Shown here: piece after piece, positions 1 through 64,000 of the stretch | Layout: each line of letters starts with the position of its first letter | Numbering within the stretch: the first letter of the stretch is position 1 | Source of the DNA: Candidatus Omnitrophota bacterium | GTDB taxonomy: Bacteria; Omnitrophota; Omnitrophia; Omnitrophales; Aquincolibacteriaceae | Length of the DNA stretch: 64,000 bases | Reading direction: 5' to 3' | NCBI GenBank assembly: GCA_041674705.1 | Contig: JBAYVF010000002.1 | Coordinates: 14,330-78,329 of the forward strand | Program-made: the position numbers and the translations under genes | Notes under the pieces: generated by a model | Told to the model about the DNA's origin: nothing | Seen by the model: the letters and a program-made list of their open reading frames with translations, nothing else | Databases searched by the model: none

Positions 1-414
1 GGCGATGTGCAGGGGAAAGACCTCATCGCTATGATTGGCAAAGGGGATAAGCTTCGGGAGATCCCCTTATCTAAGGCCATCCAGTTGGAAATCGAACGGT
101 TTCTTGCTTGGAAGAAGCGGAAAGGCGAGGATATGTCGATTGAAGCGCCCTTATTTGTTTCCCGCAAGGGCGGCAGGCTTAGCAGAAGGGCCGTCCAGTG
201 GGATCTTAATCTGTGGGTGAAACGATCAGCACTTGAAGGAAAGTATTCGCCCCATGCTCTCAGGCACACCGTGGGTTTCGAACTCATGCGTAAAACCCGC
301 AACATCCGCCAGGTCCAGGAATTCCTCGGCCACAGCTCAATCATGACCACCCAAATCTACACCCACGTCACCAAAGAAGAACTTCGCCACGGCGCGGAGC
401 TTTTAGATATATGA
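1..414 (+). CDS. tyrosine recombinase / phage-type integrase, C-terminal catalytic part (5' end upstream of window)
   Basis: Frame is open from nt 1 (GDVQGKDLIAMIGKGDKLREIPL). Catalytic-domain signature HALRHTVGFEL ... LGHSSIMTTQIYTHV (H-x-x-R ... H ... Y nucleophile). Confidence 0.85.
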   Translation, partial: GDVQGKDLIAMIGKGDKLREIPLSKAIQLEIERFLAWKKRKGEDMSIEAPLFVSRKGGRLSRRAVQWDLNLWVKRSALEGKYSPHALRHTVGFELMRKTRNIRQVQEFLGHSSIMTTQIYTHVTKEELRHGAELLDI

Positions 415-460
415 ATAGGGGAAGCTCAAATTTTCCTTCCAATAGAAGCGGAGCTATGGC

Positions 461-1594
461 ATGATGTTGACTAAATTAGTCAACAAAAGGAGCTTTTACT
501 TGTCGATTTCAACCTTACTGAAAAAAGCACGAAACGATCGTGGGCTGAGCATGAGGGAGTTGGCAAATAAATTAAAGCTGGATGCTGCTCATCTGTGCCG
601 GATCGAAAATGGTACAGTTTCTCCCTCGGAACGATTGCTTGAAAAAATAGCTAAGTTCTTGAAGGTTGATCTCAATGATCTTCAAGTCTCGGCTGGGCGA
701 CTTCCCAAAGACATCTATGAGATTTTTTCTGAACATCCTAAAGAAGCCGCCTTGACGCTCAGAGAGAAGTTCGAGGTCTATAATTACGAGAGAACTGATC
801 AGGTGGAGACAAATAAGCCGAAGTATTTTGAACCCGTGTTTGAGACATCTTTGGGAAAGCTCTATCAATGTGATTGCCTCGATTTCCTTCCCACTCTAGC
901 TAACGAATCCATGGATTGTATTTTTGCTGATCCTCCTTTTAATTTGAATAAAAACTATGGTCCCAAAAGTAATGACAACTTGGCGGAAGAAAGGTATATA
1001 AATTGGTCGTACCAATGGCTAGAAGAATGCGTTCGCTTATTGAAGCCCGGTGGTAGCATGTTTGTTTACAATATACCCAAGTGGAATATTTATTACGCTT
1101 CATTTCTAACCCAAAGGTTAACATTCCGACATTGGATTGCTGTGAATATAAAACTCAGCCTTCCCATTCAGGGTCGTTTATACCCATCCCACTACAGCCT
1201 TCTTTATTTCACAAAAGGGAAACCTAAAACTTTCAACACACTCAGAGTGCCTATTCCGGCTTGTAGGCATTGCGGGGGAGATATCAAAGATTATGGAGGC
1301 CATAGGAAGTATTTAAATCCGGCAGGTCTCAATATCACTGATGTATGGGAAGATATCCCCCCAGTGCGACATAAAAAATATAAAACGCGGGCGGCAAACG
1401 AGCTCTCAGTGAAATTGTTAGATCGGGCGCTAAGGATCTCCACCCAAGAAGGCGATACAGTTCTTGACCCGTTTGGCGGCGGGGGAACGACTTACTATGT
1501 GGCGGAAAAGCTGAAGCGTAACTGGATTGGTTGCGAGATTGAAGATTGCTCTCACATTATTAGAAGATTTAAGCAGGAACTTGTTATCGCGTAA
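461..1594 (+). CDS. XRE-type HTH fused to a beta-class DNA amino-methyltransferase (N4-C or N6-A), partner of the adjacent BamHI-like endonuclease
   Basis: N-terminal HTH (LSMRELANKLKLDAAHLCRIENGTVSPS). Motif IV IFADPPFN lies before motif I LDPFGGGGTT, which is the beta-class order. Tail-to-tail with the REase gene with 0 nt between the stop codons. Confidence 0.85.
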   Translation: MMLTKLVNKRSFYLSISTLLKKARNDRGLSMRELANKLKLDAAHLCRIENGTVSPSERLLEKIAKFLKVDLNDLQVSAGRLPKDIYEIFSEHPKEAALTLREKFEVYNYERTDQVETNKPKYFEPVFETSLGKLYQCDCLDFLPTLANESMDCIFADPPFNLNKNYGPKSNDNLAEERYINWSYQWLEECVRLLKPGGSMFVYNIPKWNIYYASFLTQRLTFRHWIAVNIKLSLPIQGRLYPSHYSLLYFTKGKPKTFNTLRVPIPACRHCGGDIKDYGGHRKYLNPAGLNITDVWEDIPPVRHKKYKTRAANELSVKLLDRALRISTQEGDTVLDPFGGGGTTYYVAEKLKRNWIGCEIEDCSHIIRRFKQELVIA

Positions 1595-2203
1595 TTAGTT
1601 TAAAGCCCGTCCGTCGGTTCCCTTAGGGATTCTTTTAACTTTCTTGCTTACCCCGTCGTGTTCAATTTCAATGATGGCAAGATAGCCCTCTTTAACATTC
1701 AATGATTTCCAAAGGGGGAGATAGGGCTCGATTTCTTGGAAATTGCCGATCCTATCCGTCAGATAATGATACATTTTTCGCGACGGAAGCACCAAAACTC
1801 CGCCGATAAGAGTTCCCTTTAAAATTCCCAAGGCCATTTTATTCAGAGAGCGATGGCTTGATGAAATATTCCCAGTTTCCCATTCAAAACAAAATGATTT
1901 GTCCCGTACCGGGTATGTGGCATCTATAGGTCCTGGTCGACTCTCAGACGAGACCTTTTGGCGGGTTTCAAGATCCCATCCTCTGTCCTTCAGATATTTC
2001 ATGCAAAGCAGTTTAATGGGTTTGACGCCGTTTCCTTCGCCCCGCTTCTTTCCACACTGATCATGAAGAATGAATTTTTCTGATCCTTTAGGGTGTTCAA
2101 TCCGAAAAATGGACTCCTGAATGTCCTTTAAAATTTGTTTTAAGGACGCAGATTTTTTAAATCGTCCTTCACTTAGCAAAATGGTTGTTTGCAAAATTTT
2201 CAT
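1595..2203 (-). CDS. type II restriction endonuclease, BamHI family
   Basis: Aligns by eye with my recollection of R.BamHI: GNGVKPIKLLC, GPID, FEWETGNISSSHRSLNK (BamHI EFETGNISSAHRSMNK, containing the catalytic E-x-E), YLTDRIGNFQEIEPY, IPKGTDG. Needs a real alignment to confirm. Confidence 0.8.
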   Translation of the reverse strand: MKILQTTILLSEGRFKKSASLKQILKDIQESIFRIEHPKGSEKFILHDQCGKKRGEGNGVKPIKLLCMKYLKDRGWDLETRQKVSSESRPGPIDATYPVRDKSFCFEWETGNISSSHRSLNKMALGILKGTLIGGVLVLPSRKMYHYLTDRIGNFQEIEPYLPLWKSLNVKEGYLAIIEIEHDGVSKKVKRIPKGTDGRALN

Positions 2204-2228
2204 TTATTCATCCTTTCTAATTTGTGGG

Positions 2229-2234
2229 TATAAT
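2229..2234 (+). promoter_or_regulatory. candidate -10 box (TATAAT) for the GHKL operon inside the 82-bp region shared divergently with the REase gene
   Basis: tttgtgggTATAATat lies 52 nt upstream of the ATG at 2286. No convincing -35. Confidence 0.3.
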
Positions 2235-2285
2235 ATATCACCTATGCAGGCAGCGTCTGAAAATAATAATTTTGAGGGCTAATCG

Positions 2286-3632
2286 ATGATCACAGAAAAC
2301 GAGTCGGGAAAAAATCAAATAAATGCAGCTCCCAGCAAGAATTTTTTTATAAAAATGTTAACGCGGGATATAGGGCTTGTTGATTGCATTCTGGATCTAG
2401 TCGACAATTCGGTGGATAGCTTTATTCGAAATAACAATTTAGATGTAACGCAGCCGCTGCTTGGTGATCGAATGCGGCATGCTGCTGCTAAGAATAAAGC
2501 CTACATAAACATAAACTTCACAGGCAATAGGTTTAGCATTGAGGATAATTGCGGCGGAATTTCAATAGATGATGCCAAGAACTACGTTTTTCGCTTCGGG
2601 TATCATCACGAGGAGAAAAGAACTACAGGCCTTGGAGTTTACGGGATAGGTATGAAGCGAGCTTTTTTCAAAATGGGGAATAAAATAGACTTCATCTCAA
2701 TAACAAAAAACGAAGAATTTTCGGTTGAAATCGACGTCGAGAAATGGAAACAAGAAGAAAACAATTGGCACTTCAAATTTTCCGATGCTAAACCTTACCC
2801 AAAACCCATTGGCACAAAAAATACGGGGACAGTAATCGAAATATCCGAGCTGCATGAAGAAATAGCTGGTAGATTAAAACTAAAAGTTGTCCAAAATGAA
2901 ATCTCTGAAAAAATAGCAAACACATACGCGTTATTCATAGATCACGGCGTAGAGATTAAAGTCAATGGGGTTGCCCTCGCGTCAAAGCTTCCAAAATTAG
3001 GTATTAGTTCCAATGTTACTTCGGCACGAAAACAGTTCGTTAAAAACGGTGTGGATGTTTTGATCATTATTGGCGTAACCCCACCATCGAACAAGACTCC
3101 AGGCGGGTGGTATATTTTTTGTAATGGCCGAATGGTAGTGGAAGCTGACAAAACACCATTAACTGGATGGGGGCGAGATTTGCCCCAGTTTCACACTAAA
3201 TTCAACCACTTTGTTGGCTATCTTTATTTTCATTCTCCCGATGTTTTTAAATTACCTTGGAGAACCACAAAAAATGGGGTCGAGGCAGAGTCCGAGATTT
3301 ATTTAACAGCATTGAATGAAATGACCTTGCTTGCCAAGCCCGTAACAGATCTTTTTACAAAAATATATGCACCCGATGAGGATCGCGCTGAAAGCAAAGC
3401 CTTGTTCCGAAACCTTCGTGAAAAATCCACGCAACAAATACCAATAAAAACGACTCTCTTCCGAGTAAATGATTCGAAATTAAAAGAAAGCCAAGAAGTT
3501 AATATTACCTATAGGCGTAACGTGGAAGAGGTGGAAAGAATTCGAAGGAAATTAGCTAAGCCGCGTATGCCTGCTACAAAAGTAGGTCAGTATACTTTTG
3601 ATTATTTTATAAAAAATCATTGCGAACAATAA
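2286..3632 (+). CDS. GHKL-superfamily ATPase (HATPase_c_3 / MORC-paraMORC-like)
   Basis: Bergerat-fold motifs: N-box ILDLVDNSVDS, G1 box EDNCGGIS, G2 box GLGVYGIGMKRAFF. The ~250-aa C-terminal region has no motif I recognise. Confidence 0.8.
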   Translation: MITENESGKNQINAAPSKNFFIKMLTRDIGLVDCILDLVDNSVDSFIRNNNLDVTQPLLGDRMRHAAAKNKAYININFTGNRFSIEDNCGGISIDDAKNYVFRFGYHHEEKRTTGLGVYGIGMKRAFFKMGNKIDFISITKNEEFSVEIDVEKWKQEENNWHFKFSDAKPYPKPIGTKNTGTVIEISELHEEIAGRLKLKVVQNEISEKIANTYALFIDHGVEIKVNGVALASKLPKLGISSNVTSARKQFVKNGVDVLIIIGVTPPSNKTPGGWYIFCNGRMVVEADKTPLTGWGRDLPQFHTKFNHFVGYLYFHSPDVFKLPWRTTKNGVEAESEIYLTALNEMTLLAKPVTDLFTKIYAPDEDRAESKALFRNLREKSTQQIPIKTTLFRVNDSKLKESQEVNITYRRNVEEVERIRRKLAKPRMPATKVGQYTFDYFIKNHCEQ

Positions 3633-4594
3633 TGTTAAGCTTCGAAAAGTTTAATTATTGGTACCGACCTGCAAAGCAAATCGAACGAAGATTGATTATC
3701 GATGCATTGTTGCGGCTGTCAGAATGCGGTGATTACCCCATTTCTGCTTACACCTACTTTGGATTCGGTTCAATTTATTACGTTGATTTTGTTATGTTCC
3801 ATAAATATCTTTCGATTAAAAAAATGATCTGTTGTGAAAGCGAAAATATTCCGAAGAGAATGAAATTCAATAAACCTTATCGGTTTATTTCTCTTAAAAT
3901 GAATAAAGCTTCCGACGTCATCCCTTATCTTGCATTTTCTAGCAAGTACTTCGTATGGTTAGACTATGAAAAAACATTAGATAAAGAAGTCCTGGAGGAT
4001 GTGTCGCAGCTTTGCCGATCCTTACGGCCTGGAAGTATCTTGCTAATCACAATGGATGCGGATGAAGATAGATCTCCGGAAGAAATTGAAGACGAACTTT
4101 TGTCTCAGTCTGAAAGACGAAAACAAAAACTCGAATATTACCAAGCGAATTTTCAACGTTTTACAAAGACTCCAATCATAAATCAAAGTTTGGACGAACC
4201 TAGACTTCCGAAATTTTTTTCTGAGGTGGTCTATAGCAGAATTGAAGAGGTTCTTGCAGGGAGAGGCGGCGTCAATTTCTTCCCGCTGTTTAACTTTTTA
4301 TATGCGGACAATGCTCAAATGTTGACGCTAGGCGGCATAATTGATGGGGATGAGGGGGCTGCTAGGCTGCAAACATCGGGGATTTATGGTCATGATTTTA
4401 TACGCCGACGTTATCAATCTTTAAAGATTACAGCACCTCCATTAACACTACGAGAAAGATATTGGCTGGATAAAAAAATTGGGCACCAATTGAGAAATAA
4501 TCGTTTACCCTTCGAGTTAAGAAGGCGTGGATCTCTGAAAAGTTATGCCAAGTTTTATAAACATTACCCCATATTCTCAGAAATTCTCGTGTGA
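3632..4594 (+). CDS. hypothetical protein translationally coupled to the GHKL ATPase (function unknown)
   Basis: ATG 3632-3634 overlaps the upstream TAA (3630-3632). The track's alternative TTG start is at 3620. Motif-like strings FGFGSIYYVDF, VWLDYEKT, ILLITMDADED, with no family assignment possible by eye. Confidence 0.6.
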   Translation: MLSFEKFNYWYRPAKQIERRLIIDALLRLSECGDYPISAYTYFGFGSIYYVDFVMFHKYLSIKKMICCESENIPKRMKFNKPYRFISLKMNKASDVIPYLAFSSKYFVWLDYEKTLDKEVLEDVSQLCRSLRPGSILLITMDADEDRSPEEIEDELLSQSERRKQKLEYYQANFQRFTKTPIINQSLDEPRLPKFFSEVVYSRIEEVLAGRGGVNFFPLFNFLYADNAQMLTLGGIIDGDEGAARLQTSGIYGHDFIRRRYQSLKITAPPLTLRERYWLDKKIGHQLRNNRLPFELRRRGSLKSYAKFYKHYPIFSEILV

Positions 4595-4627
4595 GCAATT
4601 CTAATGTCGTTTTTTGTATGATTTATG

Positions 4628-4849
4628 TCATGACCTCCGAAGCAGATCCGAGCAGGTTAACCTGAAAGCCCGCGCGATTTTAGCCATGATGTCGGTCGTA
4701 ACATCCGGTGGCTCTTTCCCCTCGATTCTTTGAAGATATCTTTCTGAAATTCCTGCGCATTTTGCCAGCCTCTCCTGAGTCCAGCCATGTTTCTTCCGTA
4801 ACCTTCTGATTTGCCGCCCAAATGTGACGCGTATGCTCTTTTTACGCAT
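4628..4849 (-). CDS. XRE-family helix-turn-helix regulator
   Basis: RRLRKKHGWTQERLAKCAGISERYLQRIEGK HTH pattern. Start chosen at MRKKSIRV rather than the longer track ORF. Confidence 0.8.
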   Translation of the reverse strand: MRKKSIRVTFGRQIRRLRKKHGWTQERLAKCAGISERYLQRIEGKEPPDVTTDIMAKIARAFRLTCSDLLRRS

Positions 4850-4924
4850 AGAAACCTCCTGGTTGGGGCGTATAGAGCCATACGTGTCGGGTATTATCAA
4901 GAGAATAGAAGAGAAAAAATCAGC

Positions 4925-5164
4925 TTAAAACTTGAGTAGTTTCCAGGAGAGGAGATTTAAAGCTTTTGCGATTTTTCCGATGGTGTCGATTTTGACGGCA
5001 TTCGGCTTCTGCGATTCAAGACGCTGATAATAACGGATATCCATTCCTACCCGCTCAGCCATCGCTTCTTGCGTCAGATCCAATTTCTTCCGAATTTTCC
5101 GCAGCTGTGCTGCAAATTGAAGTCGTATTTTAGGTGTCGACATGGAGGTATTTTCCGGCAACAC
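4925..5164 (-). CDS. XRE-family helix-turn-helix regulator
   Basis: LRKIRKKLDLTQEAMAERVGMDIRYYQRLESQK HTH pattern. In tandem with the previous regulator. Confidence 0.8.
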   Translation of the reverse strand: MLPENTSMSTPKIRLQFAAQLRKIRKKLDLTQEAMAERVGMDIRYYQRLESQKPNAVKIDTIGKIAKALNLLSWKLLKF

Positions 5165-5254
5165 GGCCTATGTAGCCACGGTACTACGTTACCGTAATAT
5201 CGCTTGATGATAGGCCTCTATCAAGGTAATATCCCGAGTCAAAGGAGATTGGCT

Positions 5255-5599
5255 ATGAGAATGATAAGAATTTCTACCGCATTACTCATGATTTTTGTAA
5301 TTGCTGGATGTGCCAGTGTGAGCCGACAGAAAATAAGGGAGGGCTATGTCCAGTGTCACCCCAATCTGAATGCTAAGACGCGAGAAATGATTTTGACTGG
5401 GAATATTGCTCGAGGGATGACGAAAGCAGAAGTTGAGGCGAGTTGGGGAGCTACTTATCAAAAAGACTCGTATTCGAACTTTTTGGGGCAAGTCGAGATA
5501 TGGACCTATGGAGATTGCCTCTATTCCTGTGATGTTTTGGCGTTTGATTCGAATGATAAGCTTTCGAACATCAGTTCGCAAAAGCACAACTATTATTAA
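5255..5599 (+). CDS. lipoprotein, BamE/SmpA-OmlA-like
   Basis: AAGGAG Shine-Dalgarno before ATG 5255. Signal peptide with lipobox IAGC. The GMTKAEVEASWG motif is typical of the SmpA/OmlA fold. Confidence 0.6.
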   Translation: MRMIRISTALLMIFVIAGCASVSRQKIREGYVQCHPNLNAKTREMILTGNIARGMTKAEVEASWGATYQKDSYSNFLGQVEIWTYGDCLYSCDVLAFDSNDKLSNISSQKHNYY

Positions 5600-5623
5600 C
5601 TAAAGCGATTGGGGGGTGAGCCT

Positions 5624-5959
5624 ATGACAAATGGTCTTAAACAATGCCCGTTTTGTGCAGAGGATATCAAGGTTGAAGCTATCAAGTGCAAGCACTGCGG
5701 CTCGGATTTAGGAACGACTAAGTTTGATAAAGTTATGCCCTACGGAAAATCAGCTCAAGAGGTCGCCTCAGGAATCAAGAAAGCAGAGTGGGACAAAGGA
5801 ATGTTGCAAGGCTCCATTTTTTGGGGGCTGTCCGTATCTGTTTTTGTTGGTTGGCTTATTGGTAGTAATCCCGGATATGAATCGCTTGGCTGGTTCGTGG
5901 GGGCATTAATCTCGATGGTTTGGAGTTGGAAGGCCACGACTAATTACTATAAGAAATAA
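5624..5959 (+). CDS. zinc-ribbon membrane protein
   Basis: CPFC-x12-CKHC zinc ribbon followed by two hydrophobic segments. Confidence 0.6.
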   Translation: MTNGLKQCPFCAEDIKVEAIKCKHCGSDLGTTKFDKVMPYGKSAQEVASGIKKAEWDKGMLQGSIFWGLSVSVFVGWLIGSNPGYESLGWFVGALISMVWSWKATTNYYKK

Positions 5960-6012
5960 ATTCATAACTCTCTCTGTTGGATATTATAATATTGCCAAAA
6001 CTGGGAGAGATT

Positions 6013-6627
6013 ATGGCAGCTGAAAAGAAAAATGCTTTTTGGGGTCGATGGAGAAAGACAAAAACTTTTAAGCGTCTACGAACTCTTGAAAGAGAAATTC
6101 AAAAGAACCCTCAATTCAAACAAGAGCTGAAAGTCCTTAGAAGTAAATTCCCACCTCAGCTTGATCCGAAACTTAAAAAGTGGCCCCAAAGGGGGCTCTC
6201 TTATTCTGTGGAATGGGAGAAATTCTGTGCTAAGTGGAAAATAGATCAAGACGCTTTTTTGTTTCAGAACTATAAAGTTAAAGCCAATCCGCCAGTTACG
6301 ATCAAGGGAAGTCTCCTGCCCGAAGGAAAAACAAAATTGCGCATAGAAATTGACGAATCGAAATCTCCACTCACTTTTACCGGGCAAGAATATCGAGATT
6401 TCGAGCCATTGTTTTTGCAGGCGAAAGCCGAATTGATTGGTAAAGCAAAGTCGCGGGCAGGGCGGCCGAATAATGAAAAACGAGATATTAGTATAAAGAG
6501 GGGATTCAAATCTTTGAAGAAAAAGATCGGATTTTATCCAGCGGCGGCTAAATTAGCTCAACAAAAACATGATGGAGTTATTTTAAGTCCAGGAAGAATT
6601 AAGAATATAGCTTCTCAAAAACATTAA
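6013..6627 (+). CDS. hypothetical Lys-rich protein
   Basis: GGGAGAG RBS before ATG 6013. No recognisable motif. Confidence 0.45.
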   Translation: MAAEKKNAFWGRWRKTKTFKRLRTLEREIQKNPQFKQELKVLRSKFPPQLDPKLKKWPQRGLSYSVEWEKFCAKWKIDQDAFLFQNYKVKANPPVTIKGSLLPEGKTKLRIEIDESKSPLTFTGQEYRDFEPLFLQAKAELIGKAKSRAGRPNNEKRDISIKRGFKSLKKKIGFYPAAAKLAQQKHDGVILSPGRIKNIASQKH

Positions 6628-6753
6628 TTACCTTTATTCCAAGTCTGCAAGTCTCTCTCCGGATATTGTCACAACATTCAATAGCATCGATTTCCATAAT
6701 TTTTTCTAGGCCCTCAGTCTGCTCTAATGGAGCAAACTAACGGAGGGTATGAC

Positions 6754-8016
6754 ATGGAAATTAAATCAATCTCCATAACACAAATCAATCCAGCCCCGTA
6801 TAACCCGCGTGTGGACCTAAAGCCGGGTGATCCAGAATATGAGAAGTTAAAGCGAAGTATCGAAACCTTCGGCTATGTCGAACCCTTGGTCTGGAATGAG
6901 CGGACCGGCACGCTTGTGTCAGGGCACCAGCGGCTGAAGATCCTGAGGGAACAGGGCATCAAAACGGTCAAAGTGAGTGTTGTGGATCTGACAGTCGAGA
7001 GGGAGAAGGCTCTTAATATCGCTCTGAACAAGATCGAAGGCCGCTGGGAGGAGGATCTTTTATTGAACCTCCTTCAGGAACTAGAAGCGGTCCCTGATTT
7101 TGATGTGTCTTTCACAGGATTTGATCCGCCCGAGATCAGCAGCCTCATGGATGCATGTGCAGATACGCCGGAGGATGATTTCGATTTTGAAGCCGAACTG
7201 GGGAAGATCAAAAAGCCCGTTACCCGGAAAGGGGACCTAATTGAGCTAGTCGGGCATCGGATACTTTGCGGGGACTCTTCCTCCGAAGAGGCCCTAAAGA
7301 AGCTTGTTGGAACCAAAACGATCGAGCTAGTCCACACTGATCCTCCTTACAACGTCGATTATTACGGCGGGAATCGTCCCAAGAATTCAGTACGGGCGAA
7401 GCGGTCACAACACTGGGAACGGATCTGTTCGGACAATATGAGCCAGGCGGATTATGAGGCATGGCTGTCCAAGATCCTTCAGAACATGTCCAGTGTGCTT
7501 TCGAAAGGAGCGGCTGTATACATTTGGAACGGATATCGGCAGTTCGGGCCTATGCACCGCATGCTCGAATCGATCGGATTTCACGTGGCTTGCGTAATCA
7601 CGTGGGCGAAGCCGAATTTTGCGATTTCGTTCGCGGACTATAACCAGCAGACGGAATTCTGCCTTTACGGCTGGAAGCAGGAGAATGGGAAGCACCGCTG
7701 GTACGGCCCCACGAATGAGACGACGCTTTGGGAGGTCAAACGCGATCCCACGAAGGAGTACATCCATCCGACGCAAAAGCCCGTGGCTTTGGCTGCCCGC
7801 GCTATCAAGAACAGCTCCAAACGGGAGGACCATGTGTTGGACCTTTTCCTCGGGTCGGGTTCGACGCTCATTGCTGCAGAATCCTTAGGCCGCAGGTGTT
7901 TCGGGATCGAACTGGACCCCAAATACATCGATGCGATCGTCCGGCGCTACATTGCTTTTGCCGGAGAAAGCAAAGTCTCCAAAGACGTGTTGAAGCGTTA
8001 TCGGGAGGCGCGATGA
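6754..8016 (+). CDS. ParB-like nuclease domain fused to DNA methyltransferase (phage type)
   Basis: N-terminal ParB-N motifs (INPAPYNPR, GHQRLKIL). MTase motif IV HTDPPYN, HPTQKP and motif I LDLFLGSGST. Confidence 0.9.
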   Translation: MEIKSISITQINPAPYNPRVDLKPGDPEYEKLKRSIETFGYVEPLVWNERTGTLVSGHQRLKILREQGIKTVKVSVVDLTVEREKALNIALNKIEGRWEEDLLLNLLQELEAVPDFDVSFTGFDPPEISSLMDACADTPEDDFDFEAELGKIKKPVTRKGDLIELVGHRILCGDSSSEEALKKLVGTKTIELVHTDPPYNVDYYGGNRPKNSVRAKRSQHWERICSDNMSQADYEAWLSKILQNMSSVLSKGAAVYIWNGYRQFGPMHRMLESIGFHVACVITWAKPNFAISFADYNQQTEFCLYGWKQENGKHRWYGPTNETTLWEVKRDPTKEYIHPTQKPVALAARAIKNSSKREDHVLDLFLGSGSTLIAAESLGRRCFGIELDPKYIDAIVRRYIAFAGESKVSKDVLKRYREAR

Positions 8017-8017
8017 C

Positions 8018-8710
8018 ATGAAAAGACCATCTTCCAAAGAACCTGATGATATCCCGATTCTTACGATCATCCAGAAGATCAAGGATAAGCAGCTTGATCC
8101 CAAACTTCTTTCAATGGAGGAATGCGTTCAGTGCGCTGAAGCGCTTATGCTCGAAGGGTATTCCGAAGCGCAGATTGCCCAGGTTTTGTCATGCAGCCAA
8201 AGAAGCGTCAAGCGGTATCTCGAAAGAATACGTGAAAAGAATTCACTCAAGCCCGATGTCGGTTTGGCTTTGAAATTGATCGGAGCGATGAGTACGAGTG
8301 CAGAGATCCATCGTGCCTATCTGATGCGGCTTGCGAGACGAACCGATGGATCAATCTCAGAAAAGTTGCAGGCGGAATTCATGGCCTGGACTGTCATCAA
8401 ACAAAAGACTGAACTTCTGCAGTCTCTTGGCTATCTCCCGATGCAGGCTAAGCAGGTGATCGGAGACTTTTTTCATCACGCTGAGGGGGAGCAGTTATCT
8501 GCGGAAGAGCTGCGAAAGAAGATCGAATTGACCGAGATCGTGGCTCTTCAGTGCGGTGAGATTCCAGCAGAACTTAAGGAGAAGCTGGCCGAGCTCAAAG
8601 GTGACGCGGAAAAGCTGCGCCTCCAGCAAGGATTAAAAGCAGTACAAGACGAAATGAAGAAAAGAGAAGACCATGAACCAGACGCCACAGGGACAGTTAA
8701 GCCAGATTAA
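8018..8710 (+). CDS. putative terminase small subunit / HTH DNA-binding protein
   Basis: HTH (YSEAQIAQVLSCSQRSVKRYLERI). Lies immediately upstream of the large terminase gene and overlaps it. Assignment rests on position only. Confidence 0.45.
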   Translation: MKRPSSKEPDDIPILTIIQKIKDKQLDPKLLSMEECVQCAEALMLEGYSEAQIAQVLSCSQRSVKRYLERIREKNSLKPDVGLALKLIGAMSTSAEIHRAYLMRLARRTDGSISEKLQAEFMAWTVIKQKTELLQSLGYLPMQAKQVIGDFFHHAEGEQLSAEELRKKIELTEIVALQCGEIPAELKEKLAELKGDAEKLRLQQGLKAVQDEMKKREDHEPDATGTVKPD

Positions 8711-10310
8711 CCGTGAGTTCGGGAGGGACTTCGCTTTTTTTAGGAAGTTTTACTTTGAGCGCTATCACGGGTTTCCGGATTCCATATTTCATAAGGAGAC
8801 AACAGATCTTTTAAAGGGCATTTCCGTTAAGCGAGGTCAAAAACTTGCGATTGCGGCCCCTCGGGCCAGCGCTAAAAGCACGTTGATCACGCTGGAATAT
8901 GTTCTTTACTCGATCTGCTACCGGTTAGATCCCTTTATTGTTATTTTTTCTAGTACCACGGACCAGTCAGAAAGATTTCTGTCGGATATCAAGAGGGAAC
9001 TAGAATCGAATCCTAGGTTGATCTTAGATTTTCCGGAGATTTGCGAATTCGAGAAGAAGCCGGGCCCCCCGAGATGGTGCAAACGGGAGATATTGACGAA
9101 GAATGACGTAAATGTGGTTGCGATGAGTCCCGGAAAGCAGGCCCGCGGAATGAGGAACCGCGAGGTGCGGCCATCGCTTATCATTTTGGATGACGCAGAA
9201 ACGGACGAAAAGATTCAATCGGCCGAGCAGTACGACAAGATTCATGATTGGTTCACGAAGACGGTGCTGAAGCTCGGGAGTGCCGAGACCAATATTATCG
9301 TGGCCGGGACGATTCATCATTACAATTCCTTGCTTGCTCAGTATGTGAATGAAAAATCTAACCCGGACTGGATCAAACGGATCTATCGTTCCGTCATATC
9401 GTGGTCTATTAACCCACAGTTGTGGGAGAAATGGGCCAAGATCTATCATTATCACGAGGCATTCAATGGGGAAGACGGCCCGGCCGCAGCGGCGGAGTAT
9501 TTCGAAGCGCACCGGGATGCAATGCTGGAAGGCACGAAAGTCCTCTGGCCGGAGTACAAAAGTTACTACGAGCTCATGAAGATGCGGGAAAGCGGCGGGC
9601 ACGCGAGCTTTGATAGTGAGATGCAGAATGAGCCTGTGAATCCCGCGGAATGTGATTTTAATCTGGATGAAGCGTATTTTTGGGATGACCGTTTCGGGTC
9701 GCTACAAGAGCTGCTGTCCTCGCTGGAGGGTCATTGCAAAATCTACGGTGCTTGTGACCCCAGCATGGGAAAGCAACAAAGGCGCGGGGATTATTCTGCG
9801 ATCGTAGTAGTAGCTAAAGACACGAATTCCGGGGCCTTGTACGTGATCCTGGCTGATATTGCGCGTCGTAAACCAGATGAGACGATCGATGCCGTGCTCG
9901 CGCATTATCAATCTCTGGACTGTTCACGGTTTTCTTTCGAGACAAACCAGTTTCAGGAGTTTATGAAAGACGAACTGGAGAAACGGGGAAAGGCTCGTGG
10001 TGTTTATCCAGCGATCGAAGGTGTAAAGCACGCGTCGGACAAACAGCTCAGGATCCAGAGCCTTCAGCCGCTTGTAAAGAACGGTTCGATTCAGCTCTCA
10101 AGAAAACACCGGACGCTTCTTGAACAGTTGAAATACTTCCCCAAGGCGAGCCACGACGACGGTCCCGATGCCCTTGAAATGGCTGTGAGTCTGAGTAAGA
10201 ACTCAGATGGAGCTGTTTGTGGGACTCTTGATCGGGATGTGTCTCCTGGGCAGAGGGGGCAAGAGGTCTTTAGATATCCTTTACCCATCCGACGACAGAT
10301 TTTGCCCTAG
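8673..10310 (+). CDS. phage terminase large subunit
   Basis: ATPase Walker A-like AAPRASAKST and Walker B SLIILDDAE. C-terminal RNaseH-like nuclease motifs GACDPS...DYSAIVVVA and HDDGPDALEMA. Confidence 0.85.
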   Translation: MNQTPQGQLSQINREFGRDFAFFRKFYFERYHGFPDSIFHKETTDLLKGISVKRGQKLAIAAPRASAKSTLITLEYVLYSICYRLDPFIVIFSSTTDQSERFLSDIKRELESNPRLILDFPEICEFEKKPGPPRWCKREILTKNDVNVVAMSPGKQARGMRNREVRPSLIILDDAETDEKIQSAEQYDKIHDWFTKTVLKLGSAETNIIVAGTIHHYNSLLAQYVNEKSNPDWIKRIYRSVISWSINPQLWEKWAKIYHYHEAFNGEDGPAAAAEYFEAHRDAMLEGTKVLWPEYKSYYELMKMRESGGHASFDSEMQNEPVNPAECDFNLDEAYFWDDRFGSLQELLSSLEGHCKIYGACDPSMGKQQRRGDYSAIVVVAKDTNSGALYVILADIARRKPDETIDAVLAHYQSLDCSRFSFETNQFQEFMKDELEKRGKARGVYPAIEGVKHASDKQLRIQSLQPLVKNGSIQLSRKHRTLLEQLKYFPKASHDDGPDALEMAVSLSKNSDGAVCGTLDRDVSPGQRGQEVFRYPLPIRRQILP

Positions 10311-10594
10311 GTGAAGCGGCGTTTGGGCTGCTATTTTTCCGGGCACGATGTTGCTTTGTATCACTGCGGCACATCGCTCTTGAAGCAATTTGACACAGTC
10401 CTCAAAGTCATCTCCACATTCAAAACATATCCAAAGTTTTTAAGAAACCATTCTGAAACGAGTTATAGAAACGGCTCCAATTTTTTGCAGCTGGCATGGT
10501 TCTTGTCATAAATGAACCGTCTAAGGCCAGTTTGGCGCCAAGGCCGAAAATGCGCCGACATGACCATTAACAATCAACCGATAAGGAGTTCAGA

Positions 10595-10735
10595 ATGTCG
10601 AACCGAAAACCAGAAACCAGTCTCAAGGGACGTGACGCAAGCACGGGGCAGTTTATTCCTGTGAAAGAAGCGCGCCAGCGTCCAAGTACCACTGTTGTAG
10701 AACGGGTTCCGCTTCCCGGAAAAGGAAGGAAATAG
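10595..10735 (+). CDS. small basic protein, 46 aa (below the ORF-track cutoff)
   Basis: AAGGAG 8 nt upstream of the ATG. Sequence MSNRKPETSLKGRDASTGQFIPVKEARQRPSTTVVERVPLPGKGRK, followed directly by a strong terminator. Resembles a widespread small-protein family from memory (unverified). Confidence 0.5.
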   Translation: MSNRKPETSLKGRDASTGQFIPVKEARQRPSTTVVERVPLPGKGRK

Positions 10736-10742
10736 TTCAAAG

Positions 10743-10781
10743 AGAGCAGCCGGTGATTCATATTGGCTGCTCTTTCTTTTT
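10743..10781 (+). terminator. rho-independent terminator
   Basis: agagcagcc / ggctgctct 9-bp stem followed by ttcttttt. Confidence 0.65.
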
Positions 10782-10812
10782 AAAAATTCTAATTTAAAAC
10801 AGGAGAATCAAT

Positions 10813-11100
10813 ATGGCAGCGAGACATGAGATCCGTTGTATTAAAAAAAGTGACAGAAACAATCCTCACGAGCGTATTTTGCGTATCGGAGGTATCAACC
10901 CTGATGGTAGCCGATGGAGTTTAAGTCAAGAAGAGGCGATCCGTGGCATCGAAGAAAAGAAATGGGAATTTTACGTTACGCAAAATGGAAGGACTACGGA
11001 TGTAATAATTGCAATAAGCCCATATGGACATAAATATATAAAAACGGTTGCTGACGGGGACCATCCCAACAATCTCCTCAGTCTCCCAGAATGTCCATGA
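10813..11100 (+). CDS. DUF3892-like protein
   Basis: RCIKKSDRNNPHERILRIGG...W..SQEEAI..IE pattern typical of DUF3892. Confidence 0.7.
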   Translation: MAARHEIRCIKKSDRNNPHERILRIGGINPDGSRWSLSQEEAIRGIEEKKWEFYVTQNGRTTDVIIAISPYGHKYIKTVADGDHPNNLLSLPECP

Positions 11101-11118
11101 AATAGGTTTGGCCAGATA

Positions 11119-11160
11119 GCTCTTCTTTATGCCGGATTTGAACGCGGCATAAAGAAGAGC
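11119..11160. terminator. perfect 15-bp hairpin (possible terminator, no T-tract)
   Basis: gctcttctttatgcc ... ggcataaagaagagc. Confidence 0.35.
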
Positions 11161-11254
11161 TCTCCTCCAATGACGCTTTTCAACAGAAAAGCGACATTGG
11201 CGTTTCTCTAATGTCGTAATTCTATCCCAAAACGCCATATCAATTGCTGTGAAG

Positions 11255-11875
11255 TTATCTGCAAATCCCCTTTGTGAGGTTTTTTGAAAATGCGAGGAGC
11301 TGTTTTTTGCAGCTCTCGATGCTTTTGTTAGAAAGGATTAGTTCCATAATTGTTATGGCGAACGATTGATTTGTGATTAAAAGAATTAATTCGTCAATAT
11401 CCAAATCTGCTCGAACTAATCCTCTCTTTTGAAATAGGGAAAGCCTTTCTGTGAAAAATAGATCTAAGGGTTTCCTTTTCTGGAGTTCCATCCCCATTTT
11501 GGGATCGACAAGGACTCTCGAAAGGATTACCCGGAAAAACTTTGTGCTTTTAGAGATATTTTCTAGTTTGTTAACGAGAAAACGGTAAATTTCCTCCTGG
11601 GGGGTTTCGGCAGGGGGATAGGGCTTTTCCTTGCTTAGGGCATCAATGCATGAATAGGTGACCTCGACTAATAAATTGGATTTGCTTTTAAAATATCGTT
11701 GGATCAATGACTCATTAAGGTCTGCCCGTTTCGATATCATTTTTGTTGTGGCGGCGTCATAGCCCACTTCGGAGAAGATTTCAAGACCGGCTTGAAGAAT
11801 GCGTTGAGTGCTTCCTTCGCGATTTCGTTTTTTAGGCAGGATTTTTAAAGGCGAAATCATCTTTTTAGAGATCAT
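11255..11875 (-). CDS. TetR/AcrR-family transcriptional regulator
   Basis: N-terminal TetR HTH (RILQAGLEIFSEVGYDAATTKMISKRADLNESLIQRYFKSKSNLL). Divergent from the RND operon. Confidence 0.9.
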   Translation of the reverse strand: MISKKMISPLKILPKKRNREGSTQRILQAGLEIFSEVGYDAATTKMISKRADLNESLIQRYFKSKSNLLVEVTYSCIDALSKEKPYPPAETPQEEIYRFLVNKLENISKSTKFFRVILSRVLVDPKMGMELQKRKPLDLFFTERLSLFQKRGLVRADLDIDELILLITNQSFAITIMELILSNKSIESCKKQLLAFSKNLTKGICR

Positions 11876-11961
11876 AGAATTTAAACCCTCCTCCTATTAG
11901 TCCTCTTTGTGTCCATAGTCTAGGGTATCAGGCTGTAGAAGTCAATTATGTAATTACTTAC

Positions 11962-11990
11962 TTGACAATCGTATGAGGATGTATTATGAT
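11962..11990 (+). promoter_or_regulatory. sigma70-type promoter of the RND efflux operon
   Basis: TTGACA (11962-11967), 17-nt spacer, TATGAT (11985-11990). Confidence 0.5.
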
Positions 11991-11994
11991 TCCT

Positions 11995-12014
11995 AATGTA
12001 AGTGATTGATTACA
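11995..12014. promoter_or_regulatory. putative TetR operator (inverted repeat)
   Basis: ATGTAA-n8-TTACAT just downstream of the -10. A related ATGTAATTAC palindrome lies upstream at about 11948. Confidence 0.35.
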
Positions 12015-12035
12015 TGTGAAAGTCTAGGAGAAAAA

Positions 12036-13271
12036 ATGCAAAGCAAAGTAGATCTGTTTGAGTCTCGTTTCACAACTCTTGTGGAAACAACCGGCGGAAA
12101 GAATAAGAAAAACCTGCCTGATAAGTACAGTTTTTTCCTAGTGGCTCTGCTCCCAAGTATCTTCATCCTGGCGCTGGCGGTTACTGGTTGCAAACCGAAA
12201 GATGTGCCGCCACAGCAAGGTCCCGAAGTGGCTGTGGTTACCATACAACCGGAGAGGGTTGCTATCACGACTGAGTTACCCGGTCGCACAGCCCCATTTC
12301 TTGTCGCTGAAATTCGACCCCAAGTCAATGGCATTATCCAGAAACGTCTGTTTACGGAAGGTTCTGAAATCAAGGCCGGGCAAGAGCTCTATCAGATTGA
12401 TCCCGCTCCTTTTCAGGCGGCGCTCGATAGAGCCAAGGCTAATATACCGGCTCTCCAGTTTCGGGCTAATCGCTACAAGGAAGCCCTGGTTGAAAAGGCG
12501 GTCAGTCAGCAGGACTTTGATGATGCGGATGCTACTTTGAAGCAGATCCAAGCGGAACTGAGAACAGCTCGCATCAATCTTGATTACACCCACATTGTTT
12601 CGCCGATTACCGGCCGTATCGGAACATCCACTGTGACGGAGGGAGCCATTGTGACGGCGTATCAACCTAAAGCCCTTGCGACCGTTCAGCAATTGAATCC
12701 CATCTATGTGGATATCCCCGAATCTACAACCGAATTGCTGCGTTTCCAACGCCACCTCAAAGTGGGTCGCCTTGATTACGATGACGCAAATCAGAATAAA
12801 GTCAAACTCATTTTGGATGATGGGACGCCGTATTCTGAGGATGGGGCACTTCAATTTAAAGATATTACCGTGGACCCGACAACAGGGTCGGTGATCTTGC
12901 GCGCGGTTTTCCAAAATCCGGAAGGCATACTTCTGCCGGGCATGTTTGTTCGGGCGATCATTACTGAGGGTGTTAATGAACAGGCCCTTCTTGTTCCGCA
13001 ACAGGGAGTTGCCCGCAACTCAAAAGGGGACCCGTTGGCGTTGATTGTGGACGCTGAAGAGAAGGTTCAACAGCGGATGCTTACGCTTGACCGAGCTATC
13101 GGCGACAAATGGCTTGTTCTGTCAGGTCTAGAACCAGGGGATAGGGTCATTGTCGAGGGGGTTCTGAAGGTGAGACCCGGTACTTTTGTCCATGCAATCC
13201 CGTTCGGCTCTGGCCCCAAAGATAACCTAGGGGTCAGTAAAACCGTTCAACCATCCGCAGATTCGGATTAA
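12036..13271 (+). CDS. RND efflux membrane-fusion lipoprotein (AcrA/MexA family)
   Basis: GGAG RBS. Lipobox LAVTGC. Typical MFP motifs (RPQVNGII, YTHIVSPITGRIG). Confidence 0.9.
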   Translation: MQSKVDLFESRFTTLVETTGGKNKKNLPDKYSFFLVALLPSIFILALAVTGCKPKDVPPQQGPEVAVVTIQPERVAITTELPGRTAPFLVAEIRPQVNGIIQKRLFTEGSEIKAGQELYQIDPAPFQAALDRAKANIPALQFRANRYKEALVEKAVSQQDFDDADATLKQIQAELRTARINLDYTHIVSPITGRIGTSTVTEGAIVTAYQPKALATVQQLNPIYVDIPESTTELLRFQRHLKVGRLDYDDANQNKVKLILDDGTPYSEDGALQFKDITVDPTTGSVILRAVFQNPEGILLPGMFVRAIITEGVNEQALLVPQQGVARNSKGDPLALIVDAEEKVQQRMLTLDRAIGDKWLVLSGLEPGDRVIVEGVLKVRPGTFVHAIPFGSGPKDNLGVSKTVQPSADSD

Positions 13272-13282
13272 CGGAAAATTCT

Positions 13283-16200
13283 ATGTTGTCAAAATTCTTT
13301 CTGGATCGCCCGGTTTTCGCTTGGGTTATTGCCATTATTCTGATGGTGTTGGGGGTATTGGCTATTTTTCAATTACCTATCTCGCAATATCCCCCTATCG
13401 CGCCACCTTCCATTGCCATTAGTTCCTTTTATCCAGGAGCTTCAGCTGAGACGGTGGAAAATACCGTGAGCCAGATCATCGAACAAAAGATGACCGGATT
13501 TGAAGATCTGCTCTATATGTCTGCCAAAAGCGATTCAGCTGGTTCCTCCCGTATTGAGTTGACCTTCAGGGCGGGGACTGATCCGGATCTTGCCTGGTCC
13601 AAGGTTCAAAATAAGCTCCAACTCGCCATGGCCAGTCTTCCGGAAGTGGTTCAGCGTTCGGGTGTCACGGTCGGAAAATCCACGCGGAATTATCTGATCA
13701 TCGTGGGCTTGATCTCGGAAGACGGCAACATGGACGGTAACGACTTGCGGGATTATGCCCAGTCCAATCTGGAAAAGGTTCTGGCGCGTGTGCCTGGAGT
13801 TGGTGAGGTCGAGAATTTCGGTTCGCAATATTCGATGCGCGTCTGGCTGAATCCCGACAAACTGAACGACTATAACCTTACCATAGCAGATATTGTTGCA
13901 GCGGTGAAGATTTACAATGTAGAAGTTTCCTCAGGTCAGTTTGGCGGACTTCCGGCAGTGCCAGGCCAGCGTTTGAACGCCTCTATCATTGTCCAGAATT
14001 TACTCCAAACTCCTGAAGAATTTGCCAATATTCCGCTTCGGACCAATCCCGATGGATCCATTGTAAGAGTTAAGGATGTGGGGCGGACGGAACTGGGGTC
14101 TGAATCCTACGATGTTGAGGCCGCCTACAATGGAAAACCTGCCGCGGCCATGGCCATCCGTCAGGCCCCAGGAGCTAACGCGCTGGATACAGCTGAGGCG
14201 GTCAAATCAAAATTGAAGGAAATGAGTCAGTATTTTCCTCAAGGGATGAAGGTGGTCTATCCTTACGATACTACACCGATTGTGGAGGTGGCCATCGATG
14301 AGGTGGTCAAAACACTTTTTGAGGCGATTCTATTGGTTTTCCTGGTCATGTTTTTGTTCATGGGGAACTTTCGAGCCACGTTAATCCCGACCATCGCGGT
14401 GCCAGTGGTTCTTTTGGGCACCTTCGCTGTGTTGGGGGCTTTCGGGTTTTCCATTAACATGTTGACGATGTTTGCTATGGTTCTGGCTATTGGTCTTCTG
14501 GTGGATGACGCCATCGTGGTGGTCGAAAATGTGGAGCGGATCATGACCGAGGAAGGACTTTCTCCTCGAGAGGCCACTGCCAAGTCCATGGGGCAAATCA
14601 CCAGCGCCTTGATCGGTATCGGATTGGTTCTCTCGGCGGTGTTTGGCCCCATGGCGTTCTTCGCCGGTTCGACAGGTGTCATCTACCGCCAGTTTTCCGT
14701 TACCATTATTGCCTCCATGCTGCTGTCAGTGATTGTGGCTTTGGTCCTGACGCCTGTCCTATGCGCTTCACTGCTCAAGCCGGTCACTAAAGGGCATGAA
14801 CCTGCGGAAAATGCGATCTGGTTCCTCCGGCCGTTCTTTTTGTGGTTCGACAAGAATTTCTTTGGGATCCGGGATCGTTATCTGGCCGTGGTGAAACATT
14901 CTCTAGCCAAAAAATCGCGTTACCTAGTCATTTATGTTGGAATTGTGGCTCTGATCGGATTCCTGTTCATGCGCCTGCCTACAGGATATTTGCCGGACGA
15001 AGACCAGGGAATGTTGCTTTCTCAAATCATTATGCCAACGGGCGCTACTCTGGAGCAGACCCAGGTAGTTGCGGATGGAGTCCAGCGTTATTTTCAAGAG
15101 AACGAGAAAGAGGCAGTGGAATCCTGCATGACAATCTCGGGCATGGGATTCGCAGGAAGAGGGCAAAATAATGGCATGGTCTTTGTCAAACTGAAGGACT
15201 GGAAACTGCGTCACCGGAAAGATTTGAAAGCCAAAGCCATTGCTGGAAGGGCTATGAGGGCATTCTCGTCCAATCGCAAGGCGATGATTTTTGTTTTTCC
15301 ACCTCCAGCTGTTGTTGAGTTAGGCAATGCCCAGGGCGTGGATTTCCAGTTGGTGGATCGTGGTGGTCTTGGTCACGCTGCTCTGATGGAGGCCCGCAAC
15401 CAATTGCTTGGCATGGCAACTAAAGATGCACGGCTGGCTAGCGTTCGGCCCAACGGCATGGAAGATGTGCCCCAGTTCCGGGTGGATGTGGATTGGGAGA
15501 AAGCAGGTGCCCTTGGGTTGCCTATCAGCTCAATCCACAGCACCATTTCGGCGGCTTTCGGCAGTGCATATATAAATGATTTCATTCAAGCCGGACGGGT
15601 CAAGCGAGTCTATATTCAAGCGGATGCTCCGTATCGCATGCTTCCCAAAGATCTGGAAAAGCTTTATGTCCGCAACACAGCCGGGAAGATGGTTCCATTT
15701 GCATCGTTCGCTTCGACACGATGGACATCTGGTTCTCCTCAGTTAGAGCGTTTTAACGGATTTCCGTCTCTGAATATCTGGGGGGAGCCTGCTTTACATC
15801 GAAGTTCTGGTGAGGCCATGCAGGCCATGGAGGATATCTCTTCAAAGTTGCCTACAGGTATCGGTTATGACTGGGCGGGGCTTTCTTATCAGGAAAGGAT
15901 GGCCACAGCCCAAGGTCCGATTCTCTATATATTTTCTATTTTAGTAATCTTTCTTTGCGTGGCGGCGTTGTATGAAAGTTGGAGCATCCCTTTTGTCAAT
16001 CTGTTGATGTTGCCGTTGGGTGTGTTGGGGGCGTTAATGGCAACTTTTCTGCGCGGATTGCCCAACGATGTTTATTTCCAGATCGGATTTCTGACAACGA
16101 TGGGGCTTTCGACCAAGAACGCCATTCTCATCATTCAGTTCATACAAGAACAAATGGGGCAAGGACTGGGACTTGTTGAGGCCACCCTTGCTGCAGTAAA

Positions 16201-16462
16201 GATCCGATTCCGGCCCGTTATCATGACTTCTCTGGCGTTTTTCTTTGGAACGCTACCCCTAGCCACCGCCACTGGCGCCGGTGCTGGTGCCATGAATGCC
16301 ATTGGCACTGCAGTCACCGGTGGCATGCTTTCAGCTACATTCATTGACCTTATTTTTATTCCGCTGTTCTTTGTCCTTATATCCAGCCTCTTTGGCAAGC
16401 GGCAACCGAAGACCAAAGCGGTCGACGCGGTGATCCCGGCTTTACCGGAGAAAGCGTCATGA
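13283..16462 (+). CDS. RND multidrug efflux permease (AcrB/MexB family)
   Basis: 1,059 aa. FFLDRPVFAWVIAI N-terminus, and conserved GLLVDDAIVVVENVER and TM-rich halves. Confidence 0.95.
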   Translation: MLSKFFLDRPVFAWVIAIILMVLGVLAIFQLPISQYPPIAPPSIAISSFYPGASAETVENTVSQIIEQKMTGFEDLLYMSAKSDSAGSSRIELTFRAGTDPDLAWSKVQNKLQLAMASLPEVVQRSGVTVGKSTRNYLIIVGLISEDGNMDGNDLRDYAQSNLEKVLARVPGVGEVENFGSQYSMRVWLNPDKLNDYNLTIADIVAAVKIYNVEVSSGQFGGLPAVPGQRLNASIIVQNLLQTPEEFANIPLRTNPDGSIVRVKDVGRTELGSESYDVEAAYNGKPAAAMAIRQAPGANALDTAEAVKSKLKEMSQYFPQGMKVVYPYDTTPIVEVAIDEVVKTLFEAILLVFLVMFLFMGNFRATLIPTIAVPVVLLGTFAVLGAFGFSINMLTMFAMVLAIGLLVDDAIVVVENVERIMTEEGLSPREATAKSMGQITSALIGIGLVLSAVFGPMAFFAGSTGVIYRQFSVTIIASMLLSVIVALVLTPVLCASLLKPVTKGHEPAENAIWFLRPFFLWFDKNFFGIRDRYLAVVKHSLAKKSRYLVIYVGIVALIGFLFMRLPTGYLPDEDQGMLLSQIIMPTGATLEQTQVVADGVQRYFQENEKEAVESCMTISGMGFAGRGQNNGMVFVKLKDWKLRHRKDLKAKAIAGRAMRAFSSNRKAMIFVFPPPAVVELGNAQGVDFQLVDRGGLGHAALMEARNQLLGMATKDARLASVRPNGMEDVPQFRVDVDWEKAGALGLPISSIHSTISAAFGSAYINDFIQAGRVKRVYIQADAPYRMLPKDLEKLYVRNTAGKMVPFASFASTRWTSGSPQLERFNGFPSLNIWGEPALHRSSGEAMQAMEDISSKLPTGIGYDWAGLSYQERMATAQGPILYIFSILVIFLCVAALYESWSIPFVNLLMLPLGVLGALMATFLRGLPNDVYFQIGFLTTMGLSTKNAILIIQFIQEQMGQGLGLVEATLAAVKIRFRPVIMTSLAFFFGTLPLATATGAGAGAMNAIGTAVTGGMLSATFIDLIFIPLFFVLISSLFGKRQPKTKAVDAVIPALPEKAS

Positions 16463-17922
16463 GACGAACGCTTATTCTGATCTTAACGCTGGCGGTGGGA
16501 CTTAGCGGCTGCACCATGATCCCGAAATACAAGCGGCCGGAAGCTCCGATTCCGGGCCAATGGCCCAACGGGGCAGCGTATCCGGTCACGAAGCCTGCGA
16601 CCGGAACTTCAGAGGCCACTCAATTGAAATGGCAGGAATTTTTCACCGATCCAAAGTTGCAAAAGATCATCGAGACGGCTCTCAAGAACAACCGGGATCT
16701 TCGGCTTGCCGCCTTGAATGTGGAAAGAGCACGTGCCCTGTATGGCATTAGCCGGGCCGATCTGCTTCCGATTGTTGATGCGGGTGTAGGGGGAAACCAA
16801 CAACAAGTTTCTGCCGATATTGTTGGTCCCATGGTCAAGAGGACGTCTAAAAACTATGACGTTAATCTGGGGATTGCTGCCTGGGAGGTCGATTTTTTCG
16901 GCCGTATCCGCAGTCTAGAAAAACAAGCGTTGGAGGAATATCTAAATACGGAGGAAGCTCGTCGTAGCGCGCAGATATCGCTGGTGTCCTCCGTGGCTGA
17001 AGCGTATTTGGCCCTGGCGGCGAATCAGGAGAATCTTGCTTTGGCGGAGAGTACCCTTCAGAGCCAGACATCCTCCTACAATATGGTGAAGCGGCAGTAT
17101 GCGCTGGGGGTTGCAAACGGACTGGATCTCCATCGTGCCCAAACGCCGGTGGAAATCGCCCGCCGCGACATTGCCCGTTATACGGAATTTGTAGCGCAGA
17201 GCCAAAACGCATTGAACCTTCTGGCCGGTTCTCCAGTGCCGGAAGATCTCTTGCCGTTTGATCTGGCCGGTGTTAGTCCCACGAAAGATATTTCCACGGG
17301 CCTATCTTCCGAGGTGCTTCTTAGGCGTCCGGATATTATGGCCGCGGAACATCGGCTAAAAGGCGCCTATGCCAATATCGGGGCGGCCCGGGCCGCCTTC
17401 TTTCCTCAAATTTCACTGACAACCACTCTCGGTACTGCCAGCAACGAGCTTTCGGGCCTGTTCAAAGCTGGCACGAGTACATGGCTTTATGGGGCGCAAG
17501 CTACGATGCCGATCTTCGATGCGCGTACCTGGTTCGCATACAGAGTCAGCAAGGCGGACCGGGAGATCGCGCTGACCCAGTATGAGAAAGCTATCCAAAC
17601 GGCTTTCAGAGAGGTGGCTGATACCCTTGCCGTGCGTGGCACTGTGGGACAGCAGGTGACGGCCCAACAATCCCTGGTCGATACGCTTGCTGAAACCTAT
17701 CGATTGTCGAATTTCCGCTATACGAGGGGGATTGACAGCTATCTGGGCGTCCTCGATGCTCAACGGGAGCTCTTTGCGGCGCAACAGGCATTGGTTCTCC
17801 TTCTTCAGGAGAAGTTCGCTAACCGGGTACGTCTTTACGCCGTTTTAGGCGGGGGCGTGGAATATTCTGAAGCTGCTGAAACCTCTGTGATCAAAAAATT
17901 CTTCCGGCTTTTCCGTATTTAA
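16459..17922 (+). CDS. outer-membrane efflux lipoprotein (NodT/OprM family)
   Basis: 4-nt overlap with the permease gene. Lipobox LSGC. WWxxFxDxxL-type N-terminal motif and two OEP repeats. Confidence 0.9.
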   Translation: MRRTLILILTLAVGLSGCTMIPKYKRPEAPIPGQWPNGAAYPVTKPATGTSEATQLKWQEFFTDPKLQKIIETALKNNRDLRLAALNVERARALYGISRADLLPIVDAGVGGNQQQVSADIVGPMVKRTSKNYDVNLGIAAWEVDFFGRIRSLEKQALEEYLNTEEARRSAQISLVSSVAEAYLALAANQENLALAESTLQSQTSSYNMVKRQYALGVANGLDLHRAQTPVEIARRDIARYTEFVAQSQNALNLLAGSPVPEDLLPFDLAGVSPTKDISTGLSSEVLLRRPDIMAAEHRLKGAYANIGAARAAFFPQISLTTTLGTASNELSGLFKAGTSTWLYGAQATMPIFDARTWFAYRVSKADREIALTQYEKAIQTAFREVADTLAVRGTVGQQVTAQQSLVDTLAETYRLSNFRYTRGIDSYLGVLDAQRELFAAQQALVLLLQEKFANRVRLYAVLGGGVEYSEAAETSVIKKFFRLFRI

Positions 17923-18003
17923 TATTAAGTCTTTGAATTCGGCAAATTGCGGCGCTCATGGATTTTAAAGATGCTGTAACCGACTCGAGAAAACGAGTTC
18001 GCT

Positions 18004-18231
18004 ATGATTACAAAAATTGGTATTTGTGCTGGCCAAGTTCTGCTTTGTCTCGAAACACATCAAAGGCAGATGCCCGTGAATGTTCTTTTGCGGGAGATCG
18101 ATGCTTCCTCGGAGCTCATATTAATGGCTGTCGGGTGGCTTGCGCGGGAAAGTTATGTGCATATCCATGGCGCGGCCCCTATGAGCGGTACCATCTCCTT
18201 GAAAAAAGATCCTCCGCACGGTGGCGAATAG
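18004..18231 (+). CDS. small winged-helix protein (DUF2582-like)
   Basis: ICAGQVLLCLE...LLREIDASSELILMAVGWLARE pattern. Preferred over the overlapping 17958..18290 ORF. Confidence 0.5.
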   Translation: MITKIGICAGQVLLCLETHQRQMPVNVLLREIDASSELILMAVGWLARESYVHIHGAAPMSGTISLKKDPPHGGE

Positions 18232-18234
18232 AAT

Positions 18235-18726
18235 TTGCTTGGCATGGAAAGGGGAGTCATTTTGGAAGAAAAGGCAGCGGATTTTTTTAAAAATCTATTT
18301 ATTTGCTCAAAAGTAATATTAGAAAAAGAGCGTAAAACATTGCGGTGCTGCGGACTTTCGCTTTCTGATTATCTTATTTTATCCAGCGTGTATGAAACTC
18401 AAGATCTAAAAATGACCGATATCGCGAAAGAACTATTCGTGTCTCGCCCTGTGGCAACTTATGCTGTAGATCGTCTTGTTCGGCGAGGTTTGATTAAAAG
18501 ATGCCGTTCAAAAGATCGCGATCGTCGAATCGTCTTACTCAAAATGACACCAAAAGTGAGGTTTTTACTTAAGTCGATTCGCGAAAAACAGAGATTATTA
18601 CTTAAGAACGGTTTTAGTGAACTACCGGAGCATGTCCGAAAGTTGCTTTCCGCTTATTTCCCGCAAATAAGAGCATTCTCTGGAAAGGATAGCTGCAAGA
18701 ATCATAAAGGAGATAAGGTCTTATAG
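18235..18726 (+). CDS. MarR-family transcriptional regulator
   Basis: LSLSDYLILSSVYETQDLKMTDIAKELFVSRPVATYAVDRLVRRGLI winged-HTH. Confidence 0.8.
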   Translation: MLGMERGVILEEKAADFFKNLFICSKVILEKERKTLRCCGLSLSDYLILSSVYETQDLKMTDIAKELFVSRPVATYAVDRLVRRGLIKRCRSKDRDRRIVLLKMTPKVRFLLKSIREKQRLLLKNGFSELPEHVRKLLSAYFPQIRAFSGKDSCKNHKGDKVL

Positions 18727-18944
18727 AAAAATTATATAAGCATTTTTTTATTACAGGGCTTGATGCCTGTGATTTTGGGAAACGTCACTTCCGAGCTATG
18801 TTTGTTGTGCGGTGTGGTTCACTAATCTGAAAGGGCAACAGAAATCCATGGTTTGGAGCTGGATTGGTATTGGAGTTCTCATTTTGGGGTGGCTTGCAAT
18901 TCTATGGGGACTTATCCGTTTCTTTATGTTCGTGGGCGCTGAAA

Positions 18945-20897
18945 ATGATGACTAAAATCCTCAAATTCCACTCGATCCGATGGAAGCTTTTTATTGCTGT
19001 TTCACTTCCGCTTTTTATTGTCTCTTTCCTGATTCTTGGCATGGTTTTTTATGACCTTCGAAGGAGCGCTGTTGAGGGCATGAATCATTACATGGAGGAA
19101 CTAGCGACGCTATACGCGGAGAAGTTTGACGCAAATTTTTCCTCAGTTGTCCGTGCGGCAGAAGCAACGGCTGTTTTTCTTTCCGGCGAAGGAACAGCCT
19201 CTGAAAGAGATCTCTATCAAATTCTCCGAAATAATGTAGAAAAAAATCCAATTATTTATGGCTCTTCAGTTGCGTTCGAAGAAAATGCCTCTCAAACGGG
19301 GAAAAAGCTGTTTGCGCCTTATGTTCACAGGGGTATTTCTGCAACACTTACTCCATTCCAATCCGACGGAAAAAATTCTCTGCGAGAAGAAGATATGGCG
19401 CAGAAGAACCCAGACTACCGGAATTTCAACTGGTATCGGGCGCCTCGAAAAAAAGGGGGAGGCTATTGGACGGAACCTTATTTCGACCCACGGGCCGAAA
19501 ATACTCTTATCTGCACTTATTCGGTCCCGGTCTTTTCCCGTGGAAAATTCCAAGGGATCGTTTTGGTGGATATCCGGGTCCAGGATCTCCAGAAACTGAT
19601 CAACAAAAATAGTTTTGTCCGAGAAAACACATTTGCAATCCTTAGTCGCGAAGGACGTTTCGTAAGACATCCCGATCCAAAACTTAATGTTCAGGAAACC
19701 GTATCTTCTGCGGCGATCAAATATCACCGTCCCGAGCTTGTAATGCTTGGCCATAAAATGATGGCAGGAGAGAAGGGCGTCGTGTTGATGAAAGGCGTTC
19801 TGGATTCTCGGAGGGCGATTCTGTTTTACGCGCCCATTCCCAGCACGGGATGGTCATTTGCCGCAATAGTTCCCGAGAACGAGGTGATGCTCCCCGTTTG
19901 GAAAAAACTCTCCAAATTTGGTTTAAGCATGGTTGCAGGTTTCGTCCTGATAGTGGTTATGCTTTTTAGGATTTCTTCGAAGATCACAAAGCCGGTTACG
20001 GATCTCGCCGCGGCAATTCCGAGGATTGGTAAGGGGAATTTCAATGTTGTATTAAAAGAACGATTCGGCCGTGACGAGTTGAGCGAGCTGACGGAGTCTT
20101 TTAACAAGATGGCGCATGATCTCCAGGCCTACACGGAATCCTTGGTCCGTGAGACCAGCACCCGGCAGCGCATGGAAGGAGAACTTCAGTTGGTGCGGAA
20201 CATCCAGCTTTCTCTTTTCCCTAAAGCGTTTCCGGGTGCAATGGAGTTCGATCTTTTTGCGGAGAACCGGCCCGCGTATTTCGTGGCTGGCGATTTTTAC
20301 GATTTCTTTTTTGTCGGGAAAGACACCTTCGTTTTTTCTATCGCGGATGTCTCTGGGAAAGGCATCTCAGCGGCCATGTTCATGGTGATGGCTCACACGC
20401 TGCTGCGTAAGCTTGCCGCTTCAGGAAGAACGCCATCGGAGGTGATTGATGAGATCAATCGCTTTCTTCTTGGGAAAAATGAGACAGGGATGTTTGTCAC
20501 GATGTTCCTGGGTTATTACGACATCAAGAATGGAACGGTTCGTTATGCTAATGCGGGGCATCCGCAACCTTTTTGCATGAATAGCGAGGGAGCTCTTCGA
20601 AAATTCGGTGTAGTTACGGGGACTCCTTTGGGTATTTCGGATTCTTCTGGGTATGAGGAGAAAAAGGAGACCTTGAGAATTAATGAGACGCTTGTTCTCT
20701 ATACCGACGGCTTCACAGAGGCAAGGACTCCGTCTGGAGAATTCCTCAATGAAAAACGCTTCCAGGATTTTATCGTAGAACAATCACAGATGTCCCCCAA
20801 AAGGTTAGGGGAAATGTTATTTCAAAAAGTTACAAGCTTTCAGCAAAAGAAACTTGCCGACGATCTCACTCTTTTAGTTTTACGCCGTTCTTGCTAA
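18945..20897 (+). CDS. Cache-HAMP-PP2C (SpoIIE/RsbU-type) sensor phosphatase
   Basis: TM, periplasmic Cache-like region, TM, HAMP (PVTDLAAAIPRIGKGNFN), C-terminal SpoIIE PP2C motifs (GDFYDFF, IADVSGKG, YTDGFTEA). Confidence 0.85.
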   Translation: MMTKILKFHSIRWKLFIAVSLPLFIVSFLILGMVFYDLRRSAVEGMNHYMEELATLYAEKFDANFSSVVRAAEATAVFLSGEGTASERDLYQILRNNVEKNPIIYGSSVAFEENASQTGKKLFAPYVHRGISATLTPFQSDGKNSLREEDMAQKNPDYRNFNWYRAPRKKGGGYWTEPYFDPRAENTLICTYSVPVFSRGKFQGIVLVDIRVQDLQKLINKNSFVRENTFAILSREGRFVRHPDPKLNVQETVSSAAIKYHRPELVMLGHKMMAGEKGVVLMKGVLDSRRAILFYAPIPSTGWSFAAIVPENEVMLPVWKKLSKFGLSMVAGFVLIVVMLFRISSKITKPVTDLAAAIPRIGKGNFNVVLKERFGRDELSELTESFNKMAHDLQAYTESLVRETSTRQRMEGELQLVRNIQLSLFPKAFPGAMEFDLFAENRPAYFVAGDFYDFFFVGKDTFVFSIADVSGKGISAAMFMVMAHTLLRKLAASGRTPSEVIDEINRFLLGKNETGMFVTMFLGYYDIKNGTVRYANAGHPQPFCMNSEGALRKFGVVTGTPLGISDSSGYEEKKETLRINETLVLYTDGFTEARTPSGEFLNEKRFQDFIVEQSQMSPKRLGEMLFQKVTSFQQKKLADDLTLLVLRRSC

Positions 20898-20924
20898 GAG
20901 GCGCATTTCACAGAAGGAAATCAT

Positions 20925-22496
20925 ATGAACGTTTTCTTGGTTTATGTCAGAGATGAAAATTATTACAGGTTGCTTCCGAAAAGATTAAATAAAACACGAA
21001 CGGGTAGTGGGCGGATAAAAATGATGGCATTCCCACCGCTCGCTATTCAAGTTCTCGCTCCGGTCCTGCGCCAGCACGGACACGAGGTGAGGATGTTTGA
21101 CATGTGTCATCCCGAGATGCAAGCAGAGAATATCGCTCAGGCGGCAACCATAGAGAAGCCAGATCTGATCGCTCTTTCCTTTCTCTCGACCACCACCTAT
21201 CCTGCCACCAAAGACCTGGCCCAGCGGCTAAAATCAGTAGCTCCGAATATCCCGATCATTGCTGGAGGAGTGTTTACCACCATCAATGCAGAGCATGTTC
21301 TGAGAGAATGTTCTCATCTCGATTGTGTGGGGGTCGGGGAAGGTGAGGAGCTACTGCCGGATTATCTAAACAACCTTGATGCCCCAGGCTTTGTGGCGGG
21401 TCTTGTGTGGCGTAATGAAGGAAAGATCATTCAAAATCCACCTCGCCCGCTTATTCAGGATCTAGATCAATTTCCTTATCCTGATCGTACTACGTTGCCG
21501 ATCGATTACATTGAATCATTGCCACTTGACGTTCCTGCGGTTTTGTCTCTAGATAAATTTTGCACCATGCAGACATCGCGAGGGTGTCCGTATTCATGCG
21601 TTTACTGTGGTATTCCTTTTCTTTCGCAGCACAAAGTGCGCACTCGTTCAGCAGCCCATGTCCTTGGAGAGATGCAACAGTTGCATGATATGGGGTATCG
21701 CTCCATTTATTTTACAGATGATCACTTTCTGCTCGATGGTAAGCGTATTAATGAGATTTGTCGCGGCATTATAGAACGCAAGTTGAAGTTTCAATGGGGT
21801 TGTGAAGGCAGGGTTGATTCGATAGCGGTTGATCAACTTCCAATTATGAGCCAGGCTAACTGTAAGTTTCTAGCGTTTGGTGTGGAGGCCGGTTCTCAAA
21901 AAGTGTTAGACCGGCTTAAAAAGAACCAAAGCTTGGTCAAGATTGAGCATGCTATCAGCGAAGCGAAACGGCAAGGGATCAAAAGAGTCCACGGCTTTTT
22001 TGTGGTCGGTTCTCCTGATGAAAACATGGAAGATATCTTGGCGAGTTTCCGTTTTGCTGCCAAACTCAAACTCGATACTTTCAGTTTTAACCGCTTGTGC
22101 GTCTACCGTGGGACTCCTTTGTGGGGAGAATATGTTAATCGTGGAATTATTGATGACAAGCGAGATTGGGATAAATGGTTCAAATGCTCTGACATTGATC
22201 CACTCGTCTTGCCGAGTGAGAAAGTAAACGGTTTGCGGATGAAAGGATATGTGAATCTTTTTTCTCAACGGATTTTCAAACGTCCCATTCAGACCTTAAT
22301 ACTTCTGATCACTTTTAGCAGGCATATGAAAATCTCGGATCTTTTTAAGCTTCTCTGGAGTCCGTTCCAGAAACGAGTTTTGACCCGAAAAGCTAATCTT
22401 ACAGCCAGGATGATGGATTCAGGCCTCACTGAGCCTAAACGAAATAGTTTTCCCATTCCAATCGGTCTGCCTGTTCAGGCTAGTAGTTCAGAGTAA
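20925..22496 (+). CDS. B12-binding-domain radical SAM protein
   Basis: N-terminal cobalamin-binding-like domain. CxxxCxxC cluster motif SRGCPYSCVYCGIP. Confidence 0.85.
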   Translation: MNVFLVYVRDENYYRLLPKRLNKTRTGSGRIKMMAFPPLAIQVLAPVLRQHGHEVRMFDMCHPEMQAENIAQAATIEKPDLIALSFLSTTTYPATKDLAQRLKSVAPNIPIIAGGVFTTINAEHVLRECSHLDCVGVGEGEELLPDYLNNLDAPGFVAGLVWRNEGKIIQNPPRPLIQDLDQFPYPDRTTLPIDYIESLPLDVPAVLSLDKFCTMQTSRGCPYSCVYCGIPFLSQHKVRTRSAAHVLGEMQQLHDMGYRSIYFTDDHFLLDGKRINEICRGIIERKLKFQWGCEGRVDSIAVDQLPIMSQANCKFLAFGVEAGSQKVLDRLKKNQSLVKIEHAISEAKRQGIKRVHGFFVVGSPDENMEDILASFRFAAKLKLDTFSFNRLCVYRGTPLWGEYVNRGIIDDKRDWDKWFKCSDIDPLVLPSEKVNGLRMKGYVNLFSQRIFKRPIQTLILLITFSRHMKISDLFKLLWSPFQKRVLTRKANLTARMMDSGLTEPKRNSFPIPIGLPVQASSSE

Positions 22497-22930
22497 ACTG
22501 CTTTTCAAAAACAGCCAGTTTTGAAACTCATCTAACGCGGCGAGCCATTTATCTTTGTGATATGCTACGGAGGTGCGTTTACTGCATGTCTTGGGGAACC
22601 CAGTAGGGCTTAAGCTGAAATTGCATTGAACGAATGTCGTAATTGCTATCAATTACGACATTGGTGTAAACCGTTTATATTTGTCCACCTCTTGAGCTCC
22701 AGACAAACGTATCTGCTTTATCAATAATAAGTTAAGTATAAATCAACCTCTTCAAAACTGGACAAATTGGACAAAAAATCCCCTATAAAGACCTCAAAAG
22801 GTGCCTTTTAACTCGGTAATTCTGGGATCTCTGTTCACCCATAATTGCTGGATATAATGTAGCGCTTCGATTATAATTTCGCCCATTCGTCCCGAGAGGA
22901 TTGCGGTTCCATGACATCCTAGGGACGCCA

Positions 22931-22965
22931 ATTCCAAAACCAGGCGTTTCGCCTGGTTTTGGAAT
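22931..22965. repeat. perfect 16-bp inverted repeat / hairpin
   Basis: attccaaaaccaggcg ttt cgcctggttttggaat. Confidence 0.7.
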
Positions 22966-22986
22966 TACGTTCAAAGGCGGGGATTT

Positions 22987-23085
22987 GAAGTGAGCCCTGA
23001 TTTGAAGCATGACTTAATGTCATGATTCAGGGGCGAGTGGCCGACCCGAAACTTGCCTCGTATAACGAGGCGAGTGGAGGGCGCC
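22987..23085 (+). repeat. copy X of a ~95-nt structured repeat (second copy at 29633..29722)
   Basis: Shared blocks gaagKgagc..tgatt, hairpin catgac(t)taatgtcatg, gtggccgacc, ggcgcc. Confidence 0.55.
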
Positions 23086-23146
23086 AAATCCCTGGTTCTT
23101 CCCCAACAAACGGGAAAAAGTTTTTCCATTTTAAGGAGGCGATTCT

Positions 23147-23530
23147 ATGAAATTTCGAATGATCCCCGTATTCCTTTTAGCCATGGTGTTTATTCCTTTT
23201 ACAGGCTGCGCGAAGAAAGCGGATCCCAAGAGGTCGATCGAAAAGATCCGGAAAGAAGTGGTAGCAATGCCTCTGGCGAAGCTCGAGGTCCAGGCCTCCA
23301 ATTACGCGGCAGCGATCCGTGCCCAAAAGCTTGAGATCGAAAAGATCCAGCAGCAGATACAAAGGATGCCTATGGATAAAGTTTTTAGCAATAAGTCCAT
23401 GACGCGCCGTATCGCGGAGATCGGTCGCGAGGCCGAGGCTCTTTTTGAACGGTATGGGATCTATGCGGAAGCTTTTCAGAAAAAAGGCGGGGATCTTTCC
23501 AAGATCCAGATTGAACCGGTCCAGGCCTAA
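23147..23530 (+). CDS. lipoprotein with coiled-coil region
   Basis: AGGAGG RBS. Signal peptide with lipobox FTGC. Confidence 0.6.
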   Translation: MKFRMIPVFLLAMVFIPFTGCAKKADPKRSIEKIRKEVVAMPLAKLEVQASNYAAAIRAQKLEIEKIQQQIQRMPMDKVFSNKSMTRRIAEIGREAEALFERYGIYAEAFQKKGGDLSKIQIEPVQA

Positions 23531-23583
23531 GATCGATCCGTTGTTCGAAGGGTATGTCCGATTGTCGCAACAGCCGGTTTTTT

Positions 23584-23619
23584 AAAAAAGGGGCTCTCAA
23601 GAAGAGCTCCTTTTTTTTT
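23584..23619. terminator. bidirectional rho-independent terminator
   Basis: aaaaaaggggctc tcaagaa gagctcctttttttttt (A-tract, stem, T-tract). Confidence 0.65.
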
Positions 23620-23632
23620 GAGTTTCTGAACT

Positions 23633-23751
23633 ATCCTGACTTTTGTTTTCTTTTTATCAGGGGGAGTCAGGATTGCCCCGATTTCAGCGGAGTTGAAATT
23701 GATAGGTATTGGGACAGATTTTCTGAAATTGATAAGAATTGGGACTATAAT
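23633..23751 (+). ncRNA. copy 1 of an ~83-nt two-hairpin element, plus an extra half copy ending in TATAAT (candidate structured RNA or regulatory element)
   Basis: SL1 atcctgac/gtcaggat. The 41-nt core at 23675-23715 is 34/41 identical to the reverse complement of 38254-38294. Half copy at 23723-23745, TATAAT at 23746-23751. Confidence 0.4.
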
Positions 23752-23785
23752 GCCCCGTTCTAGGGGATAACCGGAGAGAGAACTT

Positions 23786-24904
23786 TTGAAGATCCTGCAC
23801 ATGGCAACTCATCTCAACACCGGCGGCATCACGTCCTATCTTTTGATCCTGAGCAAAGAACAGACGAAGGCCGGACATGAGGTTTACATCTGGGCGAGCG
23901 CGGGGGAGCGCTCAGGGGATTTTAGGCCCTGTTCTGCCGGGATCGTGCCGGATGTGCCCCGGTGTAAAAGCGAGCTTTCGCCCAACCTTTGGACGCAACT
24001 TCCAAAACTGGTTTCCTTCCTTAAAAAGAATCCGGTGGATATTATTCACTGCCACACCCGTGTCGCGCAGGTCCTTGCCGCGGCGGCGGGCTTTTTCGTC
24101 AAGACCCCGTATGTCTCCACAGCGCATATGCTTTATAAAAAACGGTTGGGCCGGAGACTTTTCCCTTGTTGGGGGAAGGCTGTTATTGCCATTTCCAGGG
24201 CCATGCAGGAAGGCCTCCTCGAAGTTTTCGGGCGGGAAAACCTGCCTCTGATAGAAATCGTGCTCAATGGCATTGATATCGGGGCATTGCGTGCCAGGAT
24301 CGATCAAACGGACCGGGAAGCTGTGCGGAAAAGTTATGGATATGCCTCCAACCATCTTGTGGTGGCATCCATGGCCCGCTTGATCCCGGTGAAAGGCGCG
24401 CACTTGCTCGTGGAGGCGTTTGCGATCGCAAGAAAAAAGGTTCCTCACATGCGACTGCTTTTGGGTGGTTCCGGTGAGGATGTTTATGTCCAAAATCTCA
24501 AACGACGTGTTACCGAATTGGGTCTCGAGACAGATGTTTTGTTCCTCGGGAATGTGACTGAGATCGAAAAACCTCTGAAAGCCACGGATATTTTTGTAGC
24601 ACCTTATGTTTGGGAGGAAGCTTTCGGCATTGCGGTTCTGGAGGCCATGATCGCAGGGCAGGCCATTATCGGAGCCAAGTCGGGGAGCGTTCCAGAGCTT
24701 CTGGATCATGGGCGCCGTGGGCTTCTTTTTGAGAAAGGGGACGTAGAGGCTCTTGCCGAACTTTTGATCAAGCTTTCTGAGGATGTTCAGCTTCGTAAAG
24801 AATTGGGGATGGCCGCCATGGATGGTGCTGAGGAATATTCTTCCGCACACATGGGTGAAGGTGTTCAGAAGGTTTATGAAGAAGTGTTGAAGCACCGGCT
24901 ATGA
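23786..24904 (+). CDS. GT-B glycosyltransferase (family GT4)
   Basis: TTG start after a GGAGAG RBS. KILHMATHLNTGG N-terminus and EAFGIAVLEAMIAG E-x7-E region. Confidence 0.85.
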   Translation: MKILHMATHLNTGGITSYLLILSKEQTKAGHEVYIWASAGERSGDFRPCSAGIVPDVPRCKSELSPNLWTQLPKLVSFLKKNPVDIIHCHTRVAQVLAAAAGFFVKTPYVSTAHMLYKKRLGRRLFPCWGKAVIAISRAMQEGLLEVFGRENLPLIEIVLNGIDIGALRARIDQTDREAVRKSYGYASNHLVVASMARLIPVKGAHLLVEAFAIARKKVPHMRLLLGGSGEDVYVQNLKRRVTELGLETDVLFLGNVTEIEKPLKATDIFVAPYVWEEAFGIAVLEAMIAGQAIIGAKSGSVPELLDHGRRGLLFEKGDVEALAELLIKLSEDVQLRKELGMAAMDGAEEYSSAHMGEGVQKVYEEVLKHRL

Positions 24905-24917
24905 AGAAACCTAACTC

Positions 24918-26009
24918 GTGAAAAAATCTTTCCGCAAGAAGATCGTGGTCGGGATGTCCGGGGGCGTGGATTCTTCCATGGCGCTTGTGCTTCTAAAAGA
25001 AATGGGTTGGGATCCAGTCGGCGTTTCACTTAAGTATCCTGTTTGGGAAGACCCTGAGAATTGCCTCAAGGAGAATGTCTGCTGCAGTGCGGAGTCTTTC
25101 CAGATCGCGGCCAATGTTTGCAAAAAACTTGGCGTTCCCCATCACATTTTTGATGTATCCCGGGATTTTAAAAGAGAAGTCATTGATTATTTTCTCGGTC
25201 GTCTGCGCAATCACAAAACCCCGAACCCCTGTGTGATGTGTAACCGGTATCTTAAATTCAAGAAACTTCTCGATTGGGCCAAGCGGCATGGGATCGACTC
25301 TGTGGCGACCGGGCATTATGCGCGGGTTCGTAAGAATCCGAAAACCAGGAAATTTGAACTTCTCGCGAGTAAGGACACAGAAAAAGACCAGACTTATTCG
25401 CTTAGTTTTCTTTCCCAGGACCAGCTTCGTCATATCGTGCTTCCTCTGGGGGGCTACACTAAACAAGAGATTTACAAGATGGCCGAGGAACACGGGTTTG
25501 AGATCTTTCTCAAGCGCAAACAAAGCCAGGATTTTTGTTTTGTGTCCGGGAATGCGATGGAGCCGTTCCTCAGCAAAGAGATCGGACGCAATGAAGGCGA
25601 GGTTCGCGATGACGCAGGGCATGTGATCGGCAAGCACCAAGGGCTTCACTTTTATACCGTCGGTCAGCGCAAAGGGCTCGGGTTTTCCGGGGGTCCTTTT
25701 TTTGTGAAAGGATCTGATGTGAGCCGCAATGTTCTTAAGGTGACTCGAGATGAGAAAAATCTCCTGAGCCGGGAAGTATTTTTTTCTCCCTGTAATTTTA
25801 TCAGCGGAATGCCTAAGCGTGCTGTGCGCGTCAAGGCAAAGATCCGGTATCGTCAGGCAGCGGCACCTGGCATGTTGCATCCTCTCCCCGGAAATAAAGC
25901 AAAGATCATTTTTGATAAACCCCAGCGTGCCGTAACCCCAGGCCAATTTGCCGTGCTTTACCAACGGAATGTTTGCCTCGGGGCGGGGGAGATTCAGAGT
26001 AAAGAATGA
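24918..26009 (+). CDS. mnmA: tRNA 2-thiouridine(34) synthase
   Basis: PP-loop VVGMSGGVDSS, catalytic-Cys region NPCVMCN, GHYAR motif. Confidence 0.9.
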   Translation: MKKSFRKKIVVGMSGGVDSSMALVLLKEMGWDPVGVSLKYPVWEDPENCLKENVCCSAESFQIAANVCKKLGVPHHIFDVSRDFKREVIDYFLGRLRNHKTPNPCVMCNRYLKFKKLLDWAKRHGIDSVATGHYARVRKNPKTRKFELLASKDTEKDQTYSLSFLSQDQLRHIVLPLGGYTKQEIYKMAEEHGFEIFLKRKQSQDFCFVSGNAMEPFLSKEIGRNEGEVRDDAGHVIGKHQGLHFYTVGQRKGLGFSGGPFFVKGSDVSRNVLKVTRDEKNLLSREVFFSPCNFISGMPKRAVRVKAKIRYRQAAAPGMLHPLPGNKAKIIFDKPQRAVTPGQFAVLYQRNVCLGAGEIQSKE

Positions 26010-26065
26010 TCCACGGTCCACGCACCACGTTCCACGTGGTCCATGGATCGTGGCCCGTGGAGCGG
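26010..26065. repeat. heptamer-unit inverted repeat (4+4 units), possible terminator
   Basis: Starts on the base after the mnmA stop: tccacgg tccacgc accacgt tccacgt | ggtccat ggatcgt ggcccgt ggagcgg, centred on cacgtg. Confidence 0.8.
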
Positions 26066-26080
26066 CGTTATTCGCATTGA

Positions 26081-26109
26081 TTGACAACGCTCGCTAAAAT
26101 GATAATAAT
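26081..26109 (+). promoter_or_regulatory. sigma70-type promoter for the bactofilin-HTH gene
   Basis: TTGACA (26081-26086), 17 nt, AATAAT (26104-26109). AAGGAG RBS downstream. Confidence 0.4.
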
Positions 26110-26153
26110 GACTCAGGTTTTTTACCCCACAATATCTCCAAAGGAGAGCGACC

Positions 26154-26690
26154 ATGGCCAATAATAAAAAAAAGGAAGAGACCCAGGAGAAGATCCTCGA
26201 TGTCGACGCAAGCATGCAGGGGACCATTTCGTTTAAAGACCCTGTGAATCTGCGGATCAACGGAAGTTTCGAGGGCAAACTCGATACGCGCGGCAATCTT
26301 ACGATCGGCGAGAACGCCAAGGTTAGCGCGAATATCCACGGCGACAATATTGTGATCGCCGGAAAAGTGTCCGGGGATGTTATCGCGACCCGGAGTCTTT
26401 CCATCCTCGGAACGGCGACGCTTAAGGGAAATCTCACGACGCCGCGCTTGAGCATCGGAGACGGCGCGATCCTTCAAGGGCTAGTGAGTATGCAAGGCGT
26501 GGGCGCTTCAGACGGGGCGGATACTTTCCTGACCCTCAAGGATGTGGCGCAGTATCTGGAGGTAGAGTCGAAAGTGATCGAGGAATGGGCTCACTCCAAA
26601 AAGATTCCGGCGCGTTTTGACAATGGCCACTGGGTTTTTACCAAGGCCGAAGTGGATCAATGGATCCAGCAGGAACGGGCTCGGGTCTAA
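26154..26690 (+). CDS. bactofilin domain fused to a C-terminal excisionase/MerR-type HTH
   Basis: Bactofilin beta-helix repeats (INGSFEGKLDTRGNLTIGENAKVSANIHGDNIVIAGKVSGDV). C-terminal LTLKDVAQYLEVESKVIEEWAHSKKIPA HTH_17-like. Confidence 0.75.
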   Translation: MANNKKKEETQEKILDVDASMQGTISFKDPVNLRINGSFEGKLDTRGNLTIGENAKVSANIHGDNIVIAGKVSGDVIATRSLSILGTATLKGNLTTPRLSIGDGAILQGLVSMQGVGASDGADTFLTLKDVAQYLEVESKVIEEWAHSKKIPARFDNGHWVFTKAEVDQWIQQERARV

Positions 26691-26769
26691 GATTCTAAAT
26701 TCGGACTCCGTTGTTTTTTCGGTCATAAAGTATTCCCATCTCTTTTCGTCCTAAGGCGGTTGATCTATC

Positions 26770-27078
26770 ATGAATAACATGCTGACCCTCGATGAAGTGA
26801 AGAATTTTCTCGAGGTCGAACAACAGGTGATCGAAAAGTTCATCCAGGACGAAGTTTTGCATGCCTACAAGATCGGCGGCGTGTACATCCGTTTCCGGAA
26901 AGAAGAGGTGCTTGGCCTCAAGTATGACGTCCTTCTTAAGAAAAAAAAGACGGAGACCTCGGGTTCTTTGGGACAACGGTTGTGGAATTTTTGGCGATTC
27001 AACAATTTTTACATTATCTCCATCATGGTCATTATAGTATTGGCGTATTGGTTCCTTCACACCACGGTATCCTCGTAG
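26770..27078 (+). CDS. excisionase-type HTH protein with C-terminal TM segment
   Basis: LTLDEVKNFLEVEQQVIEKFIQDEVLHAYKIGG, then FYIISIMVIIVLAYWFL. Confidence 0.6.
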   Translation: MNNMLTLDEVKNFLEVEQQVIEKFIQDEVLHAYKIGGVYIRFRKEEVLGLKYDVLLKKKKTETSGSLGQRLWNFWRFNNFYIISIMVIIVLAYWFLHTTVSS

Positions 27079-27087
27079 GGCGCTCTT

Positions 27088-27471
27088 TTGAAGATCCTTC
27101 AGGGTATTGATCTGGTCAAGGTTGAGCGGATGGAGCGAATGATCGGGAGGCCGTCCGGGCAAGCGTTTCTGAACCGCGTCTTTAGCACTTCGGAGCAGGC
27201 CTACTGCGGCTCCAAGCGCATGAAATTCGAGCATTACGCAGCTCGCTTTGCCGCCAAAGAAGCGCTTCTGAAGGCCCTGAAAGTTCGTCCGAAAAAGGAT
27301 CGACGGCTTTCCGGTATTGAGGTGGGACGCGAAGCGACCGGGAAACCGTTTATTGCCCTGAATGCGGAGAGTCGTAAGCAGCTCCGTATTCCGTCACAGG
27401 CACAGATCGAATTGTCGGTTGCGCACGAACGGGAATATGCGATTGCGACCGTCGTCATCGTGATTCCCTAG
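27088..27471 (+). CDS. acpS: holo-[acyl-carrier-protein] synthase
   Basis: GIDLVKVERM ... FAAKEALLKAL ... SVAHEREYAIA. Confidence 0.85.
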   Translation: MKILQGIDLVKVERMERMIGRPSGQAFLNRVFSTSEQAYCGSKRMKFEHYAARFAAKEALLKALKVRPKKDRRLSGIEVGREATGKPFIALNAESRKQLRIPSQAQIELSVAHEREYAIATVVIVIP

Positions 27472-27585
27472 TACCTCAACCCTATTGATTTGTGAGGGGG
27501 GAGACTCAGTGCTATGGTGAGCGGTGATTGAAATTGGCAACTGCCAATTTCAATCGAGTCGAACCATTAGGCGAAAGAGAGAGCT

Positions 27586-28359
27586 ATGAAACAGAAGACA
27601 CTTATCATCAATGCGGATGACTGCAATCTGACCTCCCAGGTCACGGAAGCCATTTTGAAGGCCCACGAGAACGGGATCGTGACCAGCACGACTTTTTTGA
27701 TCAACCTTCCCATGGGACCGGACGTGGTCCGGGAACTTTTGGCCAGGAAAAAACTCGGGATTGGGTTGCATTTAAATGTCACGCTCGGGAAACCTGTGGC
27801 CAAGCCAGGGCTTGTGAGATCGCTTCTTCAGAAGGATGGACGCTTCAAAAAAAAGGATGAGTACTCTGCAAAAAAACTGCCGCCTGTTTCTGAGATCAAG
27901 GAAGAGTTCAAAGCTCAGCTCCAGAAATTCGTGAAGACCTTCAAACGATTACCGACCCATGTGGATGTCCATCATCACATGCACGATTTCAGGCCGTTCC
28001 TGGAAGCGCTTGCGGCAGTTGCCGGGAAACACGATCTGCCTGTCCGTTGGACGAGGCTTTTGACCGAACCGGATGTCAGGAACGCGCATAAGGATCTCAG
28101 GACCACGGACCATTTTTATGGCAACATCGACCCGCACACGTTCTGGACGGAAGAAGTATTGAGGCATTTGCTTTTCACACTTCCGGAGGGAACGAGCGAG
28201 ATCATGTGCCATCCGGGATGGGTGGACGATGAGCTTTGCGCTATCAGTTCGCTGACGATCCCGCGCGAGCGGGAATATCAGCTTTTTAGTTTGAAAGAAT
28301 TACGCAATTATATCAGCCATCTTGGGATCAAACTGACGCACTTTGGGGGTTTGAAGTAA
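27586..28359 (+). CDS. ChbG/YdjC/HpnK-family carbohydrate deacetylase
   Basis: LIINADDCNLTSQVTEAILKAHENGIVTSTT, and HxDxHHH-type motif HVDVHHHMH. Confidence 0.85.
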   Translation: MKQKTLIINADDCNLTSQVTEAILKAHENGIVTSTTFLINLPMGPDVVRELLARKKLGIGLHLNVTLGKPVAKPGLVRSLLQKDGRFKKKDEYSAKKLPPVSEIKEEFKAQLQKFVKTFKRLPTHVDVHHHMHDFRPFLEALAAVAGKHDLPVRWTRLLTEPDVRNAHKDLRTTDHFYGNIDPHTFWTEEVLRHLLFTLPEGTSEIMCHPGWVDDELCAISSLTIPREREYQLFSLKELRNYISHLGIKLTHFGGLK

Positions 28360-28373
28360 GTCGGGGGGGAAGG

Positions 28374-28565
28374 CTATTTGACGATCGTGCCGTCTAACGT
28401 CTCGAAAATGATCGTCACGAGATTGTGGCACTTGGGGCATTTGATCTGTTTGAAGGCCTGGATGTTGTCGTGCTTGGGGCGGTACATGATCGAGAGGATC
28501 TTGGTAACGAAGCTGGCTTCACTGCCGGACCATTGGCAAGCGGGACAGTTATAAGCTGATTTCAT
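28374..28565 (-). CDS. small zinc-ribbon protein
   Basis: CPAC ... CPKC pairs. 63 aa. Confidence 0.5.
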   Translation of the reverse strand: MKSAYNCPACQWSGSEASFVTKILSIMYRPKHDNIQAFKQIKCPKCHNLVTIIFETLDGTIVK

Positions 28566-28690
28566 CGGTGCCTCTCGTTAGAGTTTAATAACCTTTGTTG
28601 CGCATAAAAAGCATCGGCTTGGGCGCTTAAAAACTTTAAATGTGTTTGGTTTCGGGGATATCTTCTCGAGTGAGGAAAAGGAGGCTATTA

Positions 28691-29029
28691 ATGCGGGTTC
28701 GATGGATCGTTTTTGTCTTTATTCTGATGTTGCTGGTGCCTTTTCGTGCGGCTCACGCCAATTCGCCCGGCTATTGGAAGCAGATGGGGCTAACTTTCGG
28801 CCGCGGCGTGAAGAATCTTGTCAGTTGGCCGTATGAGATCCCTTATACCATCGCCAAACATGACAGGGACGATAATGGAAATCCACGTTTTTTTCGTGAC
28901 ACAGCCGGTTTTTTTGACGGTACGTTTCGCGCTGTGACAAGGCTAGGATGCGGTGCCTGGGACGTCCTTTTTTCCGTGGTGCCCGGGGCCCAGAACGATT
29001 TGCCTCTCACACCCGAGGCTTTCTTTTAA
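28691..29029 (+). CDS. secreted protein, possibly exosortase-associated TIGR04073-like
   Basis: AAGGAGG RBS before ATG 28691. Signal peptide. GRGVKNLVSWPYEIPYTI and GCGAWDVLF strings. The family call is from memory only. Confidence 0.45.
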   Translation: MRVRWIVFVFILMLLVPFRAAHANSPGYWKQMGLTFGRGVKNLVSWPYEIPYTIAKHDRDDNGNPRFFRDTAGFFDGTFRAVTRLGCGAWDVLFSVVPGAQNDLPLTPEAFF

Positions 29030-29199
29030 AACGCGCTGCACGCTTTCCTTGTAAAACCCTTCCATCTTAAGTAGAATACCGCCTCTTGTTTCATCGGGAG
29101 GCGGGTAAAACCTTCCTTTTTTGAAGTTTTTTTGTGCGTGTGCCGTAGACGGCAATCCATAAGCCGTCACGGCAACGTATTGATTTATTGAAAATCAAT

Positions 29200-29272
29200 G
29201 GGCCGGTAGTTCAGTTGGTAGAACGCCACAATGGCATTGTGGAGGTCAAGGGTTCAACTCCCTTCCGGTCCA
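29200..29272 (+). tRNA. tRNA-Ala (anticodon GGC)
   Basis: Hand-folded cloverleaf: acceptor gggccgg/ccggtcc with G3:U70, D arm gttc/gaac, anticodon loop atGGCat, T arm aaggg-ttcaact-ccctt. CCA not encoded. Confidence 0.9.
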
Positions 29273-29384
29273 TTCTTCTTCGCTCTGTCCTTAACGGCAG
29301 AGCTCCGAAGGAATAGGGTAAAGGTTGGAGCTTGAGAAAGGTTCCTGCGAAGCTGTGAGCGATAAGCTGCACAGCGAAGTAGAA

Positions 29385-29400
29385 CCCTTCCGGTCCACCA
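29385..29400 (+). repeat. duplicate of the tRNA-Ala 3' end (cccttccggtcca) followed by CCA
   Basis: 13-nt exact repeat of 29260-29272, located 112 nt downstream of the tRNA. Confidence 0.75.
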
Positions 29401-29421
29401 ACTCCCAATGAGTTGGTGCCA

Positions 29422-29467
29422 CGCCGTCAGGACTCATGGAAGTCCTGACGGCGACGGCATTCTTTTT
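29422..29467 (+). terminator. 12-bp perfect hairpin plus T-run (possible terminator)
   Basis: cgccgtcaggac tcatggaa gtcctgacggcg, then acggcattcttttt. Confidence 0.45.
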
Positions 29468-29476
29468 ACGTCATCT

Positions 29477-29563
29477 GCGAGAGTGGCGGAACTGGCAGAC
29501 GCACTGGACTCAAAATCCAGCGGTAGCAATACCATGAGAGTTCGATTCTCTCCTCTCGCACCA
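29477..29563 (+). tRNA. tRNA-Leu (anticodon CAA), type II with long variable arm, CCA encoded
   Basis: Acceptor gcgagag/ctctcgc, D arm gcg/cgc, anticodon stem ctgga/tccag with loop ctCAAaa, variable arm ggta/tacc, T arm gagag-ttcgatt-ctctc. Confidence 0.9.
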
Positions 29564-29632
29564 AATTCCAGTAATTTGGTACGACGCCATGGCGGCAAAA
29601 GGAAGGCCGCCTATGGCTACGAGGAGATAATC

Positions 29633-29722
29633 GAAGGGAGCACTTGATTATCAACATGACTAATGTCATGTTGATGAGTGCGGGTGGCCGACCTGAAGCG
29701 AATGAAATGAGCGGAAGGCGCC
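29633..29722 (+). repeat. copy Y of the ~95-nt structured repeat (see 22987..23085)
   Basis: Perfect hairpin tcaacatgac taat gtcatgttga, gtggccgacc box, ggcgcc box. Abuts the duplicated tRNA-Leu 3' end. Confidence 0.55.
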
Positions 29723-29739
29723 GATTCTCTCCTCTCGCA
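29722..29739 (+). repeat. duplicate of the tRNA-Leu 3' end (cgattctctcctctcgca)
   Basis: 18-nt exact repeat of 29543-29560, located 158 nt downstream of the tRNA. Confidence 0.8.
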
Positions 29740-29767
29740 TGTTCTAATTCTCGGAGAAATCCTGACC

Positions 29768-32227
29768 ATGGCCAGCGGATTCAAACAGTATCCTTTCGAG
29801 ACAATAGAAAAAAAGTGGCAGACCTACTGGACTGACCATAAGACCTTCCGTTCTCCGGACCCCGGCGAGCCCGGCGGAGAAAAACAGAAATATTACGTCC
29901 TCGATATGTTCCCGTATCCTTCCGGTTCCGGTCTCCACGTCGGGCATTTGGAAGGGTATACCGCAACCGACATCGTCAGCCGCTATAAACGGATGTGCGG
30001 GTTCAATGTCCTGCATCCCATGGGTTGGGACGCGTTCGGGCTTCCCGCCGAGCAATATGCCATCGAGACCGGCACGCACCCCCGCGATACCACGAAAAAA
30101 AATATCCAGACCTTCAAGCGCCAGATCCAGCAGGTCGGTTTTAGCTATGACTGGGAACGCGAGATCGATACGACCGATCCCCATTATTACCGCTGGACGC
30201 AGTGGATCTTTATGAAGCTTTTCGAAAAAGGCTTGGCCTACGAATCCGAGATCCCGGTGTGGTGGTGCGATGGCTGCAAGGCCGTCCTTGCCAACGAAGA
30301 GGTGGACGCCAGCGGTACCTGTGAACGCAAGGGCCACAAGGATGTTTATCGCCGCCCGCTTCGTCAATGGATCCTCAGGATCACGGCCTATGCCGAACGG
30401 CTTTTAAAAGACCTCGACCTTCTGGATTGGTCGGAGCCCATCAAGGAAATGCAGCGTAACTGGATCGGGAAGTCCACCGGCGCGGAGGTGAAATTTCAAA
30501 TCTCAAATTTAAAATCTGAGATCTCTGTGTTCACCACACGACCGGACACGCTTTTCGGCGCGACGTATATGGTGCTGGCCCCGGAGCACGCGATGGTGGC
30601 AAAGATCACAACGCCGGAACAAAAGAAAGCCGTGGAAGCATATGTCGCCACCGCGACACACAAATCCGATCTCGATCGCACGGACCTCGCCAAAGAAAAG
30701 ACCGGTGTTTTTACCGGAGCTTATGCGATCAATCCCGTAAATGACAAAAAGATCCCGGTGTGGATCGCGGATTATGTGCTTATGGGTTACGGAACCGGCG
30801 CCATCATGGCAGTGCCGGGGCATGATACACGCGATCTTGAATTTGCGAAGGCTTACAAGCTTCCGATTGAAATTGTGGTGCAGGCACCCGAAGGGAAAGA
30901 ATCGTTGGGGTTTGTGGGGGACGGTGTCAGCGTGAATTCTGGGCTGATTACAGGCCTTCCTACGCCGGAAGCGAAACAAAAGATCACGAAATGGCTCGAA
31001 GAAAAGAAGATCGGGAAGGCAGCGGTTCAGTATAAGCTTCGGGACTGGCTTTTTAGTCGGCAACGTTATTGGGGGGAACCGATCCCGGTCGTGCATTGCG
31101 TGAAGTGCGGCCCGGTGCTTATTTCCGAGAACGAATTGCCGCTTAAGCTTCCTGAGATGAAAGATTACACACCGACCGGGAATGCCGAGCCGCCTCTTGC
31201 CAAGGCGAAGGATTGGCTGAAATGTAAATGCGCGAAATGCGGTGGCCCGGCCATGCGCGAAACGAACACCATGCCTCAATGGGCGGGTTCCTGTTGGTAT
31301 TATCTCCGCTACCTCGATCCGAAGAACGCGAAAGCAGCGGTCGATCCGAAAAAAGAAAAATACTGGATGAATGTGGATCTTTATGTCGGCGGCGCGGAAC
31401 ACGCGGTGCTTCATTTGCTCTATTCCCGGTTCTGGCACAAAGTGCTTTATGATATCGGAGTTGTTTCCACGCTTGAGCCATTCCAAAAACTCACGAACCA
31501 GGGCATGATCCTGGGCGAAGACAGCCAGAAGATGTCCAAGTCACGCGGCAATGTGGTGAATCCCGATGAGATGATCGCGCAATATGGCGCCGACAGCCTC
31601 CGGCTTTATGAAATGTTCATGGGCCCGCTGGAAATGACCAAGCCTTGGGCGAATTCCGGAGTGGAAGGCGTCTACCGGTTTCTCGGAAAAGTGTGGCGCC
31701 TCTTTATCGATAAGGACGACAAGCTTCACGCGAACATTGTTCAGCGCGAGCCGAATGCTTCGGAGCTCAAGACGCTCCACAAGGCAATCAAGAAAGTGAC
31801 GGAAGATTTTGAAGGCTTGCGATTTAATACGGCGATCTCGGCCTTGATGATTTTTATGAATGAGATAATGCCGGGAGAAGACCACTCGCGGGAAATCCTC
31901 GAAAAATTCCTGCTTCTTCTGGCGCCGCTCGCGCCCCATGTGGCGGAAGAATTATGGCAGCGCCTGGGTCACGCCAAGACGCTTGCGTATGAAAAATGGC
32001 CCGCGTATGATGACCAGTATCTCGTCGAAGATCAGGCGGAGATGGCTATTCTGGTGGGAGGTAAAGTACGTGCAAAAATGGTCGTTTCTCGTAGTGAGAA
32101 CAACGATGTGATCCAACAGATGTCGCTGGAACACCCCCGCGTGAAAGAGCTGCTCGTGGGGAAGGTCGTCAAGAAGGTGATCATCGTTCCGGGGCGCACG
32201 GTCAACCTTGTGGTGGTGGATGCCTAA
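29768..32227 (+). CDS. leuS: leucyl-tRNA synthetase
   Basis: 819 aa. HVGH (HIGH) motif, [17 protein letters not shown] motif. Confidence 0.97.
30491..30527. repeat. heptamer-unit element in-frame inside leuS
   Basis: aaatttc aaatctc aaattta aaatctg agatctc, encoding [12 protein letters not shown] in a variable LeuS loop. Shares a 22-mer (1 mismatch) with 47698-47719. Confidence 0.7.
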
Positions 32228-34265
32228 AGTCGAGATCAGGAATCAAAAGATCCTTGTTGGGAAAAAAGAAGTTCCGCTTGTCTCCGGCGAAATCCATTAT
32301 TGGCGCCTCAACCCTCATGCCTGGCGCGAAGCCCTCAAACGCGTCAAAGAAATGGGGCTCGAAATCGTTTCCACCTACGTCCCCTGGGATTTCCACGAGT
32401 ACAAGCGCGGCCATTTTGATTTCACCGGCAAGACCGATGAAGCGCGTAATCTTAAAGCCTTTCTCGAATTGACCCGCAAGGAAGGCTTTTGGGTCATCCT
32501 TCGTCCGGGTCCCTATATTTACAGTGAATGGCCGCGGGATGGCGTTCCGGATTATGCCTACCAGTATCACCGCTTGCATCCCAAGTTCCTCGCCTACGCC
32601 AAAGAATACCTGAAACAAGTCAGCAAGGTTTTCATGCCGTATCTCGCGTCGCGCAAGAATGGCCACATTCTGATGTTGCAGGCGGATAACGAGATCGATC
32701 CCTGGCCGGATGTCTTCGGGCATCAGTACGGACTTTCGAAAAAGCCGGGACTTTTCCAGGATTTCATGCGCGATTTTTACAAAGGGAATCTTTCGGCGCT
32801 GAACGAATGCTGGGGGACAAATTACACTTCTTTCCGGGAAGCGTCGCCTTTCATCGCGACCATGCTCGCTCATGAAACGGGTCTTCCGCTGAAGGGGGAT
32901 AAAGAGCTCAAGCGGCATCTCGATTATTTTAAGTTCAAGTATTGGTATTCCAAGGAGGTTGCGAAGGGGAGCATCCAGATGTATCGCGATCTCGGGGTCG
33001 ATGTTCCGATCTACTTGAACACTTATCCTTTCTTTTACGCGCACGATTGGGCTGCTTTTCAGGAAGTCTCGGATGCCGTGGGGATCGATCTCTATCCTAC
33101 CAATGAATTCAAAGAAGATGAGTTCGAACACCGGAAATTCTGCGACAAGATCCGTTATCTTTCGAGCGTTTCCAAACTTCCCTTTATTGCGGAATTCCAA
33201 TCCGGGATCTGGCACGGCCGTCATTATGAAACGAGCGTGCTCACGCCCAACCACTACCGGATGATGTGTCTTTCCGCATTCCTCGCCGGGGTCAAGGGCT
33301 GGAATTGGTACATGCTGGTGAATCGCGACAATTGGTATATGTCGCCGATCAATGAGTGGGGGCGGGTGCGTGGCGAATTGTATGATGTTTTTACGCAGAT
33401 CGTTTCCGCTTTCAAGCAACTCAAGCCGACTTCGCTTAAAAAGATAACCGAGATCGGCGTCACCTTCAATCCGCTCCAGTACGCGGCCCGGACGCTCACG
33501 CACAATAGTCCCATTCTCGTCGCGCTTTACCAGGGAGATGTCGACTATGATATGAGCGATCCTCGCTGTAAACTCCCTGAAAAGAAAGTGCTCTTTTATT
33601 CCGGGAACCAGTGGCTTGAGAAGGCGGCGCATCAGAATCTTCGCAAGTATGTCGAGGCAGGCGGAACTTTGGTGGCATTCCGCTCGTTCCCTCGCAAAGA
33701 TGATAATTTTAAACCATGTCAGGTTGTCGGGTTTGAAGAGCCGGAGCGCACCCTTTTTGAGTTTAAGCGGCATTTCAAAATAACCCTTGGCAAAAGATCC
33801 GTGCCGATCGCGATCAATAGTTCGGTTTATATTTTTAAGGCTCAAGGGTGCGAAAAGATCCAGGCGGATCTCGGAACCTACGGAAGACAGACCGTCGGCT
33901 ACATCAAAAAGATCGGCAAGGGAAAGATCATTCACCTGGGGATGGAGCCGGTTCCGGAGCTTGTGCTCGGGGTTTTGAACTATCTCAAAACGCCGCTGGT
34001 CAGTTATTCGACAACGCGGGACATCAAAACGGCGCTCTTCAGCCGTGGGAATCGGTATTTTCTGGTGGTGGTCAATAATGGCAATGAAGACAAGAGCGCG
34101 ACGATCTGTCTTCCGGCGCTTGACGGTATCCCCGGAAAAATGACCGCTCGCGATCTGATGAACGGGGAAAAAACGGTTTATTCAAAAGAAGGCCGTCACC
34201 CGATCAATATTCATGTGGCGCGCAAAGACGGCCGTGTTTTAGAATTTTTGTTCTCCCGCAGTTAA
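32220..34265 (+). CDS. glycoside hydrolase family 35-like beta-galactosidase
   Basis: [10 protein letters not shown]...[21 protein letters not shown]...G.FDF.G..D...FLEL....[16 protein letters not shown] and acid/base-type ADNE. ATG overlaps the leuS stop by 8 nt. Confidence 0.75.
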
Positions 34266-34305
34266 GAGAGATTTTTAAAAGTAGCGATTTTTGAGAGGAA
34301 CGATC

Positions 34306-35115
34306 ATGTACGAGACCTTTTTTGGGCTGAATGAATCTCCGTTTAATGTGACGCCGGATCCGCGTTTTGTCTATTTGAGCCGGCATCACCAGGCGGCGCT
34401 CTCCGCGATGCGCTACGGCGTGGACCGGCGCTCGGGGTTCATCCAGATCACCGGCGAGATCGGGGCGGGGAAGACGACGCTTTCGCGTATGTTCCTCCAG
34501 CAGCTGGGCGAGAATGTTCACACCTCGCTTGTTTTTAACCCGAAGCTTTCTGAACTGGAGCTTTTGCAGGGGATCGTCGAGGATTTCGGACTGAAGCCAA
34601 AGGCAAAGAGGCGTAAAGAATATTTTGACTGCCTGAACCGTTTTCTTCTTGAAGAGAGCGCCAAAGGATTTAATGCAGTGGTGATCGTCGACGAGGCTCA
34701 GCTCTTGCCGCCGCGGGCTTTGGAGCAGATCCGGCTTTTATCCAATCTCGAGACCACAACGCAAAAACTTTTGCAGATCATTTTGATGGGGCAGCCGGAG
34801 CTGAAGGATCTTCTCAAGCGTCCGGATCTCAAGCAGCTTCGTCAACGCATTACCGTGCGTTGTCATTTGCCGGAGCTGAGTCTTGAAGAGGTGGGGCATT
34901 ACATCGCGCATCGTTTAAGCGTGGCAGGGGCGCGTGAGAATTTTTTTTCGGCCGAAGCCATACAGCGCATTTACGAACTTTCCTCGGGGATCCCGAGGGT
35001 TATTAACGTGCTGGCGGACCGGGCGATGCTCGCCGCCTATGCCAAAAGTACTTTTGTGATCGATCCGGTGCTGGTGGAATGCGCCGAAGCCGATCTCCAG
35101 GGGGTGAGTGTATGA
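34306..35115 (+). CDS. ExeA/GspA-like AAA+ ATPase
   Basis: FFGLNESPFNVTPDPRFVYLSRHHQAAL ... ITGEIGAGKTTL, Walker B VVIVDEAQ. Confidence 0.8.
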   Translation: MYETFFGLNESPFNVTPDPRFVYLSRHHQAALSAMRYGVDRRSGFIQITGEIGAGKTTLSRMFLQQLGENVHTSLVFNPKLSELELLQGIVEDFGLKPKAKRRKEYFDCLNRFLLEESAKGFNAVVIVDEAQLLPPRALEQIRLLSNLETTTQKLLQIILMGQPELKDLLKRPDLKQLRQRITVRCHLPELSLEEVGHYIAHRLSVAGARENFFSAEAIQRIYELSSGIPRVINVLADRAMLAAYAKSTFVIDPVLVECAEADLQGVSV

Positions 35116-35591
35116 GTCTGATCCAGCAAGCTTTGGAAAAAACAAGTCGTGTGCAGGAAACAAGAACCGCAAATCCGTCTCCGGCGCCGAAGGTGTATGA
35201 ACGCGATCCAATGGGAGCGGCTCTCGAACAGGAGCTTACCCAGGTCCAGCAATCCTATGCCAGGCGGAGAAAATTTTACTGGAAAATTTCCTTGGGAGTG
35301 CTGGCGGTATTTTTTGTTGCCGGACTTTCTTATGTGGGGATCCGGAGCAGTCATTCAGTAGCAAAGGTCTCGTCAGGCACGGTCACGTCTCATGCTCCGC
35401 TCAGGATCTTTTCCGGGACTCTCTATCGTCTTACGGGGATCACGAGTGCCGATGGAAAGTCGATGGCCGTGATCAACGACCAGATCGTCAGCGTGGGGGA
35501 TCCTCTTTCCGGCAAAGCCATGGTCAAAGCGATCGGCAATGGAGAAGTTCGTTTGGATGTCCAGGGAAGAGAGATCAAGCTTACGCTCTAA
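35112..35591 (+). CDS. GspB/ExeB-like protein (single TM)
   Basis: ATGA overlap with the exeA-like gene. MSLIQQALEK N-terminus and one TM, typical of GspB partners. Weak call. Confidence 0.45.
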   Translation: MSLIQQALEKTSRVQETRTANPSPAPKVYERDPMGAALEQELTQVQQSYARRRKFYWKISLGVLAVFFVAGLSYVGIRSSHSVAKVSSGTVTSHAPLRIFSGTLYRLTGITSADGKSMAVINDQIVSVGDPLSGKAMVKAIGNGEVRLDVQGREIKLTL

Positions 35592-35686
35592 AGGAAACGG
35601 ACTTCGAATGGCGCCGCTTTCGAAATATCAAAACACCCTCCTTGTTTTTCTGCTCTTAGCGCTCGCCATCGTTATCGCTGTAAGAT

Positions 35687-35761
35687 GGTACTTGGTACAT
35701 AGTACATAGTACTTGGCGAAAAGCGGGGGTGACGGCTCGCCATGTACCATGTACTAAGTGC
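35687..35761. repeat. heptamer-unit inverted repeat (intergenic)
   Basis: ggtactt ggtacat agtacat agtactt gg ... ccatgtac catgtac taagtgc. The arms are imperfectly complementary. Confidence 0.75.
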
Positions 35762-35851
35762 TCTGCGCCGATTACAAGTGCTGCTTCAAGAAAATTCCAA
35801 CCGAATATTATATTTATATTATTCATTAAGTTTATGTATAATGCACATATT

Positions 35852-38158
35852 ATGAGACTGCCGTTCTTGTGGGTAGCGCTGGGTTTTTCGTTCGGGATCG
35901 TCATGGAAAAGTATTGGAATTTTCCCGTCCGCTGGCTTGTGAGCGGACTTTTCGCGGGGATTCCTATTCTCTGGCTTTTTCGCGGGCGAAGGTGTTTTCT
36001 GGCTCTTTTTATTCTTCTCTTGGGTTGCTCAGGGATTCTTTGGGCGCGCCTGGATGCTTATGTCCCGGCGAATGCGGTTCAGAATTTTGTGAGCCCCGAG
36101 CGCATGACACTTCGGGGAATTGTCAATTCTTTGCCCGAAATGAAAAAGAGGGGAAAGAAGACCACGGTTTCGTTGATTCTTAAAGCGCGTTCGATCACAA
36201 GGCAAGAGGGTGGGCGACGGAAGTTCCGCAAAGTAAACGGTAATGTGCAAGTTTTTTTGCTCCAGTCACCGGTTCTTCCTCAGGCCGGGGATGAGCTTCG
36301 TCTCTATGGGGAGCTGAGTGCGCCGAAGCAGGTTCTGAACCCAGGAGAATTCGACTACGGAAGTTTTTTAGCTCAAAAAAACATCAGCGCCCTTTTTCAG
36401 ACGATCGGACAAAAAAGCGTTCGGGTGGTTCGGACAGGGTCGAGATTTTTGCCGGCCCGGATCCTGGCAGAAACACGGCGAAATTTAGCCGCGTTGATTG
36501 ATAGGCTTTACTCCGCTTCGGAGTCTGCGATCCTGAAGGCGCTGGTGCTGGGGTTGAGAAGCGATGTGGCGCCTGACGTCCGGAGCCAGTTCATGAAGAC
36601 CGGAACGATCCATTTGCTCGCGATCAGCGGATTGAATATCACGATGATCGCCGGAACTTTTTATCTGATCTTTCTTTTTTCGGGGCTCGGGTATCGCAAA
36701 ACCTCGTTTTTGACGATCCTGATCGTAACCCTTTACGTGGGGCTTGCCGGGGCCGGGATCCCGGTCCAACGCGCGGGGTACGGCTCCGTACTCGTGCTCG
36801 CAGGAGTTCTCATTGGACGGCCGGCAAACCTTTTGAACGCGCTTCTTTTTTCTTTTTTTATGATTCTCCTCTGGAATCCCAAAAGCCTTTGGAATATCGG
36901 ATTCCAACTTACTTTTCTCTGCGTTTTCTCTCTCATGCTGATCCTGCCGCTTTTGTCACAATTCAGCGCCTGGACCTTGTCGCTGGGTTCAAGTCTTGCG
37001 GTGCTTTTCGGGACTTTCCCCGTCGTTCTTTATCATTTCAATATTTTTTCGCCCGTGAGCATCCTCGCGAATCTCGCGGCGATACCGCTTTTTGACGCGG
37101 CTCTTTTCAGTGCGCTTTTCGCCCTGATCTTTAGCGGGGTGCCGCTCTTGAATATGCTTTTGATGAAGGGATCTTCCTGGATCCTCGGGATCGGGCTTCT
37201 CTGGGTGAAATATCTTTCCACGTGGCGGTGGGGATATTGGTTCCTGGAAAGACCGTCCCCGGGCCTGCTTGCCGCGTATTACGCAAGCCTGGCGATGATC
37301 CTGTTCTTTCATAAAAAGGTTTTTGGTGGAAAGCGTTTGCTGATGGGCTGTCTTATCGGTTGCTGGATCGTGTTTTCAATCTCGTTTTTTATCGGATCCG
37401 GAAAAGGATTCGAGCTCACCTTGCTCGCGAGTGGCAGGAACCAGATCGCGCACGCGCGCTTCGCGAGCGGGGCGCATTGGCTTTTAAATGCCGGACGAAA
37501 TTTTCCCTCCGACCAGGGCGAATGGCTAGTCGCGCCTTTTCTCAGGAATCGGGGGATCCAGCGATTGGAGGGAATCCTGATGGCCGATCTTTCCAAAAAG
37601 AACACCGGAGGTCTCGCCTCGATCTTGCGGGACTTTCCAATCCGTTATCTGCTTTATCCTGTTGCATCTTTGTACGGGCCGGAGGAGTTTTGTATAAACC
37701 TCCGGAAGCTGGGCCGCAAGGCGAAGACTTTTCAGTCGGGAGATGAGGTCCGGATGGGGCCGGAGAAAATACGGGTGATCGCCGAGTCGCCAAAAGGGGC
37801 TGCTTTCTTGATTGAATCGGGTCCTTGGCATATCCTTTTTATCTCTCGGTGGGAGGGCGAGATCTTCGCTCAACTTCTCGTGAGCGGCGAGCTTGAAATC
37901 CACGCAGTTTTCTTGCCAGGAGCCGTGCGGGAGATTCCGGGTGAGTTTCAAGATTGGTTGGACCGGGCCCGGCCCTTGCTGGTTATTTTGCCGGACTTGC
38001 CTCAGGAGCTTGCGGCATATTTGACTTCCCGTCGCGTCCCGTATCTTGATCTGAAGAATACCGGGGCGTTGCGTTTTAGAAGAAACGGCCCCCGGCTCGA
38101 GCTCGCGTCGTTCCTGTGGGGGTCTTTGGGCGTTTACTCGTATCCATATTCAGGCTAA
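35852..38158 (+). CDS. comEC: ComEC/Rec2 DNA-internalisation channel with C-terminal metallo-beta-lactamase-like domain
   Basis: Multi-TM competence domain (TGTIHLLAISGLNITMIAG). Start moved to MRLPFLWVAL (35852) because the track start 35729 lies inside the repeat element. Confidence 0.85.
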   Translation: MRLPFLWVALGFSFGIVMEKYWNFPVRWLVSGLFAGIPILWLFRGRRCFLALFILLLGCSGILWARLDAYVPANAVQNFVSPERMTLRGIVNSLPEMKKRGKKTTVSLILKARSITRQEGGRRKFRKVNGNVQVFLLQSPVLPQAGDELRLYGELSAPKQVLNPGEFDYGSFLAQKNISALFQTIGQKSVRVVRTGSRFLPARILAETRRNLAALIDRLYSASESAILKALVLGLRSDVAPDVRSQFMKTGTIHLLAISGLNITMIAGTFYLIFLFSGLGYRKTSFLTILIVTLYVGLAGAGIPVQRAGYGSVLVLAGVLIGRPANLLNALLFSFFMILLWNPKSLWNIGFQLTFLCVFSLMLILPLLSQFSAWTLSLGSSLAVLFGTFPVVLYHFNIFSPVSILANLAAIPLFDAALFSALFALIFSGVPLLNMLLMKGSSWILGIGLLWVKYLSTWRWGYWFLERPSPGLLAAYYASLAMILFFHKKVFGGKRLLMGCLIGCWIVFSISFFIGSGKGFELTLLASGRNQIAHARFASGAHWLLNAGRNFPSDQGEWLVAPFLRNRGIQRLEGILMADLSKKNTGGLASILRDFPIRYLLYPVASLYGPEEFCINLRKLGRKAKTFQSGDEVRMGPEKIRVIAESPKGAAFLIESGPWHILFISRWEGEIFAQLLVSGELEIHAVFLPGAVREIPGEFQDWLDRARPLLVILPDLPQELAAYLTSRRVPYLDLKNTGALRFRRNGPRLELASFLWGSLGVYSYPYSG

Positions 38159-38253
38159 GAGCAATCCCAGTGCGATGAGGCATGCTCGCGAGACGGAACG
38201 GGCATGGTGGCGGACAGGAATCACCTCTCGAAATCGGCTGTTCACTCGCTCCA

Positions 38254-38335
38254 GTCCCAATACTTATTAATTTCAACGAAGTTGAAATTGGGGCTGCCCT
38301 GATTACCCGGAGATTCTATATTTGTGAATCAGGGC
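38254..38335 (-). ncRNA. copy 2 (reverse orientation) of the ~83-nt two-hairpin element
   Basis: On the minus strand: SL1 gccctgatt/aatcagggc, then gccccaatttcaac ttc gttgaaatt aataagtattgggac. Confidence 0.4.
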
Positions 38336-38634
38336 TGCGGCGAGTGCCAGCCTGCGCTCTCGCTGATGGAATCCGTTCTTTGGGGAACGGAACCAAGCTT
38401 CCATCAGCTCCGAGAGCTTTCTCGTGATGATTCCTGTCCGTCGAGTGAAGTTGAGCGCGCGAGCGAAGATCGCCTCGCCGGGGCGATCTGAGCGTTGTCG
38501 AAGCGCATTGGGATTGATTCCAAAATAACGATTGAAAATGGGATGTATTGGGGCATTTCTATTGACAATTTTTCTGGGCCCATGATATAGTAACGCCTCG
38601 CAAATTTTCCTAACCCGAAGATTGTAAACGACTT

Positions 38635-41631
38635 ATGAAAATCTCGAAGGTTTTTGCCTTCATTTTTATACTGCTTCTCCCGCACTCTTTCGCCTCCGCG
38701 GATTGGGTCTGGTCTCCCGAACAAGGGAAATTCATCAACACCGAATCCGAGACTCAAAGTGGCGCTGATGATATCTTCGATAACGCCCTGGATCTTTACA
38801 AAGAAAAGAAGCTCGACAAGGCGGCCGAACAATTCAAGCTGGTCCTGAAGCAATATCCCAAGTCCCGGGTTGCCCCTGAATCGCAATACCGTCTTGGAAC
38901 GATCGCCGAAGAGATGGGCGATTATGTGGAAGCCCACAAAGCCTACCAGGCTCTGATCCAATCCTATCCCCAGAGTGAGCGCTTTGAAGAAGTGATTGAG
39001 CGCGAATATCAAATTGGGAGCATGTTCCTTTCCGGAAAAAAAGGAAAGCTTTTGGGGCTCGATATCCGTCCATCCCTGCCGCTGGCCATCGAAGTTTTCC
39101 AAAAGATCGTGACAGCAGCGCCTTACGGGGCGTTTGGGGACAAAGCCCAGTTCAGCCTTGGGGTTGCTTATCAAAAATCCGGGCAACTTGATAATTCCGT
39201 GGAAGCTTTTCAGGCCTTGATCGATCAATACCCTCAAAGCAGCCTGCTCCAGCAAGCGCGCCTTCAGATGGCTCAGGTTTCTTATGCCAAATCCTCCAGT
39301 CAGGTACGCGACCAGGGTGCGCTGGACGAAGCGGCTCGCCAGGCGCAAAGCTACCTCAAACGATATCCAGGCTCCAAAGAAGCCGAGGAAGCCGAAAAGA
39401 TCACCCGGGAAGTGGATGAGTTGAACGCGGAAAAGAACTACCGGATCGGTCTCTATTACGAAAAAGAAAATTATCTCGAAAGCGCGCTGATCTATTACCG
39501 TGATACCGCGAAGCGCTATCCGAGCACAAATTGGGGACAGAAGGCCGCGGAAAAGCTTCATTCGCTCCAGGAACCGGTGAAATATCTGAATGCCAAGGCC
39601 GAGGAGTTGCAGAAAGAATTAAGCGCTCTGGAAGCGAGATATCAGGCGTTGGGGTCGGGGAAGAAGGCCGAGAGGACGCAGCTGAAAAAAGAGATCGGCC
39701 AGATGAAAAAGCGCATTAAAGCCATCCAGAAGAACAAATCCGAGAGTTTGGATCGTCGCAAAAAAGATTTGAAACGCCGCGAACGTGAACTGAATGAGAG
39801 GTTCAAGGACCTCGAACGTAAGAAGAAGCGTTTCAAGGATAATACATCGCCCGAATTCCAAAAAGCCATCGATCGATGGCAGCGATCCCTTGAAGCCGAG
39901 CGTGATGCGCTTGCCGAAGAAAAGGTCCGGCTTGAATCCTGGCGCTCCGAAATGGGGATCCCGGATGAAAAGTTCTTTGAGAGTCTGATCCCGTTCATGG
40001 GGCAGTCCGAAACGCCGCTCCAAAAGATCCAGCGCATCGATGAAAAAGAACTCTATAAACTTTCCCAGAAGAAGAAAGAGCTTCTTGAAAAGAAGGAAAA
40101 ACTCTACAAGCGTTACAGCGAGCTGCAGTCTTTGTTGACCCCCGAACGTTCCGAGAGCGGCTTGAAACGGAAACGCCTGCGGGGTGTCGCGGCGAAAGAT
40201 CCCGCGAAGTCCACCGATCCGAAGCTTTTGGCGCGTGAGAAAGAGATCGAAGCGATGGAGGCCAAGTTGGACGCGAAGATGGCTCTCTATGAAAAGCATT
40301 TTGGCAAGCTCGCCGAGCAGGAGCTCGAGGCCATGATCGAAAGCCGCTCGACGCCCAAGGCGGCTTTTAACCCCTTCACTGCCGGGGCCGGCGACCTTCA
40401 AAAGAAGAATCTTGAAGAATTGCTCGAGCTGAAAATGCATCTTAGCGAGCAGATCAAGACACAGCAGGATATAGTGGAAACGCTTTCTACCGCTTTTGAT
40501 AAAGAGTTAGCCTTGAGAGAACAGCGCGCCATGATGAAATCCCTCGAAGACAACAAAGAAGTGGATGTGCGTAAACTCCGCAAGAAGATCAAAGGTGTGG
40601 AAAAAGAGCTTCGCAAACGTTATCAGGAAATTCAGGATCGCCAAAAGAGCAAGACGAAGCTTCTTGCCGAATTGGATCAGGCGCTGAATCCGAAGCAGGA
40701 AAAGGGGAAGGTCCTGAAGACCCTCGCAAAACCGGTCACAGGTCCCGCCTATCTGGTCAAAGCCTTCTTTTTTGGGCTTCCGAACGAAGATGTTACTTTG
40801 ACGGATGCCGCGAAGAAACCTGGCTCCAACGCAAAGGCCAAGGAGCTTCAGGAAGGGATCGAGCTGGAAAGTCTGATGATCCAGGCGCAGGCGGAAGAGA
40901 TCAATAAGCTTGAAAAGGAACTGGAGATCCTGAACGCGAAGGCCTCGCTTGCCGGAGGCATGAAGTTCCGTTCCTCATTCGTGAAGGTTCCTTACACTTT
41001 CATTGAAGAAGCGATCCAAAGCGCGCGTCGTGTGGTTCCGAGAAAGAACCGGAAGGATGTGCTTCTGAACCGTTTGGACCATCAGACCCAGGAGCTTGAC
41101 CGGTTTAAGGCCGAGCTGGAGGCCACGGAGGCCATGATCAAGGAAAAGACGCCTGTGGTTGTTCCTCCGACCCCAAGCGATACGGCGGTTCCGGAAGCAG
41201 GCGCGGAGAAAAAGGAGAAAGCCGAGCCGATCCCGGATGAGAAACAGCTTCGCGACGATGCCATGAACTTACGAGAGCAGCTGGAGATCTCTTACAGTAT
41301 TTATGCCCAAGAGCAAGGGGTTGCGCTGGGGGATACCGACAAACAAGAAGCTCCCACGGACGCCGAAGGCGCCAAGCGATATAAAGAATTCAAGGAAGTG
41401 GGAGCGGAACTTGTTAGCGTGATCGATCAGGAGCTCGCCATGGAGCAGCAGGAAAAAGCGATCCTTGAAAAAAGGATCGCGGAAGCTGACAAAGTAATGC
41501 CGACCGTGACTTCCAAGGCCATGCAACAGGATCTTGAGACCGAAAAGGACCGCATCGGGCAGCGTCTTTCGGATCTCGCCACGCGGCATGATTTTCTTTC
41601 CAAAGAAAAAGAACGTTTTACCGCCAAGTAA
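38635..41631 (+). CDS. secreted TPR protein (BamD/YbgF-like N-terminal region) with ~700-aa Lys/Glu-rich coiled coil
   Basis: Signal peptide. TPR repeats (ALDLYKEKKLDKAAEQFKLVLKQYPKSRVAPESQYRLG...). The remainder is heptad-like, charged and low-complexity. Confidence 0.75.
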   Translation: MKISKVFAFIFILLLPHSFASADWVWSPEQGKFINTESETQSGADDIFDNALDLYKEKKLDKAAEQFKLVLKQYPKSRVAPESQYRLGTIAEEMGDYVEAHKAYQALIQSYPQSERFEEVIEREYQIGSMFLSGKKGKLLGLDIRPSLPLAIEVFQKIVTAAPYGAFGDKAQFSLGVAYQKSGQLDNSVEAFQALIDQYPQSSLLQQARLQMAQVSYAKSSSQVRDQGALDEAARQAQSYLKRYPGSKEAEEAEKITREVDELNAEKNYRIGLYYEKENYLESALIYYRDTAKRYPSTNWGQKAAEKLHSLQEPVKYLNAKAEELQKELSALEARYQALGSGKKAERTQLKKEIGQMKKRIKAIQKNKSESLDRRKKDLKRRERELNERFKDLERKKKRFKDNTSPEFQKAIDRWQRSLEAERDALAEEKVRLESWRSEMGIPDEKFFESLIPFMGQSETPLQKIQRIDEKELYKLSQKKKELLEKKEKLYKRYSELQSLLTPERSESGLKRKRLRGVAAKDPAKSTDPKLLAREKEIEAMEAKLDAKMALYEKHFGKLAEQELEAMIESRSTPKAAFNPFTAGAGDLQKKNLEELLELKMHLSEQIKTQQDIVETLSTAFDKELALREQRAMMKSLEDNKEVDVRKLRKKIKGVEKELRKRYQEIQDRQKSKTKLLAELDQALNPKQEKGKVLKTLAKPVTGPAYLVKAFFFGLPNEDVTLTDAAKKPGSNAKAKELQEGIELESLMIQAQAEEINKLEKELEILNAKASLAGGMKFRSSFVKVPYTFIEEAIQSARRVVPRKNRKDVLLNRLDHQTQELDRFKAELEATEAMIKEKTPVVVPPTPSDTAVPEAGAEKKEKAEPIPDEKQLRDDAMNLREQLEISYSIYAQEQGVALGDTDKQEAPTDAEGAKRYKEFKEVGAELVSVIDQELAMEQQEKAILEKRIAEADKVMPTVTSKAMQQDLETEKDRIGQRLSDLATRHDFLSKEKERFTAK

Positions 41632-41644
41632 CGAACGAGGACTT

Positions 41645-42172
41645 ATGATAAAAAATATTCGAGTGCTGGGAGTTTGGGGCTTAGTGGCGATGATGGCCTT
41701 GAGCGGGTGCGGTTATACCCGTAAGACCGTGCTTCCGCGCAATATCAAAACGATCTACGTTGAGACCGTGAAGAACAAACTCGACGCCGAGAAACTTTAC
41801 GCTTATCAGCCCGGGCTTGAAATGGATATCACCAACGCGGTGATCCAGAGGCTTCAACAAGACGGCACTCTCAAGGTTGTGGAACAGCAAAAGGCCGATG
41901 CGATCCTGAAAACGGATCTCATGTCTCTGGAGCAGGAGGGGCTGCGGTTCAATTCGCTGGAAGGGGTCTCGCAATACCGTCTTTTTATCGTTGTCGGGTT
42001 GAAGCTCGTGGATGCAAAAACGGGAGAACTTATCTGGGAAGAACCGAACTTCTCGGGAGATACCGAGTACTATGTCACCACCGTGACATCGATCGGCCAG
42101 CAGAAGGCCTCCGTCGATGCTGTTCATCGTCTCGCTTATAACATCGCGGATCGCATTACCGAAGACTGGTAA
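41645..42172 (+). CDS. lptE: LPS-assembly lipoprotein LptE-like
   Basis: Lipobox LSGCGY. Its position directly upstream of holA matches the conserved lptE-holA arrangement. Confidence 0.6.
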   Translation: MIKNIRVLGVWGLVAMMALSGCGYTRKTVLPRNIKTIYVETVKNKLDAEKLYAYQPGLEMDITNAVIQRLQQDGTLKVVEQQKADAILKTDLMSLEQEGLRFNSLEGVSQYRLFIVVGLKLVDAKTGELIWEEPNFSGDTEYYVTTVTSIGQQKASVDAVHRLAYNIADRITEDW

Positions 42173-43137
42173 TGTCTTCTTCCTTATCGTCCCTCGTGAA
42201 TACTGACGTTTTCCTCATCTCCGGCGACGCGTTCCTCCGAACACAAAAAACCAAGGCCCTTGCTACTGAGATCGAAAAAAGATCAGGCGGCTCTCTCGCG
42301 CATCAGACCTTCAATCTCGACGAAACGCCTCTCGAAACGGTTCTTGCTGCCGCACGGACCCTTCCATTCTTTTCATCCGGACAGGTGATCTACGCTCAGG
42401 GCGCGGGATCACTGAAGGAGCCGGATCTGTCAGTGCTGGCCTCTTATCTTGAGAAACCCATGTCCGGGACCACGCTTATTCTCGAAGCGGATGATCTGAA
42501 AGGCGCCTCGGAACTTCAAAAACTCATCAAAGCTAAAGGACAACTGATCCTTCTGGCCAAAGAGGAAGCTCGAGGGGCGGGCGCGACGTTCATTCAACAA
42601 AAGCTTATGCAGTATCAAAAAACGATGGTCCCGGGCGCCAAGGCGCGGATCCTTGCCATGTGCGGGGATGCGGTGATGTTTCTGGACACTATCCTGGAAC
42701 GGCTCGTGCAGTTCGCGGGCGATCAGCGCGAGATCGACGAAGACATGGTCAACCGGTTCGAAGAGAACTGGACGGAGATGGATGTTTTCAAACTTACCAA
42801 TGCCTTGGTCGATCGCGATCCGGCAAGGGCGCTGAAGGTTTTTCGCGACTTGATGGAGTTTTATGAGGCGGATCTTTTTTCCCTGGTCGGGATCCTGCAC
42901 TGGCAGCTCCGGCAATTATGGCAAGCGGCCATGCTTTTAACTTCAGGAGTTTCCGAACGCGAGATCTGTTCTAAACTCCGGATGTCCCCGAGCCGTCTGA
43001 ACGCGCTCAGGCGATTTCCAGTCGAGCGATTAGAATCGGCTGTCGAGGCCCTTTACCAGATCGACCGGAAGTCCAAGAGTGGGCAAGTCGAAGGTGTTTC
43101 AGGATTGGAAGCCTGGCTTTTGGAGTATACATCATAA
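42172..43137 (+). CDS. holA: DNA polymerase III subunit delta
   Basis: TAATG overlap with lptE. VFLISGDAFL N-terminus, with length and helical C-terminus typical of HolA. Confidence 0.8.
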   Translation: MSSSLSSLVNTDVFLISGDAFLRTQKTKALATEIEKRSGGSLAHQTFNLDETPLETVLAAARTLPFFSSGQVIYAQGAGSLKEPDLSVLASYLEKPMSGTTLILEADDLKGASELQKLIKAKGQLILLAKEEARGAGATFIQQKLMQYQKTMVPGAKARILAMCGDAVMFLDTILERLVQFAGDQREIDEDMVNRFEENWTEMDVFKLTNALVDRDPARALKVFRDLMEFYEADLFSLVGILHWQLRQLWQAAMLLTSGVSEREICSKLRMSPSRLNALRRFPVERLESAVEALYQIDRKSKSGQVEGVSGLEAWLLEYTS

Positions 43138-43177
43138 AAAAAAGGACAGGCATGAATAAACTTGCCTGTCCCTTTTA
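43136..43177. terminator. bidirectional terminator between convergent holA and rpsT
   Basis: aaaaaaaa ggacaggca tgaataaact tgcctgtcc cttttaat. Confidence 0.7.
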
Positions 43178-43195
43178 ATAAAACAGTGGTAAGAA

Positions 43196-43459
43196 TTACT
43201 TTTTCTTGATCTTGGCGAGGAAAAGCGCGATACGGGATTTTCTCCGGTCGGCACGGCCGTGCGGGATCACACCTTTGGAGACCGCATGGTCATAACGGGC
43301 GACCAGGGTGGCTCCGACGCTTTGGGCCTTTTCAGGCTCGGAGGCGAGCTGGGCCAGTTTCTTGCTGAGAGATTTCAGCTCAGAGAGAACGGCCATGTTC
43401 TTCGCGCGTTTTTTAGCATCACTTCGAATACGTTTTGCAGCAGAACGAATATTGGGCAT
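43196..43459 (-). CDS. rpsT: 30S ribosomal protein S20
   Basis: MPNIRSAAKRIRSDAKKRAKN... 87 aa. The longer track ORF (to 43642) is an upstream extension. Confidence 0.9.
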   Translation of the reverse strand: MPNIRSAAKRIRSDAKKRAKNMAVLSELKSLSKKLAQLASEPEKAQSVGATLVARYDHAVSKGVIPHGRADRRKSRIALFLAKIKKK

Positions 43460-43562
43460 TTCGATGACTCCTTTAGGTGGAAAAAGTGGCGGTAATGTAA
43501 CACGGGGTGCGAGCTCTGTCAACGAGGTTCCCCACACCCATGCCTCGGGGAAGCGGCATCTG

Positions 43563-45149
43563 ATGAAGGCCGCCGCGGTCGTGGGGATCATGACGCTAGT
43601 GGGCCGGGTCCTCGGGCTTTTCCGGGATATTGTGAGCGCCAAAACTTTCGGGACAAGCTGGCAGTGGGACGCTTTTCTTTACGCGTTCATGTTGCCGAAT
43701 CTTTTCCGGCGGATCGTGGGGGAAGGCGGGCTTACGAGCGCTTTCATACCGGTCTATAACGAGATCTCGGCGAAAGTTAGTAAGGAAGAGGCGTTCCGTT
43801 TCACCAGCATCACTGTGACGTTTCTGGCCTGCATGCTTTTTGTTTTTATCCTCGCTGTGGAGGGGCTCCTGGCTCTTCTGATCGGGATCGGCTTTCGTTC
43901 TCCGACCGTGATGCTCACGCTCGATCTTTCCCGGGTCCTTTTTCCGTACCTCTGGTTTATCTCGCTTTATGCGATCGGAATGGGCGTTCTGAACAGTCAC
44001 CGTCACTTTTTTGCCCCGTCGCTCGGAGGCCCGATCCTCGATCTGGTCTGGATCGTGGGAGTGCTTTGGGTGCCCGCGTGGGCGGCCGGGGATTACGTCG
44101 AAAGGATCCGCTGGCTTTCGTACGCGATCCTCTTCGGCGGCTTTTTGCATGTGGCCGTGGAGATCCCGCCGCTTTTGAAGATCGGTTTCCGCTTCCGGTG
44201 GATCTGGGATATGAGTTATGTGTGGCTTAAAAAAGTTTGGACCTTGCTTTTGCCCGTCACACTGAGTTTTGCGGTCGTGCAGATCAATATCACCATCGAT
44301 ATGACGCTCGGGATGCTGATCGGCCCCGGGGCGAACTCGAGCCTTTGGTACGGGAACCGCCTGATGCAATTTCCGCTTGGGATCTTCGCGCTCGCGATGG
44401 GAACGGTGCTTCTTCCGATGATGAGCCAGCAGATCGCGCGGGGCGAGAAGGAAGCTTCCAAGAAAACGCTTTCTTTCGCGCTCAGAAGCATTTTCTTTAT
44501 CATCCTGCCATCGTCGGTCGGGCTGATCGTGCTTCGCGAACCGATCATGCGCGTTCTTTTTGAACGCGGAGAATTCGATGCTGTTTCGACTGCCCGTAGC
44601 GCCGCGGTACTTTTGGGCTACACGATCGGGCTTTTTGCGTTCGCGGGACAAAAGATCATGAATAGTGGCTACTATGCGGCCCATGATTCCAAAACGCCGA
44701 TGAGGACCTCCATGGTCTCTCTTTGCTCCAATATAGTTCTGAGTTTGATCCTGATGGTGCCATTCAGGGAGGCGGGACTTGCGATCGCGACCTCCATTTC
44801 CGGGATCTTCCAGTTCGGGCAGTTGATCTATTATTATCCGAAAAAAGTGGGCGAATTCCCGTTCCGCGAAGTCGCATACTCTTTTCTCAGGATCCTTCTT
44901 GCGTCGGTGGTCATGGGGTTCGTTTGTTATGGAAGCTGGGAACTTCTCAAATTCTGGATCCCCGGTGCGAGTACCCGCGCGCAATTCGTGCAGGTATTCG
45001 GCAGTATCCTGATCGCGACGGTCTCATACCTCGGGATCTGTTTTGTGTGCCGCGTGCCGGAGGTGAAAGAAGCCTTTGCCTGGTTCCGGAAAAAGAAAAA
45101 GATCGCCGCAGATCCCTCGGAAGCTGAAAAGCTGATCGATGGAACATGA
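43563..45149 (+). CDS. murJ: lipid II flippase MurJ/MviN
   Basis: MKAAAVVGIMTLVGRVLGLFRDIVSAKTFG N-terminus, ~14 TM segments. The track start 43308 overlaps rpsT and is rejected. Confidence 0.9.
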   Translation: MKAAAVVGIMTLVGRVLGLFRDIVSAKTFGTSWQWDAFLYAFMLPNLFRRIVGEGGLTSAFIPVYNEISAKVSKEEAFRFTSITVTFLACMLFVFILAVEGLLALLIGIGFRSPTVMLTLDLSRVLFPYLWFISLYAIGMGVLNSHRHFFAPSLGGPILDLVWIVGVLWVPAWAAGDYVERIRWLSYAILFGGFLHVAVEIPPLLKIGFRFRWIWDMSYVWLKKVWTLLLPVTLSFAVVQINITIDMTLGMLIGPGANSSLWYGNRLMQFPLGIFALAMGTVLLPMMSQQIARGEKEASKKTLSFALRSIFFIILPSSVGLIVLREPIMRVLFERGEFDAVSTARSAAVLLGYTIGLFAFAGQKIMNSGYYAAHDSKTPMRTSMVSLCSNIVLSLILMVPFREAGLAIATSISGIFQFGQLIYYYPKKVGEFPFREVAYSFLRILLASVVMGFVCYGSWELLKFWIPGASTRAQFVQVFGSILIATVSYLGICFVCRVPEVKEAFAWFRKKKKIAADPSEAEKLIDGT

Positions 45150-45154
45150 CAATA

Positions 45155-45237
45155 GTAGGTAGTAGGTGGTATGTAGTATGTGGTAAGAAAAAATCGAGAT
45201 TGGTTTTGCTACCTACTACCTACCACTTACTACATAC
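45155..45237. repeat. heptamer-unit inverted repeat downstream of murJ stop
   Basis: gtaggta gtaggtg gtatgta gtatgtg gtaag ... ctaccta ctaccta ccactta ctacata c. Confidence 0.8.
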
Positions 45238-45254
45238 GCTTTTAGAAGGTTCTG

Positions 45255-46697
45255 ATGCGCGTTAAAGTTTCATTCAATCCATTACGTCCTATTGCTGAGA
45301 AACTTCCGCTGACGTCCGGCATTTATCTGATGCGCGACGCCCGGGGTGAGATCCTCTACATCGGGAAAGCCAAATCTCTCCGCAAGCGAGTGCGTTCCTA
45401 TTTCAAGGTCCCGGCGCCCATTCCCAAGATCACGATCCTGATGAGCAAGGTGCGCTCGATCGATCATATTGATACGCCGACGGAGGTCGATGCTCTTCTT
45501 CTCGAGGCGCATCTGATCCACAAGCACCAACCTCGCTACAATCAGGACCTGAAAGACGATAAAAGTTTTCCTCTTCTTAAGATCACGCGTGAAAAATTCC
45601 CCAGGATCTGCGTGACGCGTCAAAAAACTGATAAAAACGCGATCTATTACGGTCCTTACACCGACGCGAAGCTTCTTCACCAGGCCGTGAACCTGATCAA
45701 TGACCTTTTCCCGATCCGGAAATGCCAGGCGCTTCCGAAGACCGCGTGCCTCTATTACCATATCGGACAATGCCTGGCCCCCTGCATCAAGCCGGAAGTG
45801 AAACCGGAATACGACCGGCTGATCGACGAGGTGAAGCGTTTTCTTGGGGGAGGCAAAAAGAGTTTTGCCCAATATCTCGAAGACCGGATGGGGCGAGCAA
45901 GCCGGGAGCTGCGATTTGAGGATGCTCAGTTTTTCAAGGAACAGATCGATGCTCTTTCAAAGCTTCGAAAAAAACGCTTCCTTCCGAAAAATTCTTGGCA
46001 GGGGATCTCTCTTTCAGCGACGCTTGAGTTGAAGCAACGCTTAAAACTCGAGAGGATCCCCGAGCGCATCATTTGTTTCGATGTCTCGAATGTGCAGGGC
46101 GATCAGGCCGTGGCTTCCAAGGTGAGCTTTTGTCGGGAACTTCCGGACAAGTTCGGGTACCGGCGCTACAAGATTCGTGGAGTTTCCGGGGTGAACGATT
46201 ACGCCATGATCGCCGAAGCCTTGGCGCGCATGCTCCGTGGTATCAAGGACGGCCGGGAAGATTTTATGCCGGACCTCATCATGATCGATGGCGGGAAGGG
46301 CCATCTCAATACGGCCGCCAGGGTCCTTGTGCGGGAGGGGATGGAGCAGATTGAACTTATCTCCATCGCTAAACAATTCGAATGGATCCATTCGCCGAAG
46401 TTCCGGGCGCCGCTTGTCATGGCCTCCGATTCTCCGGCCCTCTATCTTTTGAAAAAGATCCGGGATGAGGCGCACCGATTCGCCATCACGTATCATCGCA
46501 AGCTCAAGTCGAAGGCTCTCCGGCGGTCGGCTTTGGATGATATCCCGGGGATCGGGGAGAAGCGAAAGCGCATTCTGCTCGGTCATTTTAAATCGGTGGA
46601 GGAGATCCGCCGCGCTGGCATCGAAAAGCTTCAAGCCGTCCCCGGAATCGACCCCAAGGTTGCCGCCAAGATCGCCTCTTTTTTTAAGCTCTCCTGA
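45255..46697 (+). CDS. uvrC: excinuclease ABC subunit C (compact, 480 aa)
   Basis: GIY-YIG (SGIYLMRDARGEILYIGKAKSLRKRVRSYF), UVR domain (FEDAQFFKEQIDAL), RNaseH-like endonuclease domain, C-terminal (HhH)2. Confidence 0.9.
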   Translation: MRVKVSFNPLRPIAEKLPLTSGIYLMRDARGEILYIGKAKSLRKRVRSYFKVPAPIPKITILMSKVRSIDHIDTPTEVDALLLEAHLIHKHQPRYNQDLKDDKSFPLLKITREKFPRICVTRQKTDKNAIYYGPYTDAKLLHQAVNLINDLFPIRKCQALPKTACLYYHIGQCLAPCIKPEVKPEYDRLIDEVKRFLGGGKKSFAQYLEDRMGRASRELRFEDAQFFKEQIDALSKLRKKRFLPKNSWQGISLSATLELKQRLKLERIPERIICFDVSNVQGDQAVASKVSFCRELPDKFGYRRYKIRGVSGVNDYAMIAEALARMLRGIKDGREDFMPDLIMIDGGKGHLNTAARVLVREGMEQIELISIAKQFEWIHSPKFRAPLVMASDSPALYLLKKIRDEAHRFAITYHRKLKSKALRRSALDDIPGIGEKRKRILLGHFKSVEEIRRAGIEKLQAVPGIDPKVAAKIASFFKLS

Positions 46698-46699
46698 AA

Positions 46700-46726
46700 C
46701 CATTCAAATACCCGGTATTTGAATGG
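46700..46726. terminator. perfect 11-bp hairpin 3 nt after the uvrC stop
   Basis: ccattcaaata cccgg tatttgaatgg. A partial second copy (tacccggtatttga) is at 46747-46760. Confidence 0.45.
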
Positions 46727-47021
46727 TGGAAAAGCCGCTTTTCAAGTACCCGGTATTTGATTGGGTGGAGCCAGGTTTCGAAGCCTGGTTCTAGGGGAGC
46801 GCTCTCGCAGCGAAGCAGATTTTCTGAATGTTATATCCTGCTATAAGTTGCTATTTGCTCCTTAGGACAATCTATAGCATTAGAAATCACCGAAAAGTCC
46901 TATTTCTAACCCAAAAATCACCCCATTTCGCAAAGAAAAATGAAGTTGTGCCCTTGCGGATACCTGAATATGTGTTACCTTTTCATAAGATTTTAATAAT
47001 AGAACGTTAAGGCCGAGGCAA

Positions 47022-50000
47022 ATGAACCCAAAAACATCTCTACACAAGGGGCTTTTTCCACGCTTTTCTCTCAAGGCGATCAGTCTGTTCACGGTGATCG
47101 TTTTCTTGTGTTCCGACTTCCTTGCCTTTCCTTCCCAGGCTCTGGCAAGCTCGGCAACAGCGGTTCCCGGAACAAATCCAAGTCCCAAGTCTGAGTGGGT
47201 CATTCCTTCCGAACTTGGGAAAATAGACAACGTCTATTTTCCGACTACAGACCAGAGACCACAGACCGCAGACTCCCTCTCCCATGGGGAGAGGGACGGG
47301 GTGAGGGGGAAAAGTCTCCGGTCTCCAGTCTCCGGTCTCCAGTCTCAAGCCCGCGGCAGCGGGCTTGTCGTGCTGATCCAAGACGCTCACAGCGTTCCGG
47401 ACGCTCAGCGGTCGCTTGAAAAACTGATCGAGTATCTCCAAGCGCAATATGGCGTCAAGACCGTGGCACTGGAGGGCGCGGAAGGGAAACTCGACCCCAC
47501 GCTTTTCCGCTTGTTCCCTGATTTGAAAAAACGCGAACAGATCTTTGCGGATTATTTAGCCAGCGGCGAACTTTCCGGCGCGGCGGCGGCCAGCGTGCTT
47601 TCTCCCTATAAATCGGATTACGTCGGGATCGAGGACTGGAAACTTTATCAGGAAGGCGTGGCAGCATTTCTGTCCGGCCTTAAGAAGCAGGCAGAGCTCA
47701 AATCTCAAATTTCAAATCTCAAAGAAGAGCTGCGGAATTTAAAACAAAAATACTATTCCAAAGAAGCGATGGAATTTGACGGAAAGCTCGGTGCGTGGAA
47801 TGAAAACCAGAATAACTTTCCCGAGTTTTTGAGCTATCTTGCCAAGTACTACGTACCAAGTACTAAGTACTCAGCGTATGGTGCATCGCACATGGCACTT
47901 GGCTCGCTATTCAATACGCTGGAGCAAGAGAGGAAATCCGATCCTCGGCTCGAATCGGAAGTCAAAAAACTCGCCAAGTATGCGCGCGAGATTGCGCCAA
48001 GCGCAAAGCTGAACGGCCTAGCCCAGGATTATCAAACCGGTCGTTTGTCTTCTGCGGCTTTCGCGTATGAGATCGCGGAACTTTTACGAAAAGTCGGTAA
48101 GCCGCTCCCGCAGGGCCAGCCGGATCTTCAAAAAATGATCGCCAATCATGCGTCTCTTATGAATGTAAAAGGTCCGGCGCTCATGAAGGAGCTCGAGGCG
48201 TTCCTGGAAGAGGTGCGTGCGCAACTTTTTATAACGCCGGAGGCAAAGACCGTTGCGGAGCTGGACAAGCAACTTCAGCGGCTGAGCAAACTTTCGAAGT
48301 TTGAATTGAGTCGCGATGAATGGCGATCGCTCCAGACTGGAGACCAGAGACTGGAGACCGGAGACTCCGAGCTCGTGAAATTTCAAGAAGATCTCGCCGT
48401 TGTTCTTTCGAGTTGTAGCGAGTTTATAAGATTTTACGAACTTGCCTTGAAGCGTGAAAATGTTTTTTCTGAAAGAGTCTCTAGTCTCTTGTCTCATGTC
48501 TCTAGTCCCGTTGCGGTTGTGGCCGGCGGCTTTCATACCGACGGCCTCGCGGCGAAGCTCAAAGAACAGGGGATTTCGTACGTGGTTGTTTCTCCGGCCA
48601 TGAAGGAAGTTCCGGCCGATAGCCGCTATTTCGACCAGATGCAGGGTAAGGTCTCCTGGCAGAAGTATTTCAGGCCGAAGGACGGGAAGATCGATCTTTA
48701 TGATGCGTTTGCCCGAGCAACTGTCGATCGTTTGTCTTCGCGCCGTACGCCGTACTCCGTACTCGGTCGCGAAGAAGGTACGGCGTACGGTGTACGGAGT
48801 ACGGAGTTAAAAGAGTGGCGTGACGAGGTGATCCGAAAATTAGCGACCGAAGGTCGCGTCGCAGAACACTCGAAATATACCCGCTTCATCGATCAACAAG
48901 CCGCCGGAAGTTCCGAAAAATTTCAAGCGCTTAAGGAAAAATGGACTGCGAAACTCGAGAAGTTTATCGGGAAACTCCAGTCCCTTGGGCAAAACAACCA
49001 GCTCACCGAAGCGAATATGGCGAAGCTCCTTTCCCAACCGGCGAACCAAACTCCTTACGCTGTTCCGTTTGTCCCGGGCGCGAGCGTGCCGGAGAGCTTT
49101 TTAGGGAATGCGGCCGAGAGGATAGAGGATAGTGAAAAACCAAACCCCAGTAAACGTTCCGAACTGCGGGATGAAAAGGGTGAGTCGTTTCCAGGCGAGA
49201 ATTCAGAGGCCGGCTTTGCTTCGGCAGCGCAAAATGATTTCAATGGAAAAAATAAGGAAAATTTTAAAAAAAGAAAAATCTTCAGTCCGTTTAGTCCATT
49301 ATTTCTTTGCGTCGGATTTTTGAGTGTTTTTTTATTCGTCCTTTCGGGTTTTGGAAGTATTGCTCGTGAACCACTTCAAACGCCTGCTTCTGCTACGACC
49401 CAATCTCTTGAGAGTGGTGTGTCTCGTACGCGCGTTGCCTCGAAATTCGTAAAAGGACCCGAAGGATGGCAGTTTTATTTAAACGGAAAAAAGTCTCCCG
49501 CTCCTTTCGGAATTGTTTACCAGCCGGTACCCCCGGGCAAGCATATCGATAATTACCGTAATAATTTTGGAAAACTCTATCGATATTTGCTTGATCCCGA
49601 GGAAGGAGGACTGGGGCATGCGAAGGCCCTGAATCGTCTTGGAATAAAATCAATCAGGGTTTACGACCTTCCTTCGGAGGATGAGGCGGATATTGAAGCG
49701 GTAAAAAATATTTTTAGAAAGGTTTACGCCCAATATGGCATCCGCGTGTTTGTAGGTAATTATGCCGGAATGTACTTTGGTTTTGATTATAAAAAAGCGG
49801 CGGATCGCGAGAAGATCAAAAAGCAGGTTGTGAAAACGGTGGCTACCTACTGCGATGAATCGTGGATTTTAGGATGGCAGATAGGCAATGAGAACAATTA
49901 CTATGTGAACGGTGGGTTGTTTGCCCAACGGATCAACCTTTCTCTGGAAGAATACTACTCCTTTATGGATGAATTAGCGTTAAGCATTCGGAAAAATCTG

Positions 50001-53000
50001 AGGCCCGGCCTGAGAGCACAAGTAGTTGTGTTGGGAAATGGTGATTTAACGGAAGAAGAATCTAGGCTCATATCGCGTATGCGATACATTCATGCTATTG
50101 GTATCAATTCATACCGACATGCGCCTGATCTGAAAAAACTGATTAGAATGGCTAGAGAAAAGATTGATTTGCCGGTCATTATATCCGAGATCGGTTTTGG
50201 CGCTGTTGCGGAAAAACAGGAAAAAGAGCAGGCGGCATTTTTTTCGGAAACCTTGCCCTTACTTTATGAAAACACGGCCGGCAGGCAGGGAGCAGGTAAC
50301 GTAGGGATGGTTTTTATTTCCGAGGCGACAGATGAGTTGTGGAAAGAAAATGATTTGAATTCACCCGCTGAAGCCCGTCTCGGGATTTTAGGTAAGAAAG
50401 TGGAAGAGACTATTAAGGAGCGGCTTTCCGAAATTGATCGGGCGAATAAGTACGTACTTCCCCTAAAATTCTTGCCCTCGTCCGAGCTGATTGTCAAGGC
50501 GTGGAAATCTCTCGAGGAAAAAGATTACGAAGGAGCTTTTGCGTATGCTGAAGAGGTCATACGAAAGTATAGCGGGTTGGCGAAACAACAACAGTCAGTC
50601 GTTTCTAAGAAAGGGTCCTTTCCCACAGGAGAGAGGGAAATATGGAGATATTGGGCGCTAAATGACGTCGGGACGGCTTATTTTATAAGAATAAGAGCCT
50701 TTTACGAGCAGGGTAACAAGCAAAAGGCGAGGAAGGCCTACGATGAATTGGCTGCAGATTACAGTTACGCGCAAGTGAAAGATCGTAAAAATAAGTACTG
50801 GCAGATAAAAGCTTCAACTCGGCGATTATATCCCGATCTCTTTGCCGGGAAAATATTTGTCAACACCAGGCAAGCCTTGCTAGCTTCGGTGATGGTTTAT
50901 TTTCTGATCGTTATCAGGAGTCTGGCAGCAATGATTAACACGGGGCTTTCTAAAGCATCCCATATTCTGAGGACCGGCAGGTTCTCAGGGAGAGAAGCCC
51001 TCTTGGGCGCTAACCCCGAGATCGTCAATAGATCCGTCATGACGCCAGGGGATAAATTAGTCTTTGCGTTTTTAGTCTTAACGCAATTGTATCTAACTTT
51101 TTCTTTTGCCGGATGGTGGTTTCATCCCATTCGCATGGAATATTACATTGTCAATTCAAAGCTGTTTTATTTGTTGAGCTGGATCGGCGGGTTTGCCATT
51201 TTTTTTCATTTTTATATTTGGCATCTTCTTTGGTCAATGAGGAAGCCTGAATATTTGGCCCCTCGGCTGGGATTGCAGGTAGCGATGGTAACAACTTTTA
51301 CGGAATCGGAGCCCTTAGATCTCGTGAAAGAAACTTTGCTTAAAATGAAAGCGGTGACCTACCCCCATGACACCTATGTTCTGGACGAATCCGAAAACCC
51401 GGCTTTAAAAACATTCGCTGCGCAGAGTGGAATTTTTTATTTTAGCAGAAAGAATGTTCCGAAATATCAGCGTCCAGAACCTCCGTTCCAAGCTAAGACA
51501 AAGGGGGGGAATTTGAACGCTTGGCTTGACGCTTACGGGAGCCGGTATCAAATTGTTAGTTTTTTTGATACGGATCATCAGCCGGAAACGATCTATCTTT
51601 CCCGTGTGCTGGGATACTTTCGGGATCCCAATGTTGGGTTTGTGCAAGCGCCTCACGTTTACAAAAATACTCACGAGAGTTGGATCGCGCGAGGAAGTGC
51701 CGAACAGAATTATTATTTTGTGGGGCCCATCCAAATGGGATTGTACGGAAACGATGCTACCATCGTGAACGGTAGCCATTCTACCTTTAGGGTTAGGGCG
51801 CTGGAGAGCATTGGAGGTTATGCTGTTCATAATGCGGATGACGTGCTCACCTCAGTGCGTTTGAACGCAAAGGGATGGCGTGGCGTTTATGTGCCCGAAA
51901 TTCTAGCAGAGGGGCTAAGCCCTGCGACATGGGGGCCCTTCTTGCTCCAGCAGTATCGATGGGCCCATTCAATGTTCGACTTATTGTTTTTTAAATATGC
52001 CTCTTCATTTTTTCATATGAAGCTCAAGCAAACAATGGGCTATCTCATGGTGGGGTCGTTCTATTTTCTTTCGATCAACTTTGTCCTAGCGCTCATTCTT
52101 CCGGTTATTTCTGTAGCGATCAACCAGCCTCCGGCGAACGTAGAGTTATTGGTTTTCCTGAAATATTTTACACCTCTTTATCTTTCTCAAATGGTGTTGC
52201 TGATTTTCTGGGGACAGAAGTTTCTTATCCGCCCCGAAATAGAACGCGGCGTGTGGTGGCGGAGCGGGATGGTGGATATTGCCAGCAGCCTCTACGTATT
52301 TCGCGCATTCTTTAGAGCTGTTCTGCGACAAGGTCTGCTCAGAACGAAATTTGTAACTCCAAAAAATGCGGAGGCAGCGACATCCTATTTAAAATATTTC
52401 TCACTTCATATCGCTCTGTTGATTTTTTCGGGGATCGCCTTTGCTTATTCCTTTTATCTCGAACCCTGGCTTTGGCAGACAAAGGGCATGAAACTTTTTT
52501 TAATGGCGGGGATGGTTACCTTTTCCGGGATTCTCATCACCGCGACCCGGTGGTTTTCGGCGAGGGGGGCAAGAGCTGGACCGGAACAGAAGGGAAAATA
52601 TATTTCCGGTCACGGCGCTCCTTTTAAACCAGACAATAACAAGCTCCCGCGATCTGAAGCGCGGCAACAACTCAATGAAATCCGTTCCGAGGTGAGGAGT
52701 CAGAAATCACTTTCGGAGGCAGCGGAGGAAGAGGTCCGGGGCCAGGCCGGGGCGCTGATCCAATTCGCAGAATCCAAAGGTTTTGTGTCCCATGACCCGG
52801 AAACTTTAGCGCGCAAAACGAGCGAGATCCTCCGGCTTGTCGGCATTGAAGCAGCTTTCGGAGAAAAAAATGCGGTGCTTTCGTTCGCCGGTCAGGACAA
52901 ATCCGGAAAAATATCAGCGGATCCGTTGCTTGAATATGCTGTTTCCAACGGTCTTATAGTCAAAGGAAATATCGCGCAATGGGACGCGCTGGAGTCAAAG

Positions 53001-56000
53001 ATCTTTGGGGTCCTGACCCCAACTCAAACACGCCTTCAGGAAATTTGTGACGCGATCTACGCCGAAAAAGGACTTAAAGGCGTCATTGACTATCTTTACG
53101 ACGCCGAAACATTCCTGAGATATATTCGCGAGGAACGGCAACAGAAGAATGCTTTTCTGCCGGCCTACCGTGACGAACGAACCGGCGTGAATTTTACCGT
53201 GACGATCAATCTCAGCAAGCCGGAGATCCCGGCCGACCAGATCGGCAGGCTCCCGGAGACGGGCTGCAAAATATGTTTCTCGAAAGTGGGTAGCATCGGG
53301 AAAGAAAATATGCTTGCTTACCGGCTGAAGCTCGGCGGCAAGGAATTTTTCCTGCATCTGCCACCGTATCCTTACACGGAAGGCCATTCGGTTTTGAACT
53401 ACATGGAGCATGTTCCGATGCTCGTGAATGATGACACCGTGGCGGATCTTTTTAACATTGTCGATGCCTCAAAAGGCCAGATCGCAGCGGTTTCAAATAC
53501 GGACAAAAAAGGCACCGGCTGTTCGATCCTGGAACACCGGCACTACCAGCTGACCGCTCCGGTTTTTCCAGCTTTCGAGGCGCAGGCGAAGTGGGCCGGA
53601 GTGTACGGGACGGGGAATATGGAAGTCCGGGCCGAGGTGCTGAATTATCCGGCAGGCGTTACAAAAATTTCCGGAGCGGATCCCGCGTCCGTTCAAGCAT
53701 TAGCCAAAGAGCTCTTTCGCTCCTGGCGGAGTTATTCCAATCCCGGGACGGGGATCCAGGCGGAGGGTAATACCACCGGCTGCGCCTTGAGAATGAGAGA
53801 CGGACGCTATGAAATGTATTTTGTCTGGAGGAACAGTTCCGAAAAATTTCTGACCCGGACGGAAAACAAGGAAATAAAAAGAGAATTTGTCGGGATCTTT
53901 GAAATGTTGGGGTTCGGGATCCTGCCCGCGCGACTGTCCGGGAAAGAAGCCGAGACCGAAAAAGCGATGGGACGGAAGATCCAGGCGGTTTTCGCGGATG
54001 TGATCGCGGATAACAGCCCTGTTAAAAATGACGGCGCGGGGCTTCAGATTCAAAAGGAACTGATCGAGCGTGCAGCGGCGCAGACCGTGCTGCGTAGCGA
54101 AGGAAGGTCGTCAAACATCAAAGGCGGATCTTCGGCGCAAAAGGGGAAAGAAAAGAAAGCCGCGCCAATCCAACTTCCGCCGGTACTGGACGATAAGGGA
54201 AATCCCCGTGCGATCGTGACAAAGTATTCCCGTTTTTCGCCGGGAGAGATCGTCTGGAACGAAAAGTTCGGACTTGGGGAGGTTGTGGAATGCCATCTGG
54301 AAAGTTCCACGCCGAACCTTCTGCTCCGTTTCTATAACCGGGATGACAGCTCTTTTGTCCGGGAGTTCAGCGAGGTCTCGCTTTTCAATCCGGGGCTTAG
54401 CCCGGTCTATGCGGCCACGAATTATGACAAGGCCCTCTTTAAATTTTTAACGCGTTCGCTCAGGCCGCCGGTTGTCAGTGCTCCGAAAAATATCCCGCAG
54501 GAGACTGTCCCTCGAGATCCTGAAGCGCTCCGGCTTGCGGCAAGTATTAAAAATATCCTTCGGGATTACAGTGAGGGCACGAGTCCTTTTATCGATTATC
54601 TTGATAAAGTTGGACTCGCCAAATGTGCCGCGGCGCCGGAACGGTATTCAAAAGAAAGCCGCCTGAAAGTAATCCAGCCTACGGTGAAGCGATGGCTGGA
54701 CGCTCAACGTGAGCGCGCCAGAGGGATCTATTCGATCGAGAACTCTTCGCTCGCCGAACGTCATGCATTGCATTATCTTATCCGGCCGTTCAATGCCACC
54801 CACAGCCCGGCCAATTTCCATCAGGTCATTCGCGAGTCCAGGAAGGAGATCCTCGTATCCCTCAAGTTGCTTCTCGGTGACGACCGTTCTTTCAAAGCTC
54901 ATGAAATGGATTTTTTAAAGTCGATCGTGTATCGTCATCCCTGGCACGAATTCCTCAAGCGTTGGTTCGCTCAGATCTCGCAAAAAAATCCGAACCGTTC
55001 CTTAGCCAACGAAACGATCGAAAAAGGTCTTCATCATGCCTTCCAGGTCGCTGAAGCGATCGTCGCCGCAGAATTCCCGGAGCTGGAGCTCTTCCCGCGA
55101 CTCCCGTTCGCCTCAACCCTAGTGGCCAAAAAACAAGCCCCCGGACCACTCCGCTCTGAAGCGCGAGGTCTTCTCACCGATCTTCCCGGGATGGCAAAAA
55201 AGCTGCGTTTTCCTGAGGCGAAAGCAAAAGAACTGGCCATAGCTCTTGAGAAAAATGATCTTGAGAGAGCCTTTGATCTGGTAAGCAGTCTTCAAACCGA
55301 TCTTTTTAAGGCGTTTGAAGGCGAACTTACTCAGAATGTTCATCAGCTTTACGAAAAAGAATACCTGCCATTCAAGAACCGCTTTGCGTCGCTTTTATTG
55401 CGTCATTGGATGAGGACCCAAGCTTATCCTCTATTGCTGGATAAAACAGCGGATTGGCGCACTCTCAGATCAAAACCGGGTCAAAAATTAACCGTCGAGG
55501 TCGGCGCCGGGGATGGCCGGGACGCCTTGAGTCTGGCCGCTAAAAATCCGGACATGATGTTCGTCGCGATAGAACCCGATCCCTCAGAAATCGTTGATTT
55601 CTTACAGCAGAGCCACCTAGAGGGCGTGGAATGGTCCGGCATCAATAATGTCCGTGTTGTCTGGGCTAAGGACCACGAAGCTTTCGCGGCCCAAAAAGGC
55701 CGGCAGTTTGTGGATTTTTATCTAATTGTAGCGCCGGATGTTCGCACTGATATTTTTTTGGTTCCCGTGGAGCGTGAGAACCGGGCGCTGGCTCTAAAAC
55801 TGCTGAAGCCGGACGGCAAGATTATCGCAGTGCCTTTTAGTGGTTCCGAGGATGAGTCTTGGGGAGAAGCTCTGGAGACATACTCTTTTCCGCGCGATGC
55901 CGGTTTTGTAATAAAAAGACAAATGCCATCCAGCGATTTAAAAGGCATAGAACGTAACCTCGCCAATCATTTTGCTACACCCTTTATTATCACACGCCCC

Positions 56001-59000
56001 AGGTCCGAGATGCGGGAATTTACGAGGGGTGCGTTTGAAACGGTTTATCAAAAGCTTGCGCCTTATATCACGAGGACGCCTCTTGTGCCGTTGCCGTCGT
56101 TCGATCGCCGGACCGGAAAACGGATTTTTATTAAAGATGAATCGCAGCAAGAAGGCAGCTCATTCAAAACACGCGGCGTAACCTACGAAGTTTTCCAGAC
56201 CATCGAAGACGTCATCCGCCGGGATCTGGGACTTCTGAAGCAGGGCCTCAAGATCGTGACGCAGACGGATGGGAACCACGGCGGGGCGATGATCCGCGCG
56301 GTGACGTTTGCGATACAGGAATTCTCCGCAGAATATCCTTATCTTTCGGGCGACCTCCGGAAGATCGAGCCCGTCGTCTTTGCGTTCAGGAATGTGAGCC
56401 AGGTCAAAATGGATGCTATGGAAGAAGCGCTCCGGGAATACCGTGAGCTGGTCAAAGACACGCGCGGTTCTAAGGGAATGATCGATAACCGGTACCGTGA
56501 TTACAAGGAAGCTTTGGAAGCCCGGGAACGGTATCTGGCGGCCCAGGGAGTTTTGGCCCGTTATATGGAGCACGGCGGGATCGAGATCATGCAGGGACAC
56601 GCGACCGCTGCCATGGAGATCGCTCAGCAACTCCGGGAGGCGGGGATCCTGGGCAATCAAAAAGTGGTTCTTCTTATTCCTGTGGGCACGGGCGGGCCGC
56701 TCGGCATGGCGGCGGCCATCAAAGTATTCCGGCCGGGCACCCGGGTTTTGATGATCCAGACGCCGCGCTATGGCGCATTCGTCAGAAGTTATGACAGTCA
56801 GACAATCCAGATGAATGACAGTTCCTTGGATCCTTACACGGTCCGTATTCCGGTGAACGGCGTTCCAACGCCCTTTATTTATGAAGACGGCATCGCCGTC
56901 GATGGACCGGAATCGAAAGAAGCCCTTCAGATCGCGTTAAAGTATTTGGACGGCGGCCTTCTGGCTGATGCCGGCCGCGCTTTAAATGAAGCCGCGCCTC
57001 TTCTGACCCGGGATCTGGACGCTTATTACGCTGGCGTGGGTCTTCAGCTCGGCGTGGATCCTCAGCCTGGCGTGGTCGGAGGAACAACAGCGATCACTGC
57101 CGACGCTCTTTTGAATGTAGACCATCCGGCGATCCGGGAAGCGGAGGCTGTAGTCCTTTTCGGCACGGAAGGATCGGTCGATCCAGCTCTTCTTGCCTAC
57201 ACGCGCCGGTTGATGGGGGAAACGCAGCGTTCGGAAGTGCGGGGAGAAGAAGAGACGGTGAAGTTGGTGAAGCAGGGCGAGCAGTTGATCGCGCTGGCGC
57301 AAGGGATATTGCAATCCGATCCGGAATTTTTCTCCCGCATCGAAAAAGTGACGCCCGGGAATGTGACGGCGTTTTTAAGAAAACTGGCCGAAGACCGGCC
57401 GGAAGCCGAATACAGCGAGTTGCTCGATCTTCTTGTTGCGCGCTATGCGGGACAGGACCCCACCACGGCGCCTTATAACACGATGCCGCATCTCCAGCTT
57501 TTGATCGAGGCCGCACGTTCCGCGAAATTGCGGCATGGTTTTACCAGCCGGCGGCGGTTCCTCCAGATACTCAGCGCGGCCTTGGGATCCACGGCGATCG
57601 GCGGGCTCGGCGGCTGGGGAAGTTGGGTGGGGCAACAGGTCACGGATCTCGGCGTGTTCGAACCCTTTATGAAGAGATGGCTTTATAATTTTAGAAATTT
57701 TTCGCCTCTTGATCGTTTCCGCTTGATGACGGACCTTGGACCTAAGGAGCATCAGTTCGTCGGGTTATTTAACCAGCTTCTTGATCACGCGCCGGCGCTG
57801 GATGCGGCTATCAAAGACTGGGGGCGTATCAATTCGGCAGCGATTCTGAATGTCTGGAGGGCATATTCTAAAAAGCCTCTCAACATAACCCAAGCGGACT
57901 TCGACGAGGTCACGGGAGAGCTGGCTGAAGTTCCGGTGCTTTTTTCTCCTGAGAAGGAAGAGTCATGGAAGCTCGGAAGTTTCTATCCTGACTATATTCT
58001 TGACTGGAAAGACCGCGCCGCGAGGATGGGGCTTCCTTATTCCGAGGTGACGTCGATCGATCATTTGATTGCGATGGCGGAACGCCATACGGAAGCCATG
58101 CGACAGCTCGTATCCTCATTAGATCCTGATCTTGCTGAAGATATCTGGAAGATGAGACGCGGGGAAGTCGAAGGCCAGGACGATTCCTGGGAGGCGATCA
58201 AGGAGAATTTTGAAAAGAAACTTCGGGACGCCGAAGCGAAACTCACCCGTCTTGAAAAGATCAACCGCCAGCTCGATATTGCGACGGAGCGTCCGTATGT
58301 CTCGGATAAAGACCGCGCATTCTACGAGGAATGGGGTTCTCCGGAAAAAGAAGAACACCTTAAGAAATTACGCCGCGCATTGGCCCGAAGCCTCGGTTTC
58401 ATCGAAGCCGTTGAAGCCGAGAGCCAGGTGCTTCCTGTCCGGACGCTTCCTCCTTCTCACCCCTTTTCTTGGCGCGACCGCGGTAATCGTTCGGAAGTGA
58501 GGGAAGCAGCGACAGAGACGGGAGATCCGGCGGTCATTTCAGAGAGCATTTACTGTGATCATGAAGATCCGGCGGTCAAGGTTCTTGCGATGGATATTAT
58601 TGAGAATGAGAAAGATCCCGCGAGGAAGCCGATGCTGATCGCCGATTGGGTCGCCGGAAAAATTCTCAATCCTTCGCGGTTTGGCCCCTGGGACGGAGTC
58701 AACGGACAGTTTGAATATTTTGATGAACAAAAAGCCTCTGAAATTTTGCGGGCGCGAAAGGGCGGGGCCTATGATCTGGTCAATGTTTTCGTCGCGCTGG
58801 CCAGGGCGGCCGGTATGGAGGCGGAGTTCGGGGTGATCAACGTTCGTAAGGAATACTACAAAGAATTCTCCAAGGGAGTGGGGTCTTTTATTCCCGAGAA
58901 GGATTTTAACAAGCTTCCGCCGACCTTTCCCCATGTTTTTGCGCGCATCAAGCTGAATGGGGATTGGAAATATTTTGATTTCTCCCGGTCGCAATTTTCG

Positions 59001-62000
59001 TCCTGGGGTCTTCATCATTACCCGTTCCGGGACTACGACGAAAAAGAATCGCTTGTCTACCGCGCTCATATCGACACTCTTGTAAAAGAAGAAAGCGCGC
59101 GTTATCCGCAAGAACTCGTCCGGTCTTTCGAAAAGGCTTTTTTACGCGCCCTTGGCCTGCTTTGGGCCAACGATACGAAGAGGGAAGCGCAAGGGAGTTT
59201 GAGCTCGAAAAGGGAGAGCTATTCGGGAGGGCGCTACAACTGGTTTGCGAGAGAAACGATTCTTCGGAGGTATGGGATCTTGTTCCGGTACGACCGCGAG
59301 ATCGCGGCGGACTATTTTCAAAAGGCGATGGTGACTTTGCGCGATGCCATCTTGAAGAATAGCCCGGACCTGGACCGCAGATTTTTCGAAGGGCTCGGAG
59401 ATGATCCGGAAAAAATAGCGCTTCGGGTCAAAAATCTCACGACGGCAGGAAGGCACCTTGGCTTCATTCCGGAAATTGTGACGGATGTCGAATGGAATGA
59501 TGCGCTGCCCGTGATCGGTTTTCCGGAAGAATCGTGGAAAACGCGTTCGGTCTCCGAAGCGTTTCTCCGGTTGAGTGTGTCAGAGCCGCGTCGCGCCCAT
59601 GTCGTTGCGTACAATTATCTGGATATGGCCGAAGACGCTCCTCCGGGAGAGCTGGTGCTTAAGTCCGGGCTTATTGTGGGAGATGACGGAAAATACCGCT
59701 TCGCCATTTTTAAAAAGCCCGTGCGTGCGGGTCTTTCGATCTATCCGGACGTGAAACGCTATAAGGATTTTTTCAGGTCCGCGGCGATCCCGACGGCCAA
59801 GATCCCTGTTTCGGAAAGCACTCGCTGGCTTCTGATCGACAAACTTTCTCAATACCCCTTCCTGACCGAATATGGCTTGCCGATCCCTCCGACGATCTCG
59901 CTTTCTTCGGATCCTTCGAACGCGGATATTCGCCGGGCTGTGGAGACGCTCAGGAAAGAGGGCGCCGGGCAAATCGTGGAGAAAGCCACGAACGGAAGAA
60001 CCGGGCAGCAGGTAAAACTATTCGATCTTAATGCGCCGCAGGACAAGATCTTTTTCTTCGAGAATATCAGGTTTTTCGCAAGAAACGGAGGTGCCGTGCT
60101 TCAGGCCAGGATCGTGCCGCGGCAGATCAAGTCGCATGACTGGACGGTCCGGGCCATGATCTACCGGAACAGGAAGGGAGAGATTGAAACCAAACTCATG
60201 GTGCGCTTCGGAGGTTTCGTGAGACAGGGGGAGAACAGTTCTTCGCAATGGGGGATGGAAGGTGCCGGGATGATGTCGATTGAAGATTTTGAAGGCTTGG
60301 CGTTCCCGTTTGCCGAATATCGAAAAAAATCCGAGGCTCTGAGCCGACGGCTTTATCAGGCGGTCGAACATTACGCGGGGGAAGATCCGATCATCTTGAC
60401 GCCGGATTATATTTTTGATGAACAGGGGAATATTTATATTCTCGAATTAAACCCCGGCCTGCATTCCTTCTCGGATACGTATGTTGATAAGATCCCCGAA
60501 ACGAGGCAAGCCGCCCAAGAGGTCCTCGCGGTGCTCGCCGCCCGGGCGCGCGGGGAAATTCCCGAAGAGCCGGTTTTCCCTGAGGCCGATCTGTATGAAC
60601 CTGTCCCCGAAGATTTTTTTGGAATGCCACCCGAAGAACAGCGGGTCGGAGAAAACACCTTGGTCGCAGATCCCATGCGCTCTGAGCTTCGGGAAAACGC
60701 CTCTTCTTTCGGGACGGAGCTGGAGTTTGGGAGCGCGGAATATAATCTCAGCCATGATCCCCAAAAACCCTGGTGGATCTGGAGCGGGCCGAGTTTGAAG
60801 AGGTATGAGACCTGGCGGCTTGTGGTACAGAGTCTTCTGCATACCTATCAAACCGAATTCGATCATCTCATGACGCCTCGCGAAGGCGATCTATCCGCGC
60901 AGATCCTGGCTAATTTCGCCGGAGGACGCATGAAAGATATTTTCGGGATCGTCCGTTTGAGGAATCAGAGGATCCGGGCGAAGGTTGCACTGCTCGAGGA
61001 AAGCATCGCCAGGAATAATCACGAAACTTTCCGGAAGAATGTGATGGGGCTTCGTCAAATGAAATGGTTTCAAAAAGAAGACGAGCTCGTTGAGCTAGGC
61101 GTTTCAAACAACGTGGAAGCCCTGAACCGGATCTGGAACAAAGCCGCTATAAATCCCGGAACCCGGGAGCATCTTGAAAAAGAGATCGCCAGGATCAAAG
61201 AGAAAATGGACAGGGTGGACGCCTTGGCGGGTCTTATCGAGGCTTATCAGGCGGCTTACTACCGGATCCGTTCCGGGGATCCGGCGCTTTCTCATAAAGA
61301 AGCCCGGGAAAAAGCATTTTTGAAAGTGACCGGTGACCATCCCGGGGACATGAATCTTCGGATGCTTTTCTTCCAGTTTATTTTTGTTTCACGGACGACG
61401 GAGCAGGCGGCATTTGACTGGCTCGCGCATGTGATCGCAAGCCGGCCTCCGAAACGTGATCCCAATCAGCTCTCGCTTGGTTTGCAGGATGAACGGATCC
61501 CGTTATCCGTGAGGAAACTTGTGCCGCGCAGTTTCGGCGACGAATTGCGAAGCTATCTGGAAGGGGAAGAAAATCTCGGGACAACGGTATTGCCATCCGG
61601 CGAAGTCCGCAGCGAAATGCGGTCATCCTTCGCCCAGTCTCGTCAGGCTCGCTGGGCTTCGGAGAACCTTTCGGAAAGTGACGACAAGTTGCTTCGAAGC
61701 TCTGGGCATATGCCACAGAGCGAAGTAGAACGTAGCGAAATGCGGGATATCGAAAATGGGGTTCCAACCGCGTCTCCGGCGTTTTCGACAGACGATTTGC
61801 CAAGTTCCCAGGAGGCGATCCAGAAAGTTATGGCAGAGGTTCCTCCCGGAGTGGATCTGAAGGAATTGGAAACCATCACCGGAAGGATCGGCGAGAAGTA
61901 TCTCGCTCTGATCGAAAGATTCAAAAAAGAATCGAAGAAAAAAGAATCTCCGTTTGCATCGAGCCTCGTCTGGATGGATTACCATCATCCCGTGAGCGGA

Positions 62001-64000
62001 TGGGTGTTGCAGTCGTCCATGGGCGTTCAGGGCAGGTATAACTTCCGGTATACGCATCAAAACAGAGAAGGCTTGTCATTCCTTGAATCGTTTTTAGTTG
62101 ATCTTGGCGAAGAGCGGAGTTTGAGGGAATTTGCACCGGGAACTGAATTAGAGATGCGGCAACAGCAAGGGATCATTTCGATGGAAAGTCGAAGTATTCC
62201 CGGGCGAATGAAAGCCATGGTCATAGATCCGTCGTCAAAGTTGTTCAAAGAGCAGATGCGGTTTATTTTCGAAGACTATCTCTGGGAGCGTCCAAGGCTT
62301 GTTGAAGAGTTGAAGCGGTGGCAAGAAAATCTCAGGAGTTATCAGGAACTTCAACGGCAAAAAGATCAAATAAAAGATCGCAAATGGACCGATCAGCAGA
62401 TGGATGGCTGGATTAAGGATGCGGAAGGCAAGATTGCTGAGATCGAAAGATCTCTGTCGGGTTTCAAGGTCTCTTTTGAGAAATTAAAGATCATGCTCAG
62501 GGACCGAGTGGTTTTGGTCCGCATGCAGGAGCGTGAAGACGCCTATCCGTTGGAGGGGGTCGTATCGGCTCAAGAAGCCGGATTTGCGTCCCCGCTTGAT
62601 ATGCTCAGGTGGGTTGAGAACGCTTATCCTGTGATCGAAGACTTGCTTCTCACCGGGAAAGTCCCGCAGCGTGTTTCACAAGATTTTTTAGCATTACCGC
62701 CTTCCCAGGCTGAAGGAGGAGGGGATGCTTCTCAAGATCCGCATCGAAGGCCTAAAGCGAGAGACGAGATTGCTCTTCAGGGACCGGCGAGCGCGCGGGC
62801 GGAAGCAAGGATCTCTTATAAGACGATGATCTCGGAAATGGCCGGGTGGAGGATCCGTCCACTGGTCCGGGGAATTTTCCGGATGATCGAAAAGAACCCC
62901 GTGCTAGCGGCGCTTCCTTGGTCGATCATTCATACCGGGGAGCACAGAGTCTCTATTTATCTTGAGGGAGATGGGGATGGCCCTTCGGTAAGCTTTAGCG
63001 TGGAACGCAAGTGGATCTTCTGGGTTTTTGTGCAAGCCAGTTTCCGGCGAATTGGAAAAGAAACTCTCTACGCTTCTGTCTGGGGCACCAGCCGGTACGT
63101 TCTATCCCAAACCTCTCACACGATCGATGCCTGGCTTAAACAAATGCCATCGCGGGCAGAAGTTAGAATGAATGAAAGCTGGTGGAGATCGCACTGGAAA
63201 GAGCTGGAAAGCAATGTGGATCAAATGCATTTGAACGCGAAGCTTCGGGCCGACATGCTAAAAATCCTCAAAGATCTAAGGAGGCATGATGACGGAAAGC
63301 GGGAGGGAGAAGCGTGGGAACGCATGCTTTATTCGTATCAGGACGCGTGTTTGCGGGTAGTTCTGGAAAAGATCAAGAACCAAAATGGCGGAAAGATCGA
63401 GTGGGTTGATGGGGTGGACGAGAAGAAACCGTTTTTTTGGCAATTGCTCGCGCTGGATGAGTTCAAGCGTTTGTGGTTCCATCCTGATGAGCCAAAACCG
63501 TTTTTTTATCAGCGGCAATTTATAGAGCTGCTTAAGGGTTTTGTTTTCGCCGGCCACAAAGAAACGCTCGAAGAATATTTGGGCCAGAAGTTTTCCGGTG
63601 CGGTTATGAATGACTCCCAAAGAAGTTCATTGAATTTTGATGTGAGGCGGGCAGATCTGCTCGTCAAAAATTTGAATGAGATCGCCGAACGGGAGACCGG
63701 GCTGGACCGGGGAGATCTGAAGCGAAAAGCGGCGGATCTATTTGTAAGGGCTGGATATCAGGGGAGGCGAGCGCCGGAGCTGTTCCGGGCACAAATGTAT
63801 ATTTTGTTAAGGCATGCTGCCATGCGACCGAGCAAAAAAACGGCGGCTTCTTTTTACCGGCTCTTGAACGATCTTCTTTCGGAAGCCGCCGGTTCTCTTG
63901 AAACCGCAATCGCAGAAAGGATCAAAGAGGCGGGGCCGGGATCCGGGGTCGGCTCTTCGGGCGAAGAAAGTCTTTTAGAGGATATTGTAAAATTTAGGCT
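47022..64000 (+). CDS. giant multidomain membrane-anchored protein, N-terminal 5,659 codons (3' end beyond window). NOT in the supplied ORF track
   Basis: Hand translation of the frame whose codons start at positions divisible by 3: ATG 47022, no stop through 64000. The ORF track has no + strand entry in this frame over the last 17 kb. Enzyme motifs found at 49890, 50187, 51567, 51948, 53265, 53535, 55494 and 56166 all sit in this one frame. Confidence 0.9.
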   Translation, partial: MNPKTSLHKGLFPRFSLKAISLFTVIVFLCSDFLAFPSQALASSATAVPGTNPSPKSEWVIPSELGKIDNVYFPTTDQRPQTADSLSHGERDGVRGKSLRSPVSGLQSQARGSGLVVLIQDAHSVPDAQRSLEKLIEYLQAQYGVKTVALEGAEGKLDPTLFRLFPDLKKREQIFADYLASGELSGAAAASVLSPYKSDYVGIEDWKLYQEGVAAFLSGLKKQAELKSQISNLKEELRNLKQKYYSKEAMEFDGKLGAWNENQNNFPEFLSYLAKYYVPSTKYSAYGASHMALGSLFNTLEQERKSDPRLESEVKKLAKYAREIAPSAKLNGLAQDYQTGRLSSAAFAYEIAELLRKVGKPLPQGQPDLQKMIANHASLMNVKGPALMKELEAFLEEVRAQLFITPEAKTVAELDKQLQRLSKLSKFELSRDEWRSLQTGDQRLETGDSELVKFQEDLAVVLSSCSEFIRFYELALKRENVFSERVSSLLSHVSSPVAVVAGGFHTDGLAAKLKEQGISYVVVSPAMKEVPADSRYFDQMQGKVSWQKYFRPKDGKIDLYDAFARATVDRLSSRRTPYSVLGREEGTAYGVRSTELKEWRDEVIRKLATEGRVAEHSKYTRFIDQQAAGSSEKFQALKEKWTAKLEKFIGKLQSLGQNNQLTEANMAKLLSQPANQTPYAVPFVPGASVPESFLGNAAERIEDSEKPNPSKRSELRDEKGESFPGENSEAGFASAAQNDFNGKNKENFKKRKIFSPFSPLFLCVGFLSVFLFVLSGFGSIAREPLQTPASATTQSLESGVSRTRVASKFVKGPEGWQFYLNGKKSPAPFGIVYQPVPPGKHIDNYRNNFGKLYRYLLDPEEGGLGHAKALNRLGIKSIRVYDLPSEDEADIEAVKNIFRKVYAQYGIRVFVGNYAGMYFGFDYKKAADREKIKKQVVKTVATYCDESWILGWQIGNENNYYVNGGLFAQRINLSLEEYYSFMDELALSIRKNLRPGLRAQVVVLGNGDLTEEESRLISRMRYIHAIGINSYRHAPDLKKLIRMAREKIDLPVIISEIGFGAVAEKQEKEQAAFFSETLPLLYENTAGRQGAGNVGMVFISEATDELWKENDLNSPAEARLGILGKKVEETIKERLSEIDRANKYVLPLKFLPSSELIVKAWKSLEEKDYEGAFAYAEEVIRKYSGLAKQQQSVVSKKGSFPTGEREIWRYWALNDVGTAYFIRIRAFYEQGNKQKARKAYDELAADYSYAQVKDRKNKYWQIKASTRRLYPDLFAGKIFVNTRQALLASVMVYFLIVIRSLAAMINTGLSKASHILRTGRFSGREALLGANPEIVNRSVMTPGDKLVFAFLVLTQLYLTFSFAGWWFHPIRMEYYIVNSKLFYLLSWIGGFAIFFHFYIWHLLWSMRKPEYLAPRLGLQVAMVTTFTESEPLDLVKETLLKMKAVTYPHDTYVLDESENPALKTFAAQSGIFYFSRKNVPKYQRPEPPFQAKTKGGNLNAWLDAYGSRYQIVSFFDTDHQPETIYLSRVLGYFRDPNVGFVQAPHVYKNTHESWIARGSAEQNYYFVGPIQMGLYGNDATIVNGSHSTFRVRALESIGGYAVHNADDVLTSVRLNAKGWRGVYVPEILAEGLSPATWGPFLLQQYRWAHSMFDLLFFKYASSFFHMKLKQTMGYLMVGSFYFLSINFVLALILPVISVAINQPPANVELLVFLKYFTPLYLSQMVLLIFWGQKFLIRPEIERGVWWRSGMVDIASSLYVFRAFFRAVLRQGLLRTKFVTPKNAEAATSYLKYFSLHIALLIFSGIAFAYSFYLEPWLWQTKGMKLFLMAGMVTFSGILITATRWFSARGARAGPEQKGKYISGHGAPFKPDNNKLPRSEARQQLNEIRSEVRSQKSLSEAAEEEVRGQAGALIQFAESKGFVSHDPETLARKTSEILRLVGIEAAFGEKNAVLSFAGQDKSGKISADPLLEYAVSNGLIVKGNIAQWDALESKIFGVLTPTQTRLQEICDAIYAEKGLKGVIDYLYDAETFLRYIREERQQKNAFLPAYRDERTGVNFTVTINLSKPEIPADQIGRLPETGCKICFSKVGSIGKENMLAYRLKLGGKEFFLHLPPYPYTEGHSVLNYMEHVPMLVNDDTVADLFNIVDASKGQIAAVSNTDKKGTGCSILEHRHYQLTAPVFPAFEAQAKWAGVYGTGNMEVRAEVLNYPAGVTKISGADPASVQALAKELFRSWRSYSNPGTGIQAEGNTTGCALRMRDGRYEMYFVWRNSSEKFLTRTENKEIKREFVGIFEMLGFGILPARLSGKEAETEKAMGRKIQAVFADVIADNSPVKNDGAGLQIQKELIERAAAQTVLRSEGRSSNIKGGSSAQKGKEKKAAPIQLPPVLDDKGNPRAIVTKYSRFSPGEIVWNEKFGLGEVVECHLESSTPNLLLRFYNRDDSSFVREFSEVSLFNPGLSPVYAATNYDKALFKFLTRSLRPPVVSAPKNIPQETVPRDPEALRLAASIKNILRDYSEGTSPFIDYLDKVGLAKCAAAPERYSKESRLKVIQPTVKRWLDAQRERARGIYSIENSSLAERHALHYLIRPFNATHSPANFHQVIRESRKEILVSLKLLLGDDRSFKAHEMDFLKSIVYRHPWHEFLKRWFAQISQKNPNRSLANETIEKGLHHAFQVAEAIVAAEFPELELFPRLPFASTLVAKKQAPGPLRSEARGLLTDLPGMAKKLRFPEAKAKELAIALEKNDLERAFDLVSSLQTDLFKAFEGELTQNVHQLYEKEYLPFKNRFASLLLRHWMRTQAYPLLLDKTADWRTLRSKPGQKLTVEVGAGDGRDALSLAAKNPDMMFVAIEPDPSEIVDFLQQSHLEGVEWSGINNVRVVWAKDHEAFAAQKGRQFVDFYLIVAPDVRTDIFLVPVERENRALALKLLKPDGKIIAVPFSGSEDESWGEALETYSFPRDAGFVIKRQMPSSDLKGIERNLANHFATPFIITRPRSEMREFTRGAFETVYQKLAPYITRTPLVPLPSFDRRTGKRIFIKDESQQEGSSFKTRGVTYEVFQTIEDVIRRDLGLLKQGLKIVTQTDGNHGGAMIRAVTFAIQEFSAEYPYLSGDLRKIEPVVFAFRNVSQVKMDAMEEALREYRELVKDTRGSKGMIDNRYRDYKEALEARERYLAAQGVLARYMEHGGIEIMQGHATAAMEIAQQLREAGILGNQKVVLLIPVGTGGPLGMAAAIKVFRPGTRVLMIQTPRYGAFVRSYDSQTIQMNDSSLDPYTVRIPVNGVPTPFIYEDGIAVDGPESKEALQIALKYLDGGLLADAGRALNEAAPLLTRDLDAYYAGVGLQLGVDPQPGVVGGTTAITADALLNVDHPAIREAEAVVLFGTEGSVDPALLAYTRRLMGETQRSEVRGEEETVKLVKQGEQLIALAQGILQSDPEFFSRIEKVTPGNVTAFLRKLAEDRPEAEYSELLDLLVARYAGQDPTTAPYNTMPHLQLLIEAARSAKLRHGFTSRRRFLQILSAALGSTAIGGLGGWGSWVGQQVTDLGVFEPFMKRWLYNFRNFSPLDRFRLMTDLGPKEHQFVGLFNQLLDHAPALDAAIKDWGRINSAAILNVWRAYSKKPLNITQADFDEVTGELAEVPVLFSPEKEESWKLGSFYPDYILDWKDRAARMGLPYSEVTSIDHLIAMAERHTEAMRQLVSSLDPDLAEDIWKMRRGEVEGQDDSWEAIKENFEKKLRDAEAKLTRLEKINRQLDIATERPYVSDKDRAFYEEWGSPEKEEHLKKLRRALARSLGFIEAVEAESQVLPVRTLPPSHPFSWRDRGNRSEVREAATETGDPAVISESIYCDHEDPAVKVLAMDIIENEKDPARKPMLIADWVAGKILNPSRFGPWDGVNGQFEYFDEQKASEILRARKGGAYDLVNVFVALARAAGMEAEFGVINVRKEYYKEFSKGVGSFIPEKDFNKLPPTFPHVFARIKLNGDWKYFDFSRSQFSSWGLHHYPFRDYDEKESLVYRAHIDTLVKEESARYPQELVRSFEKAFLRALGLLWANDTKREAQGSLSSKRESYSGGRYNWFARETILRRYGILFRYDREIAADYFQKAMVTLRDAILKNSPDLDRRFFEGLGDDPEKIALRVKNLTTAGRHLGFIPEIVTDVEWNDALPVIGFPEESWKTRSVSEAFLRLSVSEPRRAHVVAYNYLDMAEDAPPGELVLKSGLIVGDDGKYRFAIFKKPVRAGLSIYPDVKRYKDFFRSAAIPTAKIPVSESTRWLLIDKLSQYPFLTEYGLPIPPTISLSSDPSNADIRRAVETLRKEGAGQIVEKATNGRTGQQVKLFDLNAPQDKIFFFENIRFFARNGGAVLQARIVPRQIKSHDWTVRAMIYRNRKGEIETKLMVRFGGFVRQGENSSSQWGMEGAGMMSIEDFEGLAFPFAEYRKKSEALSRRLYQAVEHYAGEDPIILTPDYIFDEQGNIYILELNPGLHSFSDTYVDKIPETRQAAQEVLAVLAARARGEIPEEPVFPEADLYEPVPEDFFGMPPEEQRVGENTLVADPMRSELRENASSFGTELEFGSAEYNLSHDPQKPWWIWSGPSLKRYETWRLVVQSLLHTYQTEFDHLMTPREGDLSAQILANFAGGRMKDIFGIVRLRNQRIRAKVALLEESIARNNHETFRKNVMGLRQMKWFQKEDELVELGVSNNVEALNRIWNKAAINPGTREHLEKEIARIKEKMDRVDALAGLIEAYQAAYYRIRSGDPALSHKEAREKAFLKVTGDHPGDMNLRMLFFQFIFVSRTTEQAAFDWLAHVIASRPPKRDPNQLSLGLQDERIPLSVRKLVPRSFGDELRSYLEGEENLGTTVLPSGEVRSEMRSSFAQSRQARWASENLSESDDKLLRSSGHMPQSEVERSEMRDIENGVPTASPAFSTDDLPSSQEAIQKVMAEVPPGVDLKELETITGRIGEKYLALIERFKKESKKKESPFASSLVWMDYHHPVSGWVLQSSMGVQGRYNFRYTHQNREGLSFLESFLVDLGEERSLREFAPGTELEMRQQQGIISMESRSIPGRMKAMVIDPSSKLFKEQMRFIFEDYLWERPRLVEELKRWQENLRSYQELQRQKDQIKDRKWTDQQMDGWIKDAEGKIAEIERSLSGFKVSFEKLKIMLRDRVVLVRMQEREDAYPLEGVVSAQEAGFASPLDMLRWVENAYPVIEDLLLTGKVPQRVSQDFLALPPSQAEGGGDASQDPHRRPKARDEIALQGPASARAEARISYKTMISEMAGWRIRPLVRGIFRMIEKNPVLAALPWSIIHTGEHRVSIYLEGDGDGPSVSFSVERKWIFWVFVQASFRRIGKETLYASVWGTSRYVLSQTSHTIDAWLKQMPSRAEVRMNESWWRSHWKELESNVDQMHLNAKLRADMLKILKDLRRHDDGKREGEAWERMLYSYQDACLRVVLEKIKNQNGGKIEWVDGVDEKKPFFWQLLALDEFKRLWFHPDEPKPFFYQRQFIELLKGFVFAGHKETLEEYLGQKFSGAVMNDSQRSSLNFDVRRADLLVKNLNEIAERETGLDRGDLKRKAADLFVRAGYQGRRAPELFRAQMYILLRHAAMRPSKKTAASFYRLLNDLLSEAAGSLETAIAERIKEAGPGSGVGSSGEESLLEDIVKFR
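47076..47147 (+). other. giant ORF: N-terminal signal peptide / membrane anchor
   Basis: AISLFTVIVFLCSDFLAFPSQALA, with an A-x-A-like cleavage site. Confidence 0.6.
47248..47347. repeat. heptamer-unit inverted repeat, in-frame in giant ORF
   Basis: cagacca gagacca cagaccg cagactc, then nested perfect palindrome ccctctcc cat ggggagagg g, then agtctcc ggtctcc agtctcc ggtctcc agtctca. An 8-bp hairpin aagcccgc ggca gcgggctt follows. Confidence 0.8.
47697..47724. repeat. heptamer-unit array, in-frame in giant ORF
   Basis: ctcaaat ctcaaat ttcaaat ctcaaag (encodes LKSQISNLK). Confidence 0.7.
47845..47872. repeat. heptamer-unit array, in-frame in giant ORF
   Basis: agtacta cgtacca agtacta agtactc. 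Confidence 0.7.
48333..48367. repeat. heptamer-unit array (left arm), in-frame in giant ORF
   Basis: cagactg gagacca gagactg gagaccg gagactc. Confidence 0.8.
48475..48509. repeat. heptamer-unit array (right arm, inverted relative to 48333..48367)
   Basis: gagtctc tagtctc ttgtctc atgtctc tagtccc, 107 nt downstream of the left arm. Confidence 0.8.
48742..48804. repeat. heptamer-unit inverted repeat, in-frame in giant ORF
   Basis: gccgtac gccgtac tccgtac tcgg ... ggtacgg cgtacgg tgtacgg agtacgg. The first base of the right-arm units runs G, C, T, A. Confidence 0.8.
49278..49364 (+). other. giant ORF: transmembrane segment
   Basis: IFSPFSPLFLCVGFLSVFLFVLSGFGSIA. Confidence 0.6.
49440..50400 (+). 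other. giant ORF: clan GH-A (TIM-barrel) glycoside hydrolase-like domain
   Basis: ILGWQIGNENNYY (acid/base-type NE, Glu codon 49890-49892) and PVIISEIGFG (nucleophile-type Glu, 50187-50189). Confidence 0.6.
50490..50790 (+). other. giant ORF: TPR-like repeats
   Basis: AWKSLEEKDYEGAFAYAEEVIRKY ... YFIRIRAFYEQGNKQKARKAYDELAADY. Confidence 0.4.
51270..52560 (+). other. giant ORF: processive family-2 glycosyltransferase (cellulose/chitin-synthase-like) with multi-TM channel region
   Basis: VAMVTTFTESEP, YVLDES, DTD (51567-51575), GSHSTFRVRAL, NADDV, QQYRW (51948-51962), flanked by hydrophobic helices. Confidence 0.85.
53130..53990 (+). other. giant ORF: GalT-like (HIT-superfamily hexose-1-phosphate nucleotidyltransferase) domain
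   Basis: CKIC (53265-53276) and GTGCSILEHRHYQ (H-x-H-x-Q at 53535-53549). Compare E. coli GalT MGCSNPHPHGQ, quoted from memory. Confidence 0.6.
55380..55930 (+). other. giant ORF: class I SAM-dependent methyltransferase domain
   Basis: Motif I VEVGAGDGRDAL (55494-55517), followed by FVAIEPD acidic post-I residue. Confidence 0.6.
56010..57180 (+). other. giant ORF: PLP-dependent fold-type II (PALP; Thr/Ser dehydratase or Cys synthase-like) domain
   Basis: TRTPLVPL...IFIKDESQQEGSSFKTRG (Lys codon 56166-56168), TDGNHGGA, IPVGTGGPLGMAAA. Confidence 0.8.
58560..59010 (+). other. giant ORF: transglutaminase-core-like domain with the nucleophile Cys position occupied by Tyr
   Basis: RKGGAYDLVNVFVALARAAGMEAEF aligns to the G-x-C-x-x-F-A...RA.GIPAR core. 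HVFARIKLNGDWKYFDFS supplies the His and Asp. Confidence 0.5.
59790..60470 (+). other. giant ORF: ATP-grasp domain
   Basis: GQIVEKATNGRTGQQVKLF, AVLQARIVPR, DWTVRAMIYRN, GNIYILELNPGL. Confidence 0.55.

Follow-up and report, generated by a model that had tools for sequence, protein, structure and literature searches.

A 64-kb stretch of Candidatus Omnitrophota DNA (hereinafter, the window) contains, at many loci, short runs of heptanucleotide units that are commonly followed by runs of the reverse-complement units, with a core that varies from locus to locus. What class of repeat takes this form, and does it matter to the genes that harbour it, among them one of more than 11,000 codons?

Period-7 arrays and their inverted partners

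The window was scanned for lag matches at periods 4–15, with score thresholds of at least 9 and at least 14. At the lower threshold, we identified 14 period-7 arrays, compared to a mean of 0.47 and a maximum of 2 in 30 Markov shuffles; at the higher one, seven arrays were retained, versus none in dinucleotide shuffles. Other periods from 4 to 13 yielded only 0–2 arrays each, so that the enrichment is limited to period 7; period 14 is enriched as well, but solely as the double of 7. Tandem Repeats Finder agrees, recovering a period-7 array at each coordinate named in a first-pass annotation of this DNA and another, previously unnamed, at 49117. The shuffled-control scan proposed in that annotation thus places the 7-nt periodic construction that it had claimed far above chance. 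The 14 arrays span positions 26010 to 49132 and consist of head-to-tail units with a common core and one to three, mostly two, variable columns, that is, they are heptamer simple-sequence repeats (SSRs). The orthologous loci (241 kb) contain 46 period-7 arrays, whereas each of the other periods between 4 and 12 is represented by 0–4, and, as in the window, period 7 alone is enriched in L082 and L124. Because the window belongs to a contig that MEGAHIT assembled from a metagenome, an assembly or sequencing artefact could be suspected; however, independently made ENA, JGI and NCBI assemblies, generated with various assemblers, have arrays at the orthologous positions, and the arrays leave the reading frames open. 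We therefore reject this explanation, to which we assign next to no probability.

The contention of the first-pass annotation that the cores differ between loci holds in part. Many loci indeed have unlike cores and there is no one dispersed repeat, but certain cores recur: GAGAC/GTCTC is common to four window arrays and TCAAAT to two, whereas GTAC-based cores are found at three loci (the 35686 pair, 47842 and the 48741 pair). More generally, a limited set of cores, including GAGACC, GTACGG, CAACGC, GGGGAAC, CTCAAAT and GTAGGTA, recurs within and between genomes, the genome of the window being sampled over 64 kb. The dissimilarity of cores between loci led us to reject a binding site for a single DNA- or RNA-binding protein, in agreement with the original assessment.

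The dyad symmetry noted previously was recovered in the form of six inverted pairs (26010 with 26035, 35686 with 35737, 45153 with 45206, 47243 with 47313, 48334 with 48475 and 48741 with 48778) and one self-complementary array with a GTAC core (47842); three arrays (30491, 47697 and 49117) are partnerless. The folding calculations suggested at the outset gave, for the pairs, long stems and z-scores of −2.9 to −5.8 for RNA and −2.8 to −4.3 for DNA, the two DNA strands being about equal, whereas no RNA fold was obtained for the lone arrays. Among 102 arrays, comprising those of the window and of all related loci fetched up to that stage, 47 are partnered by a reverse complement no more than 300 nt away, compared to 9 of 306 control segments. 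Similarity can also extend between pairs: positions 47313-47346 are a reverse-complement copy of 48334-48367, with 32 of 33 positions matching.

Arrays in spacers, leuS and the giant gene

The location of the arrays does not fit extragenic elements akin to the REP type, one of the analogues cited in the first-pass annotation: 10 of the 14 are in frame inside ORFs, of which leuS harbours one and a giant gene, over its first 2.1 kb, the other nine. REPINs were rejected because the cores are unlike, only some pairs being alike, and because arms flank conserved codons; the mostly intragenic location does not match them either. All features described below are on the forward strand.

Three inverted pairs start at or just past stop codons, and two of these are then followed by promoter-like sites. 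The first is a spacer-less palindrome, (TCCACGN)x4 joined to (CGTGGNN)x4, at 26010..26061 (RNA fold −30.3 kcal/mol, z −3.1), which starts one base past the stop codon of mnmA (24918-26009) and precedes a promoter-like site (26081-26109) and a bactofilin gene (26154-26690); the orthologous hairpin has a diverged CCACG core in L011 and a different core in L009. The second, (TRGTACW)x4 ... CCATGTACCATGTAC at 35686..35757 (fold z −4.3), covers the 3' end of a 33-aa membrane ORF (35608-35709), stop codon included, and lies upstream of comEC (35834-38158); its position is occupied by GCAGTAG-type units in L010. The third, (TAGTAGG/TGGTATG)x5 ... (CTACCTA)x4 at 45153..45237 (−38.9 kcal/mol, z −5.8), begins 4 nt past the murJ stop in the murJ-uvrC spacer, where pairs with other cores are present in L082 and L091 (AACGGGG with CGTTGCG), L083 (CGTATGT with CGACATA) and also L084.

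Such locations, along with long, stable predicted stems and arms that co-vary between genomes, might be expected of selected RNA structures, with the pairs acting as terminators, 3'-end stabilizers or sites for RNase III or other processing, and the heptamers providing raw material for hairpins. However, the terminator scan called no pair an intrinsic terminator and there is no T-tract 3' of any pair, so that Rho-independent terminators were rejected. A search of the whole window with Rfam covariance models at gathering score returned two tRNAs only and no match to the arrays. Furthermore, the mismatches in 20 helices comprise 15 G-U and 20 A-C, without a sense-strand G-U excess, which fits a strand-symmetric, DNA-level process, and the two DNA strands fold about equally well. 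Selection on RNA structure, which also accounts for neither the unfolded lone arrays nor the 7-nt period, appears improbable to us.

A lone array, (AAATYTC / TCAAATN)x5 at 30491..30525, is in frame in leuS (29768-32227), where it encodes aa 242-250 of LeuRS, a variable stretch immediately before VFTTRPDT. At this site, L002 carries the same array, and L060 and L077 carry TGCGGAR arrays, whereas in L003, L004, L005 and L008 the stretch is equally long but non-periodic. Overall, arrays occupy three permissive sites of this essential gene, with cores varying among different phyla. Because leuS is essential, its arrays are no useful switches, and hence the repeat class overall needs no function.

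The giant gene, with 11,506 codons, starts at 47022 and continues past the end of the window (47022..64000). According to the domain scan, the encoded protein has a signal/TM start followed by GT2, methyltransferase-like, PLP-enzyme, transglutaminase-core and ATP-grasp domains. The lag-match scan placed nine arrays in its first 2.1 kb and none in the following 14.9 kb, and the arrays of the L082 giant gene are likewise clustered 5'. All nine are in frame. Site 1 consists of a left arm, (NNCAGAC / GAGACCN)x4 (47243..47274, aa 76-85), and a right arm, (RGTCTCC)x5 (47313..47346, aa 98-109), the latter being the copy of site 4 described above. The loop between them is filled by a nested small palindromic element, CCCTCTCCCATGGGGAGAGGGACGGGGTGAGGGGG (47275..47312), which is translated in frame and belongs to a dispersed family with further copies in L028, L063, L067 and L101; the corresponding loop of L083, with the same core as in the window, is just 16 nt long. 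Site 2 is a lone array, (CTCAAAT)x4 (47697..47723, aa 226-235, LKSQISNLK), which has the core of the leuS array; its orthologues are TCAACGN in L082, CAACGCG in L083 and L086, and ATCTCAA in L085. Site 3 is the self-complementary array (AAGTACT)x4 (47842..47871, aa 275-284), corresponding to AGTACGGx4 in L091, with one unit fewer in L122. Sites 4, (AGACYRG)x5 (48334..48367, aa 439-449), and 5, (WGTCTCW)x5 (48475..48507, aa 486-496), are the left and right arms of a long-range pair (−70.4 kcal/mol, z −5.3) and are separated by 107 nt encoding the conserved motif F.RFY..A..RE.VF. Sites 6 and 7 form an inverted pair, (CCGTACN)x3 ... (GTACGGN)x4, with 13 nt between the arms (48741..48807, aa 574-596; −41 kcal/mol, z −5.1), and site 8 is a short array, (AGAGGAT)x2.3 (49117..49132, aa 699-705), close to which L083 and L085 carry arrays just past the last aligned residue (aa 686-689). 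The array positions coincide with gappy, variable columns of the giant-protein alignment and, at site 5, the array-bearing stretch is equal in length to the array-free stretch of other genomes. Given that 7 is not a multiple of three, every intragenic array amounts to a frameshift switch.

Conservation of sites and co-evolution of arms

We carried out the survey of orthologous sites proposed in the first-pass annotation and found arrays at corresponding protein linkers and in the murJ-uvrC spacer of 12 related genomes; the sites are kept, the cores are replaced and some sites are array-free. About nine linker sites and the murJ-uvrC spacer keep arrays in relatives at 45–61% protein identity, and array sites are kept in L120 at ~30%. 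A single core can dominate several sites of one genome, as is the case with GTACGG in L082, and the arrays of L089 and L090 appear decayed. The long-range pair formed by sites 4 and 5 has at least five core classes (GAGAC, GTACGG, GGGRAAC, CGGGAYT and CAACGC), with both arms matching in each genome. Within-genome arm complementarity exceeds that of shuffled genome pairings for sites 4 and 5 (permutation, 7/20000) and for sites 6 and 7 (2/20000), and the arms of site 1 co-vary between genomes in the same manner. The arms remain complementary across 110–190 nt of intervening conserved coding sequence. Thus, the arms of a pair co-evolve; template switching from one arm to the other, or else short-patch gene conversion, is the most likely mechanism.

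Because the arms flank conserved coding sequence, the two do not constitute a single insertion. This bears directly on the possibility that the arrays are small mobile hairpins akin to REPINs or MITEs, for whose movement a transposase acts in trans. The inverted-doublet hairpin architecture, the presence or absence of arrays at orthologous sites and the insertion of a different small palindromic element in one hairpin loop are all reminiscent of such elements. However, the copies have no common sequence, and the location of the arms on either side of conserved host codons contradicts the model; neither terminal repeats nor target duplications were seen, and no transposase family was recognized in the comparison of twelve window protein segments with Pfam. 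MITEs were accordingly rejected on the basis of the flanked host codons and of the arrays that swap sequence at equal length, and we hold mobility of this kind to be very improbable. Even less credible are intragenic invertons, in which the inverted arms would flip the enclosed segment and thereby recode or silence the gene. Inverted repeats of 25–33 bp do flank short coding segments and, upon inversion in silico, the frames at site 1 and at sites 6 and 7 stay open, whereas sites 4 and 5 gain stops. Yet every orthologue examined is colinear with the window protein, the varied cores are unlike the target of one site-specific invertase, and the polymorphisms seen are unit indels; we thus consider inversion extremely improbable.

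Single-unit changes and related repeat systems

Evidence of copy-number change comes from three near-identical consensus assemblies of one sister species of the window organism (ERZ27245625, ERZ27313066 and Ga0114951). L082 and L091 show no mismatches over 8028 nt, the one gap being one GTACGGA unit at site 4; similarly, L122 and L091 show no mismatches over 6847 nt, the one gap being one AGTACGG unit at site 3. The giant gene of L091 is open throughout, whereas that of L082 stops at aa 460 and that of L122 at aa 280; their downstream frames, called as 9158 and 9302 codons, respectively, are otherwise undisturbed. These two independent one-unit deletions demonstrate one-by-one gain or loss of units and indicate that the arrays are, mechanistically, ordinary slippage-prone SSRs. 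L123 parts from L091 after 5315 nt, from a cause unrelated to the arrays.

The same combination of features, namely, a unit indivisible by three, a 5' coding position and loss of frame upon a one-unit change, characterizes contingency loci such as neuO of Escherichia coli K1, in which (AAGACTC)n resides in the 5' coding region and the gene is ON only if n is divisible by 3 (PMC13001214); in hmwA of Haemophilus influenzae, (ATCTTTC)n is located in the promoter (PMC8262952). As in these loci, near-identical genomes here differ solely in copy number. By contrast, contingency loci have one long perfect tract of 3–53 units, whereas the giant gene contains up to nine short tracts of 3–5 units, often imperfect and mostly arranged in hairpin pairs, in a gene of >11,000 codons.

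On balance, we favour, with somewhat better than even confidence, the view that the arrays are slippage-prone heptanucleotide SSRs which form concertedly evolving hairpin pairs, are found in tolerated places and serve as frameshift (phase-variation) switches in the giant gene. Strand slippage adds or removes units singly, as the unit differences above show, and complementary arrays within ~1 kb maintain mutual complementarity, with cores spreading among nearby sites. Arrays would persist solely at positions that can accommodate additional or arbitrary sequence, that is, in spacers just past stop codons and in variable protein linkers, in which they may at times overwrite the prior sequence at unchanged length. 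The cluster in the first 2 kb would make the giant gene phase-variable in practice, and its 5' position and the conservation of its sites favour selection keeping it as a contingency locus.

The three to five imperfect units of most arrays are short for a high switching rate, and switching was seen in consensus assemblies of the single sister species, rather than in reads or in the organism of the window. Slippage alone leaves the preference for 7 nt and the inverted partners unexplained, and the part played by template switching is deduced from the pattern of the arms.

The arrays might also be a neutral or slightly harmful mutational by-product of a 7-nt slippage bias combined with local inverted copying, in which case the 5' cluster would reflect spread among permissive linkers and the frameshifts would be merely inactivating. 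The arrays with unlike cores at three permissive sites of the essential leuS in different phyla, the imperfection of many arrays, the decayed appearance of those in L089 and L090 and the absence of an RNA-type wobble bias are all compatible with this scenario. So are other inactivations of the giant gene: the P0008 allele of the same sister species is truncated, apparently by a 1-nt deletion outside the arrays (as judged from the protein), suggesting that the gene may just be under frequent inactivation, and L124 has a G11 tract at the ORF boundary, close to the point of divergence between the P0001 and P0012 proteins. However, array sites are kept down to ~30% protein identity while cores turn over, the rest of the giant gene, with many linkers as well, is array-free over the following 14.9 kb, and the frameshifted alleles are otherwise unchanged over 6.8–8 kb, with the downstream frame intact. 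We consider the by-product scenario rather unlikely. The stronger proposition that hairpin-forming 7-nt tracts at fixed 5' linkers are a selected device is possible, but we lean against it. Under this proposition, arm pairing would speed slippage and rewrite the partner by templated inverted copying, yielding a population-level multi-switch of a 30-kb gene, and the tracts would seed linker peptides with a 7-residue periodicity.

The giant genes of Omnitrophota presumably serve to attach to other cells or to attack them. If the 7-nt tracts switch these genes, as in the phase-variation reading that we favour, unit counts in reads would offer a direct, testable handle. A giant gene that appears split in a metagenome bin may then be an OFF-phase allele rather than an error, a caution for annotation. 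As a natural record of inverted repeats evolving in concert, the locus is unusually clean: at the same sites in a dozen genomes, cores have been replaced wholesale, with arms still complementary across conserved codons. It bears on the way in which bacterial genomes are moulded by slippage and template switching and on how non-triplet repeats turn into protein linkers.

No paper found by our literature search describes the paired, co-evolving heptamer arrangement; full-text searches returned none that combines heptamer repeats with Omnitrophota, Verrucomicrobia or Planctomycetes, and in the papers found on giant genes of this phylum, neither heptamer repeats nor hairpins nor frameshifts are mentioned. 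Among long SSRs, those with heptanucleotide units are the most strongly over-represented class in many bacteria, and polymerase slippage was proposed as the explanation (Mrazek et al. 2007, as summarized in PMC4692102 and PMC4679880). As far as these two summaries portray them, bacterial heptanucleotide SSRs resemble the present arrays in the multitude of motifs, the enrichment of 7-nt units over other lengths and the proposed origin by slippage, but are mostly intergenic direct arrays, whereas those described here are mostly in-frame, intragenic complementary pairs with co-evolving arms and fixed positions at which the cores are replaced. REP/REPIN elements likewise form inverted doublets and long hairpins, often just downstream of genes, but each family has a conserved sequence, is extragenic and is moved by a RAYT transposase, whereas here only the construction is common and the arms can flank host coding sequence (PMC3116915). 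Of the analogues named in the first-pass annotation, REP-type elements thus fall away, given the mostly intragenic arrays without common sequence, whereas the STRR heptamers are in the right neighbourhood.

Other close counterparts are the cyanobacterial STRR, the GGGAATC repeats of Xanthomonas and the GGGGAYT repeats of Nostoc (PMC4692102). They consist of a few recurring unit families, as may also apply to the window arrays, and share with these some stem-loop inverted repeats, length variation between related strains and the ability to reside where a functional gene is tolerant; judging by the title of Vioque 1997 (cited in PMC2858038), the gene for RNase P RNA contains STRR copies in heterocyst-forming cyanobacteria. 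Within RNase P RNA, the STRR is probably in helix P12, and small dispersed repeats of Nostoc probably nest in heptamer hairpins. Conversely, STRR occur in heterocyst-forming cyanobacteria and are mostly intergenic, whereas the present arrays reside in Omnitrophota (with unpaired arrays in Verrucomicrobiota), belong to other unit families that are not G-quadruplex motifs and are mostly inside protein-coding sequence, with arms that can lie 110–190 nt apart around conserved codons.

Heptamer arrays in the window

At every locus where the first-pass annotation had described tandem 7-nt units, usually as inverted pairs, Tandem Repeats Finder recovered a period-7 array, with an extra one at 49117; all arrays of the window together span 26010-49132. 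Their units consist of a common core and variable columns, usually two. In a lag-match scan over periods 4-15, the window contained 14 period-7 arrays compared to 0.47 expected in shuffles at a loose threshold, and 7 compared to 0 at a strict one. Other periods from 4 to 13 yielded only 0-2 arrays each, and period 14 was raised solely as the double of 7, so that the arrays are far above chance frequency. The other tandem repeats reported by Tandem Repeats Finder are of period 23 (x2; 27832-27876, inside a YdjC-like gene) and period 18 (x2.4; 57033-57075, inside the giant gene).

The arrays of the window form six inverted pairs, in addition to one self-complementary array with a GTAC core and three partnerless arrays. 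The pairs have long stems, with z-scores of -2.9 to -5.8 when folded as RNA and -2.8 to -4.3 when folded as DNA on either strand, whereas the lone arrays showed no folding in the same tests. Across the window and the loci included in this comparison, a reverse-complement partner within 300 nt was found for 47 of 102 arrays versus 9 of 306 control segments. The period-7 excess over shuffles, the folding of the pairs and the excess of partners confirm the existence of 7-nt periodic, dyad-symmetric arrays. By contrast, the suggestion of a different core at every locus holds only in part: several cores do differ, but GAGAC/GTCTC is common to four arrays, TCAAAT is found in two, and GTAC-based cores occur at three loci. 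Moreover, 47313-47346 is a reverse-complement copy of 48334-48367 at 32 of 33 positions.

The window lies within a 180,783-bp metagenome contig of Candidatus Omnitrophota, and its LeuRS is 88-90% identical to those of Omnitrophota MAGs. A single open frame starts at 46989 and continues past the window end. The giant gene called from 47022 (+ strand; 11,506 codons) encodes a signal/TM segment at its start, as well as glycosyltransferase, methyltransferase-like, PLP-enzyme, transglutaminase-core and ATP-grasp domains. Its first 2.1 kb contain nine arrays, all in frame; the lag-match scan detected none in the following 14.9 kb of the gene. One in-frame array (30491-30525) is located in leuS, and three further elements are pairs at gene ends: the first starts directly 3' of the mnmA stop, the second runs across the stop codon of a membrane ORF (33 codons) located upstream of comEC, and the third begins 4 nt past the murJ stop, before uvrC. 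In a terminator/promoter scan, the three gene-end pairs had no T tract and none was called a terminator, and promoter-like sites were found downstream of two of them. Rfam searches of the whole window returned two tRNAs and nothing else.

Conserved sites, changing cores and matching arms

The window was compared with homologues of the N-terminal 800 residues of the giant protein and with 39 metagenome loci (241 kb). The latter contain 46 arrays of period 7, versus 0-4 for each of the remaining periods between 4 and 12. All intragenic arrays in this set reside in gappy, variable protein linkers. Arrays with other cores are found at the same linker sites, about nine in number, and in the murJ-uvrC spacer of relatives whose identity is 45% or higher. 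For instance, at site 1 of the giant gene, just 5' of the conserved VVLIQDAH motif, the core is GAGACC/GGTCTC in the window and locus L086 (L083 has the same core in the linker just upstream), GTACGG/CCGTAC in L082 and L085, GGGGAAC/GTTYSCC in L084 and GCGGATG/CCATCCR in L093. Similarly, the intergenic hairpin that follows mnmA keeps its position, its core being diverged or different in loci L011 and L009. Within leuS, the arrays seen in Omnitrophota and in Verrucomicrobiota-type loci are concentrated at aa 242-252, 534/535 and 733-737, all of them permissive sites. At 534/535, the unrelated cores CACGCTC, AAAGTCY and ATCAACT share one insertion point in L060 (9494), L068 (11772) and L077 (11881), the records of which are titled as different phyla.

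Sites 4 (48334-48367) and 5 (48475-48507) of the giant gene constitute two arms that, across genomes, lie 110-190 nt apart and flank the conserved F.RFY..A..RE.VF. At least five core classes (GAGAC, GTACGG, GGGRAAC, CGGGAYT and CAACGC) are found there, with the two arms matching one another in every genome. Within-genome complementarity exceeded that of shuffled genome pairings, with the observed value reached in 7 of 20000 permutations for sites 4 and 5, and in 2 of 20000 for sites 6 and 7 (48741-48807). Given that the arms flank a conserved segment and yet match within each genome, a pair does not represent a single insertion; rather, the arms are separate tracts evolving in concert. The same location around conserved codons argues against the view of the arrays as mobile REPIN-like elements. 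Invertons are another weaker rival: inversion between the arms in silico leaves the frame open for two pairs but breaks it for one, and the inverted segment was present in none of the assemblies examined. In two cases, site 5 and leuS site A (the LeuRS stretch with the leuS array of the window), the array-bearing stretch equals in length the non-periodic stretch of other genomes; here the array overwrote the linker without lengthening it.

As three 7-nt units make 21 nt, or seven codons, the arrays are translated with a 7-residue peptide period. Site 2 (47697-47723) encodes a helical, coiled-coil-like stretch, LKSQISNLKEEL, with a residue pattern that is similar in homologues despite different DNA cores.

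Several further observations were made in the compared loci. Locus L010 (~369-468) carries a 63-nt in-frame insertion with a hairpin, ATCCCCGCGGAAGCGGGGAT, exactly at leuS site A. In Verrucomicrobiota-type loci, most arrays have no partner, and periods other than 7 are somewhat raised too. In two other Omnitrophota loci, L019 (3777-3907) and L022 (9318-9420), heptamer hairpin pairs lie directly upstream of a putative tRNA gene, judged as such from flanking sequence alone.

Single-unit alleles of the giant gene

Several independent assemblies of one sister species were compared. Over 8028 nt, L082 matches L091 at every position apart from a single gap, which corresponds to one GTACGGA unit at site 4. 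L122, in turn, matches L091 throughout 6847 nt, again apart from a single gap, of one AGTACGG unit at site 3 (47842-47871 in the window), and L123 equals L091 for 5315 nt. No differences other than single-unit changes, in two separate arrays, were thus found among these near-identical assemblies, and each such change puts the giant gene out of frame: L091 reads through, but a stop follows residue 460 in L082 and residue 280 in L122, with the downstream frames otherwise untouched (9158 and 9302 codons, respectively). Slippage-prone repeats that function as phase switches leave just such a signature, in which one-unit changes are the only differences and each shifts the frame.

P0008, another truncated allele, apparently results from a 1-nt deletion outside any array, as deduced from the protein. 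In locus L124 of another species (~6590-6605), a break near a G11 homopolymer separates the N-terminal ORF of the orthologous giant gene from the remainder, and the N-terminal proteins from two assemblies of this species, P0001 and P0012, diverge just at that ORF boundary. The G11 tract would be either a second type of repeat able to toggle the giant gene or a hot spot of Illumina errors. Considering the P0008 deletion and the split near G11, the giant gene may be easily inactivated, and in several ways. In L090, the orthologous N-terminal ORF has an in-frame stop (2273-2275), with the same frame open again beyond it.

Origin of the arrays and relation to known heptamer repeats

A selected sense-strand RNA helix is expected to favour G-U mismatches. 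Watson-Crick pairs make up 86% of positions in a set of 20 non-redundant helices, and the transition-type mismatches on the sense strand comprise 15 G-U versus 20 A-C. Such symmetric mismatches, like the fact that both strands of the DNA fold equally well, point towards a process at the DNA level and contradict the possibility that the arrays are selected RNA hairpins. In our favoured explanation, the arrays represent simple-sequence repeats with a heptanucleotide unit; their growth and shrinkage by slippage is demonstrated here, and they survive only in tolerant places. Complementary arrays within about 1 kb become homogenised, and cores spread to neighbouring sites; this pattern, too, is demonstrated, and we infer template switching or short-patch conversion as the most likely mechanism. 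Near the 5' end of the giant gene, the arrays work as frameshift switches; the switching is documented as alleles, and selection for it may be involved. The main rival explanation is that the arrays are mutational by-products only; each of the weaker ones, including an artefact, is contradicted by at least one test.

Heptanucleotide repeats are the most over-represented class of long SSRs in many bacteria, and slippage of the polymerase has been suggested as the reason (PMC4692102, PMC4679880). The heptamers of cyanobacterial STRR, Xanthomonas and Nostoc at times form inverted repeats (PMC4692102), an arrangement shared with the arrays of the window, and in E. coli an (AAGACTC)n tract inside the 5' part of neuO switches this gene (PMC13001214), a location similar to that of the heptamer tracts of the giant gene. 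In light of these precedents, slippage-prone heptamer repeats are of a kind already known. In our full-text literature search, no link emerged between heptamer repeats and Omnitrophota or another PVC phylum, and the literature found on giant genes does not mention such repeats. In the literature searched, we did not find described the paired arrangement with both arms co-evolving, the in-frame position at conserved linker sites or the association of heptamer arrays with a giant gene.

In the giant protein, the peptide motif R[SA]E.R occurs 13 times between 49155 and 63170, compared to 0.34 expected in shuffles (e.g. at 49155, 52650, 52683, 55152, 56001, 57228, 58488, 60678, 61608 and 61731). 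Its variants include RSELR, RSEAR, RSEVR and RSEMR, among others, and each copy is encoded by different codons. The copies are found in linkers between enzyme domains, and homologues have an RSELR-like motif at the same place; the motif could be a processing (polyprotein cleavage) or sorting signal. Finally, the loop of the site-1 hairpin contains a small dispersed palindromic element (47275-47312; CCCTCTCC..GGAGAGGG..GGGGTGAGGG), which is translated in frame. Members of the same family are present in Omnitrophota and Verrucomicrobiota loci (L028, 10786; L067, 18922; L101, 1622; L063, ~3482), and in L063 the element again adjoins a heptamer array.

Follow-up and report, generated by a model that had tools for sequence, protein, structure and literature searches.

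An open reading frame on the + strand (47,022–64,000), starting with the ATG at 47,022 and still open at the end of the window, the whole stretch of 64,000 nucleotides analysed here, runs for at least 5,659 codons and carries six clustered loci of heptanucleotide tandem repeats close to its 5' end, raising the question of what kind of element these repeats represent and what they do inside a translated region. Products of Omnitrophota giant genes are among the longest proteins known, and this one reaches 11,506 aa as called on contig ENA ERZ27247358 k141_638595. In the encoded protein, an N-terminal signal or transmembrane segment is followed by a module of about 720 aa and then by GT2, methyltransferase, PALP, transglutaminase and ATP-grasp domains, and the product is a very costly, probably surface-exposed protein. 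The N-terminal module gave no Pfam or PDB sequence match except for a sub-threshold ChaN/Tiki match in one homologue, and its AlphaFold model (mean pLDDT 59.7) gave no fold match. Two recent papers on Omnitrophota giant genes leave heptamers, hairpins and frameshifts unmentioned.

According to Tandem Repeats Finder (TRF) and a separate period scan, the window contains 15 arrays with a 7-nt period and none with periods 3–6, 8 or 10–12, compared with a mean of 0.33 in Markov shuffles. Eight of these arrays lie in frame at the six loci between codons 76 and 596 of the giant ORF, and a further array covers codons 699–704. As the first-pass annotation had proposed, the arrays are translated, with every peptide it quoted being present in the translation; its grouping of six loci is also real, although one member (site F) is solitary and an additional array (site J) adjoins the range it covered. 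Per 10 kb, the initial 2.3 kb of the gene contains 20.9 arrays and the sequence upstream of it 1.2, and the other 118 kb of giant ORFs has 0.08, about 250-fold below the 5' part, while the corresponding densities in distant homologues and paralogues were 3.12 versus 0.34 and 0.15. The preference for this period extends to 1.21 Mb of related loci, in which 146 arrays of period 7 were found versus 28 of period 6 and 12 of period 8. The arrays are short (median 3.7 units), only 12 of 91 contain three or more identical consecutive units, and those in the window are all imperfect save the right arm of site E. Every locus is built from a unit of its own (160 arrays yielded 88 distinct consensus units), and several units, namely GTACGGA, GCGCAAC, CGGGGAA, CCACGNG and AGACCNN, recur across loci and genomes. 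About half of the arrays form inverted pairs with potential stems of 15–30 bp. These results show that the six loci are members of a class of tandem heptanucleotide arrays, short and for the most part imperfect, which is specific to a lineage within Omnitrophota. Avoidance of stop codons was considered as the source of the small unit vocabulary and rejected: 592 of 1,172 canonical heptamers are free of stops in all six frames, and a constraint that excludes only half of the heptamers is too weak. Single-linkage clustering of the units was uninformative, almost every unit falling into a single cluster.

Three loci consist of inverted pairs for which strong stems are predicted (sites E, H and I; this and all following features on the + strand, with fold z-scores computed against dinucleotide shuffles). 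At site E, the left arm (47,243–47,273; about 4.4 units of AGACCNN at codons ~75–84, peptide TTDQRPQTAD) pairs in the predicted fold with the right arm (47,313–47,346; 4.9 units of GTCTCCN with a 100% perfect 14-nt period, peptide LRSPVSGLQS), giving −52.3 kcal/mol and a z-score of −2.9. The palindrome that the first-pass annotation saw nested in this locus is indeed present in the E loop (47,274–47,296, TCCCTCTCCC-ATG-GGGAGAGGGA), with a predicted 10-bp stem closed by a 3-nt loop (−19.4 kcal/mol, z −3.1). The GC hairpin described as following it exists as a separate, non-heptameric element directly 3' of E (47,346–47,367; −18.3 kcal/mol, z −4.2), its predicted stem being 9 bp and not 8 bp in length. 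On the 3' side of the palindrome, a degenerate G-rich stretch of period 7 can be read from the sequence (GGGGAGA GGGACGG GGTGAGG GGGAAAA), and it resembles the CGGGGAA arrays that fill site E in L004, L015 and L079.

At site H, the left arm (48,334–48,367; 4.6 units of AGACYRG, peptide LQTGDQRLETGDS) and the right arm (48,475–48,507; 4.6 units of AGTCTCT, peptide RVSSLLSHVSS) are 79% complementary over 33 nt and, as had been noticed, bracket 107 nt of coding sequence, which encodes a segment conserved among orthologues; the predicted fold has −72.9 kcal/mol with a z-score of −5.2. Site I consists of CCGTACN units (48,741–48,767, peptide RRTPYSVLG) facing GTACGGN units (48,778–48,807, peptide GTAYGVRSTE), with −41.1 kcal/mol and a z-score of −4.5. 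Site G (47,842–47,871, peptide KYYVPSTKYS) is built around a self-complementary GTAC core (GTACNNN) with a weaker predicted fold (−11.5 kcal/mol, z −2.2), and L005 possesses a homologous palindromic array, GTACCAA/TTGGTAC, at this site. The solitary site F (47,697–47,723; 3.9 units of CTCAAAT, peptide LKSQISNLK) has no partner arm and no structure in the predicted fold. Site J (49,117–49,132; 2.3 units of AGAGGAT, in frame) falls in the disordered tail of the module, and arrays at this site are also found in L009, L015, L078 and L080. Given that the AlphaFold model has pLDDT below 50 at residues 77–112, 281–287 and 529–596, with a mean pLDDT of only 59.7, most arrays are predicted to encode loops or disordered segments, site F being the exception inside a confidently modelled long helix.

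Hairpins of the same class were also observed outside the giant gene. The spacer between MurJ and UvrC contains one (45,153–45,237; TAGTAGG/CTACCTA followed by TTTT; −38.9 kcal/mol, z −5.7), and this spacer carries hairpins with other units in L001, L002, L003, L004, L034 and L078; in L088 the hairpin is fully swapped, AGGATGG/CCATCCN standing in place of the window's units, while the MurJ gene is 96% identical. A second hairpin lies directly 3' of the MnmA stop codon (26,010–26,062; TCCACGN/NCGTGGN; −30.3 kcal/mol, z −2.4) and a third in the intergenic region upstream of ComEC (35,686–35,754; TGGTACN and CCATGTA; −30.7 kcal/mol, z −3.7). Intergenic members followed by T-runs are more likely terminators or 3'-end hairpins. 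Finally, the LeuRS gene contains a weak, solitary array of AAATCTC type (30,491–30,525, codons 242–253) without a predicted fold.

We compared the window with 17 non-redundant orthologues of 45–60% identity, all from Omnitrophota MAGs. Arrays were found at about nine shared sites within the first ~720 codons with differing units; the periodicity at shared sites is kept while the peptides encoded at the same loops are entirely different. At site F, the segment measures 88 nt in 17/17 orthologues whether or not an array is detectable, and most of these orthologues repeat a TCAA core at 7-nt intervals (70% consensus) while the other three nucleotides vary jointly. Segment length was uncorrelated with array content (Spearman −0.01). 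This constancy of length contradicts the earlier idea of a palindromic insertion, in the manner of Rickettsia RPEs, into an ordinary gene. To the covariation of arms, scored across 16–17 orthologues, all three paired sites contributed: cognate arms formed more stable duplexes than non-cognate arms at H (−57.8 vs −43.5 kcal/mol), E (−35.1 vs −24.4 kcal/mol) and I (−24.2 vs −17.7 kcal/mol), each with a permutation p<5e-5, and the H arms did so across 107–170 nt of conserved coding sequence. Taken together, the comparison shows that arrays at one site are homologous between orthologues and evolve in concert, all units and both arms changing together. Two hairpin arms evolving in concert across conserved coding sequence make an unusually clean case, one that bears on the homogenisation of tandem repeats and quasi-palindromes. 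For the window organism itself, one assembly covers the arrays; the search for strains of its species returned only contig ERZ27247358 and one 3.7-kb Logan contig that ends before the giant gene, and the closest relative in a metagenome scan was no nearer than 61%.

When each array of the window was lengthened or shortened in silico by 7 or 14 nt, products of 91–764 aa resulted, and the first-pass idea that a change in unit number could shift the frame was borne out by natural alleles of one orthologous species. In this species, L013, L085 and L090 have 4+4 units at sites G and H-left with the ORF open, while L001 has three units at H-left, leading to a stop at aa 460, and L089 has three units at G, leading to a stop at aa 280. 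Loss of the unit is the sole difference from the open alleles over 21,387 and 8,843 nt, respectively, and both losses hit perfect arrays. In keeping with selection for the frame, the arrays leave the ORF open in the window and in 14 of the 17 orthologues; among the three breaks, that of L001 is the unit loss just described, while in L034 and L011 plain nonsense codons at a distance from the arrays interrupt the frame. The frameshifts of L002/P0007 come from a long-read contig with 1.97x coverage and were discounted as errors.

The presence of other sequences at shared sites, combined with truncation upon loss of one unit, suggests that the arrays are probably slippage-driven on/off switches. 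We favour, with a probability of roughly one half, the reading that they are self-homogenising heptanucleotide repeats that serve as phase-variation switches through frameshifting, and that the partner in the hairpin favours slippage or the homogenisation of the arms. Since a unit of 7 is not a multiple of 3, slippage by one or two units would shift the frame and translation would end within 0–65 codons, resulting in an 11,506-aa product being turned off at the gene start, where an early stop would spare nearly its whole cost. Slippage in the reverse direction would restore the frame, and those same cycles of slippage could make the units uniform. The inverted partner arm probably either promotes misalignment or has its complementarity maintained by template switching within the hairpin, and the arrays together would make up a contingency (phase-variation) region with multiple sites, serving a costly protein. 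If they are switches, costly and probably host- or prey-facing giant proteins would be turned on and off stochastically, and some of the giant genes that appear 'split' in metagenome assemblies may be off-state alleles and not assembly errors.

Several observations count against the switch reading. The arrays are mostly short and interrupted, unlike classical contingency tracts, and the third truncated allele of the species with unit losses, P0009, results from a single-base deletion outside any array; alleles that have lost function may just be frequent. A switch based on frameshifting would work with no partner arm, hence by itself it does not account for arm covariation, the small shared unit vocabulary also falls outside its account, and neither the intergenic members nor the LeuRS array can be frameshift switches.

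An unlikely but serious alternative is that selection acts on the paired arrays as stable stem-loops within the first 2 kb at the 5' end of the giant mRNA, where they would control early elongation, transcription-translation coupling, RNase access or transcript stability, the heptamer period being a by-product that allows the arms to pair in several registers. The strength of the predicted stems (z −2.9 to −5.7) and the arm covariation at three sites agree with such a role, as does the position of intergenic members just 3' of stop codons and ahead of T-runs, like terminators or 3' stabilisers, and transcript stabilisation has been proposed for the 7-bp STRR hairpins of cyanobacteria (PMC2670836). 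By contrast, the stems lack strand asymmetry: sense and antisense stabilities were −27.3 vs −27.5 kcal/mol (Wilcoxon p=0.96) with 62 vs 67 G.U pairs, and because stability is equal on both strands, nothing marks the stems as sense-RNA elements. The long mRNA stems postulated by the first-pass annotation are upheld as strong predicted pairings with covarying arms but without a sense-RNA signature. Stems within an ORF would be unwound by ribosomes, a hairpin has no need of tandem periodicity, and sites F and J, together with G in several genomes, are solitary and without a partner. An Rfam 15 scan of window positions 25,000–50,000 returned only two tRNAs and two sub-threshold chance matches, and promoter and terminator scans gave nothing relevant, with no terminator-like signal inside the giant ORF. 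Start-codon sequestration was also considered for L015 and L012, in which an arm extends over codons 3–10, and was rejected: the predicted fold skips this arm, with a z-score of −1.3 in L015.

It is distinctly unlikely that the arrays are a neutral by-product of a lineage bias for 7-nt duplication, with template switching making the inverted copies and functionless accumulation wherever they are tolerated. The in-gene arrays do lie mostly in predicted loops or disorder and arrays occur in spacers and LeuRS too, as expected of such a process, and heptanucleotides have been reported to be the most over-represented among long simple repeats in many bacteria, polymerase slippage being the cause put forward (cited in PMC4692102 and PMC4679880). 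Against such a bias stand the ~250-fold 5' excess, though poorly conserved linkers are also present in the rest of the ORFs, the persistence of this excess in paralogues of ~30% identity, and the maintenance of periodicity at shared sites across orthologues of 45–60% identity.

As something of a long shot, an active site-directed process could write or replace heptamer hairpin cassettes, each behaving as a self-renewing structured micro-element. This proposal is drawn from three features: one small set of units turns up repeatedly, at separate sites, in several genomes and in paralogues; the two arms are exchanged jointly even when more than 100 nt lie between them; and a whole hairpin has been exchanged between relatives next to a flanking gene of 96% identity. 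If true, active writing would be aimed at the 5' control region of the largest bacterial genes known and would govern their expression.

We consider it very improbable that the arrays are miniature mobile palindromic elements of the kind of Rickettsia RPEs, MITEs or REPINs, inserted in frame and occasionally swapped. The recurrence of a few unit families at different sites, genomes and paralogues and the wholesale replacement of the MurJ-UvrC hairpin between the window and L088 would fit mobility, but arrays are present or absent without a change in length at F, G and H-left, the core phase at F is conserved in most of the 17 orthologues, and 107–170 nt of conserved coding sequence separates the H arms. 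Inspection by eye found neither conserved termini nor target duplications, and no transposase, RAYT or reverse transcriptase is encoded among the window genes examined. RPEs are copies of 100–150 bp consensus families and true insertions. The arrays share with them a palindrome that is translated in frame and adds a peptide at tolerant places, and they differ in being tandem heptamers with no consensus and no length difference between orthologues with and without an array. REP/REPIN elements, which are imperfect palindromes outside genes that share a consensus and are associated with a RAYT transposase, differ as well: the six loci are in-gene without a shared consensus, and the window genes scanned include no Y1 transposase. 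Diversification of the protein itself, with arrays varying exposed loops of antigenic or host-range importance through in-frame three-unit changes and unit replacement, is likewise very improbable: peptides at the same loops are wholly different between orthologues and a signal/TM segment precedes the module, yet the natural changes are single units that destroy the frame, site F lies in a conserved helix, and neither inverted pairing nor the intergenic members have a rationale at the protein level.

The nearest known kinds of element to the repeats of this locus are the cyanobacterial STRR hairpins and the contingency repeat loci. STRR elements are likewise tandem 7-bp units that often form hairpins, as in the hupS-hupL and nif intergenic regions, and a similar combination of intergenic location and hairpin potential holds for the members at 26,010, 35,686 and 45,153, while the six clustered loci are in-gene. 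They belong to heterocystous cyanobacteria, whereas the arrays described here belong to Omnitrophota, are mainly in-frame parts of an ORF, cluster in the initial 2.3 kb of giant genes, and can have over 100 nt of conserved coding sequence between their arms. The described STRR units include CCCCAGT, TTGGTCA and CAACAGT, and these are never in tandem in the window. A cyanobacterial origin was rejected: a site of the cyanobacterial octamer HIP1 adjoins H-left, but HIP1 shows no enrichment (3 occurrences vs 2.1 expected) and the relatives are all Omnitrophota. Heptamer excess is known for GGGAATC in Xanthomonas, GGGGAYT in Nostoc and TAACTGA in Beggiatoaceae (PMC4692102; PMC4679880), where a genome-wide 7-nt excess, some inverted pairs, and differences in length and sequence at shared intergenic positions of close relatives recall the present arrays; by contrast, those cases involve essentially one unit and are nearly all intergenic, while the present arrays have at every locus a unit of its own and a hot spot in a coding region. 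They thereby carry the long-unexplained bacterial heptanucleotide excess into another phylum and into coding regions.

Contingency loci include the CTCTT repeats in the signal-peptide region of Neisseria opa, the tetranucleotide repeats of Haemophilus and the poly-G tracts of Campylobacter. Heptameric repeats have been described at H. influenzae HMW (PMC12721329). The present arrays differ in being short (3–5 units) and mostly interrupted, with long perfect tracts absent, and in occurring many to a gene and not singly, about half of them in inverted pairs. They resemble contingency loci in a unit not divisible by 3, in their position at the 5' end of a probable surface-protein gene, and in the frame-breaking unit-number alleles of the orthologous species. 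A more conventional tract exists in the same region of one orthologue, L091, where a poly-G run at about codon 864 is G11 in P0013 and an inferred G9 in P0001, both out of frame, while G10 would be in frame.

The giant ORF begins at ATG 47022 and remains open up to the window end, for at least 5,659 codons; on ENA contig ERZ27247358 k141_638595 (180,783 bp), to part of which the window is identical, it is called as a gene of 11,506 aa. Its product runs from a signal/TM segment through a module of about 720 aa to GT2, methyltransferase, PALP, transglutaminase and ATP-grasp domains. The N-terminal module (47022-49181) has no Pfam, PDB sequence or fold match, and one of its homologues (P0006) gave a sub-threshold match to the ChaN/Tiki haem-binding family around a conserved GGFH motif. 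Given that all homologues of the module come from Omnitrophota MAGs, the gene belongs with the giant multi-enzyme genes reported from that phylum (10.1101/2023.11.21.568195).

TRF and a simple period scan located in-frame arrays of 7-nt tandem repeats at site E (47243-47273 with 47313-47346), site F (47697-47723), site G (47842-47871), site H (48334-48367 with 48475-48507) and site I (48741-48767 with 48778-48807), and these encode exactly the peptides quoted by the first-pass annotation, whose placement of the arrays was borne out. The window holds 15 period-7 arrays versus none of period 3-6, 8 or 10-12, and 0.33 in Markov shuffles, a number far beyond chance. A weak solitary AAATCTC-type array lies inside the LeuRS gene (30491-30525), where the editing domain begins; its peptide, QISNLKS, is the heptad also seen at site F, and length is apparently unchanged relative to E. 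coli LeuRS.

To compare relatives, arrays from 17 non-redundant orthologous loci (45-61% protein identity) were mapped onto the window protein by tblastn. Array positions agreed in almost every locus: the MurJ-UvrC spacer and residues about 3, 44-56, 80-113 (E), 230 (F), 276-290 (G), 439-444 and 490-498 (H), 576-597 (I) and 686-710 (site J, a short array). The 7-nt periodicity was conserved and the peptides were variable, the opposite of peptides being kept without periodicity. The unit varied between genomes, with both arms of a pair changing together: at site H the left and right arms are AGACYRG and AGTCTCT in the window, GTACGGA and CCGTACA in L001, CGGGGAA and CGTTTCC in L004, GCGCAAC and GCGTTGC in L007, GCCACGN and CGTGGNC in L008, and CGGATGG and CATCCTY in L009. 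Duplexes of cognate arms were more stable than those of non-cognate arms at H (−57.8 versus −43.5 kcal/mol), E (−35.1 versus −24.4) and I (−24.2 versus −17.7), each with permutation p<5e-5. Within a genome, a unit family is often common to sites E and H (the window, L001, L004, L008, L009, L079), perhaps through exchange among that genome's arrays, and E-left could then also pair with H-right some 1.2 kb away. In two orthologues (L012:9992-10017 and L015:9990-10013) an AGACC-type array starts from codon 3 in place of the usual N-terminal residues, with a complementary arm about 157 nt downstream, past the signal-peptide region; the predicted L015 fold leaves the start-proximal arm unused (z −1.3). 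Between UvrC and the giant gene, several orthologues (L078:5882-5965, L034, L012) share a conserved inverted repeat, CCGTCCCAAT...ATTGGGACGG; none was seen in window 46700-47021.

The suggestion that changes in unit number could shift the frame is realised as natural alleles in one orthologous species, in which five assemblies are identical except at arrays. Three (L013, L085, L090) have four units at both site G (AGTACGG) and H-left (GTACGGA) with the ORF open, L001 has four and three units, resulting in a stop at aa 460, and L089 has three and four, resulting in a stop at aa 280. Unit number is the sole difference from L013 across 21,387 nt compared in L001 and 8,843 nt in L089. Because the varying arrays (27-30 nt) are far below the assembly k-mer size, these differences must stem from reads. 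Just past the break in each frameshifted allele, gene calling places the start of a second predicted ORF exceeding 9,000 aa (L001:11323-21383, L089:4891-8843). A sixth assembly of this species (P0009) has a single-base deletion outside any array. In a second species, a poly-G tract near codon 864 of the giant gene (L091:6592-6602), the only homopolymer of at least 9 across all orthologue loci, is G11 in L091 (P0013) and inferred as G9 in P0001, both out of frame where G10 would be in frame. The 1,589-nt contigs of P0012 (434 aa, same species as P0001) end exactly at ...KFELSRAE, just 5' of the H-left array, suggestive of an assembly broken at a polymorphic array. When 7 or 14 nt were added or removed in silico at each of the window's nine arrays, translation stopped within 0-65 codons. 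Otherwise the ORF reads through every array in the window and in 14 of the 17 orthologues, so the frame is under selection.

We reasoned that the arrays may be slippage-prone repeats that would keep their own units uniform and work as frameshift switches where a stop saves most, a reading to which we assign a probability of about 0.5; the 7-nt periodicity, solitary arrays, extreme 5' bias and one-unit alleles all fit it. Its allelic evidence comes from orthologues, so that switching in the window organism, represented by one assembly, would be read across from them. Arm pairing is the part it explains least well. In E. coli, inverted repeats beside direct repeats stimulate misalignment, and quasi-palindromes are corrected by intramolecular template switching; together these would account for strand-symmetric covariation of the arms. 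Counting against frameshift switching, only 12 of 91 arrays have at least three identical units, most being short and interrupted, and the model does not account for why so few units recur across arrays.

The arrays at sites E, H and I are paired in inverted orientation, raising the possibility that the arrays serve as RNA-structure elements. Scored against dinucleotide shuffles, the predicted RNA folds were strong at E (−52.3 kcal/mol, z −2.9), H (−72.9 kcal/mol, z −5.2, its loop comprising 107 nt of coding sequence) and I (−41.1 kcal/mol, z −4.5); the small self-complementary GTAC array at G gave −11.5 kcal/mol (z −2.2), and F has neither predicted fold nor partner arm. The nested palindrome within E and the GC hairpin after it are both real. 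Hairpins of the same kind are found in the MurJ-UvrC spacer (45153-45237, z −5.7), directly 3' of the MnmA stop codon (26010) and upstream of ComEC (35686). Across all fetched loci, inverted partners matching at 75% or better within 300 nt exist for 70 of 160 arrays, versus none with a shuffled query. However, 48 arm pairs folded on both strands were equally stable (−27.3 sense versus −27.5 kcal/mol antisense, p=0.96) with similar G.U counts (62 and 67), giving no sign of the sense transcript as the selected molecule. Thus the mRNA stems proposed earlier hold as predicted folds and lack a mark of sense-transcript selection. Neither an Rfam family match for the arrays nor a terminator signal inside the ORF was found, and a role as RNA structure is unlikely.

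That the arrays are a neutral by-product is quite unlikely, since their 5' association goes beyond what loop tolerance alone can sufficiently explain. In the fetched loci, which cover parts of genomes only, the window and 17 orthologues have 20.9 arrays per 10 kb in the first 2.3 kb of the gene, 1.2 in upstream genes and 0.08 over the remainder of the giant ORF, where 118 kb held a single array. For a more distant set of about 60 homologues or paralogues (23-39% identity) the corresponding densities are 3.12, 0.34 and 0.15, and the unit families GTACGGA, CGGGGAA, AGACC/GTCTC and CCACG recur among their arrays. Combined, the 5' excess and shared families indicate that, in this group, the link between arrays and the 5' module of giant genes is general.

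In-frame palindromic insertions resembling Rickettsia RPEs, the analogy drawn by the first-pass annotation, would make the arrays mobile palindromes, which is very improbable: variable-segment length did not correlate with array content (Spearman −0.01), and site F measures 88 nt in 17 of 17 orthologues, those lacking a detected array included. Across the 17 site F sequences the 70% consensus is.C.GAG.TCAA..C.CA.....CAA..CTCAA.G..GA.CT, with a TCAA core every 7 nt in most of them; the bases between cores are ATC/ATT in one set of orthologues, CGC in a second and NGT in L009. Constant length and this core show that arrays at one site are homologous and evolve in concert, and in some lineages they have decayed below detection. 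Turnover can also be abrupt. L088 and the window share MurJ genes of 96% identity, yet the L088 spacer (1560-1790, minus strand) carries an entirely different hairpin, AGGATGG/CCATCCN versus TAGTAGG/CTACCTA in the window (45150-45254). Homology ends about 5 bases short of the MurJ stop codon and resumes only inside the UvrC gene start; a T-run follows each hairpin. Loop diversification is the least probable reading. In the AlphaFold model of the module (mean pLDDT only 59.7), E, G, H-left, I and J fall in loops or disordered segments and F within a confident long helix.

The nearest sequences on record are the STRR of heterocystous cyanobacteria, which are 7-bp hairpins (PMC2670836), and heptameric repeats of Xanthomonas, Nostoc and Beggiatoaceae; the nearest mechanism is simple-repeat phase variation. 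The Omnitrophota arrays differ from both in their phylum, their in-frame position inside a gene, their multiplicity at conserved sites of one gene, and their locus-specific units with arms changing together. Two papers on Omnitrophota giant genes (one of them 10.1101/2023.11.21.568195) mention no heptamers, hairpins or frameshifts. Elsewhere in the window, a BamHI-family restriction endonuclease gene (1595-2203, minus strand) adjoins an HTH-N4/N6 DNA methylase gene (461-1594), and a second methylase gene lies at 6727-8016.
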